DNA from: Candidatus Hydrogenedentota bacterium | GTDB taxonomy: Bacteria; Hydrogenedentota; Hydrogenedentia; Hydrogenedentales; SLHB01 | Length of the DNA: 64,000 nucleotides | Assembly: GCA_963668025.2 (NCBI GenBank) | Contig: CAXXTH010000006.1 | Location: forward strand, 54,179 to 118,178 | Direction: 5' to 3' | In this document: piece after piece, positions 1 to 64,000 of the stretch | Layout: the number at the start of each line of letters is the position of its first letter | How positions within the stretch are numbered: the stretch's first letter is position 1 | Position numbers and translations under genes: made by a program | Notes under the pieces: model-generated | The model's database searches: none | What the model saw: only the letters and a program-made list of their open reading frames with translations | What the model was told of the DNA's origin: nothing

Positions 1-456
1 TCCTTCAAAATGAGGAATTATTCCGATTTCGTCCCTACTGCAATACGGCGCTGTGGCATGCGAATCTTCGTGGTTCCCTCCGGCGTCCGCCCCCCGAGCC
101 CAAGAAATGAGCCCGCAATCGATGCTTTGTTGAACGACCACTCGGGAGAGCGCAAGTGGCCCTTTGGAAACGCAGAACCGCCGGATTACATACGCGAGCG
201 CAAGATCCTCGAAGATGGAGAAACAGAGAACATACGCTGTTTGGATGTGGCTTCCTTCTGCAACGTCGATGATGTCGAGTTATATATAACTCTAGATGAG
301 CACGCAAAAATAAACGCCGGTGTTTCCAGGTTGAAAAGCGGGAAGTCCGACGTTTTCTCCGTCCGTGATGAGGGACTCGAAGGCCAGCCTTATCGGCGCA
401 GGCGGCTGACCGTCATACGCTGCGAAGGGGAGCTGCCCTCCTGGGCCATCACCTGA
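1..456 (+). CDS. Hypothetical protein, possibly 5'-partial
   Basis: Frame is open from base 1 to TGA at 454-456. No family recognised. Confidence 0.5.
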   Translation, partial: SFKMRNYSDFVPTAIRRCGMRIFVVPSGVRPPSPRNEPAIDALLNDHSGERKWPFGNAEPPDYIRERKILEDGETENIRCLDVASFCNVDDVELYITLDEHAKINAGVSRLKSGKSDVFSVRDEGLEGQPYRRRRLTVIRCEGELPSWAIT

Positions 457-559
457 CTGCGGCCGCCATTGGCAAGGCTATCACATTTGAAACAAGAGGT
501 GCAGGAGACACGCAATGATCCCAAATCGCCGGACAAGAGAGAAAAAGTTGCGCACTCCG

Positions 560-609
560 CGTAGCATGGGCGTCCCGCCCATGCGCATGGCCGGGACGGC
601 CATGCCACG
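560..609 (-). repeat. GTAG-type REP doublet, single copy, reversed relative to the 5275-5819 array
   Basis: CGTAGCATGGGCGTCCCGCCCATGCGCATGGCCGGGACGGCCATGCCACG is the reverse complement of the array unit and forms two hairpins. Confidence 0.85.
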
Positions 610-716
610 AGAATGGTCCTTTTACGAAAATGAAAAGGGCGGCGATATGCGGTCGAGGGGCGTTTCGCCGGTTGCATCTTCCGGCAATTTCATGCTACAT
701 TCCTTCCGGCTTCGGT

Positions 717-807
717 GGAGAGGTGACCGAGTGGCTGAAGGTGGCGCCCTGCTAAGGCGTTGTACGCCAAAAGTGTACCCCGGGTTCGAATCCCGGCCTC
801 TCCGCCA
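717..807 (+). tRNA. tRNA-Ser(GCT)
   Basis: GGAGAGG...CCTCTCC-GCCA acceptor stem, anticodon arm GCGCC-CT-GCT-AA-GGCGT, long variable arm, GGTTCGAATCC T-loop, encoded CCA. Confidence 0.97.
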
Positions 808-914
808 TATATGTATTTTCCCTGGAAACAGCTTGTTTCCAGGTTCTTTTTTTTATAACGATTCCCTTGACAGGCCGTAAAAGGCATGGCACAGTAAGGG
901 CACATCGGAAAGCT

Positions 915-990
915 GGCCGTGACTGGCGACGTAGCGTGGAGAAAAACCACGGGGAAGCGGCTGGCAAGGAAGTATGCCGTTCGCCTGGGC
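915..990 (+). ncRNA. ZMP/ZTP riboswitch (pfl motif)
   Basis: GGCCGTGACTGGCG...CGTGG-AGAAAAA-CCACG-GGGAAGCGGCT...GCCGTTCGCCTGGGC matches the pfl consensus (GUGACUGGCG, CCACnGGGGAGCG, GCCGnnCGCCUGGGC). It lies upstream of a one-carbon metabolism operon. Confidence 0.9.
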
Positions 991-1073
991 GCTGGAATGA
1001 ATGCCGCAAGTACGTGGATTCGTTCCAGAACTGCGCGAGGTTTATTGCTCGCGCTGGAAGGCCAGGAGGCGTT

Positions 1074-2147
1074 ATGCGGCGAACACCACTTCAAGGTGAG
1101 CACCTAGCTCGCGGCGGGAAACTGGTGGACTTTCACGGATGGGAGCTTCCGCTCCAGTTTGCCGGGATTGTGCAGGAACATCATCACACCCGTGCGAAGG
1201 TTTCCCTGTTCGATTGCTCGCACATGGGGGAAATCCTCGTGCGTGGCGCGGATGCGATTGCCAAGTACGACCGGCTAGTCATATCGGATGTGCGGGCCAT
1301 TAGGCCGGGCCGGGGCCGGTATGGCGCTATTTTGAACAGCGCGGGGAAGATCATCGACGATATCATCACCATTCGCCTGGGCGAAGATGAGGTCTTGGCT
1401 GTGACGAACGCGGGGCCTCTCGAACAGGTGGCCGCTTTGCTCACGCAAGAGAATCCGGGCGCGGCGGATATATCGGACGATACGGCGAAGATTGATGTGC
1501 AAGGCCCTGGCGCGTGTGCGGCGATGCTCCATGCAGGCATCCCGGAAGCGGAACGGTTGCGGTATTTTGAGGCTTGCAGAACCCAATGGCGGGGCCGGAG
1601 CATCATCCTCTCGCGGATGGGGTATACCGGCGAATTGGGATACGAATTGTATATCGATAATGATTTGGCGGCCCCGCTTTGGCGGGCATTGCTGGAATAC
1701 GAAGGGGTGGCGCCCGCTGGGCTTGGAGCCCGGGATACGCTGCGGCTCGAGATGGGCTATTCGCTCTCTGGCCAGGATATTGATGAAACGCACACGCCTC
1801 TCGAGGCGGGGCATGCGGGTTATGTCGCTTGGGATACGGAGTTTGTTGGGAAAGAGGCCCTGCTTGCCCAGCGTGAGGCGGGAGGGTATTCTGTACTCAC
1901 TCCGATTCGCACGCTTGACAGGCGGTCGCCGCGCCATGGCTTCGAGGTCTATGCGCCGGAGGAAGGTGCCATAGGCGGGATTACCAGCGGCACCTTTGGG
2001 CCAAGCGTTTGCCATGGCATCGGCTTGGCCTATTTGCCACAAAAATGGAGTGTTCCCGGGAACCGGCTTGCCGCCGGACCGCGGGGTTTAATCATTGAAA
2101 CAGCGGAATTGCCTTTTTACACCCACGGCACATGCAGGAATGGATGA
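1074..2147 (+). CDS. gcvT: Glycine cleavage system aminomethyltransferase T
   Basis: MRRTPL...DFHGWELPLQF, FDCSHMG, SRMGYTGELGYE, GLGARDTLRLEMG. GGAGG RBS precedes the ATG at 1074. Confidence 0.96.
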   Translation: MRRTPLQGEHLARGGKLVDFHGWELPLQFAGIVQEHHHTRAKVSLFDCSHMGEILVRGADAIAKYDRLVISDVRAIRPGRGRYGAILNSAGKIIDDIITIRLGEDEVLAVTNAGPLEQVAALLTQENPGAADISDDTAKIDVQGPGACAAMLHAGIPEAERLRYFEACRTQWRGRSIILSRMGYTGELGYELYIDNDLAAPLWRALLEYEGVAPAGLGARDTLRLEMGYSLSGQDIDETHTPLEAGHAGYVAWDTEFVGKEALLAQREAGGYSVLTPIRTLDRRSPRHGFEVYAPEEGAIGGITSGTFGPSVCHGIGLAYLPQKWSVPGNRLAAGPRGLIIETAELPFYTHGTCRNG

Positions 2148-2158
2148 GGAGGGAGGAT

Positions 2159-2545
2159 ATGTATCCAGATGATCTACTCTACACGGAAGACCACGAGTGG
2201 ATTCGCGACGATGGCGGCGAGTATGTCGTAGGCATCACCGCCTATGCCACGGAACAACTCGGCGATGTGACTTTCGTGGAGCTCCCCGAAGTCGGCACGG
2301 ACGCGGGCAAGGGTGAAGCGGTCGCCACGGTGGAATCCGTGAAGGCGGCCAGCGACATTTATGCCCCCGTATCGGGCCATATTTTCGAGGTGAACGACGC
2401 GCTCGAGGCGGAGCCGGAATTGGTGAATCAAGACCCCTATGGCCATGGCTGGTTCTTCAAGCTTGAAAAAGTGAAGGCCTCGGAAATGAAGAAACTCATG
2501 GCCGCGGACGCCTATGCCGCGTATGTGGAAGGGCAGAAAGAATGA
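2159..2545 (+). CDS. gcvH: Glycine cleavage system H protein
   Basis: YTEDHEW, VESVKAASD lipoyl-lysine motif, VNQDPYGHGW. GGAGG RBS. Confidence 0.97.
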   Translation: MYPDDLLYTEDHEWIRDDGGEYVVGITAYATEQLGDVTFVELPEVGTDAGKGEAVATVESVKAASDIYAPVSGHIFEVNDALEAEPELVNQDPYGHGWFFKLEKVKASEMKKLMAADAYAAYVEGQKE

Positions 2546-3837
2546 CCTGGGTCCCTACGACCCCTCGAGAGCAGGAAGAAATGCTTGCCGCTATCGGCGT
2601 CCGGCATATGGACGAGCTCTTCGAGGCGATACCTACCGGGCTCCGGGCGCCAGTAATGGATTTGCCGGGCTTGTCGGAGATGGCCGTGCGGCGGCATATG
2701 GCCAGCCTTGCCCAGTGTAATGATGCGGGGCTTGCCAGTTTTCTGGGCGGCGGGTATTACGACCATTTCATTCCTGCCGCAGTGGACGCCTTGAGCGGCC
2801 GGGGCGAGTTTTATACGGCATATACGCCCTATCAGCCGGAATGCGCCCAGGGCACGCTGCAAGCCATTTACGAATACCAGTCGGCTATTTGCCGGCTCAC
2901 GAACATGGAATTCGCCAATGCGTCGCTGTACGATGGCGGCACGGCGGTCTTTGAAGCAGCCGCCATGTCCGTGCGCATCACCCGGCGCAAACGCATTGTG
3001 TGCCACGAATCGCTCCATCCGTTCTACCGCCGCATGCTGGAAACGCACGCGGCCAATCTCGGCCTGGATATCATCACGGGCGGCGAGCCTGCGGACGCCG
3101 CATGTGTTATCGTGCAAAATCCGGCGTTTCTGGGCACGGTATGTGACTACACGGAACTCGCGGAGCGCTGCCATAACGCGGGAGCGCTATGTGTGGTGTC
3201 TTTTTATCCTACCTCGCTGGGGCTATTGAAAACGCCGGGCGATATGGGAGCGGATATCGCCGTGGCGGAAGGCCAGGGGCTTGGCATTCCGCTGGGATTT
3301 GGCGGACCGTATCTGGGCGTCATGGCGGTGCGCAAGGAACATGTGCGCAAAATGCCTGGGCGCATTGTCGCGGCGACCGCGGACGCCTCGGGGCGTACGG
3401 GCTATGTGCTTACCCTGCAAGCCCGCGAGCAGCACATTCGCCGGGAAAAGGCGATGTCCAACATTTGCTCGAACGAGGCCTTGTGTGCGTTGCGGGCGTT
3501 GATCTATCTGTGCCTGCTCGGCAAGGAAGGCTTGCGCGAAGTAGCTATCCATTGCCATTCGAAGGCCGAATACCTCAAGGCCGCCATAGCGCCTTTCGCC
3601 GCCGTGCTTAATGATGGACCCACATTCAACGAGTTCGCTGTGCGCCTTCCCAAAGATGCGGAAGCGGTAGTGCGCCAAATGGCCCAGCGGGGATTTGCTG
3701 CAGGGCTGCCGCTGGCGTCCATGGGTGCGGGAGAAGCGGGCGCTCTGCTTATCGCCGTGACGGAGAAGCGGACGCGGGAAGAGCTGGATCAATACGCCCA
3801 GGCGCTCCAGGAGGTTTGCGATGCCGTTGATTTTTGA
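2542..3837 (+). CDS. gcvPA: Glycine dehydrogenase subunit 1
   Basis: FLGGGYYDH, YTPYQPE, NASLYDG, LQAREQHIRREKAMSNICSN. Confidence 0.96.
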   Translation: MTWVPTTPREQEEMLAAIGVRHMDELFEAIPTGLRAPVMDLPGLSEMAVRRHMASLAQCNDAGLASFLGGGYYDHFIPAAVDALSGRGEFYTAYTPYQPECAQGTLQAIYEYQSAICRLTNMEFANASLYDGGTAVFEAAAMSVRITRRKRIVCHESLHPFYRRMLETHAANLGLDIITGGEPADAACVIVQNPAFLGTVCDYTELAERCHNAGALCVVSFYPTSLGLLKTPGDMGADIAVAEGQGLGIPLGFGGPYLGVMAVRKEHVRKMPGRIVAATADASGRTGYVLTLQAREQHIRREKAMSNICSNEALCALRALIYLCLLGKEGLREVAIHCHSKAEYLKAAIAPFAAVLNDGPTFNEFAVRLPKDAEAVVRQMAQRGFAAGLPLASMGAGEAGALLIAVTEKRTREELDQYAQALQEVCDAVDF

Positions 3838-5254
3838 GAAGTCCCGCCCGGGCCGCCGTGGTATTGTTCTGGATGCCTTGGATGTGCCGATGGCGGAGTT
3901 CCCCAAGGCGCTGGCGCGCCAGGAAGACGCCGCGCTGCCGGAAGTGAGCGAACTCGATGTGGTGCGCCATTTCTCGAATCTTTCCCGTCTGAATTTTGGC
4001 GTGGACACCCATTTCTATCCTCTCGGCTCATGCACGATGAAGTACAATCCGAAATTCGCCGAGGCGGTGGCGGCGGAGCCGAATTTCGCGCAGTTGCATC
4101 CCCACCTCAGCACATGCCCCGCGTATTGGCCGATGTGCCAAGGGGCCTTCGAACTGATTTATAGGACGGAATCCCTGCTGGCGGAGATCGCGGGCATGCG
4201 GGCCGCATGCCTTCAGCCCATTGCAGGCGCACATGGCGAATTAACGGGCGCGCTGCTGATCGCGGCCTACCATCGCGCGAAGGGCAATCAAAAAAACATC
4301 ATATTAATTCCTAACTCGGCCCACGGCACGAATCCCGCCAGTGCGGCCATCGCGGGCTTTGAAGTAAAGCAGGTGCCTTCCCGTGAAGATGGCACGCTTG
4401 ATGTAGAAGCCTTCAAAAAGGCGCTGGATGCATCCGTAGCGGGCGTCATGATGACCTGCCCGAACACGCATGGACTCTTCGAGCCTGCCGTGGCGGAGAT
4501 TGCCGCCATGGCCCACGCGGTGGACGCCCTCATGTATTACGATGGCGCGAATTTGAACGCCATTGTCGGGCGCTGCCGTCCGGGGGATTTGGGCTTCGAT
4601 GTGATGCACTACAATCTGCACAAAACCTTCGCCACGCCACATGGCATGGGAGGCCCTGGTTCGGGTCCGGTCGGCGTTGCGGAACGCTTGCTGCCCTATT
4701 TGCCTGGGCCGCGCGTCGTGAAAACAGACGAAGGCTTTGGCCTCGAATGGCCTGAAAAGAGCATAGGTAAGATCGCGGCATTCTTCGGAAACTTCATGAT
4801 CGCCTTGCGGGCCTATGCCTATATCCGGGCATTGGGCGCGGAAGGCTTGCGCGGCGTGTCAGGGAACGCGGTGCTCAACGCCAACTATATTCATACGCGC
4901 CTGAAGGATGCGTATGCGTCCGCTTTCAACGGCCGCTTCATGCATGAATGCGTTTTTTCGGCTACGCCTCAAGCCAAACGCGGCGCGAGAGCTCTCGATA
5001 TCGCGAAGGCCCTGCTCGACCAAGGTTTCCATGCGCCCACGATCTACTTCCCATTGACGGTGAAGGAAAGCATCATGATCGAGCCTACGGAAACGGAGTC
5101 GAAGGAGACCCTCGACGCCTTCTGCGACGCCATGCTCGAGATCGCCCGTCGCATCGAGGAAGAGGGTGAAAACTTCGCCAGCGCACCCGAGAAGACTCCT
5201 GTAGGCCGTCTGGATGAAGTGCGCGCTGCGAAGGAACTGAACTGCTCCTGCTGA
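3821..5254 (+). CDS. gcvPB: Glycine dehydrogenase subunit 2
   Basis: FYPLGSCTMKYNP, HGTNPASA, NLHKTFATPHGMGGPG (PLP lysine), MIEPTETES. Confidence 0.96.
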   Translation: MPLIFEKSRPGRRGIVLDALDVPMAEFPKALARQEDAALPEVSELDVVRHFSNLSRLNFGVDTHFYPLGSCTMKYNPKFAEAVAAEPNFAQLHPHLSTCPAYWPMCQGAFELIYRTESLLAEIAGMRAACLQPIAGAHGELTGALLIAAYHRAKGNQKNIILIPNSAHGTNPASAAIAGFEVKQVPSREDGTLDVEAFKKALDASVAGVMMTCPNTHGLFEPAVAEIAAMAHAVDALMYYDGANLNAIVGRCRPGDLGFDVMHYNLHKTFATPHGMGGPGSGPVGVAERLLPYLPGPRVVKTDEGFGLEWPEKSIGKIAAFFGNFMIALRAYAYIRALGAEGLRGVSGNAVLNANYIHTRLKDAYASAFNGRFMHECVFSATPQAKRGARALDIAKALLDQGFHAPTIYFPLTVKESIMIEPTETESKETLDAFCDAMLEIARRIEEEGENFASAPEKTPVGRLDEVRAAKELNCSC

Positions 5255-5274
5255 CAATGGCTGGAAATACTAGT

Positions 5275-5819
5275 CGTAGCATGGCCGTCCCGGCCATGCG
5301 CATGGGCGAGACGCCCATGCCACGAACGTTATGCAGTTGCGTCTTTTCCTGAGCAGGTGTAGAGTCTTTCCTAGAGCGGTGTAGGATTGTATGCCGCGAC
5401 GTGGCGTTCATCGCGTGGCATAGTTCCAAGTCTGTCCTAGCATGGCCGTCCCGGCCATGTGCATGGGCGGAGACGCCCATGCTACGAGCCAAAAGGTTGT
5501 TGCGTCTTTTCCTGAGTAGGCGTAGAGTCTTTTCTAGAGCGGTGTAGGATTGTATGCCGCGATGCAGCGCTCATCGCGTGGCATAGTTCCAAGTCTGTCG
5601 TAGCATGGCCGTCCGGGCCATGCGCATGGGCGAGACGCCCATGCTACGAGCCAAAAGGTTGTTGCGTCTTTTCCTGAGTTGGCGTAGAGTCTTGTCTAGA
5701 GCGGTGTAGGATTGTATACCGCGACGCGGCGCTCATCGCGTGGCATAGTTCCAAGTCAATTTTGACTGTTGTGGCATGGCCGTCCCGGCCATGTGCATGG
5801 GCGAGACGCCCATGCTACG
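5275..5819. repeat. BIME-like tandem array: four ~50-bp REP doublets separated by three near-identical ~110-120-bp linkers
   Basis: Units at 5275-5324, 5436-5486, 5599-5648 and 5770-5819. Linkers share TTGCGTCTTTTCCTGAG...CTAGAGCGGTGTAGGATTGTAT...TCGCGTGGCATAGTTCCAAGTC. Confidence 0.9.
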
Positions 5820-5887
5820 GGAGAGTAAAATACATTTGCTTTGTTGCCGCCAATCTTGAACCGCTCTAGAGACAGGGGAGGCTGGGC

Positions 5888-7195
5888 ATGCACAAGCTCA
5901 TGGTGCAATGGCTTTATGGCCAGTTGCCGGAATTGGTTCGCGGCGGGGTGCTCGATGAAGCGGCGGCGAGCCGCATTCGGGCACATTACGGGGACGTCTT
6001 TGGGCGGGCCAGCAAACCGGGCGCGTGGTTGCTGGCGGTGTTCGGCGTGATCGGAGGCGCGCTGATCGCCCTCGGAATTATCCTTCTGTTCGCGCATAAC
6101 TGGGATGAGCTGTCCCGGCCCGTCCGCGCGGTGGTTTCCTTCCTGCCATTGCTGGCGGGGCAAGCCCTCACCGCATGGACATTGGCCCGGCGCAAGGATT
6201 CGCTCGCGTTTCGTGAAGGTGCGGGGACGTTTTTAACGCTCGCCATCGGCGCATGCATCGCCCTCATCGCGCAAACCTACCAAATCCCTGGAAACCTGGC
6301 CAATTTCCTGTTCACCTGGACGATTCTGGCCTTGCCCATCGCGTATTTATTACAGGCAACCGTCCCGGCGATGCTGTATATGGCGGGCATTACAGCATGG
6401 GCCATCACGGAGCGGGTGGACCGGGGAAATGTCCATTTTTACTGGCTTTTATTGGTTCTGATACTACCCTATTTGTGGAGCGCTTTCCGCCATCGCCCCC
6501 AATCTCCTAGCAGCGTCTGGCTGGCATGGGGTGCAAGCATATGTGCATGCATCGTGATTCCTCCCCTGATGATAGTAAACGGCCTGCCAGGAATGGGGCT
6601 GCTGGCGTATTCGGCCATGCTGGGCGCTTTCTTCTTGAGCGGCGCCACGCTCGATCAAGACGCCGCCCGCTGGAAGCTGCCCTTTGCCGTCGTGGGCGTG
6701 GTGGGCACAGTCATTGTCATGCTGGTAATGACGTACACGAATGCTTGGGAGGAGATATGGTGCATATCTGATGGAGATTTATGGGATGTTTGGCCGAATA
6801 TCGTGCTCGTCGTGGCGCTATACATCTGTGTGGTGTTATTGTTGATTCGCCATTTCGTTGATATGTCCTTCGCTGTTCGGGCGTTCGGGGCATGCGCACC
6901 GTTGGCACTGGCAGGCTATTTAGTGGCGTTGGCATCGCATACTTCCGAGTTCTCCGCGTATACATTCAATGCATACATGCTGGCGCTGGCCATTGGGCTA
7001 ATGGTACAAGGAGCACGCACGGACCGGCTGGCGGTGCTGAATGGCGGCATGGGCATATTCGCCCTCTGGATTACGGCAAGGTTTTTCGATGCGGACCTAA
7101 GCTTTTTATGGCGCGGAATCCTGTTCATTGTTCTTGGTGCGGCCTTTTTGGCGGCGAATATGGTGATATTGTCGCGGCGCAGGAGGGCGTCCTGA
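5888..7195 (+). CDS. DUF2157-family multi-pass membrane protein
   Basis: N-terminal 'GGALIALGIILLFAHNWDEL', 'IALIAQTYQI', many transmembrane segments. Paired with a GDYXXLXY gene as is typical. Confidence 0.85.
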   Translation: MHKLMVQWLYGQLPELVRGGVLDEAAASRIRAHYGDVFGRASKPGAWLLAVFGVIGGALIALGIILLFAHNWDELSRPVRAVVSFLPLLAGQALTAWTLARRKDSLAFREGAGTFLTLAIGACIALIAQTYQIPGNLANFLFTWTILALPIAYLLQATVPAMLYMAGITAWAITERVDRGNVHFYWLLLVLILPYLWSAFRHRPQSPSSVWLAWGASICACIVIPPLMIVNGLPGMGLLAYSAMLGAFFLSGATLDQDAARWKLPFAVVGVVGTVIVMLVMTYTNAWEEIWCISDGDLWDVWPNIVLVVALYICVVLLLIRHFVDMSFAVRAFGACAPLALAGYLVALASHTSEFSAYTFNAYMLALAIGLMVQGARTDRLAVLNGGMGIFALWITARFFDADLSFLWRGILFIVLGAAFLAANMVILSRRRRAS

Positions 7196-7764
7196 TGCAG
7201 AAGATCATTATTTGGAGCGCATTCGGCCTTATGGCGGCAGCCCAGCTTTTCGTGCCCGCGAGCATGATCGCAGGGCATGAAATTGTTCTGCAGAATGGAA
7301 CGCTTTACCGTTTTAAGACTGCGCCAGTAGATCCCTATGATGCTTTTCGAGGGCGTTTTGTGAGCGTGCGCCTGGAAGGCTTGAGGGAGGTTGAAGCCAA
7401 AGATACCGCTTTCGAGCCCGGCGAAAAAGCTTGTGCGTATATTGGCGTCGACGAAGCTGGTTTTGGCTATATCACGCACGCGACTAAGCGTCCGGAAGAG
7501 CCAGGAGATTACCTATATGTAGAGATCATCCACACTTACGAGGGCAAGCTCGTCTTCAAAGACGTTATTGACCGGTATTACATGCCGGAGGATTTGGCCC
7601 CGGAAGCCGAGCGGGCATATCGGGAACACTCGCGCAACGGGGATGTCGAAAGACGGGACGCGTTTGTAACAGTGCGAGTGCGATCTGGCAAGGCGGTACT
7701 TGAAGACCTCTATGTGGCGGGAAAGCCTATCCGGGAATTTTTGAATACCCATCCCCCCAACTAA
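7195..7764 (+). CDS. GDYXXLXY-domain membrane-anchored protein
   Basis: 'FKTAPVDPYDAFRGRFVSV', 'DRYYMPE'. TGATG overlap with the upstream stop. Confidence 0.85.
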   Translation: MQKIIIWSAFGLMAAAQLFVPASMIAGHEIVLQNGTLYRFKTAPVDPYDAFRGRFVSVRLEGLREVEAKDTAFEPGEKACAYIGVDEAGFGYITHATKRPEEPGDYLYVEIIHTYEGKLVFKDVIDRYYMPEDLAPEAERAYREHSRNGDVERRDAFVTVRVRSGKAVLEDLYVAGKPIREFLNTHPPN

Positions 7765-7798
7765 AGGCCTAAATAAGGAATCCTGTATTTTCTAGTGC

Positions 7799-10582
7799 TT
7801 ATACAGGCAGCCGCCGTCTTTGCCTGGCGGCTCCTGTTACAATAATCACAAGCGACAATACCAAGACCGGCAGCGGCGCGGTATTGGTATTGGGTACGAG
7901 GGGATCTGTTCCCGCATCGACTTCTTCACCATCGCTCACGCCGTCGCCATCCGTGTCCGCGTCGGTTGGATTCGTTCCCCGCGATGCCTCTTCGTCATCG
8001 GATAGGCCGTCATTATCGGAATCGGTGTCGATGAAAGAGGGGTACCCATCGCCATCGGGATCGTCCACACCTTCGAGCATATCGCCTAAGCCATCGTCGT
8101 CCTGATCCGCGCCTGTTTGGGGTGCGGCGATGAAGTCCACCGCAATATTTCCCGCCGCGTTGGTGGGGTCGAGGCGGAGCGCGGTGATCTCGTGTCCGGT
8201 CCATTCCGCATGGTCTGATAGATCGAGTGTGTAGAGGTGGAAGGCCCCGTCCGCGGAGATAGGGAATTTACGGGAGCGGGATTCCGCGAATCCCGCCGCA
8301 TCGGGCCGCGCCCAGAAGAGCTGCGCTTCAGAACCGGCGTCCGCGCGCATGCGTACGCAGATTTTCTGTGTCACATCGCCCAAGAGAAACATGCTGGGAC
8401 GTGACAGGTAGGGATCTTCTCCTGTGGCGCGCAACTGAAGAAAACCACCAGCTACAGTCATGTTTATTACTTGATTCAAGGCTTTCCAGCCTTCTTGATC
8501 GCCTATGGTGTCGAACAGGAAATGCACCTGTGTCGCGGCGGGCAATGCTTCCTTCCAGGCGCTCAGGCCGATGATGGGCAGCGCGAACGCGGCTTCGCTC
8601 TCGAAGTCCGGTGTGCCCGCCGCCTGGAACACGCGCCAGCTCCGCTTTTTGGCGAGAGGCTGGGCGGGGAAGGATGCGCTGGTGTTGCGCGTCCAGAGGC
8701 CCAGTAGAAGGCCGCCCTCCAGACCATGGTCCACATGCCGGTGAAGGATGAAGGCGTCAATCCCCGGGGTGTGGCTCAGCTTCCACCACGCGCAGGCATA
8801 TGCCGCCGCTTGGATATCTTGTCCATCCGTGGTGGAGGGGGTGTGAAAACCTTGCTCCGATAAGATGATTCGGTGCGGTTCGCCATTCACGAGCATGCCG
8901 GGCTGCCGCATGTAGACGGGCAGGATCTCGATATTCTTGAAAGTGATGCGTTTCGTGTTGAAGGTGAATGTGGCGGTGTTGTCCTTCCAAAATCTTGGCT
9001 CGAATAGATTCTGCGGATACGGATGGTAGGCGATATTCCAGGGAAAGTCTCCCTGCGCTTTGCTGTTGGTGTTCATCAAATTCATGACATCGCGGCCTTT
9101 GCCGGAATGAGTTGTGCTGCCCGCCTGCCCGGTCCAGTAATGAGTCATGCTGATCAGTGCGCGGGCGTCGCGGTGGAATTTACGAACAGCCAAATCCGCG
9201 ATACGCACCTGCCGGGTGTAGTCGGCCATGAAGTCCGCAATGGAGATCGCGCCCATGTTGTGCCAATCCCAGTGGGCGTCCACTTCATTGCCCACGATGA
9301 AGTTTGATGCCCAGCCGCAGGCGCGGCCCGGATCGGAATAGCGGAAAGCCAAAAACTCGACGGCGGCGCGGTAATAGCGGTAGCCGTCCTGGTCTGTTAC
9401 ATTAAAAGCGCCCAGATGGTTGGGGGCATTCGCCAGGTCGGTAAGGGGGTGGATCAGCGGGTGGCCATTGTCGCTCGTGGGAATGGAGTTTAGCATGATG
9501 AGCGTAACATCGCACCCGGCGTCTGTCAGTTGCTTGACTTGGCTGTCAAGCCCGGCGACATAATTAATATTAATGGGTATGGCCTGGCCGTCCACATCCC
9601 AGGTTGCGGAAGGGCTGGCATTGCCCCAATCCACCACGCTGCTCAACACGACATTAAGCCCGGCATGGCGCACCCCTAGTTCGATGGCGTCGTCCGCCAT
9701 TTGAACTTGCAAGCCTTTGATGGTGTCCGGCTTCAAAAAAGAGAAATTACGATCATCGGTGAAACTCCAATGCCGGGCGGCAGCGGAGGGCTCGTGGCCA
9801 TCATAAGCGGCGTTATCCGTGATGGCTATCCAGTCGATGTCCACCACGGCGTTGAGAAATTCCGTCTTTAATGCGTGTTGGTTTTCCGCCAGATCGAAGC
9901 GCATTGTGGCCATCCCGGCGGGCGGGGAAGCGGCGCGCATGTCATAAGCCACTACTTGCCAGTCAGGCCCAGCTTGCAGGATAAACGAAGCGCTTACAAA
10001 ACCGCCGGAGGCTGGAAACAGATAGACGCCGAAGTTCATGGAATCGAGGTCCGGATTGGTATAGCGGATGCGCATCACCAGCCAGGGCGTAGTGGCAGGA
10101 TCGAAGGAGAAGGAATGTGCGAAGTAGGGATCGAAGGCTGCCGCGCCGGGATCGGTGAAGGTGATATGCATGGCACCATCTTGCGCGGCCAGCACGCCGC
10201 CCGCGCCGCCCAGTGTCCACCCTTGGACGCTATTGCTTAATCGGCTTAGGCCGTCCAGATTGGTAACGAATTGTGGCAGGCCGATCTCAGCGCCGTCGGA
10301 AGCATTGATAAGCTGAAAAGCCCGGTACAGGCGGTCCACGTTCCCATCGAAGCGGGGGAAGCTGAGTATGCCGGTTCCCGAACCTTCATATAAAGCCTGT
10401 GCATCCGAGGCGGCGCATGTTTGCCAGGAGTCCAACTCCGCGATGCGGATGGTGTCCGCGCTGGGATTACTTATGGTGATGTCAATTGCCGCGTCGCGGG
10501 CGCTCACCCGTGTGATGGCTGGGCCAGCGGCGGAGGTCATAGCAGGCATAATGGCAAGGGACAGATATATGAGGAAGCGCAT
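7799..10582 (-). CDS. Secreted DUF5722 (glycoside hydrolase-like) protein with Ca-binding DxDxDG repeats and C-terminal membrane anchor
   Basis: Signal peptide, 'KGLQ', 'FIVGNEVD', 'AYHPYP', 'IILSEQG', DTDGDGVSDGEE repeats, hydrophobic tail plus RRR. Confidence 0.8.
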   Translation of the reverse strand: MRFLIYLSLAIMPAMTSAAGPAITRVSARDAAIDITISNPSADTIRIAELDSWQTCAASDAQALYEGSGTGILSFPRFDGNVDRLYRAFQLINASDGAEIGLPQFVTNLDGLSRLSNSVQGWTLGGAGGVLAAQDGAMHITFTDPGAAAFDPYFAHSFSFDPATTPWLVMRIRYTNPDLDSMNFGVYLFPASGGFVSASFILQAGPDWQVVAYDMRAASPPAGMATMRFDLAENQHALKTEFLNAVVDIDWIAITDNAAYDGHEPSAAARHWSFTDDRNFSFLKPDTIKGLQVQMADDAIELGVRHAGLNVVLSSVVDWGNASPSATWDVDGQAIPININYVAGLDSQVKQLTDAGCDVTLIMLNSIPTSDNGHPLIHPLTDLANAPNHLGAFNVTDQDGYRYYRAAVEFLAFRYSDPGRACGWASNFIVGNEVDAHWDWHNMGAISIADFMADYTRQVRIADLAVRKFHRDARALISMTHYWTGQAGSTTHSGKGRDVMNLMNTNSKAQGDFPWNIAYHPYPQNLFEPRFWKDNTATFTFNTKRITFKNIEILPVYMRQPGMLVNGEPHRIILSEQGFHTPSTTDGQDIQAAAYACAWWKLSHTPGIDAFILHRHVDHGLEGGLLLGLWTRNTSASFPAQPLAKKRSWRVFQAAGTPDFESEAAFALPIIGLSAWKEALPAATQVHFLFDTIGDQEGWKALNQVINMTVAGGFLQLRATGEDPYLSRPSMFLLGDVTQKICVRMRADAGSEAQLFWARPDAAGFAESRSRKFPISADGAFHLYTLDLSDHAEWTGHEITALRLDPTNAAGNIAVDFIAAPQTGADQDDDGLGDMLEGVDDPDGDGYPSFIDTDSDNDGLSDDEEASRGTNPTDADTDGDGVSDGEEVDAGTDPLVPNTNTAPLPVLVLSLVIIVTGAARQRRRLPV

Positions 10583-10740
10583 ATGCGGTCTTTGAGCGGA
10601 TGTTGTCTGAATTGCCATGCCTCATGATATCACCGGAATTTACATGATGTCGACCGAGTAGAGATTCCTAAAATGCGCCCCGTTTGAATCTACATCGCCA
10701 TAAAACCGAAAACGGGTATTTAAACGAAATCCGCACCCCA

Positions 10741-10825
10741 AAAGCGGCAGCAAGCTGCCGCACTCCAAGTAGTTTCACAAAAAAGTTAGAGCACATATGG
10801 AGTGCGGTAGCTTGCTACCGCTTTT
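10741..10825. repeat. Inverted pair of a second REP family (GGAG type)
   Basis: AAAGCGGCAGCAAGCTGCCGCACTCCA ... TGGAGTGCGGTAGCTTGCTACCGCTTT. Each half is itself a hairpin. Confidence 0.75.
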
Positions 10826-10885
10826 ATGTCCTCTTTGGTGTATTTCACTGGCATTGACTTGTTTTGGCTTGCCTGCTCCATTATT

Positions 10886-10907
10886 AAAAATCCCCGAAAG
10901 CGGGGAT
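10886..10907 (-). terminator. Intrinsic terminator after the minus-strand sugar locus
   Basis: Minus strand reads ATCCCCG-CTTT-CGGGGAT-TTTT. Confidence 0.7.
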
Positions 10908-10990
10908 GACAGATAGGTGGTTGTGCGTTATTTCTTCAGTATGTACGCATGATACATTCTTCCAGGAGCGGTAATAGCAGAACCGCGCCC

Positions 10991-12040
10991 TTATTTACTG
11001 AACAAGCGAGTAAACAACCGGCTCTTGCCTGTTTCCACCCAAATGTCATCAACAGGAGCTTCATATTCTCCCTGTTTGAGATGAATGAGAAGCGCCTGGT
11101 TCATTTGAGTGGATAAGGAAGCCTTTGGCGCTTTTAAGACGAGTTCCAATGAAATACTGGACCATTTGCTGGCTAGTTTATGATCGGGCAGGACACTGAG
11201 GTGTGTGGAAACACTCTGTCCCGTCTTACACTTGTAGCGCTCGGGCGATGGCGTATTTTCGAAATGGACCGTAAACAGCACTTCTTCTTCCGATATCGTG
11301 GCGGTTACGGGGTACATCCGTTCATTCAGCTCCACGCAGGCGTCATTGGGAAGCGCGCCCAGGATGGCGAGTTCTTCTGGAGTAAACTTGGCTTTAGCCA
11401 GAGAGAATTCCGCCGAAATTCTCATGTCGTTGATCGTAACATCAAATTGACTAGAAGACCACGACAGGAGCAGCACTCTCGAAGTGCCGCCCGTGTTGAT
11501 GGTGGGCATACGGTCGGGCGCTAATTTAGTCTCTAGCAGCACCGCGTTATCGGTGGCTACGCGCGCCACTGCTTCACCAGGGGGTATCGCCGAGCCTGGA
11601 GCCGTGTGGGTAAGCCCCACCACCCAGCCCGCTTGGCCTGCTTTCACTTCTTCGACGGCGGCTTCTTGCGGCGCAAGCGCCAGCATGGCTCGATAGCGTT
11701 CCGCGCCCGCCGCGTCCTGTTGCGCCTCGGCGCGCTCGATCTGTTTGCGCAGGTCGGCGGCCAGTTCGTAATTTGCGACATCGGCAGGATTGGTGATGAC
11801 ACGGGCCAGCATCGCGCCCGCTTCGACGCGTTCTCCCGGCTGGACGCAGCGTTCCACGAGCACGATTCTGTTCGAGAAGGCGCAGGTTTCCACATCGGGC
11901 TTTAAAACGCCGCTGGACTTCGCCGACAATGAGCTTTGTATGAACCAAGTAGACGCCGCACCCGCCAGTACTAATAGCCCGAAGATATACCCAATAGCCG
12001 TGACGATGCGGGGAGATTGATTATAGAGCCACTCTTTCAG
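10991..12040 (-). CDS. HlyD/membrane-fusion-like protein (N-terminal TM, lipoyl half-motifs, helical hairpin), probable CTG start
   Basis: 'VQPGERVEAGAMLARV', 'EVKAGQAGWV'. The frame extends upstream of the ORF-track start through a TM helix to AAGGAGG-6nt-CTG at 12040. Confidence 0.65.
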   Translation of the reverse strand: MKEWLYNQSPRIVTAIGYIFGLLVLAGAASTWFIQSSLSAKSSGVLKPDVETCAFSNRIVLVERCVQPGERVEAGAMLARVITNPADVANYELAADLRKQIERAEAQQDAAGAERYRAMLALAPQEAAVEEVKAGQAGWVVGLTHTAPGSAIPPGEAVARVATDNAVLLETKLAPDRMPTINTGGTSRVLLLSWSSSQFDVTINDMRISAEFSLAKAKFTPEELAILGALPNDACVELNERMYPVTATISEEEVLFTVHFENTPSPERYKCKTGQSVSTHLSVLPDHKLASKWSSISLELVLKAPKASLSTQMNQALLIHLKQGEYEAPVDDIWVETGKSRLFTRLFSK

Positions 12041-12076
12041 GATAGGCCTCCTTGGAGCGAAACGCTCGCATGTATG

Positions 12077-12844
12077 CTAGACCAGAACAACCTCGGTTCC
12101 TGCCTGGATGATTTCATCACACAGTTCTTTATCCAGGTGCTTGTCAGAGATAATCATATCTACTTCATTAATGGGGCATATGCTCGCGAAGCCGCGGTGC
12201 CCGCCCTTGCTGCTGTCGCTGACGACAACTTTTTTCTCCGCGATGCTCATGGCGGCTTGTACGACTTCCGCCAATTCGTGGTCCGTCGTGCTCAGGCCGT
12301 GGACCGGGTGGAATCCGTCCACGGAAAGAAACGCGATATCCACGGAGAACTGGTTGATGGCCGCTATGAGTGTCGGGCCTACCAAGTCACGGCTGGAAGG
12401 CCGGTAACGTCCCCCGAGCAGAAACAAGGTCATGCCGCGCCGCCCGCTCAACACTTCGGCGATGGCCAGGCCGTTTGTCACCACCGTGATGCCCATGCCC
12501 TCTGGCAAGCGCTGCGCGATTTGCAGCGCTGTCGTGCCTGAATCCAGCAAGAGCGCCTGGCCGGGCTTCACCAAACTCACGGCAAAAGAGGCGATAGCGG
12601 ATTTACGGCCGATGTTGCGGTGCAATCGTTCGTTGTAATCGAATTCCTGCTGGGTCGATGACGCCACAATCGCGCCGCCATACACCTTTTTTGCCTGGCC
12701 CTTGCGTTCGAGCTTGAGGAGATCCCGGCGCACGCTGGATTCCGAGATGCCGAACTTTTCGGCCAGTTCGGTGACGGTTACTTTCTTTCTTTCTTTAAGA
12801 ATTTGAGCGATGGTGTCTTGCCGTTCGAGGTCTGAGAGTCCCAT
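12077..12844 (-). CDS. DeoR/GlpR-family transcriptional regulator
   Basis: HTH 'ELAEKFGISESSVRRDL', 'LDSGTT', 'VVTNGL', 'DSSK'. Confidence 0.95.
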   Translation of the reverse strand: MGLSDLERQDTIAQILKERKKVTVTELAEKFGISESSVRRDLLKLERKGQAKKVYGGAIVASSTQQEFDYNERLHRNIGRKSAIASFAVSLVKPGQALLLDSGTTALQIAQRLPEGMGITVVTNGLAIAEVLSGRRGMTLFLLGGRYRPSSRDLVGPTLIAAINQFSVDIAFLSVDGFHPVHGLSTTDHELAEVVQAAMSIAEKKVVVSDSSKGGHRGFASICPINEVDMIISDKHLDKELCDEIIQAGTEVVLV

Positions 12845-13003
12845 AATACATGTCCTTGTTTGTCTTTTGGTGATTGCGCCGCTCTTGGGGAATTCCGTTC
12901 GCTAGTGAGCAGACGCCTCGAGATTGGCTCCTCCCGTTCCTAGTTCATGCCGCATTGTTGCACAGAATTTGCGCAGTGTGCAAGAACGCGCGCATTCTCC
13001 CGT

Positions 13004-14413
13004 TTATTGCTTGCCAGGTTCCGATACCCGCCAAATAATAGAATCCGATACCACACGCCGGACAGCCTCTAATGAAGAAAGCTGGCCGCCGCCCCAAATC
13101 TGCACGAGCACATTTCCCATGGCGGTGGCTTCCGTGAGGCCCGTGAACACGGGAACTTGTGCGAAGCCGGCCAGCAATTCAACAAACAGCGCGCACTTCG
13201 CGCCGCCTCCAACAAGGAACACGCGTTCCAGCTTGCGGTCCAGCATGTCCGCCATGGCATGAACCGCTTGGGCGGTGGCTTCCGCAAGGCTTTCATAGAT
13301 GCACCGGGCCATGGCGGCATGGCTTTCCGGCATGGCCGCGCCTTGAATCGCGAACGTGCGCGCAAGGGCTTGGCGGAAGGTTTCATCGGGGCCAATGGCC
13401 AATGCGCTGGGCGTAAACCGAGTGGGGGAGGAGGGCTCGAGCCGCGCCCGTTCCGCCAGCTCCGCCGCAGGCGGAGCCCCTTCTTCGCGTATATATCGTT
13501 CGAGGAAATAGAGGCCCATCATGCCGTTCATGACTGCCCAGCGGCCGCCGGGTATTCGGATGGAGCCTGCTCCTGCTTGCACGGTTTTTTCCGTGACACA
13601 TGGCGCGCCGGTTTCCGCGCCATACATAAGCCAAGTGCCTGCGCTTACCGCCATATCACCCATCGAGGATAAGGGGATGGCCGTGAGCGCGGAAGCCGTG
13701 TCATGCTCCGCCGCCAGGCGCACTTCCCATGGGGGGCTGCCGGTGACGGGCGGGCGGTATAGGCCCAGCAGTTCGCCGCAAGGCCGTATGGGTGGAAACA
13801 AATGGGCGGGCAGGTTGAAGCATTCCATCAATTCTTGATCCCACCCGGAACCGCCATCATATAGCTGCGTGAGCGACGCCATGCATGGTTCCGTGGCCTC
13901 CGCGCCGCAGAGTATGTTGTTTGCAAGGCCAGGCATGAAGAGCAGCCGCTTTGCTTCATGCAGCAGTTCAGGGCGCTCGAGGGCCGTGGCCAGGACTTGG
14001 TGCAGGGCGGAGAACGGAACGCTGAATCCCGCCGTGCGCTGTTGCAGGCGCATGGGGCTCCACTGCTGCGCCGCCACTTGGGCGGCAATAACGGTTGTGC
14101 GTTGATCTTGGTAGGCGTACGGCCATTCCAGTAACGCACCGGAAGGGGAGATGAATCCGTGGTCGTGTCCCCAGGAGTTGCATGCGACACCGCGAATGGG
14201 AGCGCCTGTGCGTGCGGCTATCTCAAGCCCCTGCTGGATTTCGCTGGCGATATGGGGCCAATCCCAGTACAAGCCGTGCTCCCGCTGCACCGGCGCATTC
14301 GGGAAGCGGTGGATTTCCTCCATGCGGATGCGTGCGCCGTCGTAATGGCCCAGCATGACGCGCCCGCTGGTAGCGCCCAAATCAATGGCGGCATACGATT
14401 CGTGGTCCTGCAC
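13004..14413 (-). CDS. Rhamnulokinase-like FGGY sugar kinase
   Basis: 'AIDLGATSGR', 'EIHRFPN', 'HDTASA', 'SAGTW', 'VGGG', 'EATAMGN'. GGAGG RBS plus GTG at 14413. Confidence 0.9.
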   Translation of the reverse strand: MQDHESYAAIDLGATSGRVMLGHYDGARIRMEEIHRFPNAPVQREHGLYWDWPHIASEIQQGLEIAARTGAPIRGVACNSWGHDHGFISPSGALLEWPYAYQDQRTTVIAAQVAAQQWSPMRLQQRTAGFSVPFSALHQVLATALERPELLHEAKRLLFMPGLANNILCGAEATEPCMASLTQLYDGGSGWDQELMECFNLPAHLFPPIRPCGELLGLYRPPVTGSPPWEVRLAAEHDTASALTAIPLSSMGDMAVSAGTWLMYGAETGAPCVTEKTVQAGAGSIRIPGGRWAVMNGMMGLYFLERYIREEGAPPAAELAERARLEPSSPTRFTPSALAIGPDETFRQALARTFAIQGAAMPESHAAMARCIYESLAEATAQAVHAMADMLDRKLERVFLVGGGAKCALFVELLAGFAQVPVFTGLTEATAMGNVLVQIWGGGQLSSLEAVRRVVSDSIIWRVSEPGKQ

Positions 14414-14424
14414 CGGGGGCCTCC

Positions 14425-15852
14425 TCAATCCACGCCGGTCTGTATGGCGCTTGCCTGGCATCCGCATAATGCGCCGAAAGCCTCGAATCGCCGCGCGGCG
14501 CGGCTTGGGGTGATGCACAGATGATGCGGACCGCCCAGCAGGGCGTATTCGTTCATCACCTGGCGCACATCGCGCCCAAACCGGATTTTATAATTGGGCC
14601 GTTCCCACGTGTTCACTAGGAGTGGGAAACCGGTGATCTCCGTGTTCATGTGAATGATATGGAATTGGCCGCTGCCGGTAAGCGTCAGCGCGCCGAGCGT
14701 GGCGGGCCCTGGCTCCAAAGTAAACAACAATGAGCAGAACGGCGCGCATGGGGCAAGGCTGAACACTTGCGCATGCACGAGAGGCTTGGCCTCTTTCCGC
14801 GCCAGCCGCCAGTTCAGCTCCGCCATATGGGTGTTGAGTACGGTGTTGTCGGTGAAGTCCATCGTATATAGTTCTGTAAACGACACCGGCTCCGCCAGGC
14901 AGTGGGCCATTGCCGTCCAAGCGGTCACCAGCAGATCGCCCTCGCCGCCATACGCCAGCCCATCTCCCATGAGCTTGGTAATGCCCAGGAATGGTATCGT
15001 CTCGATGCCCGGCGTGCGTGCGATGTGGTCGAAACTGAACGTGAGGCCGGATAGCTCATGACGCGCCACCAGTTTTCGAAGCGCGATTTCCAGCCTAAGC
15101 GAACGCTCATGATCTTCCTGCTTGAGGCTCGATGGAAGTGTGAAATGCTCCGCGTCGAAACGGTGCGCTTCCGCGATTTCCTCGGGCAAAACATCAGCGG
15201 CCAGTTCCGCCAATTCCTCGCAGGGCAACGCGAAGGCCTCCAGCCCGAAAGCTTCATTCAGCCGCTCCGGCTCCACCAAGCCGTCGCCCATGCCCCATTG
15301 CGGCGGCGTGATCCAGGCAATGCGCCGCCCCCGGACTTGGGCGCGGGCCCGGCAGGCCACGAGATAGTCCATCAATTCCGCCCGCGTTTCGGCGTCCGCC
15401 AAGCGGCCCGTCACGATAAAAAACGAGCGGTTCTCGCGCACCAAAACCGCCGTGATGTCTTGCACGCCTTGCATGCCGTGGTTATAGAGCAGGTCATCGA
15501 AACGGAAAGCCGTGGTCACGGCTTCTGCACCCTGGGTGTTCAGGATCACCAGCGGCAAAGGCGTGCCGCATAAGGCGGGCGTGATGGACAGGCTATTCGT
15601 GTATCCAGCGCTGATTAGCACCAGCGCATCGACGTGGAGGTCTTCGGCATGCCGCAGAAAAGCTTGGGCCTGCTCCACCGTGCAGGTGATATCGATAGCG
15701 GCCACATCAGCCGCGCCTCCCAATTCGGCGAGCTGTTCTTCAATGAAGGCGCGCATGATCCCCTCGTAATTGGGATAGGCGTCCGCATACAAGGCCAGAT
15801 GCGTTCCCAGTACGGCGATACGTGGGGGGCGGTTCTCTAAATGGGCCAGCAT
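14425..15852 (-). CDS. L-arabinose/L-fucose isomerase-family protein
   Basis: 'YGGEGD', 'SFTELY', 'HMAE', 'GGPHH' metal-binding motifs. Confidence 0.85.
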   Translation of the reverse strand: MLAHLENRPPRIAVLGTHLALYADAYPNYEGIMRAFIEEQLAELGGAADVAAIDITCTVEQAQAFLRHAEDLHVDALVLISAGYTNSLSITPALCGTPLPLVILNTQGAEAVTTAFRFDDLLYNHGMQGVQDITAVLVRENRSFFIVTGRLADAETRAELMDYLVACRARAQVRGRRIAWITPPQWGMGDGLVEPERLNEAFGLEAFALPCEELAELAADVLPEEIAEAHRFDAEHFTLPSSLKQEDHERSLRLEIALRKLVARHELSGLTFSFDHIARTPGIETIPFLGITKLMGDGLAYGGEGDLLVTAWTAMAHCLAEPVSFTELYTMDFTDNTVLNTHMAELNWRLARKEAKPLVHAQVFSLAPCAPFCSLLFTLEPGPATLGALTLTGSGQFHIIHMNTEITGFPLLVNTWERPNYKIRFGRDVRQVMNEYALLGGPHHLCITPSRAARRFEAFGALCGCQASAIQTGVD

Positions 15853-15917
15853 GAAGTATTGCTCCTCTTGTGCTACTCAAAGAGTTAAGTTATCGTATAT
15901 GTTTTTCATGTGCCATT

Positions 15918-16032
15918 GTAGGGGCGCGTTGCACGCGCCTTCTCCTTTCTCGCATGGGCGAGACGCCCATGCTACGGGAGTCGCAAAAACATGTTAGCGG
16001 ATATATTTGCGTTCATTCGCGTTCATTCGCGG
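15918..16032. repeat. Cluster of REP halves and short extragenic repeats
   Basis: GTAGGGGCGCGTTGCACGCGCC, then CATGGGCGAGACGCCCATGCTACGGGAG (same as the array), then GCGTTCATTC x2. Confidence 0.7.
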
Positions 16033-16091
16033 TAAAAAAACGAAACACTTTGGTTGCGGCTACGCTGCTCCGTGCATTCCAGCACCGTGGC

Positions 16092-16844
16092 TTACTTGCA
16101 GAATGTGCGTCCGCCGTCTACATACAAGGACTGCCCAGTAATATACGACGCTTGGTCCGATAATAAGAAGATGGTTGCATGGGCGATGTCTTCCGGCTGC
16201 CCGAGGCGGCGCAGCGGCACATCGGCGGCGAGGGTTTTGCGTTTCTCCGGATCCGGATGGCGTCCGCGCAATAGTTCTGTTTCGATCAAGGAAGGATGGA
16301 CAATATTGCATCGCACGCCTTGGGGGCCGAATGCTTTGCAGATAGCCCGGTTCAATCCCTCGAGCCCGGCCTTTGCGCTCACATAATCGGCCCGCCCGCC
16401 GCCGCCCGCGACAATGGCCGCCGAACCGATGAGGACAATCGCGCCGCCTTCGGGCAGCATATGCGGCAGCGCCGCGTGGATCGCGTAGAAGGCCCCATTC
16501 AGGTTGATATCGATATTGCGCCGCCATTCTTCGGGATTCAGGTCCAGGAAAGAAACGGGTGAGGTGAATCCCGCGCTGTATACAAGATGATCAATGCCGC
16601 CCCATTGCGCCGCCACTTCATCCATGAAGGCTTTGATGCCCGAGGCGTCCGTGCAGTCGCCCGTACGGAAAATGGTGGCGGCGCCCAAGGCGGCCAGGGC
16701 TTCTTCCTGTTCCGCGCAAGGGTGCAGGTCCACCCAAGCGATCCGTGCGCCTGCTTGTGCGGCAAGCTGGCCGATGGATGCGCCAATTCCCCGTGAACCG
16801 CCAATGATAACGATACGTTTATCTTTCAAATCGGTCGTAAGCAT
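16092..16844 (-). CDS. SDR-family NAD(P)-dependent oxidoreductase
   Basis: GGSRGIG, YVSAK, 'YITGQSLYVDGG'. Confidence 0.93.
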   Translation of the reverse strand: MLTTDLKDKRIVIIGGSRGIGASIGQLAAQAGARIAWVDLHPCAEQEEALAALGAATIFRTGDCTDASGIKAFMDEVAAQWGGIDHLVYSAGFTSPVSFLDLNPEEWRRNIDINLNGAFYAIHAALPHMLPEGGAIVLIGSAAIVAGGGGRADYVSAKAGLEGLNRAICKAFGPQGVRCNIVHPSLIETELLRGRHPDPEKRKTLAADVPLRRLGQPEDIAHATIFLLSDQASYITGQSLYVDGGRTFCK

Positions 16845-16928
16845 CTTTTTCTCCCGTAGTAAACCATCACTCAAACCAAGGCCCCATGCGCTGCATGGGG
16901 CCCTATGGACTGCTTGTTTTTCAGAAGC

Positions 16929-17999
16929 TCAACCCCAGCCGCCGAGGAGGTGCAGCCGTCCGGGGCAATCACCTCTCTTTATTGCTTCACCATCTTCTGG
17001 CACATGCACCGGGAACTTCGAGCCGAAACGTACAAACTCGACATGGCCGTCCACATAAAGGACATTGCTGCCGCCGGGCACATGGTTGTAGTAAATGACG
17101 GAGGTATCACCAGCTCGATTCTCATTGCTGGACCAGGCATCCCACATGACGGGCAACTGGCTCTGGGCGACGCTGCCGGATGCGGGATTGTTGATATCCG
17201 TGATGAAGAACCGCTCGACGCCTTCCCGAAGCCGGTGGTACGCGGAAGGAAGCGGGAGGCCCCCTTCATCCGCCTTGGTGCGGGGCTGGTAGCCGCCGAT
17301 GGTGAGTTCAGTCGTGATGTCTTTTTCGCCGAGGTAAGGAATCAAAGTGATAAACGCCCATGTCGAAGGGCAGCCTACTTTATCCACAATGCTGCCTGCG
17401 CCACCCATCCACACGGTCTCCATCCATGGATAGTCATCGTCATTGGTTGCGTTATACAAATACAACCATCCCTCTTCCACCCACGTGATGTCAATCAATT
17501 GTGTCATCGTCTGCACCGCCCAAGGCATGTACAGGTAGGAAGTGGGATTGGATAGCAGCGTCATTTGACAGGCCTTGGCGGCCTCAGCGTCCACGCCAGT
17601 TTTAACGTCACGAACCGCGCCAGCGAGATCCTCCGGCATGGCAAGCATGCTGGGATTGTTAAAACCCATCGTATTGGTGCCGTTTCCACGCGGATCGGAT
17701 GGGCACAACACGATGCTGGCATCGTTCCAATAATCGGGGAACAGTTCATGCGCGCCAATGCCCATCTGGGTGAACCACCCACTGTTGCAATAGAGCTGTT
17801 TGGGGGGGAATAACCCCGATTTGTTTTCGCCCGCATACATCTTGAAGATGATGCCGAACTGCTTTAGATTGCTCGCGCAACTGGCCCGCCGCGCCGCTTC
17901 ACGCGCCCGCGCCAAGGCGGGCAACAAAATGGCGGCTAGAATGGCGATGATGGCGATAACAACCAACAACTCGATGAGGGTGAATCCTCGTTTATGCAT
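16929..17999 (-). CDS. DUF1559 prepilin-type N-terminal cleavage/methylation protein (H-X9-DG), copy C
   Basis: [28 protein letters not shown]-x-x-[20 protein letters not shown]. Confidence 0.92.
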
Positions 18000-18045
18000 A
18001 GCCACACACCCCTTTATGGTTGGTAAATGCCAATAGTTCAGAGGA

Positions 18046-19119
18046 TCAACCCCACCCACCTAAGTAGAATAACCGTGCGGGGCAATGGCCAGAGGTTACG
18101 GCTGCTCCATCATCCGGGATATGCACGGGGAATTTCGCGCCAAAGCGCACAAACTCGACATGGCCGTCTACATAGAGGACATTGCTGCCGCCGGGTACAT
18201 GATTGTAATAAATAACCGCAGTATCATTAGCGGTGTTCCCCGACCAAGCATCCCACATCACCGGCAATTGGCTTTGAGCAGTGCTGCCCGACGCGGGATT
18301 GTTGATATCCGTGATGAAGAAACGCTCGACGCCTTCACGCAACCGGTAGTAAGAGGAAGGAAGCGGTTGTTTATCTTCATCCGCCGTGGAGCGGTTGCCA
18401 TAGCCACCCGTTGTGATCGTTTTTGAAGAGATGTCTTCTTCACCTAGATACGGCATCGTGGTGATTCCCCACCATGTCGAGGGACAGCCCACTTGATCAA
18501 CGATTTTACCAGCGCCGCCCTCCCAGTAGGTTGCCAAAAACGGATATGCTTCCCCCGTTACTATTTTATAAACGGCTGCCCACTGGGTTTCCAAATTCAT
18601 GATGTCACATAATTGAGTCATTGTTTGAATCGCCCAGGGCGTATAGAGATAGGAAGTGGGATTAGATAACAACGCCATTTGACAGGCTTTGGCGGCATCG
18701 GCATTCACGCCCGTTTTTACGTCACGAATCGCTCCAGGGAGATCTTCTGGTATGGCAAGATAGCCTACATTGCCCGTGCCAAACCCCATGGGATTGTTGC
18801 CGAGTCCGCGCGGATCGGATGGACACAACACGATATTGGCGTCATTCCAATAATCCGGGTACAGCTCATGTGCGCCAATGCCCATCGAAGTGAACCATCC
18901 CATGTTGGTGTAGAGTTGCTTGGGTGGGAAAAGCCCAGATTTGTTCTCGCCCGCATACATCTTAAAGATGATGCCGAACTGCTTTAGGTTGCTCGCGCAA
19001 CTGGCCCGGCGGGCCGCTTCACGCGCCCGCGCCAAGGCGGGCAAGAGGATGGCGGCTAGAATGGCAATGATGGCGATAACTACGAGCAACTCGATTAGTG
19101 TAAATCCTCTCTTGTGCAT
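18046..19119 (-). CDS. DUF1559 prepilin-type protein (H-X9-DG), copy B
   Basis: Same motifs as copy C. Confidence 0.92.
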
Positions 19120-19166
19120 AGCCACACACTCCTTCATGGTTGATTGCGTGCCAATAGTTCAGAGGA

Positions 19167-20244
19167 TCAACTCCACCCGCCGAAAAGGATCAACCGCCCG
19201 GGAACATCACCACCCGTTACGCCCGCACCGTCTTTCGGCACATGTACGGGAAATTTCGCGCCAAAGCGCACAAACTCGACATGGCCGTCCACATAGAGGA
19301 CATTGCTGCCGCCGGGTACGTGATTGTAGTAAACAATTCCGGTATCGCCAGTGACGTTCGCATTGCCGGACCATGCATCCCACATCACCGGCAACTGGCT
19401 CTGGGCGACGCTGCCCGATGCGGGGTTGTTGATATCCGTGATAAAGAATCGTTCGACGCCTTCACGAAGCCGGTAGTAAGAGGAAGGAAGCGGTTGTCCG
19501 CCCTCATCCGCTGTAGTGCGGTTCTTATAGCCGCCCAGCTTAAGCTCTTCGTTTGTGACATCCTTTTCGCCTAAATAAGGCATTTCCCAGATAGTGGGCC
19601 ATGTCGAAGGGCAGCCCACTTGATCGAGAATGCTGCCAGCTCCACCTGTGCAAACGGCGTTCAGAGGATAGGCTTCACCATTAATCTTCGTATAAATACC
19701 TGCCCATTGAGCTTCCACCCACATGATATCCGTCAATTGCGTCATGGTTTGAACCGCCCAAGGCATATAAAGATAAGAGGTTGGACTGGATAGTAATGTC
19801 ATTTGGCAGGCCTTGCCAACCACAGGATCTAAATTCGTTTTGACGTTGCGCACCGCCGCGCCAATATCTTCCGGTATGGTAAAATATTCAGGTTTCATGC
19901 CTGATCCAGCTAGAGGGAGATTTCCGATGGCGCGCGGATCAGAGGGGCACAAGATGATACTGGCATCATTCCAATAATCTGGGAACAGCTTGTGTGCGCC
20001 GATACCCATTGGAGTCAGCCAACCGACCTGAGCATACATCTGTTTGGGGGGGGAAGTATCCCTCTTTGTTCTCGCCCGCATACATCTTAAAGATGATGCC
20101 GAACTGCTTTAGGTTGCTCGCGCAACTGGCCCGGCGGGCCGCTTCACGCGCCCGCGCCAAGGCGGGTAAGAGGATGGCGGCTAGAATAGCAATGATGGCG
20201 ATAACGACGAGCAACTCAATTAGTGTAAATCCTCTCTTGTGCAT
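19167..20244 (-). pseudogene. DUF1559 prepilin-type protein, copy A, +1 frameshift in a C8 tract
   Basis: ORFs 19966-20259 and 19167-20081 join into one paralog if G8 at 20046-20053 is read as G7 (FPPKQ, as in copy C). Confidence 0.85.
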
Positions 20245-20378
20245 GGCCAAGTCTCCCAAATTAAATGGCTGAATTCCAATACTCCCTCACCTAAACTCTC
20301 TCACACATATATGAAGATGATGCCACATGGGCTTCGCGCACCCTCCGCGTACCGCCCGTGTTTACTCATTCTTGCTCT

Positions 20379-20407
20379 ATCGTACTCATTTCTGCATGTT
20401 TTGTCAA
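20379..20407 (-). promoter_or_regulatory. Sigma70-like promoter of the DUF1559/sugar operon
   Basis: TTGACA-17nt-TACGAT on the minus strand. Confidence 0.65.
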
Positions 20408-20604
20408 GGGCCAAAAAGGAAGGGAGCCCTCCGCGCTCACGGATAAAGAGGGCTGGATGACGCCGTTGAAGGAAAGTGCATTTAAAGGAAATTCAACATG
20501 TTAAGCAGGTTGTAAGCGGCTTTGTTCTCTCCGGGGCGGGCAAATAAGGGCATAGCTTCTTGCCATCTTTTATTTATTTCGATGACTTTTTTGTACTCAA
20601 GCGG

Positions 20605-20633
20605 TTGACAACAGTGCATGGACGTGCTATATT
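20605..20633 (+). promoter_or_regulatory. Sigma70-like promoter of the aminotransferase
   Basis: TTGACA-17nt-TATATT, with TG upstream of the -10. Confidence 0.7.
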
Positions 20634-20713
20634 TTATCTAAATCGCGCATGAATGCGCGCCGCACAGGGAGCTGATCAAGCGGAAGCAGCCAATAATAGG
20701 AGCGACTTATATA

Positions 20714-22102
20714 ATGGACCCATTAATCGAGAAGATCTACTCAATGACACCGGAACAGCAAGCCGAATGTGGAAAGCATGTCATGCTCGGCGGAGGAACG
20801 CCAGGGCCTATGCTTGTGCGAGGCAAGGGCATTCGTGTTGAGGATATCCACGGCAAGCAGTATATTGACTGCACCTCCCAAAGCTGGGCGATGTACCTTG
20901 GTTTCTGCAATCCCGAGATCTCGGGCGCTATTCGGGATCATGAAGGGGCTTATCTGAACCGGGTGCATCAAGCGTTCCACACGCTGCCGCGCCATTATTT
21001 GTCCAAGCAGATTTCCGATATTTGCCCGAAGGGTTTCACGCGCGTCTCCTATACCGTTGGCGGCGGCCCGGCCATCGAAGCGGCCATGAAGATCGCCCTG
21101 CTCAACCGCCCTGGCGCGCAAGTTTTTGTAAGCCAGTATGACAGCTACCATGGCACGACGCTTTCGGCCATGAGCCTTTCCTGGCACTCGACCCGCGCCA
21201 ATGGCAAATATGTGGGAGGCTCGCATTTCTTGCCGCTTCTCCACGACACCGCGCGGTTCCCGAATCCCTATCTGCTGCGCCTGCCTATTCCCGGAAAGCA
21301 TGAGAAGCCGGATGTGGCATGCGCGGATATGCTGCGTGTAACCCTCGAGCGCGGCGTGAATGGCCCGCCAGCGGCGGTCATTGTCGAGCCGATCCAGGCC
21401 AGCGCCGGGCAGATTCCCGCCACGAAGGCGTATTTGCAACGCGTACGCGAGATTTGTGATGAATTCGGGGCCTTGTTGATTTTCGATGAGATTCAAACAT
21501 TGTGCCGCATTGGCCGCTGGACCGCCGCCGAACACTTCGGCGTCAATCCCGATATCATCGTCTTCGGAAAAGGCCTTGGCGGTGGGCTTCCCTTGGCGTG
21601 CATCGTTATCCGCGACGGGCTCGAAGGCTTTGGCATGGATGTGCAGGAACTGCATACATTCGGCAGTTCGACGCTCTCGCATATCGCGAGCGCCAAGATG
21701 TTTGAGATTATCCAGCGCGACAACATCCTCGAAAACGTGCGCACGGTCGGTGATTACATCGGGGCGCAAGTCGAGTCGATGCGCGCCGAGTTCCCCGAGA
21801 TCGCCGAAGTGCGCCAGATCGGATTCCATATCGGCATCGAATTCGCCAAGCCGGACGAGGCGCTTACGCCGATGGCCGCCGAGACCGTGGCGATCCGCGA
21901 CGCGGGCATTGAACGGGGATGTATCTTCGGATTGGGCGGCGTGCGCAAGCAGGTGTTGAAGATTAAGCCTGCTCTCATCTGCACGAAAGAAGAAGCGGAC
22001 ACGATACTGGATGTCTTCTACGAGTCCATGACCGCCGTTTTGCGTAAAGGGCAGCGGGCGAATGGCAAACGCAAAGCCGCATCCGTGGGAGCCGCGGTCT
22101 GA
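20714..22102 (+). CDS. Class III PLP-dependent aminotransferase
   Basis: 'SYHGTT', 'VEPIQ', 'LIFDEIQT', 'PDIIVFGKGLGGG', 'HTFG'. Confidence 0.93.
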   Translation: MDPLIEKIYSMTPEQQAECGKHVMLGGGTPGPMLVRGKGIRVEDIHGKQYIDCTSQSWAMYLGFCNPEISGAIRDHEGAYLNRVHQAFHTLPRHYLSKQISDICPKGFTRVSYTVGGGPAIEAAMKIALLNRPGAQVFVSQYDSYHGTTLSAMSLSWHSTRANGKYVGGSHFLPLLHDTARFPNPYLLRLPIPGKHEKPDVACADMLRVTLERGVNGPPAAVIVEPIQASAGQIPATKAYLQRVREICDEFGALLIFDEIQTLCRIGRWTAAEHFGVNPDIIVFGKGLGGGLPLACIVIRDGLEGFGMDVQELHTFGSSTLSHIASAKMFEIIQRDNILENVRTVGDYIGAQVESMRAEFPEIAEVRQIGFHIGIEFAKPDEALTPMAAETVAIRDAGIERGCIFGLGGVRKQVLKIKPALICTKEEADTILDVFYESMTAVLRKGQRANGKRKAASVGAAV

Positions 22103-22228
22103 CATCAGAAAGTAAAAACAAGCTAGAACAACTAGCGGCCCCGGCAACATGATGAGAATAAGGAATGCCCGGAACATTCCGACAGCCAATCTTGCCGGCG
22201 CCTTCTCCCGAACGTGGGAAACAGAAGT

Positions 22229-22267
22229 ATGAACGGCGGGCCCTGCATAGGGCCCGCCGTTCATTTT
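22229..22267 (+). terminator. Intrinsic terminator
   Basis: ATGAACGGCGGGCCCT-GCAT-AGGGCCCGCCGTTCAT-TTT, a perfect 16-bp stem. Confidence 0.85.
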
Positions 22268-22776
22268 AGCATCCTTATTTGATAGGTTAGGCTGGCGTTG
22301 GTTGTTAACAGGCCCAGGCCTCGAATCATGTCAATCATGTTCAAAAAAAAGCTGCTATTTCTTCAGCCGGCTAAAGATAGGTGCTAAGGGGGAGCTCGCT
22401 CAAGCGAGCTGACCGGAAGCAAATGAACCGCAAAGCAAATAAGATGATACTATAGCGGACTGAAGCAGGAGCAATTTTTGTAACACTTCGGCCGACTGAA
22501 GTAGCATTTTATATTTGGCAGTCTTGTTTATTCCCTTTCGCCGGTATTGATACCTCATTTTTCACCACTTGGCTATAGTGTTACAAAAAATCTTGTTTCA
22601 TCTTGAAAATCATGTCTAGAAAAATTCCTCCATCAGAGGTGGCACTATGTATTCGCGATTCAAAAATCGTCCCAATGTTTTTACTTCAAATTGCTAAAGT
22701 GTTACGATATTTCTGTCTATTACTATTAGCAAGAGCGGCGGATCGGCGCACTTAGCTTGCCGAGGACATGTAAACG

Positions 22777-23001
22777 ATGAAGCGTGCCCTGATTCAACCC
22801 AGCATCTGCCAAAACTGCGTTTCATGCGGCGCGGAAGCCAACTGCCCGATGCGTGCGGTATTCCGGGAATCGCGGAATGAACGCCCGTGGGTGGATTTTT
22901 ACCGTTGCTCTGGATGCCTCAAATGCAAGGTTTTTTGTCCAAACCATGCGATTGGAGAAATAGCCCATCCCTGTGATGGTAAAGGGCGAATGGGCTGGTA
23001 A
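22777..23001 (+). CDS. 2x[4Fe-4S] ferredoxin-like protein
   Basis: CQNCVSC...CP and CSGCLKC...CP. GAGGA RBS. Confidence 0.85.
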   Translation: MKRALIQPSICQNCVSCGAEANCPMRAVFRESRNERPWVDFYRCSGCLKCKVFCPNHAIGEIAHPCDGKGRMGW

Positions 23002-23025
23002 TTCCATCATCGGACAGGAGCAAAA

Positions 23026-23202
23026 ATGATCACGGTTGTACTTTCCGAGGAAGACCTCATACGCCTGGAGGTCATCGATATGGACCGCGATGAGCAAGAA
23101 GCTCTCGCATTTCTCCGGGAGCGTATTTTACCGGAGATCAAGCGCCAGAAGAGGGGCAAGATGCAGAACCATCTTGACGGTGGGAAAGGCTCTGCTTTCT
23201 GA
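23026..23202 (+). CDS. 58-aa hypothetical protein (not in the ORF track)
   Basis: AGGAG RBS, then MITVVLSEEDLIRLEVIDMDRDEQEALAFLRERILPEIKRQKRGKMQNHLDGGKGSAF. Directly follows the ferredoxin. Confidence 0.7.
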   Translation: MITVVLSEEDLIRLEVIDMDRDEQEALAFLRERILPEIKRQKRGKMQNHLDGGKGSAF

Positions 23203-23443
23203 AGCCGCGTTCATACAAGAAGCTGGTAACAGAGGCAACGAACGAGCTCGGTGAATTCGCTCCAGTACAGGGATTCATCATGAATCCTATTTCACGCAAA
23301 GCCGCCAAGCACGCGAGGTTTTTTGAAAACTAACGGCAGGAATGCCTGCGTACCTCCTATATCCGAGTGGTGAAACTGCGGCCATTACGCCCACACGCTG
23401 GTCCAACTCTTTACATGGCGTTTTGCTTGGGGTTTGCTCATCA

Positions 23444-23512
23444 CATGGGCGAGACGCCCATGCTACGGGAGTTAAAAACGCTGAGTAAAATTTATTGGCG
23501 TTCATTCGCGGT
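23444..23512. repeat. REP half plus GCGTTCATTCGCGG motif
   Basis: CATGGGCGAGACGCCCATGCTACGGGAG followed by the same downstream motif as at ~16010-16032. Confidence 0.7.
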
Positions 23513-23556
23513 TAGAAAGGGCAGGCCGTTTGGTTTCGGTCATGCCGCGCGGCGTA

Positions 23557-26163
23557 TTACTTGCTTTTGTGGTCTAGCATCAGCCGGATTCGGCGCAATA
23601 GAGTTTCGGGGCCGAACGGTTTTTGGATCGTTTGGATATTTGTTTTTTTCAGTAAGGAGTCAGCTAATGCGCTGGTGCTGTGGGCGCTGCTGAAGAGCAC
23701 AGGTAGATGCGGCATCTTTGCTTGGATATGTTCACACACGACAGTGCCGTGCCGTTTGGGCATGGTGACGTCCAGAAGCGCCAAGTCGATTTCTGCCGAA
23801 TGTTTCTCGAACGCATTCAGGGCTTCTTCACCGTCTGTGGCTAATAACACCCGGTATCCCGCATTTTGCAATACCTGCACGATGACTCGCTGGACAATGT
23901 CATCATCTTCCGCGACCAGAATGGTTTCAGAACCGCCCACGGCGGGCGCATCGCATACCAAGCAGTCCATTTCCAGGCAAAGCTGCGTCACGGCCGGCAG
24001 ATAGATCCGAAAGGTAGCGCCCTCGCCCAAGAAGCTTTCAAAGTCGATGACGCCATTGTGTTGTTTGACAATTCCATAGACCGTTGAAAGGCCCAGCCCC
24101 GTGCCTTTCCCCATTTCCTTCGTGGTGAAAAAGGGCTCGAACACCCGCTCTTTTATTTCCGGGGCCATGCCTGCGCCGTTATCAGATATGGTGCAGAGGA
24201 GGTATTCTCCCGCGGAGGCGTTTGGATAGCTCTCACAAAACTGGGCATCCGCAACGAACTTGCTCGTGGAAACGATGATGATTCCACCCCGGGGCATTGC
24301 ATCGCGCGCATTGACACACAAATTGATCAGCACCTGCGTGAGCTGCCCCGCATCCGCATGCACCAGCGGTATGTCTTCAGCGAGGTCTAATCTAAGCTCC
24401 ACGTGTTCGCCAATGAGCCGGGACAGCATTTTCGCGAACTCAATGATGATATCATTCACATCGAGATCATGCGGTTCGGTGGCTTGCTGGCGGCTGAACA
24501 TGAGAAGCTGGCGCGTGAGCGCCGTAGCGCGGTCTGAGGCTTTTAGAATGTTGGCCAGATAAGAATGCCGGGTATCATTCGGGTCCGTTTTTTCTTGGGC
24601 TAATGCGGCATAGCCTTGGATCCCTTGCAACAGGTTGTTAAAATCATGGGCCACGCCGCTGGCAAGCTGGCCGACGGCTTCCATTTTTTCGGATTGGCGC
24701 AACCGTTGTTCCAATGTCGTCTCGAGTGTGACATCGCGTTGAACCGAGACATAATTGATGATGTGTCCCGATGCGTCCCGCACCGGAGATATGGAGCCTT
24801 TCTGCTCAAACAATGTGCCGTCTTTGCGCCGGTTGGTTCTACTTCCTGTCCAGATTTCCCCGGAGGATACAACGGACATGATGCTGGCGTTGAGGGCGTC
24901 ATCATGCATGCTGGCATGTAATATTTCTGGGGTTTTTCCGAGCACTTCTTCGGCGGTGTAGCCGCTTAAACTTTCGAAGGCGGGATTCACGTATTCGATC
25001 ACGCCAGCCGCATTGGTGATCAAGATAGCTTCGCCAGTTTGCTCGATGGCGGTTACGAGCTTGTTGCACTCTTCTTGCACCGCTATGCGCTCTAATATCT
25101 CGCGTTCCATTTTGTGATTCAATGCGGTCAATTGCGCCGTGCGCTCTTGGACCATATCTTCGAGGCGGTCTCGATACCGGGCTAATTCTTCCTCCGCCTG
25201 CTTGCGTTCCGTAATATCGCGCGTAATGGCGATGACGCCGGTGACTTCGCCGGACATATCAAGAAGCGCGGAACTGCGCTGTTCCAGCATATGGAGCTGT
25301 CCAGAGGCGTCTTGATAGCGGTATTCGATAGCGCTTGTCTTTCGGGATTCTAAAAGATGGATGCGATCTTCCAGGAAATGGGGTAGATCCTCCGGCACAA
25401 TGCCGGCTTCCCAGGAGCTCCCCTCTGCAATAAAATGCCCGGTGGGGCAGCCGGTGATTTGTTCCACTGCGGGATTGGCGCTGAGTATGCGGCCCCTTGG
25501 ATCGAAGACTAAGATGGCGTCTACCGCATTCTCCGTCACAAGCCGGTAATGGTCTTCGCTGTCCCGGACGCGCTCATGCAATAAATGCGTTGCAAACAGG
25601 CGGGCTGCGCGTTCGGCGATGAGTGCCATGACATGTTCGGTGTCTAGAGAAAAAAAGTCCGGCTCACTATGGGTCAAATTGAGCACGCCAATCACTTTTT
25701 TATCCACGCATAATGGAAAACAGAGCATGGAGCGAACGCAAACCTTGCTGTTAGCATGCAGTATAAAGCCTTCATGCTGGCTGGAGTCGCTGATTCGAAT
25801 GGGGGAGTTGGATAGCGCCGCTTTGCCGACGACGCCTTCTCCGAGGCGGAACCGCGGCCCATGCCACATGCCTGGCTCGAAGGTGCGGCCGTGCGTGTCG
25901 AAAGGGCTGCATGCGCCGCGCAGTTCGAGAAACTCGCCCGTCTCATCCAAGAGCATGAGGGAGCAGTTCTCCGCGGCAAGCCCCAAGGCAATCGTTTCGA
26001 GGATTCCCCGTGTAATATGGTCAATGCTTTTCCGGGGATCATCCAGTTCATTCATTTGGCGGAGTATGGACAGCGCCTGCACTAAACGTTCATAGCGCAA
26101 CGTCATATGGCGCAGCGCTTCGGAATAGGCATGGGTGCTGGATATATCGCCTCCGGTAATCAT
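23557..26163 (-). CDS. Hybrid sensor histidine kinase (GAF-PAS-PAS-HisKA-HATPase-REC)
   Basis: '[10 protein letters not shown]', '[10 protein letters not shown]', '[18 protein letters not shown]', receiver 'LVAEDD...LLDVTMP...QKPF'. Confidence 0.95.
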
Positions 26164-26179
26164 CTGGATGATATTACCC

Positions 26180-27103
26180 CTAATGTATTACAGAGATAAA
26201 ATCTCTCGCTTCTCCGCGCAGCTCATCAAGCTGCACCCGTACATGCTTTACATCGGTCCGTGTAATCCCCAGCGTATCAAGCAATGCTTTTCCTATCAAA
26301 GGAGCCCGCCAATCCCCCGCCCGGCCAAATCCTGCTTCCCGGGACATTTCCGCGGCCAGCGCGACAATGGCCACTTCTTTTTGGTAAAGGCCCCTGTAAT
26401 GATCGGCTCGATAGACATTCTGTATCATATCCGTTATGGATTGTGGAAACCGCCATTTCTCGGCAATCCATCCTCCCACATCCGCATGCGTGATTCCAAG
26501 ATGCTCCATTTCTATGTTTTTCAGCATGCAGGTGAACGTTTCCGCTTCGGCGGCCATATGGCGGTATTGTTTTGGCAAGGTCAGCGCCATCACATATTTG
26601 CCGATATCATGCAATAGGCCGCCTGTAAAGCATAATTCCGGATGGGTGGTTTTGCAGTACTCATTGCTGATGATATGCGCGGCTTTCGCCGCCCCTAATG
26701 CATGCATCCAGAAGTCTTCGGGGTCTAGAGCGAACTGCTGCAGTTCTGAGAAGCTTTTGAACACCGAAGCCGCCAATGCGAGATGGCTTACTGCGTCAAA
26801 TCCGAGCACGACCACCGCCCGTTGAATCGTGTCCACCTCGTTGCGAAGCCCATAGAATGCGGAGTTGGCCAGCCGCAATACCCGTGCGGAGATTGCGTGG
26901 TCCTGTTCCAGGAGCGTAGTGAGATCCGCGGCGGATGAATACTCATCTTCTACTGCTTCGAGTATTTTGATGACAACCTGGGGCAGAGTAGGCAGGTCAC
27001 GAATTGTCAGAAGACCTGTAAAAATATGCTGCTCATCAATAGCCAAAATGTCGCTTCCTCGGAAATTTATCCCCAAGCATGGAAGGTTTTCCCCTTCACG
27101 CAC
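26180..27103 (-). CDS. HDOD-domain protein
   Basis: 'LPTLPQ', 'LRLANSAFYG', 'FWMHAL', 'GLLHDIGK', 'HADVG'. Start codon uncertain. Confidence 0.9.
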   Translation of the reverse strand: MREGENLPCLGINFRGSDILAIDEQHIFTGLLTIRDLPTLPQVVIKILEAVEDEYSSAADLTTLLEQDHAISARVLRLANSAFYGLRNEVDTIQRAVVVLGFDAVSHLALAASVFKSFSELQQFALDPEDFWMHALGAAKAAHIISNEYCKTTHPELCFTGGLLHDIGKYVMALTLPKQYRHMAAEAETFTCMLKNIEMEHLGITHADVGGWIAEKWRFPQSITDMIQNVYRADHYRGLYQKEVAIVALAAEMSREAGFGRAGDWRAPLIGKALLDTLGITRTDVKHVRVQLDELRGEARDFISVIH

Positions 27104-27580
27104 AATTATTATATCACAAATTCGGCTTAAAGATAGCAGAGAAATTTACGCAAATATTATTTTATTTTATTGAATATCGTATTTTAAATAAACATTCAGC
27201 CCTAAAACCCACCCTTGATCTCTGGATGATAATTGACAATGATATCGCGGCGTATTTTTCATTCTCAAGTTCTTGGATGTTTCACAGAAGCGGCATGGAG
27301 AAAGTGCTTTCTTGTATGGGTAAAAGCGTGAGCGATCACGTTTTGTACCGCATGCAATTCTTTCTTTGCACCCAAACACCGGTAGAAATCGCGGCACCCT
27401 TGGCATATGCGTGGATATTCGAGCAGCAAAGTGGCCTTTTGTTCAGCTCGATATTGGCTAAACTGGCATTGGGCTTGTCATCCGAGATGAAGTCCATGGG
27501 GCATGGACGGCGGATTCATCATGAGAACGCGCCATTGCGCCAATCCCATGGGCGCAATGGCTTAGTTTCGCGTGAAAATC

Positions 27581-29245
27581 TCAAGTTTTTTTATCCGCCA
27601 GGCTGCGCGGCCGGAGCACGCAGCGGAATCCTAGTGTGTTGGCCCGGGTCTCGGTGAAAAGCCCGCGCCGGTGGCTGGCGCGCAAGGTGTCAGCGCCGGA
27701 GTGCCAGCAGCCCCCCCGAATGACGCGCCTTGCGGGAGCGGAAGATGCGCCGCCAGGTTCGGCAAACGGGGAAGCCGTCCATTCATATACGTTTCCCGCA
27801 AGGTCGTGTATGTGCTCCGGCGTGGCGCCATCTTCATGCATGCCCACAATAGAAGGCATATTCAGATGGTCTCCGAAATTGGCGCGGGTGGGATCGGGCT
27901 CCACAGTTCCCCAAGGATATAAGCGGCCTTCCCGCCCTCTTGCGGCGAATTCCCATTCCTCCTCGAGCGGCAGTTCTTTTCCTGCCCAATGGGCATACGC
28001 ATGAGCCTCTTCCCACGAAACCCCTACTATGGGCTGCTGCGCGCCCATGAATTGAGGATGATCCCAATACCGGGGCTTGGGGCTTCCTGTGTCTTCGACA
28101 AAGGCCATGTACTGGCTGACCGTTACGGGATATATGTCTATGTAAAAAGGTTCAATATGGAGTTCCCGCTCGGGCGCTGCCTCGGCAAACTCGTTGCTGC
28201 CCATGATAAAGCTGCCGCCTTCGAGATAAACCATCCCCTTCGTGGAGGCTTTGCGCCCGCCGGTTTCAATTGAAGAGGCGGCTTGGGGGGCGTATGAATC
28301 CCGGTATGCCTGAAGCAGCGAGTCCCGGAACGCGCCAGCAGAAGGCCATCGGTTTTCACGGTCTTCTTGCAAGGCCTTATCGAGCGCCGCCATGATGGAA
28401 GGGGCTACATCGTCCCGTATTTGCGCCCAGTCGCAGGGCGGATCCACCGGCGTGTGCAGAGTTAGCAATTCACGCAGCAGCAAGCCCGATGCATATATAT
28501 CCGCGCGCAAATCGACCGGTTGGTACCGGATTTGTTCGGGCGCGGCATATTCCTTTGTTCCCACCACTCTTTTCTCTTTCCGGTCGGAATGGCGGATTTT
28601 TTCTTCTTCATCCACTGCTTTGGCCAGGCCGAAATCGAGCACCTTCACCCGCTCTCCCGGAAGGACAAGTACATTTTCCGGCTTCATATCACGATGTATG
28701 ACCGTTTTGTGGGCATATTCGAGTGCCGATAAGATTTGCTCCAGGATGCTGACGCAATAGCGCACGGGGAGATAGCGTTGGTTTTTACGGCTTTCACGGA
28801 TAATGGCCCGTAGAGGCCGCCCTTCGATGAGTTCCATGGTGAGGTATAAAATGCCGTCGCTGGTCCTATCGACATCATGGACGGCTACAATGTGGTCATG
28901 GCGAAGGCGGCGCGCTACTTGGGCTTCCCGGATAAACATGCGCTGCCCTTGGGGAGTGCGAAGGAGCTTAGGTTTCATGAATTTGAGCGCCACCCGTTCG
29001 CCCACGAGTTGGTCATGGGCGCTATAGACGACCCCCATTCCGCCCGCGCCTAGCCGTTCGATGATTTCGTAGCGGTTTGCCACTTGATCGCCCGCTTGAA
29101 ACACCAATTCAGCATCAAGCACCCGGGGAGTATTGACAGGCACCACCAACGGCGCGCCGCACCCAAAGCAAATGCCGCGGGCGCCTTGAACCGTAGGTGG
29201 AACCATGATCCGAAGACCACATTGTGCGCAGGTAACCTGTATCAT
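27581..29245 (-). CDS. Ser/Thr protein kinase with N-terminal Zn ribbon and C-terminal FGE/SUMF1-sulfatase domain
   Basis: CAQC...CFGC, GAGGMG, VALK, HRDMKPEN, DFG, 'EEEWEFAARG', 'DLAGNVYEWT', 'LGFRC'. Confidence 0.92.
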   Translation of the reverse strand: MIQVTCAQCGLRIMVPPTVQGARGICFGCGAPLVVPVNTPRVLDAELVFQAGDQVANRYEIIERLGAGGMGVVYSAHDQLVGERVALKFMKPKLLRTPQGQRMFIREAQVARRLRHDHIVAVHDVDRTSDGILYLTMELIEGRPLRAIIRESRKNQRYLPVRYCVSILEQILSALEYAHKTVIHRDMKPENVLVLPGERVKVLDFGLAKAVDEEEKIRHSDRKEKRVVGTKEYAAPEQIRYQPVDLRADIYASGLLLRELLTLHTPVDPPCDWAQIRDDVAPSIMAALDKALQEDRENRWPSAGAFRDSLLQAYRDSYAPQAASSIETGGRKASTKGMVYLEGGSFIMGSNEFAEAAPERELHIEPFYIDIYPVTVSQYMAFVEDTGSPKPRYWDHPQFMGAQQPIVGVSWEEAHAYAHWAGKELPLEEEWEFAARGREGRLYPWGTVEPDPTRANFGDHLNMPSIVGMHEDGATPEHIHDLAGNVYEWTASPFAEPGGASSAPARRVIRGGCWHSGADTLRASHRRGLFTETRANTLGFRCVLRPRSLADKKT

Positions 29246-29396
29246 GTGATAAGGATATGATAGCATGCCGGTAATTCTGTTGACAATGGGAATCAAAGCG
29301 GCTAAACACTATGTATCGCCATGTATGCAACATGACCAATCGCAATATCTTAGGCTTGCTTTGCGCGCGATTGAACCGGCGGGAAGGCGTTTCGTC

Positions 29397-32300
29397 ATGC
29401 GAATCGGGTTATATGCCGGAATAGCCGTGCTGGCCGTGCTTTTTTCCTCCATGCCTGCATGGGGAAACGATGAGGTATCTAGCCGCTCGCAAGCCTTTCA
29501 AATTGCTACACCCGAGGATAATGGACGCATCTTTTTCCAGTTAGGCGCTCAAAGCGTGCCGCTGTCAATCGCCGTAGACGCATTCGCCCCCTTGCCTCCA
29601 GGCGTATTGGAGTTTTCTGTAGACGATAACGCAACGGTTCCGATACCTGGCTTGCCGCCTGCCGCGGAGTTTGCCGATCTCACTTTGCTGGCGGAACAGG
29701 TCCAGCATCGAATTGCCGCAGAACTGCGTGTAATGGACGCGGCGGAAGCGCTGTATGCGGACTCCGCCATGTTTGAGGTGGTGCAAGTGGACGCCGACAG
29801 CAACCAGGATGGTTTCCTGGATGATCCTTTCGCCCTGGCGCTTACAGAGTGCGATTTATGGCGGGCCTCGGGCGGTTCCGTGGCGGCCCCGGTGCGCGAT
29901 GTGGTTATGGCGGGATTAAGCGCCTCACGGTCCGCCCGTGGCGGCCTGTTGCTTGCGGTTCAACTCCATCTCGCGGATAAAGCCCGCGCATGGCTGCGCG
30001 CACCCAGTGGATTGCTCGATACAGGCGAGCAAGGTGTTGTCGTGTTCGCGGGAGCGTCTTCACCGGAAGCGCTGCCGGGAGCGGAGCCGCCCGCATCGCC
30101 GTATTTTACCTTAATGTCTGATGGGCCCTATGTGTATGTGGATGTGCTGGTGAGTGCGGATGGCGGCCGGACCTTTCAATCCATAGACCCCGCCCGGTTG
30201 GCCGTGAATCCGTTATTGCTGCGTATGGAAGGCCTCCATCCGCCTGCTGGGCAAGACATCCGGTTTGCCCAAATAAAGACAATTGCCGAAGATGCCGACG
30301 CGGGGCCGGGGGTGATGTTTCATGCCCGGCTGGATGCTGTTTCCACGTGGGCCTTGTCCGCGAAAGGCTCCCGAATGGATGGAAACGCCATCGAGGGATT
30401 GCTGTCCGAAGCGGGATTAATAACCCTTGCCCAAGCGCGAGATACGCTACGCATCCGAAGCGTGGTGAATCCTGCGTCTGGAGACGCATCCGATTTCTGC
30501 ATTGGCGGGGGCGTTGTGCGGATCGTTCTCGAACATGCCCCTGCCGGGGCATCAATACAGGCGGCTATAGACGGCCAGGCGGCAGAAGTAGTGAAGGTCG
30601 AAAATGGGCCTACGGCGACCTGCTTGGTGCGGACGCCGCGCGCGAAGCCGCTGGCCGTTCCTCAACAGGAACGCCTGGTGGATGTTCAAGTTTGGGACGG
30701 CAACGCTCCGAACAATACGGACACCCTAGCCAATGGATTTCGTTATAAAGCCCCCCGCTTGGATGGCGTCACGCCTGGCGCAGGCCCGGCGCAAGGCGGC
30801 ACTCCCATCGAAGTGCGCGGCGAAGGATTCGATATGAAAGGCATATCGGCCCGGCTGGGCTCCGCGCCGCTGCTAGATGCGCGGAATGCCACCGGGCAAG
30901 GCATTCAATGGGTTACACCAGAAGGCGCGGCAGGGCCCGTCTCCCTTGGAATAATAACGGAAAACGGCTTTCTGGCCGTGCTGCCGAATGCCTTTCAATA
31001 CCAGCCGTGCGCCCCAGAACCTCAAACCGTGTGGCCGGAGTCCGTTCCCATTCCGGGAGGATACACCATCCGCATGTACATGAAAGCTTCCGAATCCGCC
31101 CCGTTGAATCAAAATGTGGCCGTCTATTTCGCACGCGACCCAGAACATCCGGAACCCAGCCGCGATATCCGAGCGGAATCCGTGTCTGTTTTGGGAACCA
31201 CTATGCTCTATGCTCGAACTCCCGAAGTAGAGCATCCGTTCCAATCCGCCGTGTATCTTGCGCTTGAACAAGGAAATGAAGCGGCTTGCGCTGTCTCAAA
31301 GGCGCTGCCGTTCTCCTTCCAAGCTGCGGCGGATATGCAAGTGGAGCATGTCCAGCCCAAAGAAGGCCCTATGAGCGGCGGAGGAGTGGTCCGTATTACC
31401 GTGCGAGGAATCACATATGCGGAAAATGAACCGCCGCCACGCGTATGGATAGGTGCTTGCGAAGCGGTTGTGCAGCATGCCACGCCAAGCAGCGGCTCTT
31501 GGTTTTTCCTGGATGTAATGGCTCCGGCGGGAGAGCATCCTAATGTAGCTTCCGATGTGCGCGTGATGAACGCCAGCGGCGAGTATGCGGTTCTTCCAGA
31601 GGCCTATATGTATAAGAATGATGGAACTCCCTACCTGCTGGGAATCGAGCCCAATTGCGCATGGGTCTTTGGAGGGGCGGTTTTACACATTACAGGCAAG
31701 TTTCTGCAAGCAGCGAATGGACAGCGGCCGCAGGTTTTCATCGGAGGCTCCGAAGCGCATTATCCCCCGGATGACGAGAATTTTGCTTCATCCGCGGAGG
31801 AACTGCATATTCTAGCGCCGCCGTATACAGGGGAGTTTTTGCCTGGCCAGGACCGGGTGGCGGCGCCGGTGCGCGTGGTGGGGGCAGATGGAAAGGCGTT
31901 TGAATGTGCGGATACATTCGAGTATGTGCGCCAGCAGCGCCGCGTGGACACCGCGCCTGGCGGAGGAGCTGTTGCTTCCGTGCAGGGCGAAGTGTCGGCG
32001 GCGGCCCTGTATTGCCGCACCATGGATGAACCGCAGGAATTTCGTATGCCACTTGGCGAAGGCCAGAATGTGGAGGCGGCCCTGCTGCGCATCCCAGCGT
32101 CAAGCGGGTTCCGGCACACGGACTGCGGTATTTTGGTGCGTGCCACCCGCACGCCGCGCTTATTTGGGCTGGACGCTTTGGACGCTGGGCGCGAATGCGA
32201 TGGATTATGGGCTTTTGACATCCACTTTTACGAAACCGCCTACCCATTTGAAGAAATATGGCCATTCCCGTTTTTGCCGGGAAAAACGCCCATCGAATTG

Positions 32301-33071
32301 CTGGTTCCCGTTCCCTACACAGATAATGGCTCGCTTCTGCAAGCCTCGGAACTGCAATCGGGCGGCATATCATGCTTCCGTCTGGAAACAGCACTCGCCT
32401 ATATGCCGTCAAGCTATGCGCATATGAAAATAAAAACGGATCCTGCGGGGCGTCCACGGAGCACGTATGAATGGAATATAAGCGGCGGCGACGTGCTGCC
32501 TCAATTATCGCCCGCAAGCCCGCCCGGTTCCCGCATGGAAGTGGTGCGCATGCCACTGAGCGGGCCTGGCGCAGTGGCCCTTCGGCGTGATGCTTGGCCG
32601 CCCGAATCATTGCTGCGCGCTGCCCGTTACACGCTCTCCGCCAATGGCGATAAGCGCGGCGCGTATGAAGGGGGAGCTGTTGTGGCCATAGAGGGACGCG
32701 GCCTTGCCTGGCCTGAACGCATCTTCTTTGGAGACATCCTGGCCTATGAGCGGGGGAAAAAACTGGACGAACGCCTGCTCATGTCTTCTGACACCATGTT
32801 GAAAGTGAAAGCGCCAGCCGCCGAACAGCGGGAACGCAATACCCCAGTGCCCCTTGCCATTGAGCTTCCACAAGGAAACCAAGGCTCCACCGTAAAGATA
32901 ACCGTATCTGAGCCTTTTACTTACGTCGCACTATCGCCGCCTGCACACTTGCGGTTATGGATATATGCCGTGGTGTCCAGCATAGCGGCGGCAACAGCGC
33001 TAGTAGGGATAGGCGGGCTCGTTTTTTGGCGCAAGAAATGCCGTTCTAACGGCGCGCATGAACGAAAATGA
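29397..33071 (+). CDS. Large surface protein with multiple IPT/TIG domains, signal peptide and C-terminal TM anchor
   Basis: 'PGAGPAQGGTPIEVRGEGF', 'PKEGPMSGGGVVRITV', 'F(R/Q/E/T)Y' domain ends, C-terminal TM plus RKK. Confidence 0.8.
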   Translation: MRIGLYAGIAVLAVLFSSMPAWGNDEVSSRSQAFQIATPEDNGRIFFQLGAQSVPLSIAVDAFAPLPPGVLEFSVDDNATVPIPGLPPAAEFADLTLLAEQVQHRIAAELRVMDAAEALYADSAMFEVVQVDADSNQDGFLDDPFALALTECDLWRASGGSVAAPVRDVVMAGLSASRSARGGLLLAVQLHLADKARAWLRAPSGLLDTGEQGVVVFAGASSPEALPGAEPPASPYFTLMSDGPYVYVDVLVSADGGRTFQSIDPARLAVNPLLLRMEGLHPPAGQDIRFAQIKTIAEDADAGPGVMFHARLDAVSTWALSAKGSRMDGNAIEGLLSEAGLITLAQARDTLRIRSVVNPASGDASDFCIGGGVVRIVLEHAPAGASIQAAIDGQAAEVVKVENGPTATCLVRTPRAKPLAVPQQERLVDVQVWDGNAPNNTDTLANGFRYKAPRLDGVTPGAGPAQGGTPIEVRGEGFDMKGISARLGSAPLLDARNATGQGIQWVTPEGAAGPVSLGIITENGFLAVLPNAFQYQPCAPEPQTVWPESVPIPGGYTIRMYMKASESAPLNQNVAVYFARDPEHPEPSRDIRAESVSVLGTTMLYARTPEVEHPFQSAVYLALEQGNEAACAVSKALPFSFQAAADMQVEHVQPKEGPMSGGGVVRITVRGITYAENEPPPRVWIGACEAVVQHATPSSGSWFFLDVMAPAGEHPNVASDVRVMNASGEYAVLPEAYMYKNDGTPYLLGIEPNCAWVFGGAVLHITGKFLQAANGQRPQVFIGGSEAHYPPDDENFASSAEELHILAPPYTGEFLPGQDRVAAPVRVVGADGKAFECADTFEYVRQQRRVDTAPGGGAVASVQGEVSAAALYCRTMDEPQEFRMPLGEGQNVEAALLRIPASSGFRHTDCGILVRATRTPRLFGLDALDAGRECDGLWAFDIHFYETAYPFEEIWPFPFLPGKTPIELLVPVPYTDNGSLLQASELQSGGISCFRLETALAYMPSSYAHMKIKTDPAGRPRSTYEWNISGGDVLPQLSPASPPGSRMEVVRMPLSGPGAVALRRDAWPPESLLRAARYTLSANGDKRGAYEGGAVVAIEGRGLAWPERIFFGDILAYERGKKLDERLLMSSDTMLKVKAPAAEQRERNTPVPLAIELPQGNQGSTVKITVSEPFTYVALSPPAHLRLWIYAVVSSIAAATALVGIGGLVFWRKKCRSNGAHERK

Positions 33072-33293
33072 ATCTTGTGCGTGCTTTTCCGTGAAATCGA
33101 CATTCCGTGAAATCGAAATTGACAATGGCCTAGGCGGCTGGCTATGGTCATGCCGATTATTCCAGATTGTAACCGTCTCGAAAATGCGGTTGAAAAGAGG
33201 AACGCGGCGGCATGCTATATCCATGAATGTTGAGATCAAAGAACAGGATCGCTGCCTGAAGTGATGTAGAAGAAAACAGATGAAAGCCGGAAT

Positions 33294-34301
33294 ATGCCCA
33301 AAGTGAAACCGCTTGATACATATATACCCAAGAAAAAACGCCTGTTCCTTGGCGCATTTATTCTTGCCGCAGTGCTTGCGGGATGGTATTTCGGATATGC
33401 ATTGACCCTGATAGCGCTGGTGCTTCTTTTTATCTTGCTTGGAACACTCTATGGCCTTCGCTATGCCTTGGCCCACGCGGGATTAAGCCGATTGGCAGAG
33501 TATGCCCCAAAATATAGTTACCCCGTGCTGCTCAAGGCGGCGCAAGAGCAGCAAAAGGATCCGAATAACTTTACATTTGTCGTGCTCGGAGATAACCGAA
33601 ACGTTCAAAAGACCGCAGTGAAGGTCTATGGCGAGGCGGCTAAAGAAGGTGCAGCGCTCATCTTTAACACGGGCGACATCGTCCGGCATGGCACCCCCCG
33701 GGAATACCTAAAAAACCATATCAAGCTACTTGAGATGGTTGAGCCTATTCCCGTTTTCTGCATCCCAGGCAACCATGAGCGCGGCGCGCGGCGCGATTTT
33801 GGGCCTTTCAAGGCATTATACGGAGCGGAGCGCTTTTCCTTCGATTATGGCGCATGCCGCTTCATTGGATTCAACAACGGCAAACGTTCACGCGTGGATG
33901 CGGATGACTTGGCGTTTGTCGAGCGCGAACTCGAGAAAAGCCCCGCTCCACCCTATAAATATGTTTTTCTCCACATTCCTCCACGCTACTTCGAGGACCA
34001 TATCGTCATTGTGAACAAACGTAGAGGATACAAAAAATACGCCGGTGAGCTCCATAACCTCTTCATACGCCACGGAGTCAACGAAGTTTTCATGGGGCAT
34101 ATCCATGGCTACGTAAGCGAGAAAATCGACGGCGTCCGCTATACCCTGACCGCGGGGGCCGGCGCCCCCCTCAGCAAACGCCTACGGCCAGAATATCGAT
34201 ATCACAATTATGTGGTTGTCCACATAAGCCCACAAGGAATACGACGTGAGGCCGTGCGGCTTAAAAATGGCCAATGGCAGCGAAGTGACGAACCCGTGTA
34301 G
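33294..34301 (+). CDS. Membrane-anchored calcineurin-like metallophosphoesterase
   Basis: GDNR, TGD, PGNHE, HIPP, GHIH motifs and two N-terminal TM segments. Confidence 0.9.
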   Translation: MPKVKPLDTYIPKKKRLFLGAFILAAVLAGWYFGYALTLIALVLLFILLGTLYGLRYALAHAGLSRLAEYAPKYSYPVLLKAAQEQQKDPNNFTFVVLGDNRNVQKTAVKVYGEAAKEGAALIFNTGDIVRHGTPREYLKNHIKLLEMVEPIPVFCIPGNHERGARRDFGPFKALYGAERFSFDYGACRFIGFNNGKRSRVDADDLAFVERELEKSPAPPYKYVFLHIPPRYFEDHIVIVNKRRGYKKYAGELHNLFIRHGVNEVFMGHIHGYVSEKIDGVRYTLTAGAGAPLSKRLRPEYRYHNYVVVHISPQGIRREAVRLKNGQWQRSDEPV

Positions 34302-34363
34302 ATAAGCCTGAACGTAATGTGGCGTCCGCCTATTCAAACATGCTAAGATATCATTTCAATTTT

Positions 34364-34441
34364 CGGGGCGTAGCGCAGCCCGGTTAGCGCGCCTGCTTTG
34401 GGAGCAGGAGGCCGAGAGTTCAAATCTCTCCGCCCCGACCA
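34364..34441 (+). tRNA. tRNA-Pro(TGG), integration target
   Basis: CGGGGCG...CGCCCCG-ACCA, anticodon arm CCTGC-TT-TGG-GA-GCAGG, GTTCAAATC T-loop. Confidence 0.96.
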
Positions 34442-34508
34442 TTTAAAGCCTTTAACCCCAATGACTTATGGAAATGGGTTCTTGGGGCTTTTTCTTTGGC
34501 CCCGCTTT

Positions 34509-34527
34509 TGTATCCCGCTTGTATCCC
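34509..34527. promoter_or_regulatory. Putative integrase arm-type sites, left end of element 1
   Basis: TGTATCCC x2 with 11-bp period. The same pair occurs at 53510-53528. Confidence 0.7.
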
Positions 34528-34693
34528 GGTGGGCTTCTTTTCGGGCGGTTTCGGCGCTGTATGGCCGGGCAGTGATGGCGGGCAGTTTGGTGATGGCCAG
34601 CATGGGCGTGGCGGGGCACCTCGGGCATGCTCGAACTGTCCTGGTTTCCCGGAGCAATCCCGCAATCGTGAAAATCTTTAGTATTAGCGGTCG

Positions 34694-34912
34694 TTATACT
34701 TCCGCAATGACCCCGTCGTCTGATACCTCGAACAGCGCCATGCCCTGTCGTCCGGCTTTATCCGCTCCGTGCAGGTACACCCGTAGCCCCTTTTCAGTGG
34801 GCCTCGTGCATATAGCGAAGACTCGAGTCCAGTTATAGCGATACTGAGCCACAGTGGACGCGGCATAAGCGCACTCAGGAATGCTGCCATCGTATCGAGG
34901 ATAAGCTCTCAT
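34694..34912 (-). CDS. 72-aa hypothetical protein conserved in both elements
   Basis: Nearly identical protein at 54067-54285 with mostly synonymous changes. GGAG RBS. Confidence 0.75.
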   Translation of the reverse strand: MRAYPRYDGSIPECAYAASTVAQYRYNWTRVFAICTRPTEKGLRVYLHGADKAGRQGMALFEVSDDGVIAEV

Positions 34913-35198
34913 GTTCGTCTCCGTTAGGAATCATAGCATGGGACAGGTCACTTGCCACGCATGGTAGAACGATTGATGCCATGGAACAAGCGCTCAGCGT
35001 GAAGCCTGGTTTACATGTGGGATGCTTGACGGTGTCGTCGCTTATGTCATGGCGGCCGGGCGGCGGTGCGATGATGTATGTGCGCGTGCGTGCAAGGGGG
35101 GGTGGCAGGGGGGATCAGCGACACCCCACTGTATAGCGTTAGACCCCTGCTCGAAAATTCTGGTGAAAACGGGAACTGTGCCATGCTCGGGGTACAGT

Positions 35199-35765
35199 TT
35201 AGAATGTGGGTGGTGGCTCACCGAAAAGACCCAGATAATCCCCGCGAAATCCGGCAGGGATGTCCTTTTCGTATTGCCAATAGGCAACAATTTGATGCAC
35301 TCGGTTCATGTCGATGTGGTGGGAGTCGAGCATCAAACGCATGAGCGCCAGTGTGTTCATAGCTTCGAGTTCATAGTCCCCTGCCAACTTGAGCATATCC
35401 TGATCGTCCGTCACTACCGGTATGCCGAGTGTGTAAGCTGTAGCCAGAGCGCGAACATCAACAGGAGACACGCGAAGCCCTTCAGTACGTGCATGATTTG
35501 ACATATAATCGTAGATTCCACGTATTTCTTTACGCTGTTGGCGAGACAAAGGCAGAGGTATCTTACGATTCGCAACGTACTCAGTATTATCTACCCAATG
35601 GAACTTGCGACGCAACCGGGGATTCCTGCTGAACTCGGTTTCAAAGTCAGAGATGACATACAGGCAATAGCAATTTTGACCAAACTGTTGGCCTAATAAG
35701 GGGTGAACGCTTCTAGCTAAACGGAAGTAGGCGTTGCTATCGAGGAGAATCGAGGTCCGCGCCAT
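35199..35765 (-). CDS. PIN-domain protein (putative toxin/effector)
   Basis: 'ILLDSN', 'SPVDVRALATA', 'VVTDDQDM' PIN acidic motifs. Abuts the upstream HTH-IrrE gene. Confidence 0.8.
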   Translation of the reverse strand: MARTSILLDSNAYFRLARSVHPLLGQQFGQNCYCLYVISDFETEFSRNPRLRRKFHWVDNTEYVANRKIPLPLSRQQRKEIRGIYDYMSNHARTEGLRVSPVDVRALATAYTLGIPVVTDDQDMLKLAGDYELEAMNTLALMRLMLDSHHIDMNRVHQIVAYWQYEKDIPAGFRGDYLGLFGEPPPTF

Positions 35766-36893
35766 TCATCGCAACTCCTCGATCACCCCTTTGGCATCTA
35801 GAAGCGGGAGTTGCAGAACTGTTTCCACAAATCCGGTAGAGACATCCGTCTTCTGTATGTGCTTCTTTAACACATCGAAGAAAGGACTTTGAAACATATC
35901 ACGCGCCACGTCCATATACTCTTTCGGAGTCGGCGGAAGCTGACGGAACAACATCTCGCTGACGCTCGTGAACTCTTTATTGAAGTTGGTGGACGCGGCA
36001 TGAATGGACTGTCCTGCATCCACACAGTCTAGGGCGTGCGCTCGAGCATATGCTTGCAGAGCTAAATTCACAGTTGTAGGGGAAATGCCAAATTCGCGCG
36101 CGATGTCTTTCAGGAGGTTGATGCGGACACCCTCACTTCTTGCCTTGCTGACTTTCGCGTAAGCTGTGGCAGCACATGTTTCGGGAAAAAGAAGCGCTTG
36201 GGCAAACCCGTCCGCAAAGTCTTCCGCCTCATCATCCCGGAGCTCTGGAGCGTGTACATGGCCCAGTTCGTGCGCCATCCAGAATTTAAAGTCGTGGATG
36301 TTGCTGTCCAAATTCAGATACACCCAGGTCGTCATCGACTCCGGCAAGTAGATATGCAGTGCATTTTCGTGATGCTCTTTGTGGCCCCAGAGCACCGGAA
36401 CGATTACTGTATTCAGAGAGGTGAATCGGCCTATTAGGTCACGGAACTGCACGGGACCGTCCTGGCTTACTCCAATGTCTTTGCGAATCCTGCTGGCAAC
36501 ACGCTGTAAGTACTCGTATTCGTTGAGCGGTTCACGCAGTGTCGCCGGACGTGCAAGTGTATCGAAGGGGAGAAAAGGAGCGAGCGCACCAAGCAGAACA
36601 CCCATGTGTTTTGCTCGTTTCACATGTTCTGCTGTCGTCTTGTGTCCACCTTTGCGCCGGAATGCGATTACAGGTTCCATGGGGTCATGGTGTTCGATGA
36701 CGAGTTGCTGGAAGCTCAGCTCCAGCAGCATGCCTAGCTTGAGTAGTTTGTCCGGACGCGGGAAATCCTCACAGGAGAACCATTTCGTTACAGCGGTGCG
36801 GCTCACTTCAATCTGTTTTGATAGACTGGCCTGATTCAAACCATGTGCCTGCATGGCTTGCTGTAGATTCTGGATGTTAAGCACTTTTTTCAT
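35766..36893 (-). CDS. XRE-HTH plus ImmA/IrrE (DUF955) zinc metallopeptidase fusion
   Basis: N-terminal HTH 'NQASLSKQIEVSRTAVTKW', 'IAFR', 'FWMAHELGH', 'EDFADGFAQALLFP'. Confidence 0.88.
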   Translation of the reverse strand: MKKVLNIQNLQQAMQAHGLNQASLSKQIEVSRTAVTKWFSCEDFPRPDKLLKLGMLLELSFQQLVIEHHDPMEPVIAFRRKGGHKTTAEHVKRAKHMGVLLGALAPFLPFDTLARPATLREPLNEYEYLQRVASRIRKDIGVSQDGPVQFRDLIGRFTSLNTVIVPVLWGHKEHHENALHIYLPESMTTWVYLNLDSNIHDFKFWMAHELGHVHAPELRDDEAEDFADGFAQALLFPETCAATAYAKVSKARSEGVRINLLKDIAREFGISPTTVNLALQAYARAHALDCVDAGQSIHAASTNFNKEFTSVSEMLFRQLPPTPKEYMDVARDMFQSPFFDVLKKHIQKTDVSTGFVETVLQLPLLDAKGVIEELR

Positions 36894-36899
36894 GATTCA

Positions 36900-36928
36900 A
36901 GCCTATCAGTAATGTAAAGTTTTGTCAA
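36900..36928 (-). promoter_or_regulatory. Sigma70-like promoter predicting a leaderless mRNA
   Basis: TTGACA-17nt-TAGGCT-6nt-ATG(36893). No RBS. Confidence 0.65.
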
Positions 36929-37143
36929 CTTTATTCTTGGGAGATATTAGGTGCTATTCGAATCGATGGGTGCAACCGGTATCTGGCTGGTGGAGAGAGG
37001 AGAGGTGGGTGTGAACACGTGGCGCGCTTCGCAGGATGCCCGTAGAGCAACGCGGGCGGTTTAGCAGTATGAATGGATGACTTGATGGCAGATCGTAGCA
37101 GGGCGGCCAGCACGTAAACGAATTCGCGGGGTTCCGGGGCATG

Positions 37144-37473
37144 TCAGGCACCGGGATCGGCGGGGGTGTCCTGGGTGCGGGGCGTGAAGTTCACGCAGGT
37201 CTCGCATTTGCTGCATACCGGCGGCATGAGTCCGGCGCGGGCCAAGTCACCTATCACCGCTGCTTCGATGTACCGCCGCTCGATTTCCGCCGTGATGCGC
37301 TCGAGCTCGGCTTTTCCAGCGGGACGGCATAGGGCCACTGCGGCGGCCTGCACGTGGCCATATCCCGAAAGCTCGGCGGCCTGCTTGATGGTCATGCCCA
37401 ACGCGCGATACATGGCCAGCAGGTGCAGCCTCGGGCTCGCTGGGGCGGGTTTATAGGGCGGTTTATTCGGCAT
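37144..37473 (-). CDS. Small-terminase-like HTH protein with C-terminal CxxCxxC
   Basis: 'TIKQAAELSGY...A...L.RP' resembles the TerS N-terminal HTH. Homolog starts at 56632. Confidence 0.55.
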   Translation of the reverse strand: MPNKPPYKPAPASPRLHLLAMYRALGMTIKQAAELSGYGHVQAAAVALCRPAGKAELERITAEIERRYIEAAVIGDLARAGLMPPVCSKCETCVNFTPRTQDTPADPGA

Positions 37474-37900
37474 GGTGGGTGTCTCCTTCCAATGCATCGC
37501 GCTTGATAGCCTCGATGCTCCTGCTATCGTACGGGTGATGTTCTTCCCCTGAGACCGTCGTTACACGGCTCCGCTTCTGAAGCATGCCTGAAGGGTGGCG
37601 GTCCAGCACCGTTTCCGCCGCTCGCAACCGCACGCTTGCCGGGGCGCTGGGGTCGTTCAAAATCGCCTCGATGACGGCCAGGGCTTGGCGGAGCATATCG
37701 TCAAGCTGCCCCATGCTCGAGACCCTCAACATCAACGCGGAGTCTTCAAGCTGCCGCCGGTACTCGGCCACGGCGGGCTTTTCGCATATGGCGTCTATCT
37801 GCGCAACAGTCTTACCGGTCGCAGCGGCCACGGCGCGGCGATTGCCTCCGGTGGCGTATAACAGCCTGGCCACGTGTTTATGCCATGCGGCGGGCTTCAT
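37463..37900 (-). CDS. Small-terminase-like protein (HTH plus 'VRLRAAETVLDR' helix pair)
   Basis: HTH, 'ALAVIEAILND...VRLRAAETVLDRHPSGM'. Homolog at 56622-57059. Confidence 0.6.
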   Translation of the reverse strand: MKPAAWHKHVARLLYATGGNRRAVAAATGKTVAQIDAICEKPAVAEYRRQLEDSALMLRVSSMGQLDDMLRQALAVIEAILNDPSAPASVRLRAAETVLDRHPSGMLQKRSRVTTVSGEEHHPYDSRSIEAIKRDALEGDTHHAE

Positions 37901-38115
37901 CGCGGAGCCTCCCATTGCTGCTCGAACCACTCCGCTTCCAACTGCTGCAAGAGACGCCGTTCATGAAGCATGGCGTTTCTGGTCATCGCCAACTGCGTCA
38001 AGACAATCGGGTCGCCCAAATCGTCCTTCAGTTCAGTGAAAATCTCCATCATGTCTCTGTCGTAATCTCGTAAACGCTCCTGCGAGTTGATGATTTCTTT
38101 CGTGATACTTTTCAT
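37897..38115 (-). CDS. 72-aa helical hypothetical protein
   Basis: GGAG RBS, ATGA overlap with the next gene. Disrupted homolog in element 2. Confidence 0.65.
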   Translation of the reverse strand: MKSITKEIINSQERLRDYDRDMMEIFTELKDDLGDPIVLTQLAMTRNAMLHERRLLQQLEAEWFEQQWEAPR

Positions 38116-38220
38116 GCAATCGCTCCACGTAACGTCCACTTTACATATCGTGAAAAACACTGGGTTTGCGGGTCGAGCCTGGGGGTGATATACACCTGGG
38201 GTCAAACACCGGTGCGAAAA

Positions 38221-38613
38221 TCACGCCCCTTTTGCATTCCCCTCGGCTCTCGGCTGCCCAAACATTCCGCTCGGGTGCCTGTCCAGCAGCGCAATAACAA
38301 TTTGCAGCTTTATTCCGACGGGCGTTTCCGGATCTGACAACGTCTCATCGAGTTGAGCCAGGCCGAGGTCGATTGCCTCGTTCAGTCGCGTAACCGTGGC
38401 GGCCCAAAATGTCTCACCAGTGGCGCGTAATTCGCGTATCTTCTCCCGGATGGGCCAGTGCTGGAGTATCTGTTCCACCTGAGATGGTTCCAGTTTGACC
38501 ATGTGTGCGATCTCGAACTCGCTTAGCTGATAGTTCATTGCCGCCAGTTGCGCGATTTCTCGATGGACAGCAGGCGCGTCCTCGAAGTGTGCGTACTCGA
38601 AATTACTGTTCAT
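38221..38613 (-). CDS. Small-terminase-like protein, paralog of 37463-37900
   Basis: Shares 'LxDP..P....L......LDRHPSGM'. Homolog at 59134-59526. Confidence 0.6.
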   Translation of the reverse strand: MNSNFEYAHFEDAPAVHREIAQLAAMNYQLSEFEIAHMVKLEPSQVEQILQHWPIREKIRELRATGETFWAATVTRLNEAIDLGLAQLDETLSDPETPVGIKLQIVIALLDRHPSGMFGQPRAEGNAKGA

Positions 38614-38652
38614 ATGCAGGCTCCTTCCAAATGTTTTTTTGCTGTGAGAACG

Positions 38653-38760
38653 AGTGACGTTAGTGACGCAAGTGACATGACTTTCAGTAAAGTCCCCTTA
38701 TGATAGAGTTTCTAAGGAGAGTTTATGGAATGTTGTGTCACTAGCGTCACTAGCGTCACT
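38653..38760. other. Putative replication origin (iterons) of element 1
   Basis: AGTGAC x3 at 9-bp spacing (38653, 38662, 38671) and inverted GTCACT x3 (38737, 38746, 38755) flank an AT-richer core right after the primase stop. Confidence 0.75.
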
Positions 38761-40192
38761 CATCGGTTAATATTCCTAATCCAATCCATAAGCGCTTGCC
38801 GCCGGTGGCGCGGTATTCATCGAAACCTTGCGATTGAAGATACTCGCCAAACCGGCGTTTGCTTACGGCGGTTTCACCGGCATCTGCGCACCATTTCTCA
38901 TATGCTGCATATACATCCGCTTTTAGCGTTTGGCAGTGGGATTGTCGCAGACAACACTCCGCCAGAAAGCGGCCTACGCCATCCTCATGTAGCCGATATT
39001 CGGATGTTGCGGCGGTCACTTCCTCGGGTGCTTTTAAACCTTCCGCCAGATAGGCGCATGCGCCTTCGACAAGCCAGTTCAAGACGCCCTCAGCCTCGTT
39101 TGATATAAGACGCTCCTTCAATTGACCGTCAACGCGGTCCTCAGGAATCGTCTGGGTGAAAGGAATAAGGCGTACGCGACGCCAGATGGCTAGGTCGGTT
39201 CCTTTAATCTTAGGGCGATCATTTGTGGCAAGCCACAGCACGTGAGTAGGCTCGAACTGAAACGGCGATTGATACAATTCGCGTGCTACAATTGGGTCTC
39301 CGCCACACATAGCTTTGACGCGCGCCTCGTTCAATTTATGGCCTTCGCCGGTCTCTATACTCGTCAAGAACCGTAGGCCGTACAACTTCGCAAGGTCGGG
39401 GCTCGGGCCATTGCTTGGGCGGTTATCGAGAAGTAGCTCAGGAGGGCATTGTCCTGCGTAGCCATCCCCCATAATTCGCTGGAGCACGTTCAAGAAGGTG
39501 GACTTCCCGTTGCGGCCTTTGCCAAAGCAAATGAAAAACACCTGCTCCGCCGATGTTCCGAGTAGGCTATACCCGGCGGCCTTTTTCACGAAATGGCGCA
39601 AGGCTGGGCTGGGGAAAATATCCTCCAGGAATCGCTCCCATGTCGGGGCGGGCTTTCCTTCGTAATAATCGTACGGGATGCATTTCGTGATGTAATCGCT
39701 CTTGCCGTGGTCTAATACTTTAGGTAACGAACCTTGCGGATTCCCGAAGTCTAGCGTGCAATTTTTGAAATTAACCTTCAATGGCTGGACGTCGAATTCG
39801 GCCACTGTCATAGACATATACGCTTCTGAGATTTTCAAAATCGCGGACACTGTGGCGGCGGTCTCACACTTACGGGCAAATGCTAGGAGCCAACTGACAA
39901 GTTGAGTCGGTTCACCGTCTCGGGCGTACTGGCCTGCCAAGTCCCTGAAGTGTTGGCCTACGCATTCGATACACATCGAACGCACTTGCGCCTCGTTGCA
40001 CGCCCAGTGGGTGCCCGTCCATGCCAGCCAACCCCAGCCGGAAACGAATCGCACATAAGAACCGCATGCGTTCGCAAACACGCGCGATCCACTGTACTCA
40101 GTGCATAATTCACTGCGTCGGAACTCCATAGAGTCGGTGGGGCCAGGGCGCTTGCGGCGGCGGGCTTGTTTTAGATCAATGGCCTCAGCCAC
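38756..40192 (-). CDS. P4-family/D5-like primase-helicase (SF3)
   Basis: 'WLAWTGTHW', Walker A 'GKGRNGKST', 'GGDPIVARELY', 'ATNDRP', 'AIWRRVRLIPF'. Confidence 0.92.
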   Translation of the reverse strand: MAEAIDLKQARRRKRPGPTDSMEFRRSELCTEYSGSRVFANACGSYVRFVSGWGWLAWTGTHWACNEAQVRSMCIECVGQHFRDLAGQYARDGEPTQLVSWLLAFARKCETAATVSAILKISEAYMSMTVAEFDVQPLKVNFKNCTLDFGNPQGSLPKVLDHGKSDYITKCIPYDYYEGKPAPTWERFLEDIFPSPALRHFVKKAAGYSLLGTSAEQVFFICFGKGRNGKSTFLNVLQRIMGDGYAGQCPPELLLDNRPSNGPSPDLAKLYGLRFLTSIETGEGHKLNEARVKAMCGGDPIVARELYQSPFQFEPTHVLWLATNDRPKIKGTDLAIWRRVRLIPFTQTIPEDRVDGQLKERLISNEAEGVLNWLVEGACAYLAEGLKAPEEVTAATSEYRLHEDGVGRFLAECCLRQSHCQTLKADVYAAYEKWCADAGETAVSKRRFGEYLQSQGFDEYRATGGKRLWIGLGILTDE

Positions 40193-40448
40193 GGGGCTCG
40201 TCCTTGAATGGATCTGCGGGTGTCACACGGTTCGAGTCGATGAAAGCCCGCAAGTCGGCGAGATCGTATCTGATCGCGCGACCCACCGTAACGTGTGCAA
40301 TATTGATGTGGCCTGGAAGGTAGCCCTCAAAGCGCCTTTTTCTAAGATAGTTCGAAGAAACCCCCAGGATTTTGGCGGCTGTTTTCGTATCGACTAATTG
40401 CGGGCTGTTCAGATTGTCTGACATATTCAAGCTCCTAACGTTTGCCAC
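40185..40448 (-). CDS. AlpA/excisionase-like HTH protein
   Basis: 'LVDTKTAAKILGVSSNYLRKRR...GRAIRYDLADLRAFI'. Start may be 40424. Confidence 0.8.
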   Translation of the reverse strand: MANVRSLNMSDNLNSPQLVDTKTAAKILGVSSNYLRKRRFEGYLPGHINIAHVTVGRAIRYDLADLRAFIDSNRVTPADPFKDEPRG

Positions 40449-40526
40449 AGGCGCTTTGTGTGCCCATTCATTACGTGGAGATTGCCAGACCTGAGTCGGA
40501 AAGCCTATAGCGCCATTATGTGGGCA

Positions 40527-41627
40527 TTATGCAGATTGTTTTGACGAACTAGATATGTAATATCCAGCGATTTCAGAATTACCCCTGCTGGGAGGAATGT
40601 TAACTCCATGCTTGCGAAGGTTCGCTACTGTACGAGACACACTGGATTGATCCAGCGATTTATCTGAATCGTCGGCATGAGCTTCGTCATAGTGCTTAAT
40701 GATGTCTACATGTGTGATTGGGCCATGGTCCGCTATCATTTTGCATATGAAGCTTTCCCTTTCCGACAGCGGCGTTCCGTCTGGTGCGAATCTGTCTCCG
40801 GGCTTCCACTGGTGCGGCGCGGCGGCCTCCTCCGACTCCTGTGCCACGGTGGCGGGCGCGGGGAGCGGTGCGGGTGTGTAGAAGTCGCTGAGCCATTGAG
40901 TGTGCAGGATGCACCGCTGTATCCATGCTACCGCCTCACTGGTACGGATACCATCATTGACGATCTGCGGCCCCGTCGATAGCAGTTCACGATAAGTGTC
41001 GGACTGGTTGATATTCGCAGTTTTTGGGGCTCCTTCAAGTGAATGGTAATATTGCCACGGATCCACAAGCACCTGGCATAGGGTAACGATCTCTAATACT
41101 GTCCACCATGCACGGTCCGTCAAGTATTTCTCAAACCACGTCTTAATGTGTGCCAGAACAATGGGCGGCGGCGCGGGCATATCCTCGGGTTGAGGCGTAT
41201 CAAACCATGCAGGAAGTTTTTGGCCGGACGCTTCAGCCCACAAGATGAAGTCTGTCTTTAAGGTGAGTACCCGCAGATGAGAAATGATGGGCAAACTTGG
41301 ATTAATGGCAGCCCGCTTGTGAGCGATTAACCAGCGGGCGGCGGCGTCGAATTCGGGCGCTTCCCACAAAAGGGCATCGGGTACGTTGTCGTAAATACAT
41401 GCCCGTAAATGAGGAGTTGAAAGCAGATCTCGAAGTACGAAATGAGGAACGAGTGTTTCTTTTCTGGGGTTCTGTTTAGGGGTATCATCTGGATTTTCCA
41501 GCACCAGCCGCTCCTTGTGAAGCATTCCCGTGAAAAGGACGAGGGGAATAGGCTTTTCCCGGAGATGAAAACTATTGTATTCGGCAATGGTTGGATCTAA
41601 GTTTTCGGCGGTGCGTTTCTTTGGCAT
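40527..41627 (-). CDS. Hypothetical protein with C-terminal winged-HTH
   Basis: 'LSERESFIC...DQSSVSRTVANLRKHG...GYY'. Confidence 0.65.
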   Translation of the reverse strand: MPKKRTAENLDPTIAEYNSFHLREKPIPLVLFTGMLHKERLVLENPDDTPKQNPRKETLVPHFVLRDLLSTPHLRACIYDNVPDALLWEAPEFDAAARWLIAHKRAAINPSLPIISHLRVLTLKTDFILWAEASGQKLPAWFDTPQPEDMPAPPPIVLAHIKTWFEKYLTDRAWWTVLEIVTLCQVLVDPWQYYHSLEGAPKTANINQSDTYRELLSTGPQIVNDGIRTSEAVAWIQRCILHTQWLSDFYTPAPLPAPATVAQESEEAAAPHQWKPGDRFAPDGTPLSERESFICKMIADHGPITHVDIIKHYDEAHADDSDKSLDQSSVSRTVANLRKHGVNIPPSRGNSEIAGYYISSSSKQSA

Positions 41628-41742
41628 TGCGTGATCCCTTCTGTGGGTCGAGCGGCAGGCTTTCAGCGGGATCACTCTTACTCACCCGCCATCTCGTGCG
41701 CCGGGCCGTTGCAATCGGCTACCAGCTACCCAAACTAATTAA

Positions 41743-43112
41743 GGGTGCTCCCTCAATATGATAACCTCAATTGACCCCGTGGCGGGCCACGTGTTGCCAG
41801 AACTGGTCCCAACGGCCCTCGGTCATCTCCAGCGACCTGAGCGCGATCACCGCGCTCGCGCCCGCTTCCTTCCACCGCATCCCGGAGCATGCCAGGCGTT
41901 GCTTGATCAGCGTCTTGCACGCCGCCTCCGTCACTCCGCTGCCGATGGGAAGGCGCTCCGCCGTGTGCCGCCAGTATTGCATCTTCGAGCGGTGATTGCC
42001 GAAGTAGGTGATCGCCTTGCCGAGTTCCTCGCGGCAAGCCTGGGCGCGCACGCTTGGCAAGCTCGCCTTCATCTCCTCCAGCAAGCGTCCGGCTGCGCCC
42101 CTCGTGTGCTTCAGCCGGTGACTCCAGTCCGCCTCCCACTCCCGGCGGCGCGCGCCATGACCGTGAATCGCCTCCGCCGCCTTCCCCACGTATTCCCGCG
42201 CGTGATAGAAATCCAGCATCTGCCGGTCCGTGCGCGGCGTCAAAAACTTCCAGTTGTCCGGCGCGCCGTCGGCCAGGCCGATATACAGCGCCGCCGGGTG
42301 CCTCGCCCTCACGCGCTCCACCTCGCGGCCGAAGCGCTCGAGGAAAGTCTGCTTGCCGTACTCGGGCGATGCGCCCGCGTAGATCGTGTGCAGCCGCTCC
42401 CCGTCCTTGTCGTACAGGCTGATGGACCCGCACATCGCCTGACGCCAGCCGTCCTCCCTGAGCAGCATGCAGGTGCCGTCCAGGCCCACGGCCACCGACG
42501 CGACCGGCCTGTCCAATTCCGGCAGCTCGTACTCCCACGTCTCCTCCCTGGCCTGCGCCAGGGCGCCCACAAAATCGCCGATCTTCTTCACATAGTCGCG
42601 CGAGATTGCGCGGCCTGTCGACTCGAGCAGGTCGCGGCGCATGACATCGGCGCCCATGCGGGAGTATTTTCCGCTGACGATCCGGGCGTAGCGCGGCGTG
42701 GCGTTCATGACCATTCGCGCGTCCCGCTCCAGCGGGCAGAAGGTGCGCCCGCCCGTGGCGGTGTTCTGGTAGACGTGCCGCTCGACGCGGACCGGGCCGT
42801 GGGGCGTCTCGTAGGTCTGGCCGAAGCGCCCCTTGGTTTTGAAGGTGGTGGCGCCGACGCGGATGGGCGAGCCGTCTGTGTCGAAACGGGCCAGGGCCTC
42901 GGCCATGACTGCGCGCCCCACCCCGTTCAGGGCCTCCTGGACCGCCTCCTCCATATCGAGCATCGAACCACGCAGCCTCAGCGAGAAACTCACCTCGAAC
43001 GTGTCGCCGTCGCGCCTTGTCACCATCGCTGCCATCGGTCTTCCTCCGTTAAGGGTCCGGCATACTTATCGACCCGACACGAGGATTTCTTTAGCATTCT
43101 GCGGGAACACCC
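41743..43112 (-). mobile_element. ISKra4-family insertion sequence
   Basis: Terminal IRs GGGTGCTCCCTCAATATGATAA and GGGTGTTCCCGCAGAATGCTAA. 8-bp target duplication CTAATTAA at 41735-41742 and 43113-43120. Confidence 0.9.
41767..43035 (-). CDS. ISKra4-family transposase
   Basis: 'VGLDGTC', 'LADGAPDNW', 'LDFYHA', 'PIGSGVTEAACKTLIKQRL..SGMRW'. Confidence 0.92.
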   Translation of the reverse strand: MAAMVTRRDGDTFEVSFSLRLRGSMLDMEEAVQEALNGVGRAVMAEALARFDTDGSPIRVGATTFKTKGRFGQTYETPHGPVRVERHVYQNTATGGRTFCPLERDARMVMNATPRYARIVSGKYSRMGADVMRRDLLESTGRAISRDYVKKIGDFVGALAQAREETWEYELPELDRPVASVAVGLDGTCMLLREDGWRQAMCGSISLYDKDGERLHTIYAGASPEYGKQTFLERFGREVERVRARHPAALYIGLADGAPDNWKFLTPRTDRQMLDFYHAREYVGKAAEAIHGHGARRREWEADWSHRLKHTRGAAGRLLEEMKASLPSVRAQACREELGKAITYFGNHRSKMQYWRHTAERLPIGSGVTEAACKTLIKQRLACSGMRWKEAGASAVIALRSLEMTEGRWDQFWQHVARHGVN

Positions 43113-43127
43113 CTAATTAAATTGTAT

Positions 43128-46100
43128 TTATTTTGCAGAGGCTTGTCGAGACATTGTATGCATTCGCTTCCACACCTGGCCGATCATTTTCGTGCGGGCG
43201 GCGGCGCGGGTGCGGTCGATGGCCTTTTCTAGGGCTGCCATGTCTCCCTCGGATGGATGCTCCACCCGTGCAGGTGTCGCCCACCTGGCCAGCGATTTCC
43301 GGGCGGCTTCCCCGGCTTCGGCGCAGAAATCGTGATACTCGCTATCCGTCAGGTACTCCCGCTTCCCCGCAATCGTGACATACGGTTCCGGGGCGCTGAA
43401 CCACCGCACGTCGTCGGGGTGCGCGTTGTTCCAGTTTGTAATCAGCCTGTCCAACTTCACCGCCGTGGCGTCGCGTCCTTCCGGCGTCATATCCTGCATG
43501 GGGCTCAACAGCCGGAATAGGAAATCCGACGCGGGCCGGTCGAACGGCTTGGCCTTCTGCATCTCCTCACCCCAGAGCGTGACCTTCGGCCTGGGCTCGT
43601 CTACACCCGTGGCTTGATAACGTACTCGTGCGCCCCACCGCGCCCACCTATCGCCGTGCTCGCCCCAGACTCGAGACTCCCGATACATGTCATCAAGCCG
43701 GGCTTCAGTGCCTTTGACGATGTTCGGCACAAACGATGTGGCGAAGTTCCCGGCCCAGCGCGCTGCCCGTTCTGCGAGCCCCGCGCCGCTCCGTGCATCG
43801 AATAAGTCCATGATGTCACTCAGTGAACGGACAATGGATTTATCTCGTATGATGGACAACCAATGCAACATGACAGAGGCCGCAGCGTCCATGACATCCT
43901 TGCCGTTCTGGGCGCTGCGGAATTCTGTCAAGCCATCCACCAGCATGGACAAAGTCGTACTCACTGGTTCGAGTTCACGATACGAATACCACCTTCCATC
44001 GATGCGTATCGATTGTGGCGGGGCCGTCCGCTGCGCCATCTCGCGTTGCCCCTTGGGTGTCGCACCGAACGGCATCGTGCCGGTGATCGGCGGGTCGTCA
44101 TCGTCTCCGCCGAATGCCGAGAGCAGGCCCGCCGTGACGCCGACGGCCATAAGCCCGACGAGTTGTTCCGAGAGATCGCGCACAAGCAAGTCCGGGGTCT
44201 CATTCTTCGTGACCAACCGGGTAAGCATAGCAAACGCGCCAAGCGGCGATTTGCGGACGCCCGTCTTTGCGAGGTTCACCCAGGTCTTGAAGAATGGCAC
44301 CGCGTGGCGCAGGTGTATGACCTCCCGAACCCGGCTTAGCTCCTTACCAATCGGGCCAAGGTCAGACTGGAACGTCAGTACACTGGCCTTGTTCATTGCG
44401 ATTGACCACGCCCGCGATGTGCGGTCTGACACGAGCTCTTCTATCCGCTTGGCCTTCGCTTCGCCGGTCAGCCCTTCGCCCCGGGCAATACGGAAAGCCA
44501 CCACACCCACCTCCATATTGGCTATCAGCGCGTTGAAAAATTCGTCTTCAGCCACCAACGAAGTAACCGATACGCCCCGGAACGCCCGATACGGCGCACG
44601 CGCCATCACCCTAAGTTTTGCTTCGACGCCCTTCACTGCGAAGAACTGCGAAAGAGGTATCGTGCGAACGGCCCGCGTTCCTTTGGCGTCTAGCTTTGAA
44701 CGTTCCTGTCCAAGGATTTCATCGCTGAACACTGGAGCGTCATGCTTGAACGCCATGATGGATGCTCGTATCGCAGCAGGAGCACCGGCCAGCACGCCAC
44801 GCCAAAGGTGCTTGAGCTCGTCGGGGTGTAGCGTCGGTCGGGTCTCGGGAGCTCCCTCGCCACCAAGCGCCATGATAGTAGAGTTAACTAAGGCTTCGGC
44901 TGGCCGCTGTAGCAGATAATCAACCCCCATGGAAACCGCGTTGCCCGCTATGTTCCGCACATGTGTGACCGGCAGGCTCAGCATGGACATCAGGCGGAAC
45001 TCGAACACAGCGTCCCAAATGGAGGCTTTTGTTGCGCCGATGACATGCAATGCCTCATACCGTTTCGCGGGGTCTTTCATTTCGTCGGCGAGGTTCTGCA
45101 CGTCAATGCCCGCCTCGCTGAGATGCTTCAGGATGGATTTGTACATCTTCCGCCGAAGGATCTCTACGTCAGCAACCTTCCCAGTCCGTTCGGCAAGCAC
45201 CTGCAAATTCCGGGAACTGCCGATGCGTTCACGCGCTCGTTCCAATAGTTTCTGTGTCAGCTCTGTGGCCGCGCTTTGGATGTTCTCTACGGCGCGTTCC
45301 TCGGGTGTACGGAGTGGGTCAACCCGCCGCTGCAATGCCGCGCCTGCTTCGCCGCCCAGCAAGTCATAGGCTTCCTGAAGCGCGATGTGTCTGTCAATAT
45401 CCGCGTCGCCCTGGGTCTCGAAGGCTTGCTGTGCAAGGTCATGCGTGAGACGTTTTGCCGCTTCCATCTCGTCGTCAGTCAGGGGCGAACCGCTACGCGC
45501 CTTACCGAGCACGTACGCGTACAGCCGGTCCGGTTTGGCCAGCATCGCCGTCACCCGCGCCGCGCTCTCTGGGTTTGAGTATTTCCCACGTCCAGCTTCT
45601 TTCAAGACTTCCCGAGACACATCGACCTGGTTGCGCGCCTCGGGTGTCAGGCCGGGGTTTGCCCACTCTGGGCGGCCAATGGCTGGCCCAGCATCGAATT
45701 TTTCTTCTTGCGTTCCTGGCCCTCCCGTGCTACCCTGGCTACGGAATTCCTCCCGTCGAGAGTCCGGGATCGCTGAGGCGGGAGGCGTCGGCTTGGGGAC
45801 GCTCGGACGCCGCCCATGACCGTACGCGTCATCTGGCGCTGGTCTGCGCCAGGTGACCTCCATATCATATTGCCTTCCTTTTCCGCGCCCTGGAAATTGA
45901 GTGATTAAACGCCCCCTGTTTACCTCGTGATTTATGACGTATTTTTTCGGCGATACTACCACCATATGCTTCGTACCATCCCGATATTCACGAACATAAA
46001 TCCAGTTCTTCTTCTTGTTGTCCCATAATTTGGCTGCCGCATTAGCAAGTGTATCTGGCACATTCGGCATCCATGTTGCTTTGTCTACACTGACAGTGAT

Positions 46101-49100
46101 TCTGTTCGTGTAGGTCACCATATGTTTTGCTCGATTCTCAAGCGTGCCCCGGTCTGGGTTCTTCAACAACACATTCACGCCATCAGCCGCCGTCACATGC
46201 TCCGGCCACTTATCAAACTCGATCTTTGCCCTTGTCTTAATGACCTGATTGTGTCCCCGAACATCCAGCCGCTTAGGTTCCACGTCATCCCGGGGGAAGT
46301 CATCGATATCCCGAAGCCGAGCCGAGTACCGTTCTTCATCGGATATCTCGCCCGAGTCCGAGCCTTCGCCTTCCACGCCAAGTTCCGCCACCTTTCCCTG
46401 TGCCGCAAGCTGCACGTTCTTCCGATACTGAGGGGCCACACGCCCATACTTCGACAGCCTGCCCAGCACCCGCCGTATCCACTCCGCCACGCGCCGCACC
46501 CAAGACCGATACTGTCCAGTCGCCTTGGTCTTCATGATGTTGCCCGGCTTAAAGAACTCTGCCCGCACATCACCCGCCCACTGTTCATGAGCCGCACGTT
46601 GCTCTTCTGGCGCCAGATCCGTCCAATTCTTCCCCACCACATGCTGTGCCGCCATATCCCGCACCGAGTCATTCGCCAGGTCCAGCACGGCATGGCCCGC
46701 GATTTCGTGTATCGCCGTCCCGGGATTATGCCCAGCATAGATCCGCGCGAACGCCCCTACCACACGGCCCGTGGCGTCCAGCTCGGCAGCCTCGACGCCG
46801 CGCACGGTGTCACCTTCCTGCAAGAACGTCTTATTGGCTTCCTCTTGCGTGATGTTCCGTAACTGATTCGTGATTTCAACCTGCATGTTCATCGGCACGT
46901 TCATACTGGCCAGATAGGCATCCAACGCATCCGCGCTGGCATCGTCCATGATACCGGCCTGCCGCGCCACGCCGACCGCCGCACGAATCTGATCGAGGCC
47001 ACGGCCCGACACCTGTATATCAGGTGCCCCGGGTTGGCGCGCTGTGGCGGGTGATGCTTGGCCAACGTCGAACGGAAGCTCGCCGGTCTGGTAGTCTCGC
47101 TCCATCTCCTCGGGTGTATAGGCTTTCCGCTCGAGCTGAGCAATCACCCGGTCTACCGCCGCCGTGCTGCTCCCTTCCTGCTTCAGCACTGCCCGCTGGC
47201 CTTTCAACTTCTGGGCCGCTTGTTCCTTGCCGCCATACAGCGATATGGCTTGTTGGGCCGCATCGTCGCGTGGAACACCTTTATCGAGCAGAAATACCGT
47301 TTCGCCCGCTACGCGCTGTGCCGCATGCGATTCCTGAGCATCGTATAACGCTTTGGCTTTCTGGTAGCTCGGGCTTTCCTTACGGACGACCGCGCCCACA
47401 TCGAGCGACTTATCCGATTCCACAACCGTGGTATCGCCGTCCTGCAACACCGTGTCCCCGGACGCTTCCACATCCGTGACCTTGTGCCACTCGCCCTTTC
47501 GATACACGAGGTCTCCCTCGGCAAGGTCTTGAAGCGGCGTCACGACGCCATAGTCATCCGGTACGTTCGGCCCCACCTGGTATTTCGATGAACCAACCAA
47601 TAGACTTCGAAGCACTGACGGGTCCGCGTCGGCCGACGGGATAAGCCCCATGTCCGCCGCCTCAATCAACGCCCGGTCCCACGTAAATGTCCCGTTATTG
47701 CGCCAATACCCCGGAGGAAGCTTTCCCCCGAAGTCATCGTCGGTAAGTTTGGCCCCGCCAATCTTCTTGGTCGGCTGAATGCCCGCGCGCCGCATCCGTT
47801 GACGAAACTCTACAAGTGGCTCATTGCGTTCCTCGGCGGTTTTAGGGCGGCGCTCCGTGGGTTTCACGCCAAGCATCTCGGCGGCCACGTCCGTCACATA
47901 GTCCTTGCGAGTGGCAGGCGGCTCGCCGATATCACTGGACATTTTTTGTCCGCCACTGGACATTTTTTGTCCCTGAGCTTCCACTGGTGAACTCTTTGCG
48001 CCTTCGCGCCTTTGCGTGAGTTCCCCTTGTGGCCCACTTTCAGCCGTTTGTGGGCTGCTAGGCTGCGCCGCCGCTGGCGGCTGCGTAACGACAGGGGCTA
48101 CAGGCGCCGCTTCACCCACAGAAACGGGTTGCTTCGCGCCCTGGGTGGCCTGGGGCGTCTGAATCGCCCGTTCTGCGTCGGCTTGTGTCATGCCTTTAGG
48201 GCCAACAATCACCACTGGTGACTCACCGGCGGAAATGCCTATCGCCGTACTCGCTCCTTGCTGCTCCGCGCGCGCCAAGTCCGCGCCTGTGGCCAGTGTC
48301 TCAACCGTGCCGTCTGGCTTCACATGCAGTGTGCGGTACGGAAGCGCCTGATGCCTCTGTTTCAGTTCGCTTGCTCCGCGAACTCCAAGTCCTGGCGTCC
48401 CTGGTACACTGAACGCCACGGCTTCCGCTCCAAGCTGTTTAGGCGTCGTTACCTCGTAGGTGTCCGTAAGGCCAAGCATGTAGGACAGCATCTTACCGGC
48501 TTCCTCTTCGCCGATTTCCGGGATTATCCCCTGGAACGAAGCGCGCCGCGCCGCTGCACGGATCATGCCGTCTACCTGCTGCTTCGGAAGCGCCTTGCTG
48601 ATAATCGCTTCCCGGACCTTTTCGACCCGCTTCACACCCGGCAGCCGCCGGAATCCTTCGCCGAACCGTTCTGACCACACATCAACGAAGCTGTCCCCGA
48701 TGCCTTTCAACACGGCTTCGGACCATGGCGCGCCGGGCGAAACCAATTCCCCTTGGCCTTCTTGGCTGAACTGAATCTGGGGCGTGGCGCGCTCGAGGGC
48801 GTTCTCGATGGACAGGTTTGGCATGGCTGCCGTCTGCGCCGCTGCACCGGCAGCGCTCTCCGCTGTACGAAGCGCCGCACGCGCCACGGTGCTGCGAGTA
48901 AGAGCCTTCGCGCTCTGTTCTCCCACAAGCCGTTCAACGCCGCCCGTGATGGCCTTCCGGGCCAACGCCTTGCCTCCTGTATACGCGCCGCCGGTCAACA
49001 TGAACTCGCCGATGTATGCGGGCATGCGCGTCAGGATGTCGCTCACCATGTACCCGAAGTCTTTATCACGATACTGGCGCTCCCAGTTGTCTTGTAAGGC

Positions 49101-49613
49101 GGCATTGTCGTCGTCTGTGGCGCTGCCTTCCTGGAACCGCCGAGCGGCTTGGTACAACTGTGTGGCTTGCGGTAGGTCTCCGACAAACGGCACCATCCGC
49201 GTTGCGCCCCATCCGCCCATCTCTTTGAGGTTGTCCACTGCCGTCATAGGCTGCGACATACGAAGCGCCCGTTCGTTGAACTTCGTCTGGCGCGCTATGT
49301 CTTCGGGAGTCGGCGCGGGGATGGGTCCGGTCGCCTGCATCGTAGGCCGTGGCCGCCCTGGTTCCGCAAGCTGCTCCGGCGTGTACATCGAACCGAGGCC
49401 TTGGGACTCGAGGGCGGGAGTGGGGGCGGATGATGGTGGCCCGTCCGGCACGTCACTAAGCCGGATGGTTCTCTTGGGCTGTATGATGGGAAGTGAGTCA
49501 CCCTCTGGGATGTCCTGATACCGAATGGTCTTCTTCGGTTGTATCACGGGCAGAGAATCGAATGGATTCGTGACTGGTCCCTCGGGAACGTCCTGATATC
49601 GAATAGTTCTCAC
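43128..49613 (-). CDS. 2161-aa large polyvalent protein, putative internal virion (ejection) protein
   Basis: N-terminal TIRYQD repeats and NPFD, G/A-rich amphipathic block, HEIAGH zincin-like motif, embedded nuclease-like segment, C-terminal 'PF.KT..N..K.G...SP...YREL.EP' region resembling LPD38-type domains. Confidence 0.7.
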   Translation of the reverse strand: MRTIRYQDVPEGPVTNPFDSLPVIQPKKTIRYQDIPEGDSLPIIQPKRTIRLSDVPDGPPSSAPTPALESQGLGSMYTPEQLAEPGRPRPTMQATGPIPAPTPEDIARQTKFNERALRMSQPMTAVDNLKEMGGWGATRMVPFVGDLPQATQLYQAARRFQEGSATDDDNAALQDNWERQYRDKDFGYMVSDILTRMPAYIGEFMLTGGAYTGGKALARKAITGGVERLVGEQSAKALTRSTVARAALRTAESAAGAAAQTAAMPNLSIENALERATPQIQFSQEGQGELVSPGAPWSEAVLKGIGDSFVDVWSERFGEGFRRLPGVKRVEKVREAIISKALPKQQVDGMIRAAARRASFQGIIPEIGEEEAGKMLSYMLGLTDTYEVTTPKQLGAEAVAFSVPGTPGLGVRGASELKQRHQALPYRTLHVKPDGTVETLATGADLARAEQQGASTAIGISAGESPVVIVGPKGMTQADAERAIQTPQATQGAKQPVSVGEAAPVAPVVTQPPAAAQPSSPQTAESGPQGELTQRREGAKSSPVEAQGQKMSSGGQKMSSDIGEPPATRKDYVTDVAAEMLGVKPTERRPKTAEERNEPLVEFRQRMRRAGIQPTKKIGGAKLTDDDFGGKLPPGYWRNNGTFTWDRALIEAADMGLIPSADADPSVLRSLLVGSSKYQVGPNVPDDYGVVTPLQDLAEGDLVYRKGEWHKVTDVEASGDTVLQDGDTTVVESDKSLDVGAVVRKESPSYQKAKALYDAQESHAAQRVAGETVFLLDKGVPRDDAAQQAISLYGGKEQAAQKLKGQRAVLKQEGSSTAAVDRVIAQLERKAYTPEEMERDYQTGELPFDVGQASPATARQPGAPDIQVSGRGLDQIRAAVGVARQAGIMDDASADALDAYLASMNVPMNMQVEITNQLRNITQEEANKTFLQEGDTVRGVEAAELDATGRVVGAFARIYAGHNPGTAIHEIAGHAVLDLANDSVRDMAAQHVVGKNWTDLAPEEQRAAHEQWAGDVRAEFFKPGNIMKTKATGQYRSWVRRVAEWIRRVLGRLSKYGRVAPQYRKNVQLAAQGKVAELGVEGEGSDSGEISDEERYSARLRDIDDFPRDDVEPKRLDVRGHNQVIKTRAKIEFDKWPEHVTAADGVNVLLKNPDRGTLENRAKHMVTYTNRITVSVDKATWMPNVPDTLANAAAKLWDNKKKNWIYVREYRDGTKHMVVVSPKKYVINHEVNRGRLITQFPGRGKGRQYDMEVTWRRPAPDDAYGHGRRPSVPKPTPPASAIPDSRREEFRSQGSTGGPGTQEEKFDAGPAIGRPEWANPGLTPEARNQVDVSREVLKEAGRGKYSNPESAARVTAMLAKPDRLYAYVLGKARSGSPLTDDEMEAAKRLTHDLAQQAFETQGDADIDRHIALQEAYDLLGGEAGAALQRRVDPLRTPEERAVENIQSAATELTQKLLERARERIGSSRNLQVLAERTGKVADVEILRRKMYKSILKHLSEAGIDVQNLADEMKDPAKRYEALHVIGATKASIWDAVFEFRLMSMLSLPVTHVRNIAGNAVSMGVDYLLQRPAEALVNSTIMALGGEGAPETRPTLHPDELKHLWRGVLAGAPAAIRASIMAFKHDAPVFSDEILGQERSKLDAKGTRAVRTIPLSQFFAVKGVEAKLRVMARAPYRAFRGVSVTSLVAEDEFFNALIANMEVGVVAFRIARGEGLTGEAKAKRIEELVSDRTSRAWSIAMNKASVLTFQSDLGPIGKELSRVREVIHLRHAVPFFKTWVNLAKTGVRKSPLGAFAMLTRLVTKNETPDLLVRDLSEQLVGLMAVGVTAGLLSAFGGDDDDPPITGTMPFGATPKGQREMAQRTAPPQSIRIDGRWYSYRELEPVSTTLSMLVDGLTEFRSAQNGKDVMDAAASVMLHWLSIIRDKSIVRSLSDIMDLFDARSGAGLAERAARWAGNFATSFVPNIVKGTEARLDDMYRESRVWGEHGDRWARWGARVRYQATGVDEPRPKVTLWGEEMQKAKPFDRPASDFLFRLLSPMQDMTPEGRDATAVKLDRLITNWNNAHPDDVRWFSAPEPYVTIAGKREYLTDSEYHDFCAEAGEAARKSLARWATPARVEHPSEGDMAALEKAIDRTRAAARTKMIGQVWKRMHTMSRQASAK

Positions 49614-50938
49614 TGCGCCACCTCTACTTCTTCCCCGTTCATGAGGATGATGGGATTCCCGCTCGGAGACCTGCCGATGACCGGGTTTTTCTTGATGTAT
49701 TGAGCCGTCGGAGTGGGTGCCGCCGCTTGCGTGGGAGTCGCCGACTGCTGTGTCGCTGCCGGTGCTGCTGCTGGCTGCTGTGTCACTGCCTGCTGCGACG
49801 TGGCCGTCATTTGCTGGGCTTCCTGGCGTCGGGCGTCGGGCAACAAGTAATCCGATGAACCACCCTCAATAAGCCCCAGTGACACCAGGTCGTATAGCAC
49901 GGCGGGGTCTTCCACACCCAGCAGTGGCATGGCTTGCTTTGCGAAGGCGTATGGAATTTTTACTGTGCCATTCTCATCTACGGCGGCAATGTCACCGTAA
50001 GCAGTTGCATACAGCTTGCGTAATCGGTTCATGACGGCGTCTGCCGGTACAGGCTTCCGAACTCCACCCGTGCCCGTGGGCTTGCTCGGCCCGATGTCCT
50101 GAACCACCTTGCCGGTCTGGTCGAGCACTGCGGTGTGGTATTCTGTTACGCCATTCACCTGCACAGGGAAGTTATCCCGCACCACGTTTTTCGTTATAGC
50201 TGGCCCGGCGGGCTCGAACGTCCCATCATCATGCACCCAGCCAGAGCCGGATTTGGTCGTGCCATCCGCGTCCTGGTAGTAAACCTCATCCATCCACTTT
50301 GGGACCGCCGGATTCTCGTATACCGACGACACCGAGCCCGTATCTGGATTGAACTGCGCAACATCGGTGCCCGGGGCCACATTGAACGGCTTCGACATCT
50401 GCGTGCGGAGTTTCCACGCCTCGTGCTGCCGCTTGGACTCCGCTTCCTGCGCATCGTAGTCAGCCTTCATCTGCGCGGTTTGCGCTTCGATCTTTCGTTC
50501 ATCAAGGTGGTTTTGCAACTGTGTCTTATACAACCTCAACTCCTGTTTTCGGTCCTGGGCTTTCTCGAACTGTGCGGTGCGTTCCTGCTGTTGCTGCGCT
50601 CGTTGCGCCGCCGCATCCTCGTTCGACTGCTGAACCATATTCAGTGTGGCCGTGGTCTGTTGGGGAGACATCCCCATCACATCCTTAGCGCCCAAATTCG
50701 GGAGCGTGCTGGGCGGTGGCGTCATCTGCTTGGTCAATCCGAATAACTGCGCCATCTGGCCGACAAAGCCATTTCCATACGGATTCGGCGCAAGTTCAGG
50801 GCTCTCCATCTCCAGCAGTTGCGCCTCGATCACGTTCGGCGGCGTGCCCTCGGGATATTCAAGCGTCTGTCCCGTGCTCGGTATTCTGACCTGTATGCCG
50901 CGCCCTACTCGTGGAATCATCATCGATATTACCTCCAT
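49610..50938 (-). CDS. Q/A-rich coiled-coil protein, putative DNA-transfer/ejection protein
   Basis: 'QVRIPSTGQTLEYPEGTPPNVIEAQL' N-terminus, long Q/E/K coiled coil, 'NPDTG' motif. GTGA overlap with the giant gene. Confidence 0.55.
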   Translation of the reverse strand: MEVISMMIPRVGRGIQVRIPSTGQTLEYPEGTPPNVIEAQLLEMESPELAPNPYGNGFVGQMAQLFGLTKQMTPPPSTLPNLGAKDVMGMSPQQTTATLNMVQQSNEDAAAQRAQQQQERTAQFEKAQDRKQELRLYKTQLQNHLDERKIEAQTAQMKADYDAQEAESKRQHEAWKLRTQMSKPFNVAPGTDVAQFNPDTGSVSSVYENPAVPKWMDEVYYQDADGTTKSGSGWVHDDGTFEPAGPAITKNVVRDNFPVQVNGVTEYHTAVLDQTGKVVQDIGPSKPTGTGGVRKPVPADAVMNRLRKLYATAYGDIAAVDENGTVKIPYAFAKQAMPLLGVEDPAVLYDLVSLGLIEGGSSDYLLPDARRQEAQQMTATSQQAVTQQPAAAPAATQQSATPTQAAAPTPTAQYIKKNPVIGRSPSGNPIILMNGEEVEVAQ

Positions 50939-51044
50939 TCAGAATGAATTTACTCCGCGAATATTGTAGCGCGTATCGGCCTTATACCAAGCCCCTGGAA
51001 AATGAGCGCGCCCAAGCATGTGGACGCGCTCTCGGTGGGGGAGG

Positions 51045-51416
51045 TTAGGCTTCGGCTGGCTGTGGCTCGGGGATAGATGCCTCTAAGGCGAACGCCAAAG
51101 GAATATACGCACCTAGGTCCGCAAGACGTGCAACCTCGATGGATTCACCGTTCACCCCTCGGGCAACGAGCTTGCCGCCTTCGCTAAACAGCAGCATCCC
51201 CTCTGGCGTTTCAAAGTATACGAACTCTCCTTCATCCCAGATCTCCTTGAGCATGAGCGGTCCTGTCTCGACCTCGATAATTTTGTGTATGAGTGCCCGG
51301 GCCTCGATGGCGGGCCGGAGAAAGTGAAGTGAGTCGCCATGGTGCTGCTCGCCCAATGCGGCAAGATAGGCCTTTTCGGCCAGGCTGATTTCTCGTACCG
51401 GCATCATGGTGTTCAC
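51045..51416 (-). CDS. Hypothetical protein
   Basis: Co-oriented, with GTGA overlap to the upstream ORF. Confidence 0.6.
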   Translation of the reverse strand: MNTMMPVREISLAEKAYLAALGEQHHGDSLHFLRPAIEARALIHKIIEVETGPLMLKEIWDEGEFVYFETPEGMLLFSEGGKLVARGVNGESIEVARLADLGAYIPLAFALEASIPEPQPAEA

Positions 51417-51667
51417 TCCTTTCCCGTTTTAGAACTGTCATGCAATGTAGCTTGCGCGATATCGAGTTGTGTCCCACAATACGAGCAGAATTGGAATGGC
51501 GGTCCCATCGGCATCAGCTTGCATCCGCACGCCGGGCAAAGCTGGTTGTAGAAGATGTCGTTCTCCATGTCGGGGCACCAACCGTCCTTGTCTAGCCAGA
51601 TTCGACTGAAGTCGAGTACATAGGCGGGCGGATTGGTAGGGACAGGTTTGGTTTCATTGGTAGGCAT
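51413..51667 (-). CDS. Small Zn-ribbon protein
   Basis: CPACG...FCSYCG. AAGGA RBS. Confidence 0.6.
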   Translation of the reverse strand: MPTNETKPVPTNPPAYVLDFSRIWLDKDGWCPDMENDIFYNQLCPACGCKLMPMGPPFQFCSYCGTQLDIAQATLHDSSKTGKE

Positions 51668-51737
51668 GATGCGTTTTCCTTACGGAGGCGGGTATACTTC
51701 TACGGACGGCGGAGCCTTCAAATCCGCTGCTCGCATC

Positions 51738-51773
51738 GGCCTCTGGGTGCTTGCGGCACTCAGGGGCCTTTTT
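51738..51773 (+). terminator. Intrinsic terminator on the strand opposite to the element's genes
   Basis: GGCCTCTGGGTGC-TTGCG-GCACTCAGGGGCC-TTTTT. Confidence 0.7.
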
Positions 51774-51905
51774 ATGCTTTCACCGGCCACGATGGCCGGG
51801 TCATGCCGTTATGTATTCTCGTCCCTGCCCAAGCCGGATGGAGCCGCCAAGGGTCGGGCGCAGGATGTCGGTTAAGCCTTTGATGGGCATGGCTAGGAAT
51901 CCTTT

Positions 51906-52166
51906 CTATGATAATGGAGGGAAAAGCGCGCGTGTTTCTTTCATGGTGCGTGGGGGGCGTGGCTTCTCGGACTCATCGCCTGCCAGCCACTTCAAGACGC
52001 TTACGCCTGATATGCGTTCGACGGAATAGCCTGGAATTTGCACGCGGTGCAGGTGGCCCATGTCGGCGAGGGCCTTGACGGCTCCGTGGCGTATGCAGAG
52101 CCTGCGGGCCACTTGAAGTGTGGTGTACAGGCGGTCTGGTTCTATGGGATCTCCGATGATCTTCAT
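51906..52166 (-). CDS. Excisionase-like HTH protein
   Basis: 'RLYTTLQVARRLCI...V..L...G.L...RISGVSVLKWL'. Directly after the integrase. Confidence 0.7.
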   Translation of the reverse strand: MKIIGDPIEPDRLYTTLQVARRLCIRHGAVKALADMGHLHRVQIPGYSVERISGVSVLKWLAGDESEKPRPPRTMKETRALFPPLS

Positions 52167-52218
52167 GTTTCATCCTTTCCGGTTTGTTACCAAGCCTTGA
52201 CTTCGTATGGGTCAGACG

Positions 52219-53484
52219 TTATGCCCCTTGCTCCTTCGCGGTTCCGGGGAACGCCAGTACGTTATCTGTGGGCGTGTCCAGCAAGGCCACGGCTTCCCGC
52301 GTTGCTCCGGGAGCCAGGTGGGCATACCGTTGCGTCAGGCTGATGTTGCTATGGCCTAGCAGAGTCATCACGGTGTAGAGGTCCACCCCTGACTGAACCA
52401 GCTTCGATGCGAACGTGTGGCGCATGTCGTGAAACGTGAATCCCTTGATACCGGCATCGGCAAGCAACGTTTCCCATGCTGAGTTGATATCATGCATGGC
52501 CTCGCCGTCCGGCCCCTCGAACACAAGCCCCGTAGTAAGGCCTGTGCATGCCTGCCACCCCTTGAACGCGGCCATGGCGCGGGCGTTGAGTGGGATGCGG
52601 CGGACAGTGCGAGTCTTGGCAAGGCGGGCCTCGATGGTCAGCGTAGCGGCCTCGAAGTCTACGCTCTCCCATGTCAGGGTCATCAACTCCCTGCGTCGAA
52701 CGCCGGTGTTCAGCACGATCTCGATCATGGGCTTAACATAGTCGGCATAGGAACCGTCGAGGGAGACCGGTGCAGGGTAGTTCCGTTTTTCGCACCATTC
52801 GCGGTGTGATTCGCGGGCCTCTCGAAGGCGGGTCTCTCGCTTATCGATGGCCTCAAACAGTGCGGCCTCTTCTTGGGGCGTCAAGTAGCGTACGCGGTGC
52901 GGGTCCATTTCTTTGGCTTTGAACTTCGCTAACGGATTTTCTGTGATGAATTCACGGGCCACGGCGAAGTTCAGTACGGTCTTGAGATAGCGGCAATACC
53001 GGGAACCGGCGCGTGGCTTGCCTTCTTTGTTGAGGCGTGCGCGGACCTTCTCCACGGAGAACAGCTTGATTGAATCCAGGGGCTTGTCCATGAGTTCACC
53101 GAAGTTGGCCCGTATCGCGCGCATCTCTTCAGCCAGGGATGGTTTGCCTGCGTTCACGGTCTCGTATTCGGTAAGCAGGTCGGCCAGTGTGGCGATGTGA
53201 CGCCGGGCCTCCTTGCGGGCCTCAGCAGGGTCTTCGCCACGTAGAGCATCGGCCAGCAAGCGGCGTGCGTGGTCACGGGCTTGGACAAGCGTCAGTATGG
53301 CGGCGTCTCCCACCTTGAGCATGACGCGCTTGCCGTCTTCGCGCCGATACTTGATGTAGTACGTCCGGCTTCCGCTCGTTTCGGTGCGTACGAGGAAACC
53401 TGACATCTCGGAATCGAACGCATCGAAGCGCTTAGCGCCGGGCTTGAGGGTATCCACGGTCTTCTGCGTAAGCTTCGCTTTCAT
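52219..53484 (-). CDS. int: Tyrosine integrase with N-terminal arm-binding domain
   Basis: 'KLTQKTVDTLKP...FD....GF.VR..SG.RTY', catalytic R (TGVRRRE), K, HDMRH, LLGH, RY. Confidence 0.95.
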   Translation of the reverse strand: MKAKLTQKTVDTLKPGAKRFDAFDSEMSGFLVRTETSGSRTYYIKYRREDGKRVMLKVGDAAILTLVQARDHARRLLADALRGEDPAEARKEARRHIATLADLLTEYETVNAGKPSLAEEMRAIRANFGELMDKPLDSIKLFSVEKVRARLNKEGKPRAGSRYCRYLKTVLNFAVAREFITENPLAKFKAKEMDPHRVRYLTPQEEAALFEAIDKRETRLREARESHREWCEKRNYPAPVSLDGSYADYVKPMIEIVLNTGVRRRELMTLTWESVDFEAATLTIEARLAKTRTVRRIPLNARAMAAFKGWQACTGLTTGLVFEGPDGEAMHDINSAWETLLADAGIKGFTFHDMRHTFASKLVQSGVDLYTVMTLLGHSNISLTQRYAHLAPGATREAVALLDTPTDNVLAFPGTAKEQGA

Positions 53485-53509
53485 GGCAGCGGTTCCTTTG
53501 CTGGGATTC

Positions 53510-53528
53510 TGTATCCCGCCTGTATCCC
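53510..53528. promoter_or_regulatory. Putative integrase arm-type sites, right end of element 1
   Basis: TGTATCCC-GCC-TGTATCCC, matching 34509-34527. Confidence 0.7.
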
Positions 53529-53656
53529 AGCGAAAAGATACCACTAGCAACATCAGGTGTCAAGAAGAATCTATAAATATGCAAAAAGCCCAATAAAATC
53601 GACCTATTTTCAGTGTATGACTGTATCGCATTGTTACTTGGAGAAGGTGCATTTTT

Positions 53657-53770
53657 CTGCTTTGGGAGCAGGAGGCCGAGAGTTCAAATCTCTCCGCCCC
53701 GACCATTTAAAGCCTTTAACCCCAATGACTTATGGAAATGGGTTCTTGGGGCTTTTTCTTTGGCCCCGCT
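53657..53770 (+). repeat. att junction: 114-bp exact direct repeat of 34393-34506 (49 bp of tRNA-Pro 3' part plus 65 bp of shared element end)
   Basis: CTGCTTTGGGAGCAGG...CGACCATTTAAAGCC...TTGGCCCCGCT is identical at both positions. Confidence 0.95.
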
Positions 53771-54066
53771 CTGTGGTTCCGCTGTGGTTCCATACGTCGG
53801 GATTTCGAGCCGTTTCAGGGCTGCATGGCCGGGCGGTGATGGCGGGCAGTTTGGTGATGGCCAGCATGGGTGCGGGAACGTGTGAATAAGGGTGGCAGGC
53901 AACAGAAAGGGTGGCAGACAACAAAACACGGAAGTCGTATGGTTGCGACCGCCATCGGGCGAGTCTCTAAACATTAGGCGGCCCCCGGGCAAGCCTAACC
54001 CGGCCTCCTCTGCGGCAATCCCGGACACATTGCAGAAGCAGCCCACAGTCACGATATCACGGACGC

Positions 54067-54285
54067 CTAGATTTCCGCAATGATCCCGTCGTCGGATACC
54101 TCGAACAACGCCATGCCTTGCCGTCCAGCTTTATCCGCCCCGTGCAGGTACACCCGCAGCCCTTTTTCAGTAGGCCTCGTGCATATGGCGAAGACTCGAG
54201 TCCAGTTATAGCGATACTGAGCCACAGTGGACGCGGCATAAGCGCACTCAGGAATGCTGCCATCGTATCGAGGATAAGCTTTCAT
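54067..54285 (-). CDS. 72-aa hypothetical protein (homolog of 34694-34912)
   Basis: 69 of 72 residues identical by eye. Confidence 0.75.
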   Translation of the reverse strand: MKAYPRYDGSIPECAYAASTVAQYRYNWTRVFAICTRPTEKGLRVYLHGADKAGRQGMALFEVSDDGIIAEI

Positions 54286-54581
54286 ATTCGTCTCCGTTTG
54301 GAATCATAGCATGGGACAGGACACTCGCCACGCATGGTAGAACGAATGAAGCCATGGAACAAGCGCTCAGCGTGAAGCCTGGTTGACATGTGGGATGCTT
54401 GATGGTGTCGTCGCTTATGTCATGGCGGCCGGGCGGCGGCGCGATGATGTATGTGCGCATGCGTGCAAGGGGGGGTGGCAGGGGGGATCAGCGACACCCC
54501 TCTGTATAGCGTTAGACCCTCACTCGAAAATTCTGGTGAAAACGGGAACTGTACCATGCGGGAGGTACAGTTTGTGTTGGC

Positions 54582-54613
54582 AAAAAAGAAACCCGCGTCC
54601 ACCGGGGCGCGGG
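54582..54613 (-). terminator. Terminator of the TAC operon
   Basis: Minus strand reads CCCGCGCCCCGGTGGACGCGGG-TTTCTTTTTT. Confidence 0.65.
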
Positions 54614-54657
54614 GCCATTGGGTATGAATCCCAATGGGAGGGGATGCAAGTCGATTA

Positions 54658-55158
54658 CTATTGATTCAGAGCAGTGTTTTTTCCGGAAGATTTTTTTTTA
54701 GATGCTCGTTTTGAACTGGGATTCTTTGCTGGCGTCACATTCTTCAAATCGAAAAGCGGTACAAAAAAGGGACCAGCAAGTGAGAATGAGGTCGCCTGGA
54801 ATATCATACCTCTTAGGAAACCTAACAGATTGGCCGCTGGTGCCGTGCTTGCGAAGAACTCCTTCTTTTGTTCATCAGAAACTTGTGGATCAGCCCCATA
54901 TTTTCCTTCAATCACAACATGAAGGGAATGTATAACCGAATTGAAGGCCTCCTGGAAAGCCTGTAGTTCTATAATGACAGTGCAGCTCATTGGATCTGAA
55001 TCTATGCTATGAGAAACACTAATCGAGTTGGTGGGTATATTTTCCTCGTCAACTTTCCCGACTTCGTTGATTTCAAGGGAAAGGATACGTATAGACAGCA
55101 ATGAAAACGGACTTACAGCAAACCTTAATTCCAGCGTTTCAGACGGCAGTTTTTTCAC
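54658..55158 (-). CDS. SecB-like chaperone of a toxin-antitoxin-chaperone module
   Basis: 'LHVVIEGKY...FFASTAPAANLLGFLRGMIFQATS...PFFVPLFDL' fits the SecB fold. Third gene of a RelE-HTH operon. Confidence 0.72.
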   Translation of the reverse strand: MKKLPSETLELRFAVSPFSLLSIRILSLEINEVGKVDEENIPTNSISVSHSIDSDPMSCTVIIELQAFQEAFNSVIHSLHVVIEGKYGADPQVSDEQKKEFFASTAPAANLLGFLRGMIFQATSFSLAGPFFVPLFDLKNVTPAKNPSSKRASKKKSSGKNTALNQ

Positions 55159-55606
55159 CGAGTGCTCCTTTCATTTTTGGGACGCCTTTCGTATCCAGTT
55201 CCCACTGACGACGCAATGCAGCTCTACTTTGAGTTGCAGGCGCCTTTTCATGTCGTTCAAGAGGAAAGTTGGAAGTCAAGATATTCTGTTTCATATTTCG
55301 GAATTGGAATATTCTTTGTTCCCTTTGTCTTGCCTCTTCGTGGGAAATAAGGTCTATCCCAACCCATTCAGCACCAAGCGCAACGGCTATGTTTGCAAGG
55401 CTACTAAGGGTCAGATTTTGTTCGCCACAGATTTTTTTAGCGACATCTGCTTGTGACACTCCCAGACTCCCCGCCAGTCCTTTCTGAGTTATCCCGTGCC
55501 TATGCATGTATCTTCGGATAAGTCCTGCAAATGTGCTTGCGAGGTGTTCTTCGACATATTCCGGCGACGCATTCAATTCCGCATAAAGCTCATCGAAGTA
55601 GTTCAT
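55139..55606 (-). CDS. HigA-like XRE antitoxin with C-terminal extension (ChAD-like)
   Basis: 'GITQKGLAGSLGVSQADVAKKICGEQNLTLSSLANIAVALG' followed by a ~65-aa charged tail. Confidence 0.8.
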   Translation of the reverse strand: MNYFDELYAELNASPEYVEEHLASTFAGLIRRYMHRHGITQKGLAGSLGVSQADVAKKICGEQNLTLSSLANIAVALGAEWVGIDLISHEEARQREQRIFQFRNMKQNILTSNFPLERHEKAPATQSRAALRRQWELDTKGVPKMKGALGEKTAV

Positions 55607-56025
55607 GGCTGTGTTTCCTCCTGCTCAAAGGGTATTCCCGTCAATGACTTCAGTTCAGACATCCTCTTTCGGGCTTCTTTGATCGCGCTTGACTGGAGCT
55701 CAACATTTCCCGCTTTAAGCCATGTCTTACAGATTATGACCAGGTTCTTTCGTGGTTTGTCATAGAACCAGAACAACCGGAACCCTGCATTGTGTTCTTT
55801 GAACTCATATAGCCCGCTTCCTAAAGCCTTGAATTTCCTGTCGTCCAACGCCTCACAGCCGTATTCCGCCGCAACTTTCATCGTGTCCATTATTCTACTG
55901 GCTGCGCTAGGGTTTGATTTTTTGACCGTTCTAATAATTTTCTCAAAATCACACCTTGTGCCGTCCACGACAGTGGTGATTGTCAGCTCAGTGCCAACCA
56001 CAACCTTTCTGAGGCATATGCTCAT
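55603..56025 (-). CDS. RelE/HigB (Gp49-like) toxin
   Basis: 'KFKALGSGLYEFKEHNAGFRLFWFY...LVIICKTWLK...IKEARKRM'. Confidence 0.8.
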   Translation of the reverse strand: MSICLRKVVVGTELTITTVVDGTRCDFEKIIRTVKKSNPSAASRIMDTMKVAAEYGCEALDDRKFKALGSGLYEFKEHNAGFRLFWFYDKPRKNLVIICKTWLKAGNVELQSSAIKEARKRMSELKSLTGIPFEQEETQP

Positions 56026-56054
56026 AGTATATAACCTTTAGGTTATGTTTTCAA
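56026..56054 (-). promoter_or_regulatory. TAC promoter with a palindromic operator in the spacer
   Basis: TTGAAA-17nt-TATACT. ATAACCT-TT-AGGTTAT palindrome at 56031-56046. Confidence 0.7.
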
Positions 56055-56632
56055 TTCCTTTGTCTCGATTCCTTTGTCTCGATTGCAATCTTCCTGGCGG
56101 GCCTACAATAACACAAGTGTGATTTACGGTGAAGCGATGGCCTGGCGTCAAAGAAAATGAACGTAAGTCGCAGGAGCCGCATTAGGCTTCGCAGGATGCC
56201 CGTAGAGCAACGCGGGCGGTTTAGCAGTATGAATGGATGACTTGATGGCAGATCGTAGCAGGGCGGACAGCACGTAAACGAATTCGCACCGTCTAGGGGC
56301 ATGTCAGGCACCGGGGCGGCGGGGGTGTCCTGGGTACGGGGCGTGTAGTTCGCGCACTGTTCGCAGCGGGAACACGGGCGGGGGAGTAAACCGGCCTTCT
56401 GCAGGTCGGAGACGATCGCGATTTCGAGATACCGCTGCTCGATTTCCGCCGTGATGCGTTCGAGTTCGGCGCGGCCAGCAGGGCGGCTTAAAGCCTGGCT
56501 GGCGGCCTGTACGTGTCCGTATCCGCTCAACTCGGCGGCTTCAGCGATGGTCTTGCCCAAACCGCGAAACAAACACAGCAGCTTCAGCCGCGGGCTCGCT
56601 GGGGCGGGTTTACTGGGCGGTTTATTCGGCAT
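56051..56632 (-). CDS. TerS-like HTH protein (homolog of 37144-37473) with C-terminus extended by a 1-bp indel
   Basis: Aligns with the element 1 protein to 'TPRTQDTPA', then reads on through the conserved non-coding block. Confidence 0.55.
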   Translation of the reverse strand: MPNKPPSKPAPASPRLKLLCLFRGLGKTIAEAAELSGYGHVQAASQALSRPAGRAELERITAEIEQRYLEIAIVSDLQKAGLLPRPCSRCEQCANYTPRTQDTPAAPVPDMPLDGANSFTCCPPCYDLPSSHPFILLNRPRCSTGILRSLMRLLRLTFIFFDARPSLHRKSHLCYCRPARKIAIETKESRQRN

Positions 56633-57059
56633 GGGGGTTTCCTTCCAATGCATCGCGCTTGATGTCCTCGATGCTCGTTGAATCATACGGGTGATGTTCT
56701 GGTGTTGTGATGGTCGTTCGGCTCCGCTTCTGCATCATTCCACTCGGATGGCGGTCCAATATCGTGTTCGCCGCGCTCAGCCTCACGCTCGCTGGCGCGT
56801 TGGGGTTGTTCAGGATGGCCTCGATGACGGCCAGGGCTTGGCGGAGCATCGTGTCTAACCGCTCCATGCTCGAGACCTTCAGCAGCAACGCGCTGTCCTC
56901 AAGCTGCCGCCTATACGCAACCACGGCGGGCCGTTCGCATATGGCGTTTATCTGCGCAACAGTCTTGCCGGTCGCAGCGGCCACGGCGCGGCGATTGCCT
57001 CCGGTGGCGTGCAGCAACTGCGCCACGTGTTTATGCCATGCGGCGGGCGTCATTCCCAT
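56622..57059 (-). CDS. TerS-like protein (homolog of 37463-37900)
   Basis: 'PAAWHKHVA.LL.ATGGNRRAVAAATGKT...VRLSAANTILDRHPSGM'. Confidence 0.6.
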   Translation of the reverse strand: MGMTPAAWHKHVAQLLHATGGNRRAVAAATGKTVAQINAICERPAVVAYRRQLEDSALLLKVSSMERLDTMLRQALAVIEAILNNPNAPASVRLSAANTILDRHPSGMMQKRSRTTITTPEHHPYDSTSIEDIKRDALEGNPHAE

Positions 57060-57094
57060 TGCCTCCTAAACCATTCCTCTTGTAGGTTCTTTAA

Positions 57095-58785
57095 CCTAAA
57101 AACGCCAGTTGAATCTTGAGTGTCGAGCAGGAAGTAGTTCAAGATAAAGAACATGGAAACAGAATCGCAACAGCAAGATGCTCCCCCATTGGGAGAGGAG
57201 GAATGGTTGTCTTTGGAGGCGCCGATTTTCGTAGATAGCTACGGGGGCCGGGTGCATGTGGAATGGGACCGGGAGGCGGCAACGACGCCGTTTGGCCAGT
57301 TGGCGTTCTTTATCGATTTCCTCAAGACGGCGGAGCTTTTTGAAGCGTGGGTGGAGGACTGTCCGCTGGCGTACGCCAGCAATAATGCGCCGCGCAAGAG
57401 GGATGTGCTGGGCACGCTATTTTTATCAGTGCTGGCGGGCCACACCCGCTATGCGCACATTGACGCGGTCCGTTACGACGCGGTGAACCCGGGCTTGCTG
57501 GGTATGAGCAAGATCATGAGCGCCTCCTCGGCGCGGCGGGCATTTATTCTGGCGGACGGGGAAGCCTGCGCGGGCTGGCTACAGAAGCACCTGCGCCGCT
57601 GTTATGAGCCGTTGCTTTATGAGCCTTGGATTTTGGACGTGGATACAAGCGTGAAGCCCCTGTTCGGCCATCAAGAAGGGGCCGTGCTGGGCTACAATCC
57701 GGCGAAACAGGGCCGTCCTTCTCATGTGCTGCATACCTATTTTATGGCGAACACGCGCTTGGTGCTGGACGTGGAAGTCCGGCCGGGCAACGAGACGGCG
57801 GCGAAATACACCATGCCTGGATTGTGGCATTTTCTCGATGGCTTGCCGCGCGCGGCCTGGCCGGGCATGATTCGCGGCGACTGCGCCTTCGGCAACGAAC
57901 GCGACATGAGCGAAGCCGAAGCGCGCGGAGTGCCCTATCTGTTCAAATTGCGGCAGACCAGCAACGTGAAACGGCTTATCCAGCAGGCCTTTTGTTCTAA
58001 GGACTGGACGCCAGCAGGCCAAGGCTGGGAAGGTTTGGAAGACCGTCTGGAGCTTATGGGATGGACGAGCAAACGCCGGGTAATCGTTCTGCGGCGCAAG
58101 CTCAAAGGGAGTATCGTTCTGGAAACGGAGCCGCTATTGCCTGACCCCTCCCCCCAACTACAGCTCATCGAGATCCAAGCGGGAGCCGTGCAGCAGTATG
58201 AATACGCGCTGCTGGCCACTTCGCTGACAGACCCCCTATCGGCCTTGGCCCAGCATTATCGCGACCGGGGCGATGCGGAAAACATCTACGATGAACAGAA
58301 AAACCAGTGGGGGTGGGGCGGGTATACCACCCACGATATGAAGCGCTGCCAAATCATGGCGCGAATCATAGCCCTGATTTACAATTGGTGGTCTTTGTAC
58401 GTGCGCTTGGCGATTCCGGAGCGCCACGCCGAAGCGATCACAAGCCGCCCTCTGCTGCTGTATGGTGTGGGACAGCAGACCCGCCACGGAGGCCAAACCA
58501 CGCTCACCATCACCCCCGTGCATGCGCAAGGACATGCTATGGAACAAGTTCTGAAATCCGTAAACGCCTTTTTATCGGAGGTGAAAGCAACTGCGCGGCA
58601 GTTGAACCGGAACGAACGATGGCGGACGATCCTCAGCCGGATCTTCGCCAAAATACTCGAGGGAAGGCCGCTGGCCACCCCCAACCTGCTGTCGGCGCCA
58701 ACGTAAAGAGCGGGACAGGACAGTTATTTCTTTACAAAATTGGGCTGGAAAAATCCCAAAGCAAGCTCCTACTGCCTTTTTTAGG
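57095..58785 (+). mobile_element. IS1380-family insertion sequence
   Basis: IRs CCTAAAAACGCCAGTTGAATCTTG and CCTAAAAAAGGCAGTAGGAGCTTG. 5-bp target duplication TTTAA at 57090-57094 and 58786-58790. Confidence 0.88.
57153..58706 (+). CDS. IS1380-family DDE transposase
   Basis: 'LDVDTSVKPLFGHQEGA..GYNP', 'IRGDCAFG', 'YRDRGDAENIYDEQK'. Confidence 0.9.
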   Translation: METESQQQDAPPLGEEEWLSLEAPIFVDSYGGRVHVEWDREAATTPFGQLAFFIDFLKTAELFEAWVEDCPLAYASNNAPRKRDVLGTLFLSVLAGHTRYAHIDAVRYDAVNPGLLGMSKIMSASSARRAFILADGEACAGWLQKHLRRCYEPLLYEPWILDVDTSVKPLFGHQEGAVLGYNPAKQGRPSHVLHTYFMANTRLVLDVEVRPGNETAAKYTMPGLWHFLDGLPRAAWPGMIRGDCAFGNERDMSEAEARGVPYLFKLRQTSNVKRLIQQAFCSKDWTPAGQGWEGLEDRLELMGWTSKRRVIVLRRKLKGSIVLETEPLLPDPSPQLQLIEIQAGAVQQYEYALLATSLTDPLSALAQHYRDRGDAENIYDEQKNQWGWGGYTTHDMKRCQIMARIIALIYNWWSLYVRLAIPERHAEAITSRPLLLYGVGQQTRHGGQTTLTITPVHAQGHAMEQVLKSVNAFLSEVKATARQLNRNERWRTILSRIFAKILEGRPLATPNLLSAPT

Positions 58786-59133
58786 TTTAACAGGCGCCGC
58801 TCATGAATCCGGTCATTTTGAGCCATCGCCAGCATCATCAAAACTTGTGGGTTGTGCAGTTCTGCCGCCCAGTCGACGATAATTTCCCGGATGGTCTCGT
58901 CCTAATCTCGTAAACGCTCCTGCGAGTCGATGATTTCTCTCGTGATACTTTTCACCTGAACCTCCTCATTCGCCACAATCCGGCGGTCGGTACGCCTCTC
59001 GCCGTAGGTTTTCGTGGTCTGTTCATACTCTCTACCTCCATGTAACATTCGGTTTACATATCGTGAAAAACACTGGGATTGCAGGTCGAGTCGGGGGGTG
59101 ATATACGCTTGGGGTCAAACCCTCTCCCAAAAA

Positions 59134-59526
59134 TCACGCCCCTTTTGCATTCCCCTCGGCTCTCGGCTGCCCAAACATTCCGCTCGGGTGCCTGTCCAGC
59201 AGCGCAATAACAATTTGCAGCTTTATTCCGACGGGCGTTTCCGGATCTGACAACGTCTCATCGAGTTGAGCCAGGCCGAGGTCGATTGCCTCGTTCAGTC
59301 GCAAGGTTGCGGTTGCTGGGAACATCTCATCGGATGCTCGCAGTTTTTTCACCAGTTGCTTGATTGGCGGATACGATAAAACCTTTTCGACGAGGGTGTG
59401 TTCCACGCCAACCAAGTACCCGATCTCTACGGCATCCAGCCGGTAGTCCATCGCGGCGGTTTTGGCAATCCGTTTGTGCGCCTCCGGGGCGTCTTCGTAG
59501 CGTGTGTATTCGAGTTCGGTGTTCAT
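59134..59526 (-). CDS. TerS-like protein (homolog of 38221-38613)
   Basis: C-terminal half is identical to the element 1 copy at DNA level; N-terminal half has diverged. Confidence 0.6.
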   Translation of the reverse strand: MNTELEYTRYEDAPEAHKRIAKTAAMDYRLDAVEIGYLVGVEHTLVEKVLSYPPIKQLVKKLRASDEMFPATATLRLNEAIDLGLAQLDETLSDPETPVGIKLQIVIALLDRHPSGMFGQPRAEGNAKGA

Positions 59527-59699
59527 GTGCTGATTCTCCTATCGGTTTTTGGTCCGCTCGGGGTCTGCTTTCGCGGCCCCAGCAACAACTCCCTAGGGAG
59601 TGGGATTTTTTTCAGCCGGTAAGTCCTTTATTTTCAATGATTTAACTCCGCTGGCAAAACCCGCTGTCGAAAACTGAAATTTGCCAGCGGATAAACTCT

Positions 59700-59801
59700 T
59701 GTCACATAAAGACTTATGGCTGTCAAAACATGGTTTTATGACAACCGTGGCAGCCTGACAGCGGGTGGTTTTTGGCAGCCTGACAGCGGTTTTTGACAGC
59801 C
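59700..59801. other. Putative iteron origin of element 2
   Basis: TGGCAGCCTGACAGCGG x2 (59748, 59773) plus further TGACA/TGTCA copies in both orientations at the 3' end of the helicase gene. Confidence 0.55.
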
Positions 59802-60194
59802 ACACCAACAAGTAGTTCATGAGTCGCTCTCCTCGTCGAATTTTGTCGGCAAGGACAAAAAATCGGACTGTTTTGGGATTCTCTGCTCTGGCAAAGAACG
59901 CTGTCGCAAATGCCCCGGTCGATGGCTTTGGCGATTTGCGAAAGTGTGATCCTAGAACCGACGTGAAGCCGGAGCCATGATTTTAGATGTTCCCCCTTCT
60001 CGCCTTGACCTCGCTGCAAGTCCCGCAACGGTGCAGGGCCGTACACACCAAGCCACTCCACAATGGCCGGAAGAACTGCTTCGGGGTCCACTTCTTTCTT
60101 GACTATAGGTTTCATTTCGACTCCTTTCAGAACTCCATTTTCGGTTCGTCCTAGTACCTTGTCAGCCCTTAATTAAGGGATAAAGCCGTTTTAG

Positions 60195-60860
60195 TGCGAC
60201 CTAGAAACCCACGTCCTTTGGACGTGGTCATAGGGCCTTTGGCTCAGCCTGTTTGAGCCCATCGGCATCCCCTACACTCGTGTTGTTCCGCAACACCGAG
60301 GAAGGAGATGCCAATGAGTCGTTTCCGCAAATTATCACATGCGATATGGTATTGCCAATATCACATGGTATGGGTGCCCAAATACCGCTACCGGGTTTTG
60401 ACGGGACCGGTGGGCAAGGAGGTCTACACCTGTATCCAAATGTTCTGTGGGCAGCAAGGATGCGAGGTGCTCGAATTGAATGTACAGCCCGAGCACGTGC
60501 ATTTGCTTGTGATGGTTCCGCCAAAGGTGTCGATATCGGATCTGGCGGGCATTTTGAAGGGGCGTACGGCGATCCGGATATTCAAGCAGTTTCCGCATTT
60601 GAAAAAGAAGCCCTATTGGGGCAATCATTTCTGGGCACCTGGATATTGCGTGGATACCGTGGGGCTTAACGAAGAAATGATCCGCAAGTACGTGAAGTTC
60701 CAGGAAGAAGCGGAACGTCACGATGAACAGCTAAAATTGAAGTACTGAACCAAGCGGTGTTGCGGAACACAACCCACGCTTGCATCCTTTGGGTGCAAGC
60801 ACTCAGCCACTCTCTGAGTGGCCAAAGCAAAGCCACGTCCTCTGGGCGTGGTTTTTTACT
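60195..60860 (+). mobile_element. IS200-type element (tnpA only)
   Basis: Subterminal hairpins CCACGTCC-TTT-GGACGTGG (60209-60227) and CCACGTCC-TCT-GGGCGTGG (60833-60851). No target duplication; ends uncertain by 1 nt. Confidence 0.85.
60314..60748 (+). CDS. tnpA: IS200/IS605 Y1 (HUH) transposase
   Basis: 'YHMVWVPKYR', 'EHVHLL', 'LKGRT', 'FWAPGYCVDTVG', 'YVKFQ'. Confidence 0.95.
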   Translation: MSRFRKLSHAIWYCQYHMVWVPKYRYRVLTGPVGKEVYTCIQMFCGQQGCEVLELNVQPEHVHLLVMVPPKVSISDLAGILKGRTAIRIFKQFPHLKKKPYWGNHFWAPGYCVDTVGLNEEMIRKYVKFQEEAERHDEQLKLKY

Positions 60861-63550
60861 TTTACCCGGGCGTCGGAGGTTGTGAAGTGCCAATCCACAC
60901 CTATCCCCGAATCGTTCCGGCTCGCGTTCCACGCAACCGCCTCCGAACGCAACGTCGCCAGATCCGGCATGCGCCGGTCCAGGCACTGTCGCGTGAACAC
61001 GCTCAACTCGATCTCCGCCATGTTCAGCCAACCCCCGTGCTTCGGCGTGTAATGAATCTCCCGCCGCTCCAGAATTCGGCGCGCCTCTTGCGGCGCAAAC
61101 GCCTCGTATAGCGCCCCCGGCGTGTGCGTGTTCAGGTTGTCCATCACCAGCACGATCTTTGACGCCTCGGGAAAATCCGTATCGACAAGCTGGCGGATTT
61201 CCTGTGCCCAATCGATTTTCGTCTTGCGCTCCCGCACACTCACCCGCCGCCAGTTTTCCAACGGCGCGGTGAACATGAAGTTCGCCGCTGTGCCATTGCG
61301 CTCGTATTCGTAGTCGTGTTTCGCCGCTTCCCCAGGTTCGGCGGGCAAGGGCGTTCGCGTCTCCTTCAAGAGCTGCGTCGGTTGTTCGTCCATGCACACC
61401 AGCGGATACTCTCGGTTCCGGCCGCGCTTATAGACTTCAAGTACGTCTTCCATCGCCGCCACGAACTCGCCATCCTGCTTCGGCGGTATCACCCAGCATT
61501 TCCGCAAGTGCGGCTTGAGTTCGTTTTTTTAAGCGTCTCCCAGACGGTCGTGTGCGAGACCGAATCCACGATCCCCAATTCCACCAGTTTGTCCGCCAAG
61601 AGCCGCATGGTCCATTTCGCCCGGCCTTCCGGAGCTTTTCCGCAAGCGATGGCAACCAGCCGGGCTTCGGCGTCGCCGTCGAGTCGGCGCGGGGTCGGCG
61701 GCGTTTTCCGCTTCTTGCAGCCCAGGGCGGATTCGATGCCTTGCGTAACCAGCCGCTTGCGCACCTCTTCCACCGTGGTGCGGTGGCAGCCAAAGGCTTC
61801 GGCTATCTGTTCGTCCTTCCAATTCGGCCCGTCGGAATCCGCCTTGAGCAGGATGTTGGCATGCCTGATTTTGTATGCCGCCGCCTTGCCCTTGCTTACC
61901 AAGCCATGGAGTTGCTGGCGCTCCTCTTCTGTCAACCGAACCACGTATCGCTTTGTGGGCATTGCCGTTATCCTCCAAAGGAAAGACCCATTCCTCCCTC
62001 TGGATATATCGGCAAGATACACTTTTTTATTCAGCCTTTTAGGACTTACGGGGTACTAGGTATCGCGTTGGCGGTATGGGGGCGTAATTCGATTTGATCA
62101 CATCAAACTTGATGAACTTCTTGGCGTCGTTCTTGGCGACGCCAAAATCCAACAACTCGCGCTCGCCCAGGTATTGGAGGTGGGCGCACCATCGAAGTCC
62201 ATCCTTGAACGCACTCGATCCGCGTGTCGGATCGGGAGAATCTGATTTCTTATTTACGTGATGTAAGCACAGTATTGCGCAATTGTCTCCAGCTAACTCA
62301 CTAAGCGCGCACACAAAGGCAGTGGCGGCTGCGGCGTCGTTCTCCTCGCCGCCGTCCCAACGCGCCTTTGTGTCTAGGATTATCAGGTCTGGGTTTATGT
62401 GCTCGATGTCCGATCTCATCGCGCTGAAACGCTGCGTACGCTCGGAGACACCATTTCGCGTTATGGTCAATGGTTCGGATACATTGGCATACAACGTGAA
62501 GTTCGTAGCGATGATTTTGCGTTCCTCATCAGTGAACTTATATATCTCGTCAATGGCATGAATGCGGGTATGGAAAATGTCAGGGGGATCTTCTGCTCCG
62601 TAAAAAAGAATTCTATGTGAGCCTGTGGGCTCGAAGTATTCGATCAAAGTTCGCCCAACCGCCAAACTTAAAGCGATGACAAGGGCGAGAAATGACTTAC
62701 TCAAGCCGCCGCTGCCAATGATGGCCCCTTTGTCACCGATTGCAAGCAAGTTCATAAATAGCCACTTACGCACGGGCGGAAGCGTGACTAACATGCCATG
62801 ACATCTACGGGCATCCACTTCGCAAGCGGTTCAGGTTGCTTCGGTGCGGATAGCTCCGGCAGTACTTCACCAATAGTGCGGCACTCTCTCGCTGTGCTGG
62901 CGGTCGCAGTCGAGGACGTGGGGTTCAGCGGCCTAGCGTACGCATCGACGAAATCGGCGATTGTGTCGTTCAACGTGTCGTCCCCCGCATCGCGTACAAC
63001 TGGGTTGAATCCCGTACCCAAATGGCCAAGTTCACGTGCAAGATCTTCAACATCCCATCCAGCGGGCTTGCCTGGCGGTGCTTCGACTATCCGAATAGGT
63101 ATCGAACTCATGGTAGCAGCTCCGCTATAGTCTGCATCGCCGCTTGGCCACATTCGTCTGCGTCGGGCCATAACACGATCTCACGAATGCCACGGCCTTT
63201 TAGGCATGCCCAATTAGCGAGATGCACGGCCCTCGAACCACCTGGCCAGGTGACGGCGGCCATGCCAAGTTGATGTAGTAGGGCGGCGCAACCTTCTCCC
63301 TCGGTAATAAATAGGGTGCAGCCGCTGAATATCGATTCCAACCCGAACAACGGCCGAGGTGTCGGCGCTGCCCCGGGACGCCATACACCGTTTTCACAGC
63401 GAAAAAATGGGACGACTTGTTTCCCGTCCGCGCTTTGGTAGCGGGCCGTGTACCCTACTTCTAGGCCATAGCAGGCGATTCCCGCAAGCTCTCCGGTGAA
63501 GCCGTTCGCTGTCCACGTTCGCGGAATACCTGGAGCGAGTTCAATAGGGC

Positions 63551-63832
63551 TCATATGACTATCCCCCACGCGCGGGCAAGCGCTTCGACAGCGGTGGGGA
63601 AATCGAGTTCGTATTTGCGCTGAGCGAACGCGATAATATCGCCGTGTGCGCCACAAGAGAAACACTTAAACCGGCCATCAGGCAGATGGATCTTGAATGA
63701 GCCTGCGTGCTTATCTGCGTGAAATGGACACAAACCGGCGTCGTGCCATCCGGTCCGGTCTGGTATCATACGGCCAAGTTCGCGCGAATAGAACGCGGCG
63801 GCGGGGTCGATAGTAGCCACTGTTGCGAGCAT
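63551..63832 (-). CDS. Stand-alone CHC2 zinc-finger (primase zinc-binding domain)
   Basis: 'CPFHADKHAGSF...FKCFSCGAHGDII.F......F..AV..LA'. Confidence 0.85.
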   Translation of the reverse strand: MLATVATIDPAAAFYSRELGRMIPDRTGWHDAGLCPFHADKHAGSFKIHLPDGRFKCFSCGAHGDIIAFAQRKYELDFPTAVEALARAWGIVI

Positions 63833-64000
63833 CTATCGCGCCACCAGACATTTAACTAGAATTGCGTCAAGCTCATCCAAATCGTAACGGATGGCTTTTT
63901 CTGTCCTATAATATGGCAGCTATGGTATGCCGTTGGGTAGTGCTATAGTACGCAGGGCCTTTCTGAGCGTTCGCGGAGATAGTCCAATGTACGGACCTGC
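63833..64000 (-). pseudogene. AlpA/Xis-like HTH gene, 5'-partial, with internal TAG (63920-63922)
   Basis: AGPYIGLSPRTLRKALR...GIP*LPYYRTEKAIRYDLDELDA resembles 40185-40448 (AIRYDLADL). Confidence 0.7.

Follow-up and report, generated by a model that had tools for sequence, protein, structure and literature searches.

A variable slot for defence-type cassettes in tandem satellite-type islands of a Candidatus Hydrogenedentota genome

Main

Related mobile elements integrated side by side in one genome allow fixed and variable parts to be told apart directly. Two such islands lie in a 64,000-nt window of a Candidatus Hydrogenedentota bacterium (GenBank GCA_963668025.2, contig CAXXTH010000006.1, positions 54,179 to 118,178; coordinates below are those of the window), and they raise the question of whether the short stretch in which they differ completely between conserved flanks is a slot for exchangeable anti-phage genes. 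We favour, with a probability of roughly 70%, a reading in which tandem islands of satellite type swap anti-phage cassettes of the toxin-antitoxin or abortive-infection class in this slot through its flanks.

Results

Elements 1 and 2 are tandem integrative islands at a tRNA-Pro (TGG) gene (34364–34441, plus strand; ARAGORN; Rfam tRNA, 69.2 bits), the integration target. Its 3′ 49 nt (34393–34441) are duplicated at 53657–53705 (plus strand; blastn and alignment), where the copy is both attR of element 1 and attL of element 2. Element 1 therefore spans 34393–53705, and element 2 runs from 53657 past the contig end. By gene content the islands are of phage-satellite type, with a P4-type tyrosine integrase (element 1, 52219–53553, minus strand; Pfam Arm-DNA-bind_3 and Phage_integrase), an 87-aa AlpA/excisionase-like HTH_17 protein (40185–40448, minus strand), a primase-helicase found in element 1 only (38756–40192, minus strand; Pfam D5_N, DUF5906 and Pox_D5; PHROG DNA primase, E 2e-109) and two small-terminase-like genes, one of 155 aa (37463–37930, minus strand; copy 2 at 56622–57059) and a 130-aa paralogue (38221–38613, minus strand; copy 2 at 59134–59526). 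The TerS-like label of the sequence-only reading, made from the letters without database searches, is borne out by the profile of this family, which matches the solved small terminase subunits 6w7t (E 7.1e-5) and 7joq (E 2.7e-4). Neither a capsid-redirecting nor a helper-interaction gene was recognised in the islands, so their satellite behaviour is putative.

PICI satellites have an integrase, a primase-helicase module, small-terminase genes, a fixed integration site and accessory cargo at one end, and the islands resemble them in each of these respects, with small-terminase-like genes of their own. They differ from PICIs, as far as genes alone tell, in having no recognised master repressor, capsid-morphogenesis or packaging-interference gene, and in the 19.3-kb size of element 1, in which an IS and a 2161-aa ORF are counted. 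That IS (41743–43115) has 20 further copies in the genome by blastn, and in element 2 the DDE transposase of another insertion (57153–58706, plus strand; Pfam) lies between the TerS-like paralogues; both elements may be decaying.

What the two elements have in common is the integrase-distal module alone, which reads on the minus strand as two TerS-like genes, a 117-aa gene, a non-coding block, the slot, a hairpin/regulatory region, a 72-aa gene and att. Past 38389/59302 no protein is detectably common to them. The slot is not the sole variable part, since the replication modules differ too (a D5-type helicase in element 1 versus AAA_25 and Toprim-like proteins in element 2). The non-coding left end of the elements (34442–34606; counterpart 53706–53870) has a relative after a tRNA-Arg on another contig, C10.

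Comparing 32001–41000 with 50501–61500 gave five colinear blastn matches: 34393–34606 with 53657–53870 (88.5%), 34700–35200 with 54073–54573 (94.0%), 37026–37900 with 56186–57053 (80.6%), 38053–38114 with 58894–58954 (93.5%) and 38098–38389 with 59010–59302 (90.8%). The slot interiors, 35201–37025 (1,825 nt) and 54574–56185 (1,612 nt), gave no blastn alignment at all. Homology had been read by eye as ending at 35200/54573 and restarting at 37026/56186, and blastn and MAFFT agree to the base, both breaks being abrupt in the MAFFT alignments. The left break directly follows an inverted repeat, the boundary hairpin (35174–35200; copy 2 at 54547–54573; read from alignments). On the right the break is exactly at GCTTCGCAGGATGCCCG, and the 23-mer at this edge occurs twice in the window versus zero expected from 100 shuffles. 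The right junction recurs unchanged in a decayed third element, on contig C19 of the same genome, where a third, different cargo comes next, so that all three elements read ...CATCCTGCGAAGC followed by three sequences without relationship to each other. Elements 1 and 2 thus agree exactly at both junctions, and all three elements at the right one. Both cargoes in the window are low in GC, 50.5% in element 1 and 45.6% in element 2 versus 56–62% in the flanks and 55.4% in the genome, which places them at the 9th and 1.4th percentiles of the genome's 1.8-kb windows.

The cargo of element 1 is, by sequence, a RosmerTA-like pair. The antitoxin candidate, a 375-aa RmrA-like protein (35766–36893, minus strand), joins an N-terminal XRE HTH (Pfam HTH_3, E 3.7e-6) to an M78/ImmA-IrrE peptidase with an HELGH motif (Peptidase_M78/IrrE, E 1.2e-5) and matches 13 PADLOC RmrA models (best E 1.6e-10). 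The adjacent, overlapping gene encodes the toxin candidate, a 188-aa PIN-like protein (35199–35765, minus strand) with a weak Pfam PIN match below the Pfam cut-off (E 0.0039) and PIN/DUF3368 clusters at ranks 11–17 in the Atlas; D9, E44, D103, D120, D121 and D123 are invariant against a 44%-identical E. coli homologue. This domain organization and gene arrangement are those of RosmerTA, for whose antitoxin node NetFlax lists PIN-like partners; RmrA-type ImmA antitoxins are reported to partner diverse toxins, PIN-like ones among them, and some RosmerTA systems to defend against phages (PMC10440598). Unlike in RosmerTA systems known to PADLOC, the partner is recognised by no RmrT model. The pair is kept as a unit (44% identity, same order, stop/start overlap) on an E. 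coli IncF plasmid and in 54 of 5,426 complete E. coli genomes, where it belongs to an island with an integrase and lies immediately upstream of a type I restriction-modification system.

The cargo of element 2 is a candidate toxin-antitoxin-chaperone (TAC) module, with overlapping genes in that order: a 140-aa Gp49/HigB-like toxin candidate (55603–56025, minus strand; PF05973, 28.6 bits versus a cut-off of 23.9; E 1.5e-6), a 155-aa XRE-HTH antitoxin candidate (55139–55606, minus strand; Pfam HTH_26/HTH_31) whose C-terminal tail of about 70 aa, rich in aromatic residues, is a candidate ChAD, and a 166-aa SecB-like chaperone (54658–55158, minus strand). The last has no Pfam match, its family profile has none in the PDB, and one of seven aligned family members matches SecB (E 0.031); among 1.84 billion representatives it has only six relatives. 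An AF2 model from the seven-row alignment (pLDDT 75.2) nevertheless confirms a predicted SecB fold, with 22 Foldseek matches at E ≤ 0.001, led by 5mtw, the SecB-like TAC chaperone Rv1957 (E 4.7e-6), and then SecB itself (1fx3, 1qyn); in the Atlas, 21 of 30 matches fall within SecB-bearing clusters. The module resembles HigBAC-type systems (M. tuberculosis Rv1955–1957; E. coli NT1F31) in gene order, in an HTH antitoxin with a C-terminal extension and in a chaperone whose best structural match is Rv1957 bound to a ChAD peptide. It differs in that the chaperone is very divergent (12–15% identity to the 5mtw chains in the fold alignment) and the tail is a ChAD candidate only. The E. coli NT1F31 HigBAC is reported to defend against phages from a variable prophage locus, so that there too the system occupies a variable defence site within a mobile element (bioRxiv 10.1101/2024.02.24.581848).

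The gene contents first read from the letters, HTH-IrrE with PIN and RelE-HTH-SecB, thus hold as stated, by Pfam, by fold for SecB and with the PIN match below cut-off. Of the description of both cargoes as low in GC and self-promoted, the first half stands; self-promotion is suggested by consensus matches only, TTGACA-17-TAGGCT upstream of the 375-aa gene (read by eye, absent from the scan list) and TTGAAA-17-TATACT (10/12) directly upstream of the Gp49-like gene. In the alignment, cargo 2 also shows a terminator-like hairpin and T run.

On C19 the junction is followed by a PDC-S05-like defence candidate (E 6.5e-33), a single gene with no antitoxin partner, and then by housekeeping genes; one PDC-S05 representative is reported to have cut plating of T7 and T5 about 1,000-fold (bioRxiv 10.1101/2024.09.26.614923). 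Each of the three cargoes falls in a family (RosmerTA-like, HigBAC-type TAC or PDC-S05) for which anti-phage members have been published. At the tRNA-Arg on C10, a third copy of the 72-aa gene has a type I restriction R subunit (REase_I, E 5.9e-40) as its immediate neighbour; this remnant breaks elsewhere, inside the 72-aa gene at the position of 34886. In two more distant satellite-like relatives (L047 and L048) yet other genes follow terS, none of them with a confident defence match, the sole strong PADLOC match in these relatives being an AAA ATPase to IetA, for which no partner was found.

Three different cargoes and a shared right junction at a near-identical block support a variable slot for defence-type cassettes, in a sample of two full slots, one decayed element and one remnant from one genome, whose copies are kin and not independent. 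The earlier proposal of an exchangeable defence slot stands as far as a cassette slot in a conserved module goes, strengthened by the third cargo at the same junction; phage defence itself would follow from the cargo families. Each element holds one self-contained, low-GC cassette of the toxin-antitoxin or abortive-infection class, which on infection would release its toxin and so protect host and island against phages.

The cassettes could instead be addiction modules that stabilise the islands by post-segregational killing, the slot being where selfish modules are tolerated. Two of the three cargoes have classical toxin-antitoxin architectures, and stabilisation would be selectable in IS-ridden tandem islands that recombination between common segments can delete. 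We nevertheless consider this unlikely: the third cargo is a lone gene without an antitoxin, E. coli relatives of cargo 1 lie beside restriction-modification genes as the C10 remnant abuts an R subunit, and representatives of RosmerTA, HigBAC and PDC-S05 are reported as anti-phage (PMC10440598; bioRxiv 10.1101/2024.02.24.581848; 10.1101/2024.09.26.614923). The two roles are also mutually compatible.

How the cassettes would be exchanged bears on the flanks. On the left, the 72-aa gene (34694–34912, minus strand; copy 2 at 54067–54285; three copies in the genome) is under purifying selection (pN 0.018 versus pS 0.21 between copies), and its product has no Pfam, PHROG, NCBIfam or PADLOC match. 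The region upstream of it (34913–35200; copy 2 at 54286–54573), which ends in the boundary hairpin, is 93.75% identical across 288 nt, to be set against that pS of 0.21, and has a promoter-like site at 34958–34930 on the minus strand. On the right, a non-coding block of about 115 nt (37026–37143; copy 2 at 56186–56311; third copy on C19) is near-identical in the three elements, whereas the neighbouring gene is just 57% identical in DNA. The block has 111 of 118 positions identical between elements 1 and 2 and 110 of 127 between element 1 and C19; for the adjoining 117-aa gene (37144–37497, minus strand), the right anchor, the figures are 261/356 and 202/354, with pS of 0.44 and 0.53. In element 2 a 1-nt deletion joins this gene to the block in one ORF (56051–56686), and the 117-aa protein has no match in family databases or the PDB. 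The final 27 nt of the block recur with two mismatches and the same edge on C10, in a distant element just past the integrase stop. The block has no Rfam match, folds no better than shuffled sequence and was found in no resident prophage.

Both non-coding flanks probably owe their constancy to a role as functional sites, the left as promoter/operator and terminator and the right possibly as a packaging or other cis-acting site beside the terS-like genes. Homologous recombination in these two flanks would then swap cassettes between co-resident or co-infecting islands. Slightly less probable than addiction is site-directed capture at the block edge, either by a recombinase that uses the terminal 27-mer or by foreign DNA being joined to a terminase-cut end. 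A junction base-identical in three elements, the 27-nt recurrence at the same edge in a fourth, much more distant one, the terS-like genes next to the block and the role proposed for cos ends in P4/P2 hotspot exchange (PMC9122126) all fit such capture, yet the slot has no associated recombinase gene, the cargoes showed no repeat or common motif at their other end, the block has no obvious symmetry or structure, and four copies in one genome could share an edge by descent. Least likely, we think, is that there is no dedicated slot and the islands are ordinary recombination mosaics whose sharp edges mark the end of their neighbouring modules' common ancestry: the wholly different replication modules, the patchy identity along the common module (66% amino-acid to 95% nucleotide) and the different break point on C10 would suit this, but the same right-hand nucleotide is the break in three elements with different cargoes, both non-coding flanks have diverged less than the synonymous sites of the genes next to them, and each cargo is a complete low-GC unit with its own promoter-like site, cargo 2 with a terminator-like hairpin as well.

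Discussion

The flanks had been proposed as bait for harvesting further systems, which fails on present data. Among 5.8 billion clusters, every relative of the 72-aa protein comes from this genome itself, and the sole outside match is a relative of the 117-aa protein on a 1,398-bp contig. Within the small and poorly sampled host phylum (135 species genomes), the 117-aa profile, the 72-aa protein and the block DNA were each found in 0 of the 134 other genomes, and pattern scans for the flank genes and block in genome, metagenome and viral contig collections gave no match. Because no family member appears in any other genome, we infer exchange from a static picture.

The locus had also been called a new hotspot; the arrangement is one known from P4/P2 and other satellites, and the element family is previously unseen. 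Compared with P4, the islands have no detectable homology to psu, sid or delta, their anchors are the 72-aa and 117-aa proteins of no known family, and three arrangements are seen here versus the more than 300 reported in P4 (PMC9122126). What they have in common with P4 and P2 is a variable locus, a few kb long and flanked by conserved anchors, in a satellite with an integrase, filled with diverse systems of anti-phage or toxin-antitoxin type (PMC9122126). A conserved non-coding site adjoins the locus in both cases: in P4 and P2 the hotspot sits immediately next to cos (Rousset et al. 2022, PMC9122126), and here the candidate is the block by the terS-like genes.

Slot boundaries and variable cargo

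The locus is a candidate hotspot for defence and toxin–antitoxin cassettes in a satellite-like island, a known kind of thing in a new family of elements. Among satellites, P4/P2 and a few further families, most of them in Proteobacteria and Firmicutes, have established defence hotspots. The present locus extends the same logic to satellite-like islands whose anchor genes lack known relatives, in a phylum represented by only 135 species genomes. Two tandem integrative islands at tRNA-Pro, elements 1 and 2, each hold a variable slot (35201–37025 and 54574–56185, respectively) between a 72-aa gene as left anchor and a 117-aa gene as right anchor. The sequence-only reading had claimed sharp edges shared by both slots, and blastn between the regions together with MAFFT alignments shows this to be correct to the base. 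On the left, blastn aligns 34393–34606 with 53657–53870 at 88.5% identity and 34700–35200 with 54073–54573 at 94.0%, after which homology ends. On the right it restarts at 37026 (56186 in element 2), continues at 80.6% up to 37900/57053 and returns in further patches of 91–94% (38053–38389 against 58894–59302). The interval without a match measures 1,825 nt in element 1 versus 1,612 nt in element 2. An inverted repeat (35174–35200 and 54547–54573) immediately precedes the left break and shares 2 bases with the stop codon of the final gene in cargo 1. Of the right-edge 23-mer the window contains two copies, versus zero in 100 shuffles.

The same right edge is found in a third, decayed element on contig C19 of the same genome, whose integrase gene is truncated beside an IS. 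Besides a TerS-like gene and a 117-aa gene (50% identity), this element retains homologues of the genes for 84, 123 and 87 aa. A conserved non-coding block lies 3' of its 117-aa gene, and homology stops at the same nucleotide as in elements 1 and 2. After the block comes a 192-aa ORF that matches PADLOC PDC-S05 (E 6.5e-33), followed by housekeeping genes (PfkB, SIS, formyl transferase and others); att repeats were looked for around this element and not found. One representative of PDC-S05 is described as reducing the plating of T7 and T5 approximately 1000-fold (bioRxiv 10.1101/2024.09.26.614923).

Among the related elements the anchor junctions are the same to the base, with the left anchor sequence common to two (94%) and the right anchor sequence common to three. 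Between the anchors stand three different cargoes in three elements, all from one genome and hence a very small sample. By sequence or fold, all three match families with reported anti-phage members; two distant relatives, loci L047 and L048, have no confident defence match. The anatomy is real and tells more than it had seemed to at first reading, since a single junction, exact to the base and next to terS-like genes, is followed by three cargoes. The cassettes would act against phages, and recombination in the flanks would exchange them.

The cargoes are indeed lower in GC, as had been proposed, at 50.5% for cargo 1 and 45.6% for cargo 2 versus 56–62% in the flanks and 55.4% in the genome. 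As to their being self-promoted, both have promoter-like sites, which are consensus matches only. Directly 5' of the first cargo-2 gene is a site with 10 of 12 consensus matches, and upstream of the cargo-1 start a TTGACA-17-TAGGCT consensus match was read by eye and is absent from the list of the scan. A GC-rich hairpin with a T run at the end of cargo 2, likewise a consensus match read by eye, has a loop that exceeds the rule of the scan.

The cargo modules

Cargo 1 (35199–36893, minus strand) is a RosmerTA-like pair. Its 375-aa protein joins an XRE-type HTH (Pfam HTH_3) to an M78/ImmA-IrrE peptidase domain (Peptidase_M78), in which the zinc-peptidase motif HExxH is present as HELGH. An HTH with an M78/ImmA peptidase carrying HExxH is the make-up of RmrA in RosmerTA, and 13 PADLOC RmrA models match the protein, the best at E 1.6e-10. 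The 188-aa partner reaches Pfam PIN only below threshold (E 0.0039), has no PADLOC match, RmrT models included, and found nothing in the PDB by sequence. Its look-alikes in the ESM Atlas include PIN/DUF3368 clusters at ranks 11–17, and D9, E44, D103, D120, D121 and D123 are invariant with a 44%-identical homologue. Together with an RmrA-like gene of likewise 44% identity, that homologue makes up the same overlapping pair on an E. coli IncF plasmid and in 54 of 5,426 complete E. coli genomes. On the one chromosome inspected, the E. coli pair lies directly 5' of a type I R-M system accompanied by RecQ and DprA genes, and the surrounding island encodes two tyrosine recombinases. A tblastn search of phages with the RmrA-like protein gave no match. 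The NetFlax study (PMC10440598) describes ImmA-domain antitoxins (RmrA) that partner with different toxins, links the RmrA antitoxin node to PIN-like domains and reports anti-phage defence by some RosmerTA systems.

Cargo 2 (54658–56025, minus strand) is, by its gene order and overlaps, a toxin–antitoxin–chaperone (TAC) operon. The first gene encodes a Gp49/HigB-like protein (PF05973, 28.6 bits versus a cut-off of 23.9), a family within the RelE/ParE superfamily. The second encodes a 155-aa XRE-HTH protein, in which a tail of approximately 70 aa C-terminal to the HTH holds F100, F102, F114 and W135 and is a putative chaperone-addiction region (ChAD). The chaperone gene follows directly and overlaps the antitoxin gene by 20 nt. 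Its 166-aa product has no sequence-level assignment in Pfam, PADLOC and further family searches or in the PDB, searched by sequence and with a profile of the protein (A6); tblastn against plasmids gave no match to it, and only 6 relatives were found at E ≤ 0.001 among 1.84 billion representatives. An AlphaFold2 model with those relatives as the alignment reached a pLDDT of 75.2; a single-sequence fold (pLDDT 42.1) was discarded. The top Foldseek match of the model is 5mtw (E 4.7e-6), which is Rv1957, the SecB-like TAC chaperone of M. tuberculosis, with the HigA1 ChAD peptide; SecB of H. influenzae and E. coli come next, with 22 matches in all at E ≤ 0.001. In the Atlas, 21 of 30 matches of the protein fall in clusters that bear the SecB Pfam domain, where the carriers are a minority (12–19% in the three best). 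A complex prediction with four chaperone copies and the antitoxin tail scored 0.00 and gave no answer either way. A Gp49-family toxin and a SecB-like chaperone right after the antitoxin are the marks of a HigBAC-type TAC, and the locus includes a very divergent TAC system next to a RosmerTA-like pair with a PIN-like partner. According to a preprint, an E. coli HigBAC protects against siphoviruses and is encoded in a lambdoid prophage, at a defence locus of variable content (bioRxiv 10.1101/2024.02.24.581848).

The islands and their gene sets

Homology between the islands begins within tRNA-Pro (34364–34441). The last 49 nt of the tRNA are repeated at 53657–53705, so element 1 spans 34393–53705 and element 2 starts at 53657 and continues up to the point where both the window and contig C6 end. 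Element 1 encodes a P4-type integrase (52219–53553; Arm-DNA-bind_3 and Phage_integrase), a primase-helicase (38756–40192; D5_N/DUF5906/Pox_D5, PHROG DNA primase at E 2e-109) and an AlpA/excisionase-like protein (HTH_17). Two of its large ORFs (2161 and 442 aa) received no assignment. The replication genes of element 2 differ in kind (AAA_25 and Toprim-like), and by protein comparison only the 72-aa, 117-aa, 155/145-aa and 130-aa genes are common to both elements. The TerS-like 155-aa and 130-aa proteins are paralogues; a profile of this family (A4) matches the small terminase subunits 6w7t (E 7.1e-5) and 7joq (E 2.7e-4) in the PDB, and the motif LKAAxxxLDR is common to the family and these structures.

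Integrase, primase-helicase, AlpA-like and TerS-like genes together make up the gene set of a phage satellite with its own TerS. The first three are matched here as in P4-like satellites (integrase, alpha-type primase-helicase and AlpA), whereas the P4 genes psu, sid and delta for capsid size and transactivation have no Pfam or PHROG match among the element ORFs scanned; an own small terminase subunit is a feature of PICI-like satellites. Because no capsid-redirecting gene was recognised in the islands, satellite behaviour is something that we infer.

Several insertions and further ORFs were recorded in the islands. Element 1 carries an IS-type insertion at 41743–43115 with 20 further near-identical copies in the genome. 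Element 2 carries a DDE transposase insertion at 57153–58706 and a second, multi-copy IS-like pair at 60228–61397, whose ORFs of 243 and 98 aa recur in many other parts of the genome. A 517-aa transposase ORF of the same length as that at 57153–58706 adjoins the truncated integrase gene of the C19 element. The 2161-aa ORF (43128–49613, minus strand) has no Pfam or PADLOC match and recurs as a fragment on contig C18 (81.5% identity over 319 aa); the 442-aa ORF that follows it has a weak DUF1501 match. The non-coding stretch 51668–51813, 5' of the 84-aa gene, is kept at 82–93% in three other places of the genome (one on C19, two on contig C10) and probably serves these islands as a common regulatory region.

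On C10, a third copy of the island left end and the 72-aa gene lies 3' of tRNA-Arg. Homology stops within the 72-aa gene and is followed by a type I restriction R subunit (REase_I, E 5.9e-40). The region, locus L010 (7558–13859; G000 C10:983557–989858), starts with tRNA-Arg and the left end, and the N-terminus of its 72-aa gene has been replaced. After the R subunit come a Y1 transposase ORF of the IS200-like kind and a HATPase_c_3 protein of 636 aa. Possibly this is a defence island in which the terminal module of the islands has been reused at a different tRNA.

Conserved flanks and a possible role of the block

The most useful feature of the locus is the base-precise junction at a non-coding block (37026–37143) beside terS-like genes, a block that is far better conserved than the neighbouring genes. 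It comprises approximately 115 nt 3' of the 117-aa gene stop and is identical at 111 of 118 positions between elements 1 and 2 and at 110 of 127 between element 1 and C19; over the last ~100 nt, one substitution and one 3-nt indel separate it from the C19 copy. The adjoining 117-aa CDS is identical at only 261 of 356 and 202 of 354 positions in the same two comparisons, with 0.44 and 0.53 synonymous differences per site. The non-coding left flank (288 nt) matches at 93.75% between its two copies; the 72-aa gene beside it shows 0.21 synonymous differences per site and is itself under purifying selection (pN 0.018). Both non-coding flanks are more conserved than the silent sites nearby, which points to functional DNA sites, recent gene conversion or both.

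Two other readings of the block were weighed. The reading as an RNA was rejected: Rfam gives no match, and on both strands the predicted folding is not superior to that of shuffled sequence (z +2.9 and +1.5). As a coding region it would draw on one reading frame that is open across the block in elements 1 and 2, with an in-frame 3-nt indel in C19. The ORFs across the block differ in their starts and in their tails, which lie within variable DNA, and the block is for this reason treated as non-coding. In element 2 (56051–56686, minus strand), a 1-nt deletion just before the 117-aa gene stop fuses the gene in frame to the block, giving an ORF of 211 aa (called as 193 aa, P0005) with a tail that enters cargo-specific DNA; in element 1 and C19 the stop precedes the block.

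The last 27 nt of the block reappear with 2 mismatches and the same edge in a distant island of the same genome (L011 8775–8801; G000 C10:644774–644800), 65 nt after the stop of an integrase gene. Compared with element 1, that island has a 38%-identical integrase and a 48–71%-identical D5 helicase, and the terminal 27-nt motif behaves like a portable site. The next ORF on the island encodes an excisionase-like protein of 129 aa.

In its place next to terS-like genes the block is reminiscent of P4 and P2, whose defence hotspots adjoin cos directly and are exchanged by an unknown mechanism (PMC9122126, PMC13586616). As for its role, the block might be a packaging site of the cos/pac type read via the TerS-like proteins of the islands themselves, with its distal edge as the packaged or cleaved DNA end at which new cassettes are joined, a reading that we consider unlikely (a probability of roughly 0.15). 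A second crossover in the conserved left flank would then complete cassette capture. If this were true, the locus would be an independent, non-enterobacterial case of a rule that still lacks an explanation, the placement of satellite and phage defence hotspots right next to the packaging site, and a clean system in which to ask why they lie there, with a base-defined junction that makes the capture mechanism testable.

Occurrence outside the genome

The proposed use of the flanks as bait for new systems was not borne out in present databases, in which the anchors are almost private to this genome; being almost absent from public data, the flanks are of little use as bait today. Anchor searches for intervening genes in genomes, metagenomes and viral contigs gave no new slots. 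Among 5.8 billion clusters, the 72-aa protein has no relative outside this genome and the 117-aa protein has one, on a 1,398-bp contig. The 117-aa protein has no match in 53 family genomes, and its profile (A3), the 72-aa protein and the block DNA were each found in 0 of 134 other genomes of the phylum. Pattern scans with A3 of genome, metagenome and viral contig collections and with A4 of genome contigs found nothing, and the block 23-mer is absent from the metagenome and viral contig collections scanned.

Of the 134 other phylum genomes, 13 contain relatives detected with the TerS-like profile. Eight of these loci were retrieved, and in two, L047 and L048, the terS-like gene is preceded by an integrase and a primase gene, an order that matches the window. 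The genes after terS differ once more: in L047 it is followed by a 271-aa ORF of unknown kind and a ComM-like Mg-chelatase gene, and in L048 by an operon of unknown genes that also encodes a Snf7-like protein and an AAA protein of the Vps4-like type. Neither locus has block-like sequence or a confidently recognised defence system, their 418-, 221-, 225-, 309- and 271-aa ORFs having been scanned against Pfam and PADLOC only. In L048 (G011 C7, oriented 7606–16093), the Vps4-like AAA ATPase matches PADLOC IetA at E 4.7e-32, and an ESCRT-III/Vps4-like pair lies on a mobile element, 3' of the TerS-like gene of a related satellite-like island.

Of the public runs, X4 and X5 are probably the source data. 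Run X6, from another sample of the same organism, contains pieces identical to element 1, of which one spans the left boundary and others lie within cargo 1. The wastewater runs X1 and X2 yielded only contigs of 77–613 nt, one of which, from X1, ceases to match exactly at 35200. Where cover existed in the public runs, no further cargo was readable.

Other repeats in the window

Three tandem units of ~1.12 kb at 16911–20205, 61–87% identical, correspond to three consecutive minus-strand ORFs (376, 363 and 304 aa) and look like a tandem paralogous gene family. A 53-nt palindromic repeat of the GCATGGCCGTCCCGGCCATGC / GCATGGGCGAGACGCCCATGC type, which looks like a REP-like element, occurs in several copies (558–610, 5273–5820 and 15925–15977), four of them in an array with a spacing of ~160 nt at 5273–5820.

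Follow-up and report, generated by a model that had tools for sequence, protein, structure and literature searches.

A putative phage satellite in a Hydrogenedentota genome with a podovirus-type internal virion gene pair

Described satellites parasitize or redirect a helper's capsid (its size), its terminase and packaging motor, or its tail, and in phage T7 gp14-16 form a trans-envelope conduit. In the part of the survey by de Sousa et al. 2023 (PMC10085698) that we draw on, PICI/P4-like satellites are small tRNA-integrated elements with an integrase, an AlpA-type HTH protein, a primase-replicase, a TerS-type gene, and defence-type accessory genes, and they are devoid of capsid, TerL, and tail genes. 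The main text of that paper uses none of the words 'ejection', 'injection', and 'internal', and our literature search found no described satellite with internal virion or ejected proteins. According to the portion of the report on capsid-forming PICIs used here (10.1101/2022.09.08.507074), these satellites have phage-derived virion genes of their own, which encode capsid and packaging proteins, and they steal tails. Polyvalent proteins of phages, prophages, and conjugative elements are predicted, in the passages of Iyer et al. 2017 (PMC5512222) considered here, to be packaged and injected together with DNA.

We analyzed 64,000 nucleotides of a Candidatus Hydrogenedentota genome (contig CAXXTH010000006.1, assembly GCA_963668025.2), referred to as the window; all coordinates are window positions, and "the pair" denotes the 442-aa and 2161-aa genes of an integrated element, element 1. 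Element 1 has all of the features listed above for PICI/P4-like satellites. Unlike those satellites, it devotes 40% of its length to an internal-virion/polyvalent pair, and its helper dependence is putative. Like the capsid-forming PICIs, it has phage-derived virion genes of its own, but it would be their reverse in that it would borrow capsid and tail and bring the internal, ejected proteins. The 2161-aa protein resembles the polyvalent proteins in the relevant portion of PMC5512222 in being a giant, putatively multi-part protein with homologues that have LPD, ART, methylase, and ParB domains, and it differs from them in being encoded in a capsid-less element and in having no Pfam effector domain. 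It resembles the podovirus core (Syn5 gp42-gp45) in that its C-terminal module (the C-module) shares homology with Syn5 gp45 and with 'internal virion protein D' of pelagiphages, in that its relatives have an abutting same-strand upstream partner, and in that one giant protein encoded after a 442-family gene has a transglycosylase. As for the T7 core (gp14-gp15-gp16), comparisons with solved T7 gp16 gave no significant similarity in either sequence or fold, and no transglycosylase is recognised in the 2161-aa protein. We note that element 1 carries two, not three, internal-core-type genes.

Bounds and gene content of element 1

Element 1 spans positions 34393-53770 and measures 19.26 kb between direct repeats. 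It is bounded by an exact 114-bp direct repeat at a tRNA-Pro gene (tgg; 34364..34441, plus strand; ARAGORN), the integration target. The attL copy (34393..34506) begins within the tRNA and extends 65 bp beyond the tRNA 3' end, while the attR copy (53657..53770) is the start of element 2. Element 2 is cut off by the contig end at window base 64000.

The protein-coding genes of element 1 described here and below lie on the minus strand. Adjacent to attR is a gene for a tyrosine integrase with an arm-binding domain (52219..53553; Pfam Phage_integrase, E 1.9e-29, and Arm-DNA-bind_3), so that element 1 combines an integrase with flanking att repeats. It also combines an AlpA-type HTH protein with its own primase-replicase, i.e., the AlpA/excisionase-type protein p87 (40185..40448; Pfam HTH_17, E 2.8e-7) and a D5_N/DUF5906/Pox_D5 primase-helicase assigned to replication (38756..40192; Pfam D5_N, E 5.1e-23; phrog_1156, E 2e-109). 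Further backbone proteins are p117 (37144..37497), which is common to element 2 and the paralogous C19 element of the same genome, p102 (37897..38205), p86 (51906..52166), and p123 (51045..51416) and p84 (51413..51667), which are 86% and 83% identical, respectively, to their C19 paralogues. A possible C-terminal winged helix was found in p382 (40527..41675; weak eWH match, E 0.0089). The cargo slot at the left end contains a gene for an RmrA-like protein of the Rosmer antitoxin/regulator type with an XRE HTH and an M78 peptidase domain (35766..36893; Pfam HTH_3 and Peptidase_M78; PADLOC RmrA, E 1.6e-10) and its partner, a 188-aa weakly PIN-like protein (35199..35765) whose match to Pfam PIN (E 0.0039) is below the cut-off. 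None of the backbone proteins is related to a described family, and no relative of p123 was found outside the source genome among 133 genomes of its class.

Using Pfam, PHROG, and NCBIfam, we found no match to capsid, portal, TerL, or tail families among the 16 ORFs of element 1 scanned, which are likewise without major capsid and lysis genes; the largest ORF without an assignment encodes 382 aa. The claim of an earlier note that the element has no virion shell therefore holds within the reach of such family searches, Pfam and PHROGs being weak detectors for phages of this group.

A packaging-hijack gene (TerS or capsid-size factor) is represented by p155 (37463..37930), a small-terminase-like protein with an N-terminal HTH, a helical core, and an LDRHPSG motif, and its paralogue p130 (38221..38613), a second TerS-like protein. 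When a p155/p130 profile was compared with 177,635 PDB sequences, the top two matches were both small terminases of similar length and collinear with the profile (6w7t, E 7.9e-4; 7joq, E 4.9e-3), with E-values that are marginal. Matches to p155 occur in the phage records G138 and G134, and in G138 TerL (phrog_38, E 6.7e-37) and portal genes follow 2.7 kb downstream of the p155 homologue (hhalign, 96.4%, E 1.4e-9). A word-index search with p155 returned only 3 proteins, 2 of which are from the window itself, and its matches in the ESM Atlas are nameless viral HTH clusters. Together, these data support the view of element 1 as a small integrative replicon that has TerS-like genes and no capsid genes.

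Layout of the pair and its backbone slot

The 2161-aa polyvalent-type protein is encoded at 43128..49613 and its 442-aa partner directly upstream at 49610..50938, and the two ORFs overlap in the sequence GTGA, in which the large one starts (GTG) and the small one stops (TGA). The 6.5-kb open frame of the large gene is far longer than chance allows. The pair comprises 7811 bp, or 40.5% of element 1 between the repeats, so that the overlapping pair and its share of about 40% of the element, both described in the earlier note, were confirmed. Upstream of the pair, we identified a promoter-like site, TTGGTA-16-TACAAT (50963..50990, minus strand), which is a consensus match only; GGAGG follows downstream of it, ahead of the start codon of the 442-aa gene, and a hairpin and then a T-rich tail (ATTTT) lie upstream of it, past p123.

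The paralogous C19 element contains the backbone genes p84, p123, p87, p155-like, and p117 without the pair. Its match to the backbone reaches the end of p123 and, after a gap of 90 bp, resumes with the 37 bp upstream of p382. Because the C19 element keeps the flanking backbone and is without the pair, we conclude that the pair forms a discrete cassette of ~8 kb that has a promoter-like site of its own and occupies a variable backbone slot, and that it is not the stump of a prophage deletion; the 90 bp found on C19 in place of the pair suggest that the cassette was acquired and speak against a mere remnant of a deletion. The GC content of the cassette is 59.5% compared to 54-57% for the backbone, a gap too small to serve as an argument on origin.

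An ISKra4-like insertion sequence (41743..43112; NCBIfam, E 5.5e-57) represents a recent simple insertion 15 bp past the stop codon of the large gene. It is flanked on both sides by TAATTAA, a target-site duplication, which indicates that the IS made no adjacent deletion, and the same IS is present in 20 further copies elsewhere in the genome at 99.6-100% identity. The join across the 1.37-kb IS depends on the assembly, on the TAATTAA duplication, and on a single joint of 35 letters in run X1 that is without the IS.

The genome assembly contains no second full-length copy of the pair. It does contain two decayed relatives: one on C18, next to an IS, is an internal-deletion form of 340 aa, and the other, on C17, is truncated to 450 aa. 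Compared with the C18 copy, the corresponding region of the large gene has a dN/dS of 0.21 over 317 codons. No sign of excision was seen in contigs of four public runs, whose joints are explained by the C19 and C18 paralogues and the end of the compared stretch. Contigs from a wastewater metagenome of another study match parts of both genes at 86-97% identity, and the pair thus persists in related populations.

Relatives of the 2161-aa and 442-aa proteins

The N-terminal repeats and G/A-rich helices reported in the earlier note for the 2161-aa protein were both located: three copies of the repeat (TIRYQDVPEG, TIRYQDIPEG, and TIRLSDVPDG) lie within aa 3-58, and a G/A-rich helical stretch at ~aa 195-265. 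The proposed LPD38-like label for its C-terminal region did not find support, as the whole protein matched no Pfam family at E<=0.01 and its C-terminal 661 aa matched none even at E<=1. What we found in its place was a match of the C-terminal region to phrog_6651, annotated 'internal virion protein' (E 8.9e-17), and by tblastn, 10 phage records, including Syn5 gp45 (E 2e-10). Syn5 gp45 follows tail protein gp41 and virion proteins gp42-44 and precedes tail fibre gp46. The 2161-aa protein thus has gp16-position homology to Autographiviridae (Syn5 gp45 and phrog_6651), and these sequence comparisons establish homology between its C-terminal ~860 aa and the internal virion proteins that occupy the T7 gp16 position in podoviruses. 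The same ~860 aa match the C-terminal module of polyvalent proteins from phages as well.

We identified 14 homologues of the 2161-aa protein with lengths of 1468-3585 aa. LPD3, LPD22, LPD23, ART-PolyVal, ddrB-ParB, and C5 methylase domains occur across these homologues, and the four best with a recognised domain have LPD23, LPD3, C5 methylase, or ART-PolyVal; none of these domains was detected by Pfam in the 2161-aa protein itself, and neither Pfam nor PHROG detected a lytic transglycosylase in it. A candidate HEXXXH-type motif (HEIAGH) is present at aa 977-982, and a domain is conserved with the C18 copy, G016, and P0006; the fold model for aa 900-1310 has a pLDDT of 39 and is unusable. Its relatives do sit among virion genes, whereas the 2161-aa gene is flanked by the backbone genes of an element without a capsid.

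Single-protein scans of IMG/VR gave no matches, and relatives in this database were found with a 3-sequence alignment (A3), which retrieved 153 contigs encoding a relative of the 2161-aa protein. Of 73 retained loci with room upstream, 69 have a same-strand ORF (median 440 aa) that abuts the relative on that side. Annotation of the neighbour genes of the relatives by Pfam and PHROG was mostly blank, and for 10 genome loci same-strand gene blocks gave only a partial assignment to prophage or island. A metagenome scan for relatives of the large protein yielded only 3 loci, which did not include the 26-27-kb contig contexts of P0001 and P0003, the closest homologues.

An AF2 model of the C-module (pLDDT 81) had 60 matches in BFVD at E<=1e-3, among them polyvalent proteins as well as 'internal virion protein' entries from podophages of Pelagibacter and Synechococcus, and every named match among the best 50 of these 60 is a phage or virus protein. 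The C-module includes a conserved hydrophobic helix followed by DDDDPPITG. Its fold had no match in the PDB at E<=1e-3 (Foldseek, 9jyy_I of the T7 core, E 0.25), and VIA-align comparison with solved T7 core proteins recovered only generic helical repeats (best Z 6.6), so that the suggested comparison with the T7 core gave no significant similarity. Likewise, a PDB sequence search for similarity to solved T7 gp16 returned no match to the 2161-aa protein.

The Q-rich, coiled-coil-like character noted for the 442-aa protein corresponds to a heptad-like stretch at ~aa 95-185. Relatives of this protein are few (35 among 1.84 billion representatives), and in the ESM Atlas it matches nameless viral clusters with a best score of 0.86. 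In three of four IMG/VR loci and in L028, the 442-aa family lies directly upstream of a gene for a 2229-3207-aa protein, and one of these giant proteins, that of L128, has a lytic transglycosylase (phrog_342, E 4.8e-27). In G016, neither the 429-aa upstream gene nor the 1421-aa internal virion protein is similar to the pair in the window. These results support that both genes of the pair belong to podovirus internal-virion gene blocks. Accordingly, the resemblance to podovirus ejection proteins stated in the earlier note is upheld by gene-block context, phrog_6651, and Syn5 gp45, but not by significant similarity to solved T7 gp16.

Large-protein relatives lie in phages/prophages with TerL and portal genes: G016, 3 of 5 viral records by phrog_2, and G134 and G138. 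The IMG/VR record G134 (38 kb, with its own TerL) has homologues of the TerS-like, 442-like, and giant genes. The earlier note had held that its reading would fall if related elements retained capsid and portal genes. This is the case for the phages with relatives of the pair but not for the backbone, the C19 paralogue of which is without the pair. At the other extreme, G071 has an integrase and a 1337-aa relative followed by host genes, and on a short contig of G037 the relative is followed by a host-like gene.

Possible origin and role of the pair

The cassette stems from the block of internal-virion genes of a podovirus lineage, with the 442-aa protein in the gp15 position and the 2161-aa protein in the gp16 position. 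Our best explanation, in which we have about even confidence and which concerns one genome, is that element 1 is a putative PICI/P4-like satellite bringing ejection and effector proteins of its own. Points against it are the marginal E-values of the TerS match, the comparisons with solved T7 core proteins that gave no significant similarity, the presence of two rather than three internal-core-type genes, and the capacity of such genes to persist as junk. Searches of the 93.75%-complete genome with PF03237, PF03354, phrog_332, and the proteins of the G016 prophage detected neither TerL nor portal, and a search with phrog_2 gave one marginal match only (E 9.6e-4); any helper must therefore be external. 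In the scenario we envisage, a helper podovirus of the G134 lineage would infect the cell, and element 1 would excise and replicate. Its TerS-like proteins would steer the helper TerL onto element DNA, and the 442-aa and 2161-aa proteins would be built into the portal-proximal core of helper procapsids. In the next infection, the C-module, with its hydrophobic helix and DDDDPPITG, would join the ejection conduit, and the N-terminal and middle domains would be first-strike effectors that serve the satellite DNA on entry. For a more far-reaching version of this scenario, in which the satellite pair would replace or supplement the helper's internal core and particles with satellite DNA would inject a conduit and effectors chosen by the satellite, we tentatively use the term ejectosome piracy, and regard it as possible rather than probable. 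In this version, the N-terminal motif common to the 442-aa family and the giants (xVxFPDGT; TIRYQDVPEG here) would act as a procapsid-targeting tag.

If ejectosome piracy occurs, it would decouple the entry, the anti-defence, and possibly the recipient range of a satellite from those of its helper, and a parasite would set the contents of a transducing particle beyond DNA alone. Polyvalent 'first-strike' proteins would then be a currency between phages and satellites, which bears on the crossing of defence barriers. The combination of integrase, primase, TerS-like gene, and internal-virion pair without TerL offers a search image for satellites of poorly studied phyla.

Alternatively, the cassette could have been captured by recombination with a podovirus in a past co-infection and be a hitch-hiking relic, intact but idle and bound to decay. 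The two decayed relatives in the same genome (340 aa on C18 and 450 aa on C17) and the tiny islands beside host genes in G071 and G037 indicate that such genes can persist as junk, the IS landed only 15 bp from the large gene, and the arrangement is present in one genome only. We nevertheless consider a relic unlikely, given that the 2161-codon frame and the overlapping partner are both intact, that the dN/dS is 0.21 relative to the C18 copy, that the cassette has precise edges with hairpin, promoter-like site, and GGAGG, and that both genes have partial matches of 86-97% identity in the wastewater contigs. Rather improbable, in our view, is that the pair is interference or defence cargo that spoils the virions of an infecting podovirus by co-assembly or blocks DNA entry, with the slot as a defence hotspot. 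PADLOC had no match for either protein, the conserved delivery module and the long N-terminal part under purifying selection exceed the needs of a poison subunit, and we know of no precedent for an interference or defence system of this type. This explanation would fit with the variable nature of the slot, with the RmrA-like/PIN-like pair in the other variable slot, where element 2 has a Gp49/HigB-like toxin and HTH pair, and with satellites being carriers of defence genes in the part of PMC10085698 drawn on above.

Two further explanations do without a satellite of this kind. That element 1 is what remained of a temperate podovirus after deletion of head and tail genes would agree with the presence of large-protein relatives in complete phages/prophages with TerL and portal (G016, G134, and G138) and with the high activity of IS elements in this genome. 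It is made highly improbable by the occurrence of the same backbone without the pair on C19, by the related regulatory and TerS-like module of element 2, by the IS target duplication, and by a gene order (int, small genes, pair, replication, TerS-like) unlike that of the G016 prophage or Syn5. An integrative mobilisable island with a polyvalent protein delivered by a conjugative route seems extremely improbable to us: polyvalent proteins do occur in conjugative elements too, as stated in the portion of PMC5512222 referred to above, but the scanned ORFs of element 1 contain no relaxase, T4SS, or ArdC-type domain, the named BFVD matches among the best 50 of 60 are all from phages or viruses, the C-module stands in the podovirus gp16 position, and TerS-like genes are present.

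Organization of element 1 and its relatives in the genome

The window is the final 64 kb of a 118-kb contig in an assembly of 6.1 Mb and 24 contigs. An exact 114-bp repeat at 34393-34506, which begins within a tRNA-Pro gene (34364-34441), recurs at 53657-53770, and the two copies bound element 1, an integrated element of 19.26 kb; the related element 2 adjoins it and continues past the contig end. The minus strand carries every gene of element 1. In transcription order, these encode an integrase, three small proteins (p86, p84, and p123), a 442-aa protein (49610-50938), a 2161-aa protein (43128-49613), an ISKra4-like IS, p382, the HTH_17 protein p87, a D5_N primase-helicase, p130, p102, p155, p117, an XRE-M78 protein with a match to RmrA from the Rosmer defense system and, finally, a weakly PIN-like protein. 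Just upstream of the tRNA gene, we noticed a 1268-aa TIG/IPT-domain protein (29265-33071) that has a membrane anchor at its C terminus; it is host cargo unrelated to element 1.

Element 2 has the p117/p155/p130 module in common with element 1, while its replication module differs (AAA_25 and a DnaG-type primase), and it carries DDE (57153-58706), IS200-like (60308-60748), and IS630-like (60803-62022) IS insertions. The slot between att and p117/p155 holds different two-gene systems in the tandem elements, i.e., the RmrA-like XRE-M78 protein (PADLOC E 1.6e-10) and its weakly PIN-like partner in element 1 (35199-36893) and a Gp49/HigB-like toxin with an HTH partner in element 2 (55139-56025); this slot looks like a hotspot for defense or toxin-antitoxin genes. 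Several paralogous small elements are present in the genome, with at least five further loci (C19:143.8-150.2 kb, C10:643.4-649.9 kb, C10:1045.4 kb, C17:217.1-219.7 kb, and C18:59.3-70.2 kb) combining integrases that are 32-43% identical with backbone genes (p87, primase, p84/p123, and p155/p117). As judged from these sequence comparisons, the genome hosts small integrative elements that form a resident family of varied content.

The 442-aa and 2161-aa proteins

The earlier note described the two ORFs as a translationally coupled pair making up about 40% of element 1, and we found a GTGA overlap and a share of 40.5%. The three TIRYQDVPEG-type repeats and the G/A-rich stretch of the large protein and the Q-rich stretch of the small protein are likewise present, while the label LPD38-like for the C-terminal region was not reproduced by Pfam. 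The sole family match of the large protein is to phrog_6651, internal virion protein (E 8.9e-17, aa 1683-1963). Using tblastn against 50,697 phage records, we obtained matches in 10 records, all within aa 1495-2108, among them internal virion protein D of Pelagibacter phage HTVC011P and Syn5 gp45 (E 2e-10). In Syn5, the tail protein gp41 is followed by the internal virion/structural proteins gp42-44, gp45, and the tail fiber gp46, thus placing gp45 in the position of T7 gp16. A word-index search identified 14 homologues of 1468-3585 aa, several of which carry LPD3, LPD22, LPD23, ART-PolyVal, ddrB-ParB, or C5 methylase domains. These domain-bearing homologues are of the polyvalent kind for which Iyer et al. 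(PMC5512222) predicted packaging and injection along with DNA.

AlphaFold2 confidently predicted a fold for the C-terminal 861 aa (31 sequences; pLDDT 81, pTM 0.81). A comparison of this model with solved structures, including the T7 core proposed earlier as a check, gave no significant match (T7 core entry 9jyy_I only at E 0.25). BFVD gave 60 matches at E<=1e-3, which are polyvalent proteins and internal virion proteins of Pelagibacter and Synechococcus podophages. This C-terminal module has a single helix of strong hydrophobicity (aa 1818-1836), after which comes a conserved DDDDPPITG; the middle part of the large protein contains a HEIAGH motif and a domain in common with a fragment on contig C18, a prophage protein of genome G016, and the homologue P0006.

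The arrangement as a pair recurs in phages. Among IMG/VR contigs, 153 encode a relative of the large protein, and 80 were kept for neighbor analysis; a same-strand ORF (median 440 aa) abuts the relative upstream in 69 of the 73 loci with room for one, the other 7 having none. Searching 1.84 billion representatives exhaustively with HMMER, we identified 35 relatives of the 442-aa protein, mostly of 300-480 aa and alike over the N-terminal ~200 residues. The profile of this family matches the ORF immediately upstream of the large-protein homologue in locus L028 (E 1.4e-20), and in three of the four IMG/VR loci that contain a family member, the next ORF downstream of it encodes a protein of 2229 or 2760 aa. 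These giants match the virion structural protein family phrog_22602, and the one at locus L128 includes, in addition, a lytic transglycosylase (E 4.8e-27 to phrog_342, internal virion protein with endolysin domain). The N-terminal motif xVxxxxTGxxxEFPDGTP is common to the 442-aa family (50810-50890 in the window) and the L128 giant (11033-11125), and the TIRYQDVPEG repeats of the large protein (aa 1-58, 49440-49613) resemble it. The motif is a candidate signal for virion incorporation.

A cassette rather than a deletion stump

The pair could be what a deletion left of a larger phage or an insert in a small element. In the C19 element, the DNA is 88% identical to element 1 over p84-p123 and, 90 bp further on, shows a 97% match to the 37 bp just upstream of p382. 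Relative to this backbone, the pair is a discrete insert that spans from the p123 stop to about base 41732 (~8 kb without the IS); its start is marked by a hairpin plus T-rich tail, the promoter-like TTGGTA-16-TACAAT, and GGAGG. The ISKra4-like IS (41743-43112, about 1.37 kb) begins 15 bp past the stop codon of the large gene, has TAATTAA on either side, and is present in at least 21 copies in this genome at 99.6-100% identity. The TAATTAA duplication and the 20 near-identical genome copies support a recent simple insertion of an IS that, from copy identity, has recently expanded; they rule out that the IS is a deletion scar. A run contig without differences (49362-51351) spans the right cassette junction; on the left, the junction lies across the repeated IS, and support for it comes from the target duplication and a short IS-less joint. 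The analyses show that the pair consists of intact phage internal-virion/polyvalent genes and that the integrative replicon housing this cassette is small and capsid-less.

Terminase-like genes and possible mobilization by a phage

Against the PDB, the p155/p130 profile gave its two best matches to TerS chains, each of matching length (E 7.9e-4 and 4.9e-3), with collinear alignment through the LDRHPSG region; p155 and its paralogue p130 thus resemble small terminases. In phage record G138, the profile also finds a 224-aa ORF (hhalign 96.4%, E 1.4e-9), with TerL and portal located 2.7 kb downstream of it, and in the 38-kb record G134 it finds an ORF upstream of TerL. Because G134 includes L028, it combines TerS-like, 442-like, and giant homologues with its own TerL, unlike element 1, which has no TerL. 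At the level of profile comparison, the putative TerS genes of element 1 are shown to have homologues in the phage lineage that also encodes relatives of the pair.

Element 1 may be a variant of a phage satellite. We infer that such a phage would mobilize it and that the pair would be loaded into helper heads. For this mechanism as a whole, in which a satellite would supply its own podovirus-type ejection proteins to the heads of a helper, as the earlier note proposed, we consider the chances evenly balanced. The literature searched describes no satellite that carries genes for internal-virion or ejection proteins. Several findings count against the satellite reading. TerL and portal were not detected across the whole assembly, contigs of four public sequencing runs showed no excision of element 1, and the backbone is known from this genome alone, p123 being present in 1 of 133 genomes from its class. 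Decayed copies, minimal islands, and a full prophage with a relative point the same way. At C18:478695-479717, beside a transposase, aa ~60-87 are fused to aa 983-1303 (84% identical), and the ORF at C17:34288-35652, truncated to 450 aa, shows 33% identity to aa 1296-1744; these copies suggest that the lineage met such genes repeatedly. On contig C11 of genome G071, an integrase (L024 17899-18951), two small ORFs, and a protein of 1337 aa with ART-PolyVal and the C-terminal module (L025 274-4287) are directly followed by metabolic host genes, and this locus is a minimal island or remnant; a relative on a short contig of G037 was counted with it. In G016, from the same bacterial family, the podovirus-like prophage at C15:77237-110991 has TerL, portal, and a phrog_511 internal virion protein and ends with a 429-aa and 3082-aa pair; the 3082-aa member shares with the large protein the middle domains (aa 499-1312 in the latter) and is without the C-terminal module.

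The runs holding the window contain many diverged relatives, and the genome was therefore probably assembled from a mixed sample. Between the large gene and its C18 copy, dN/dS is 0.21 over 317 codons. Short contigs in a wastewater run of another study are 86-97% identical to parts of both pair genes.
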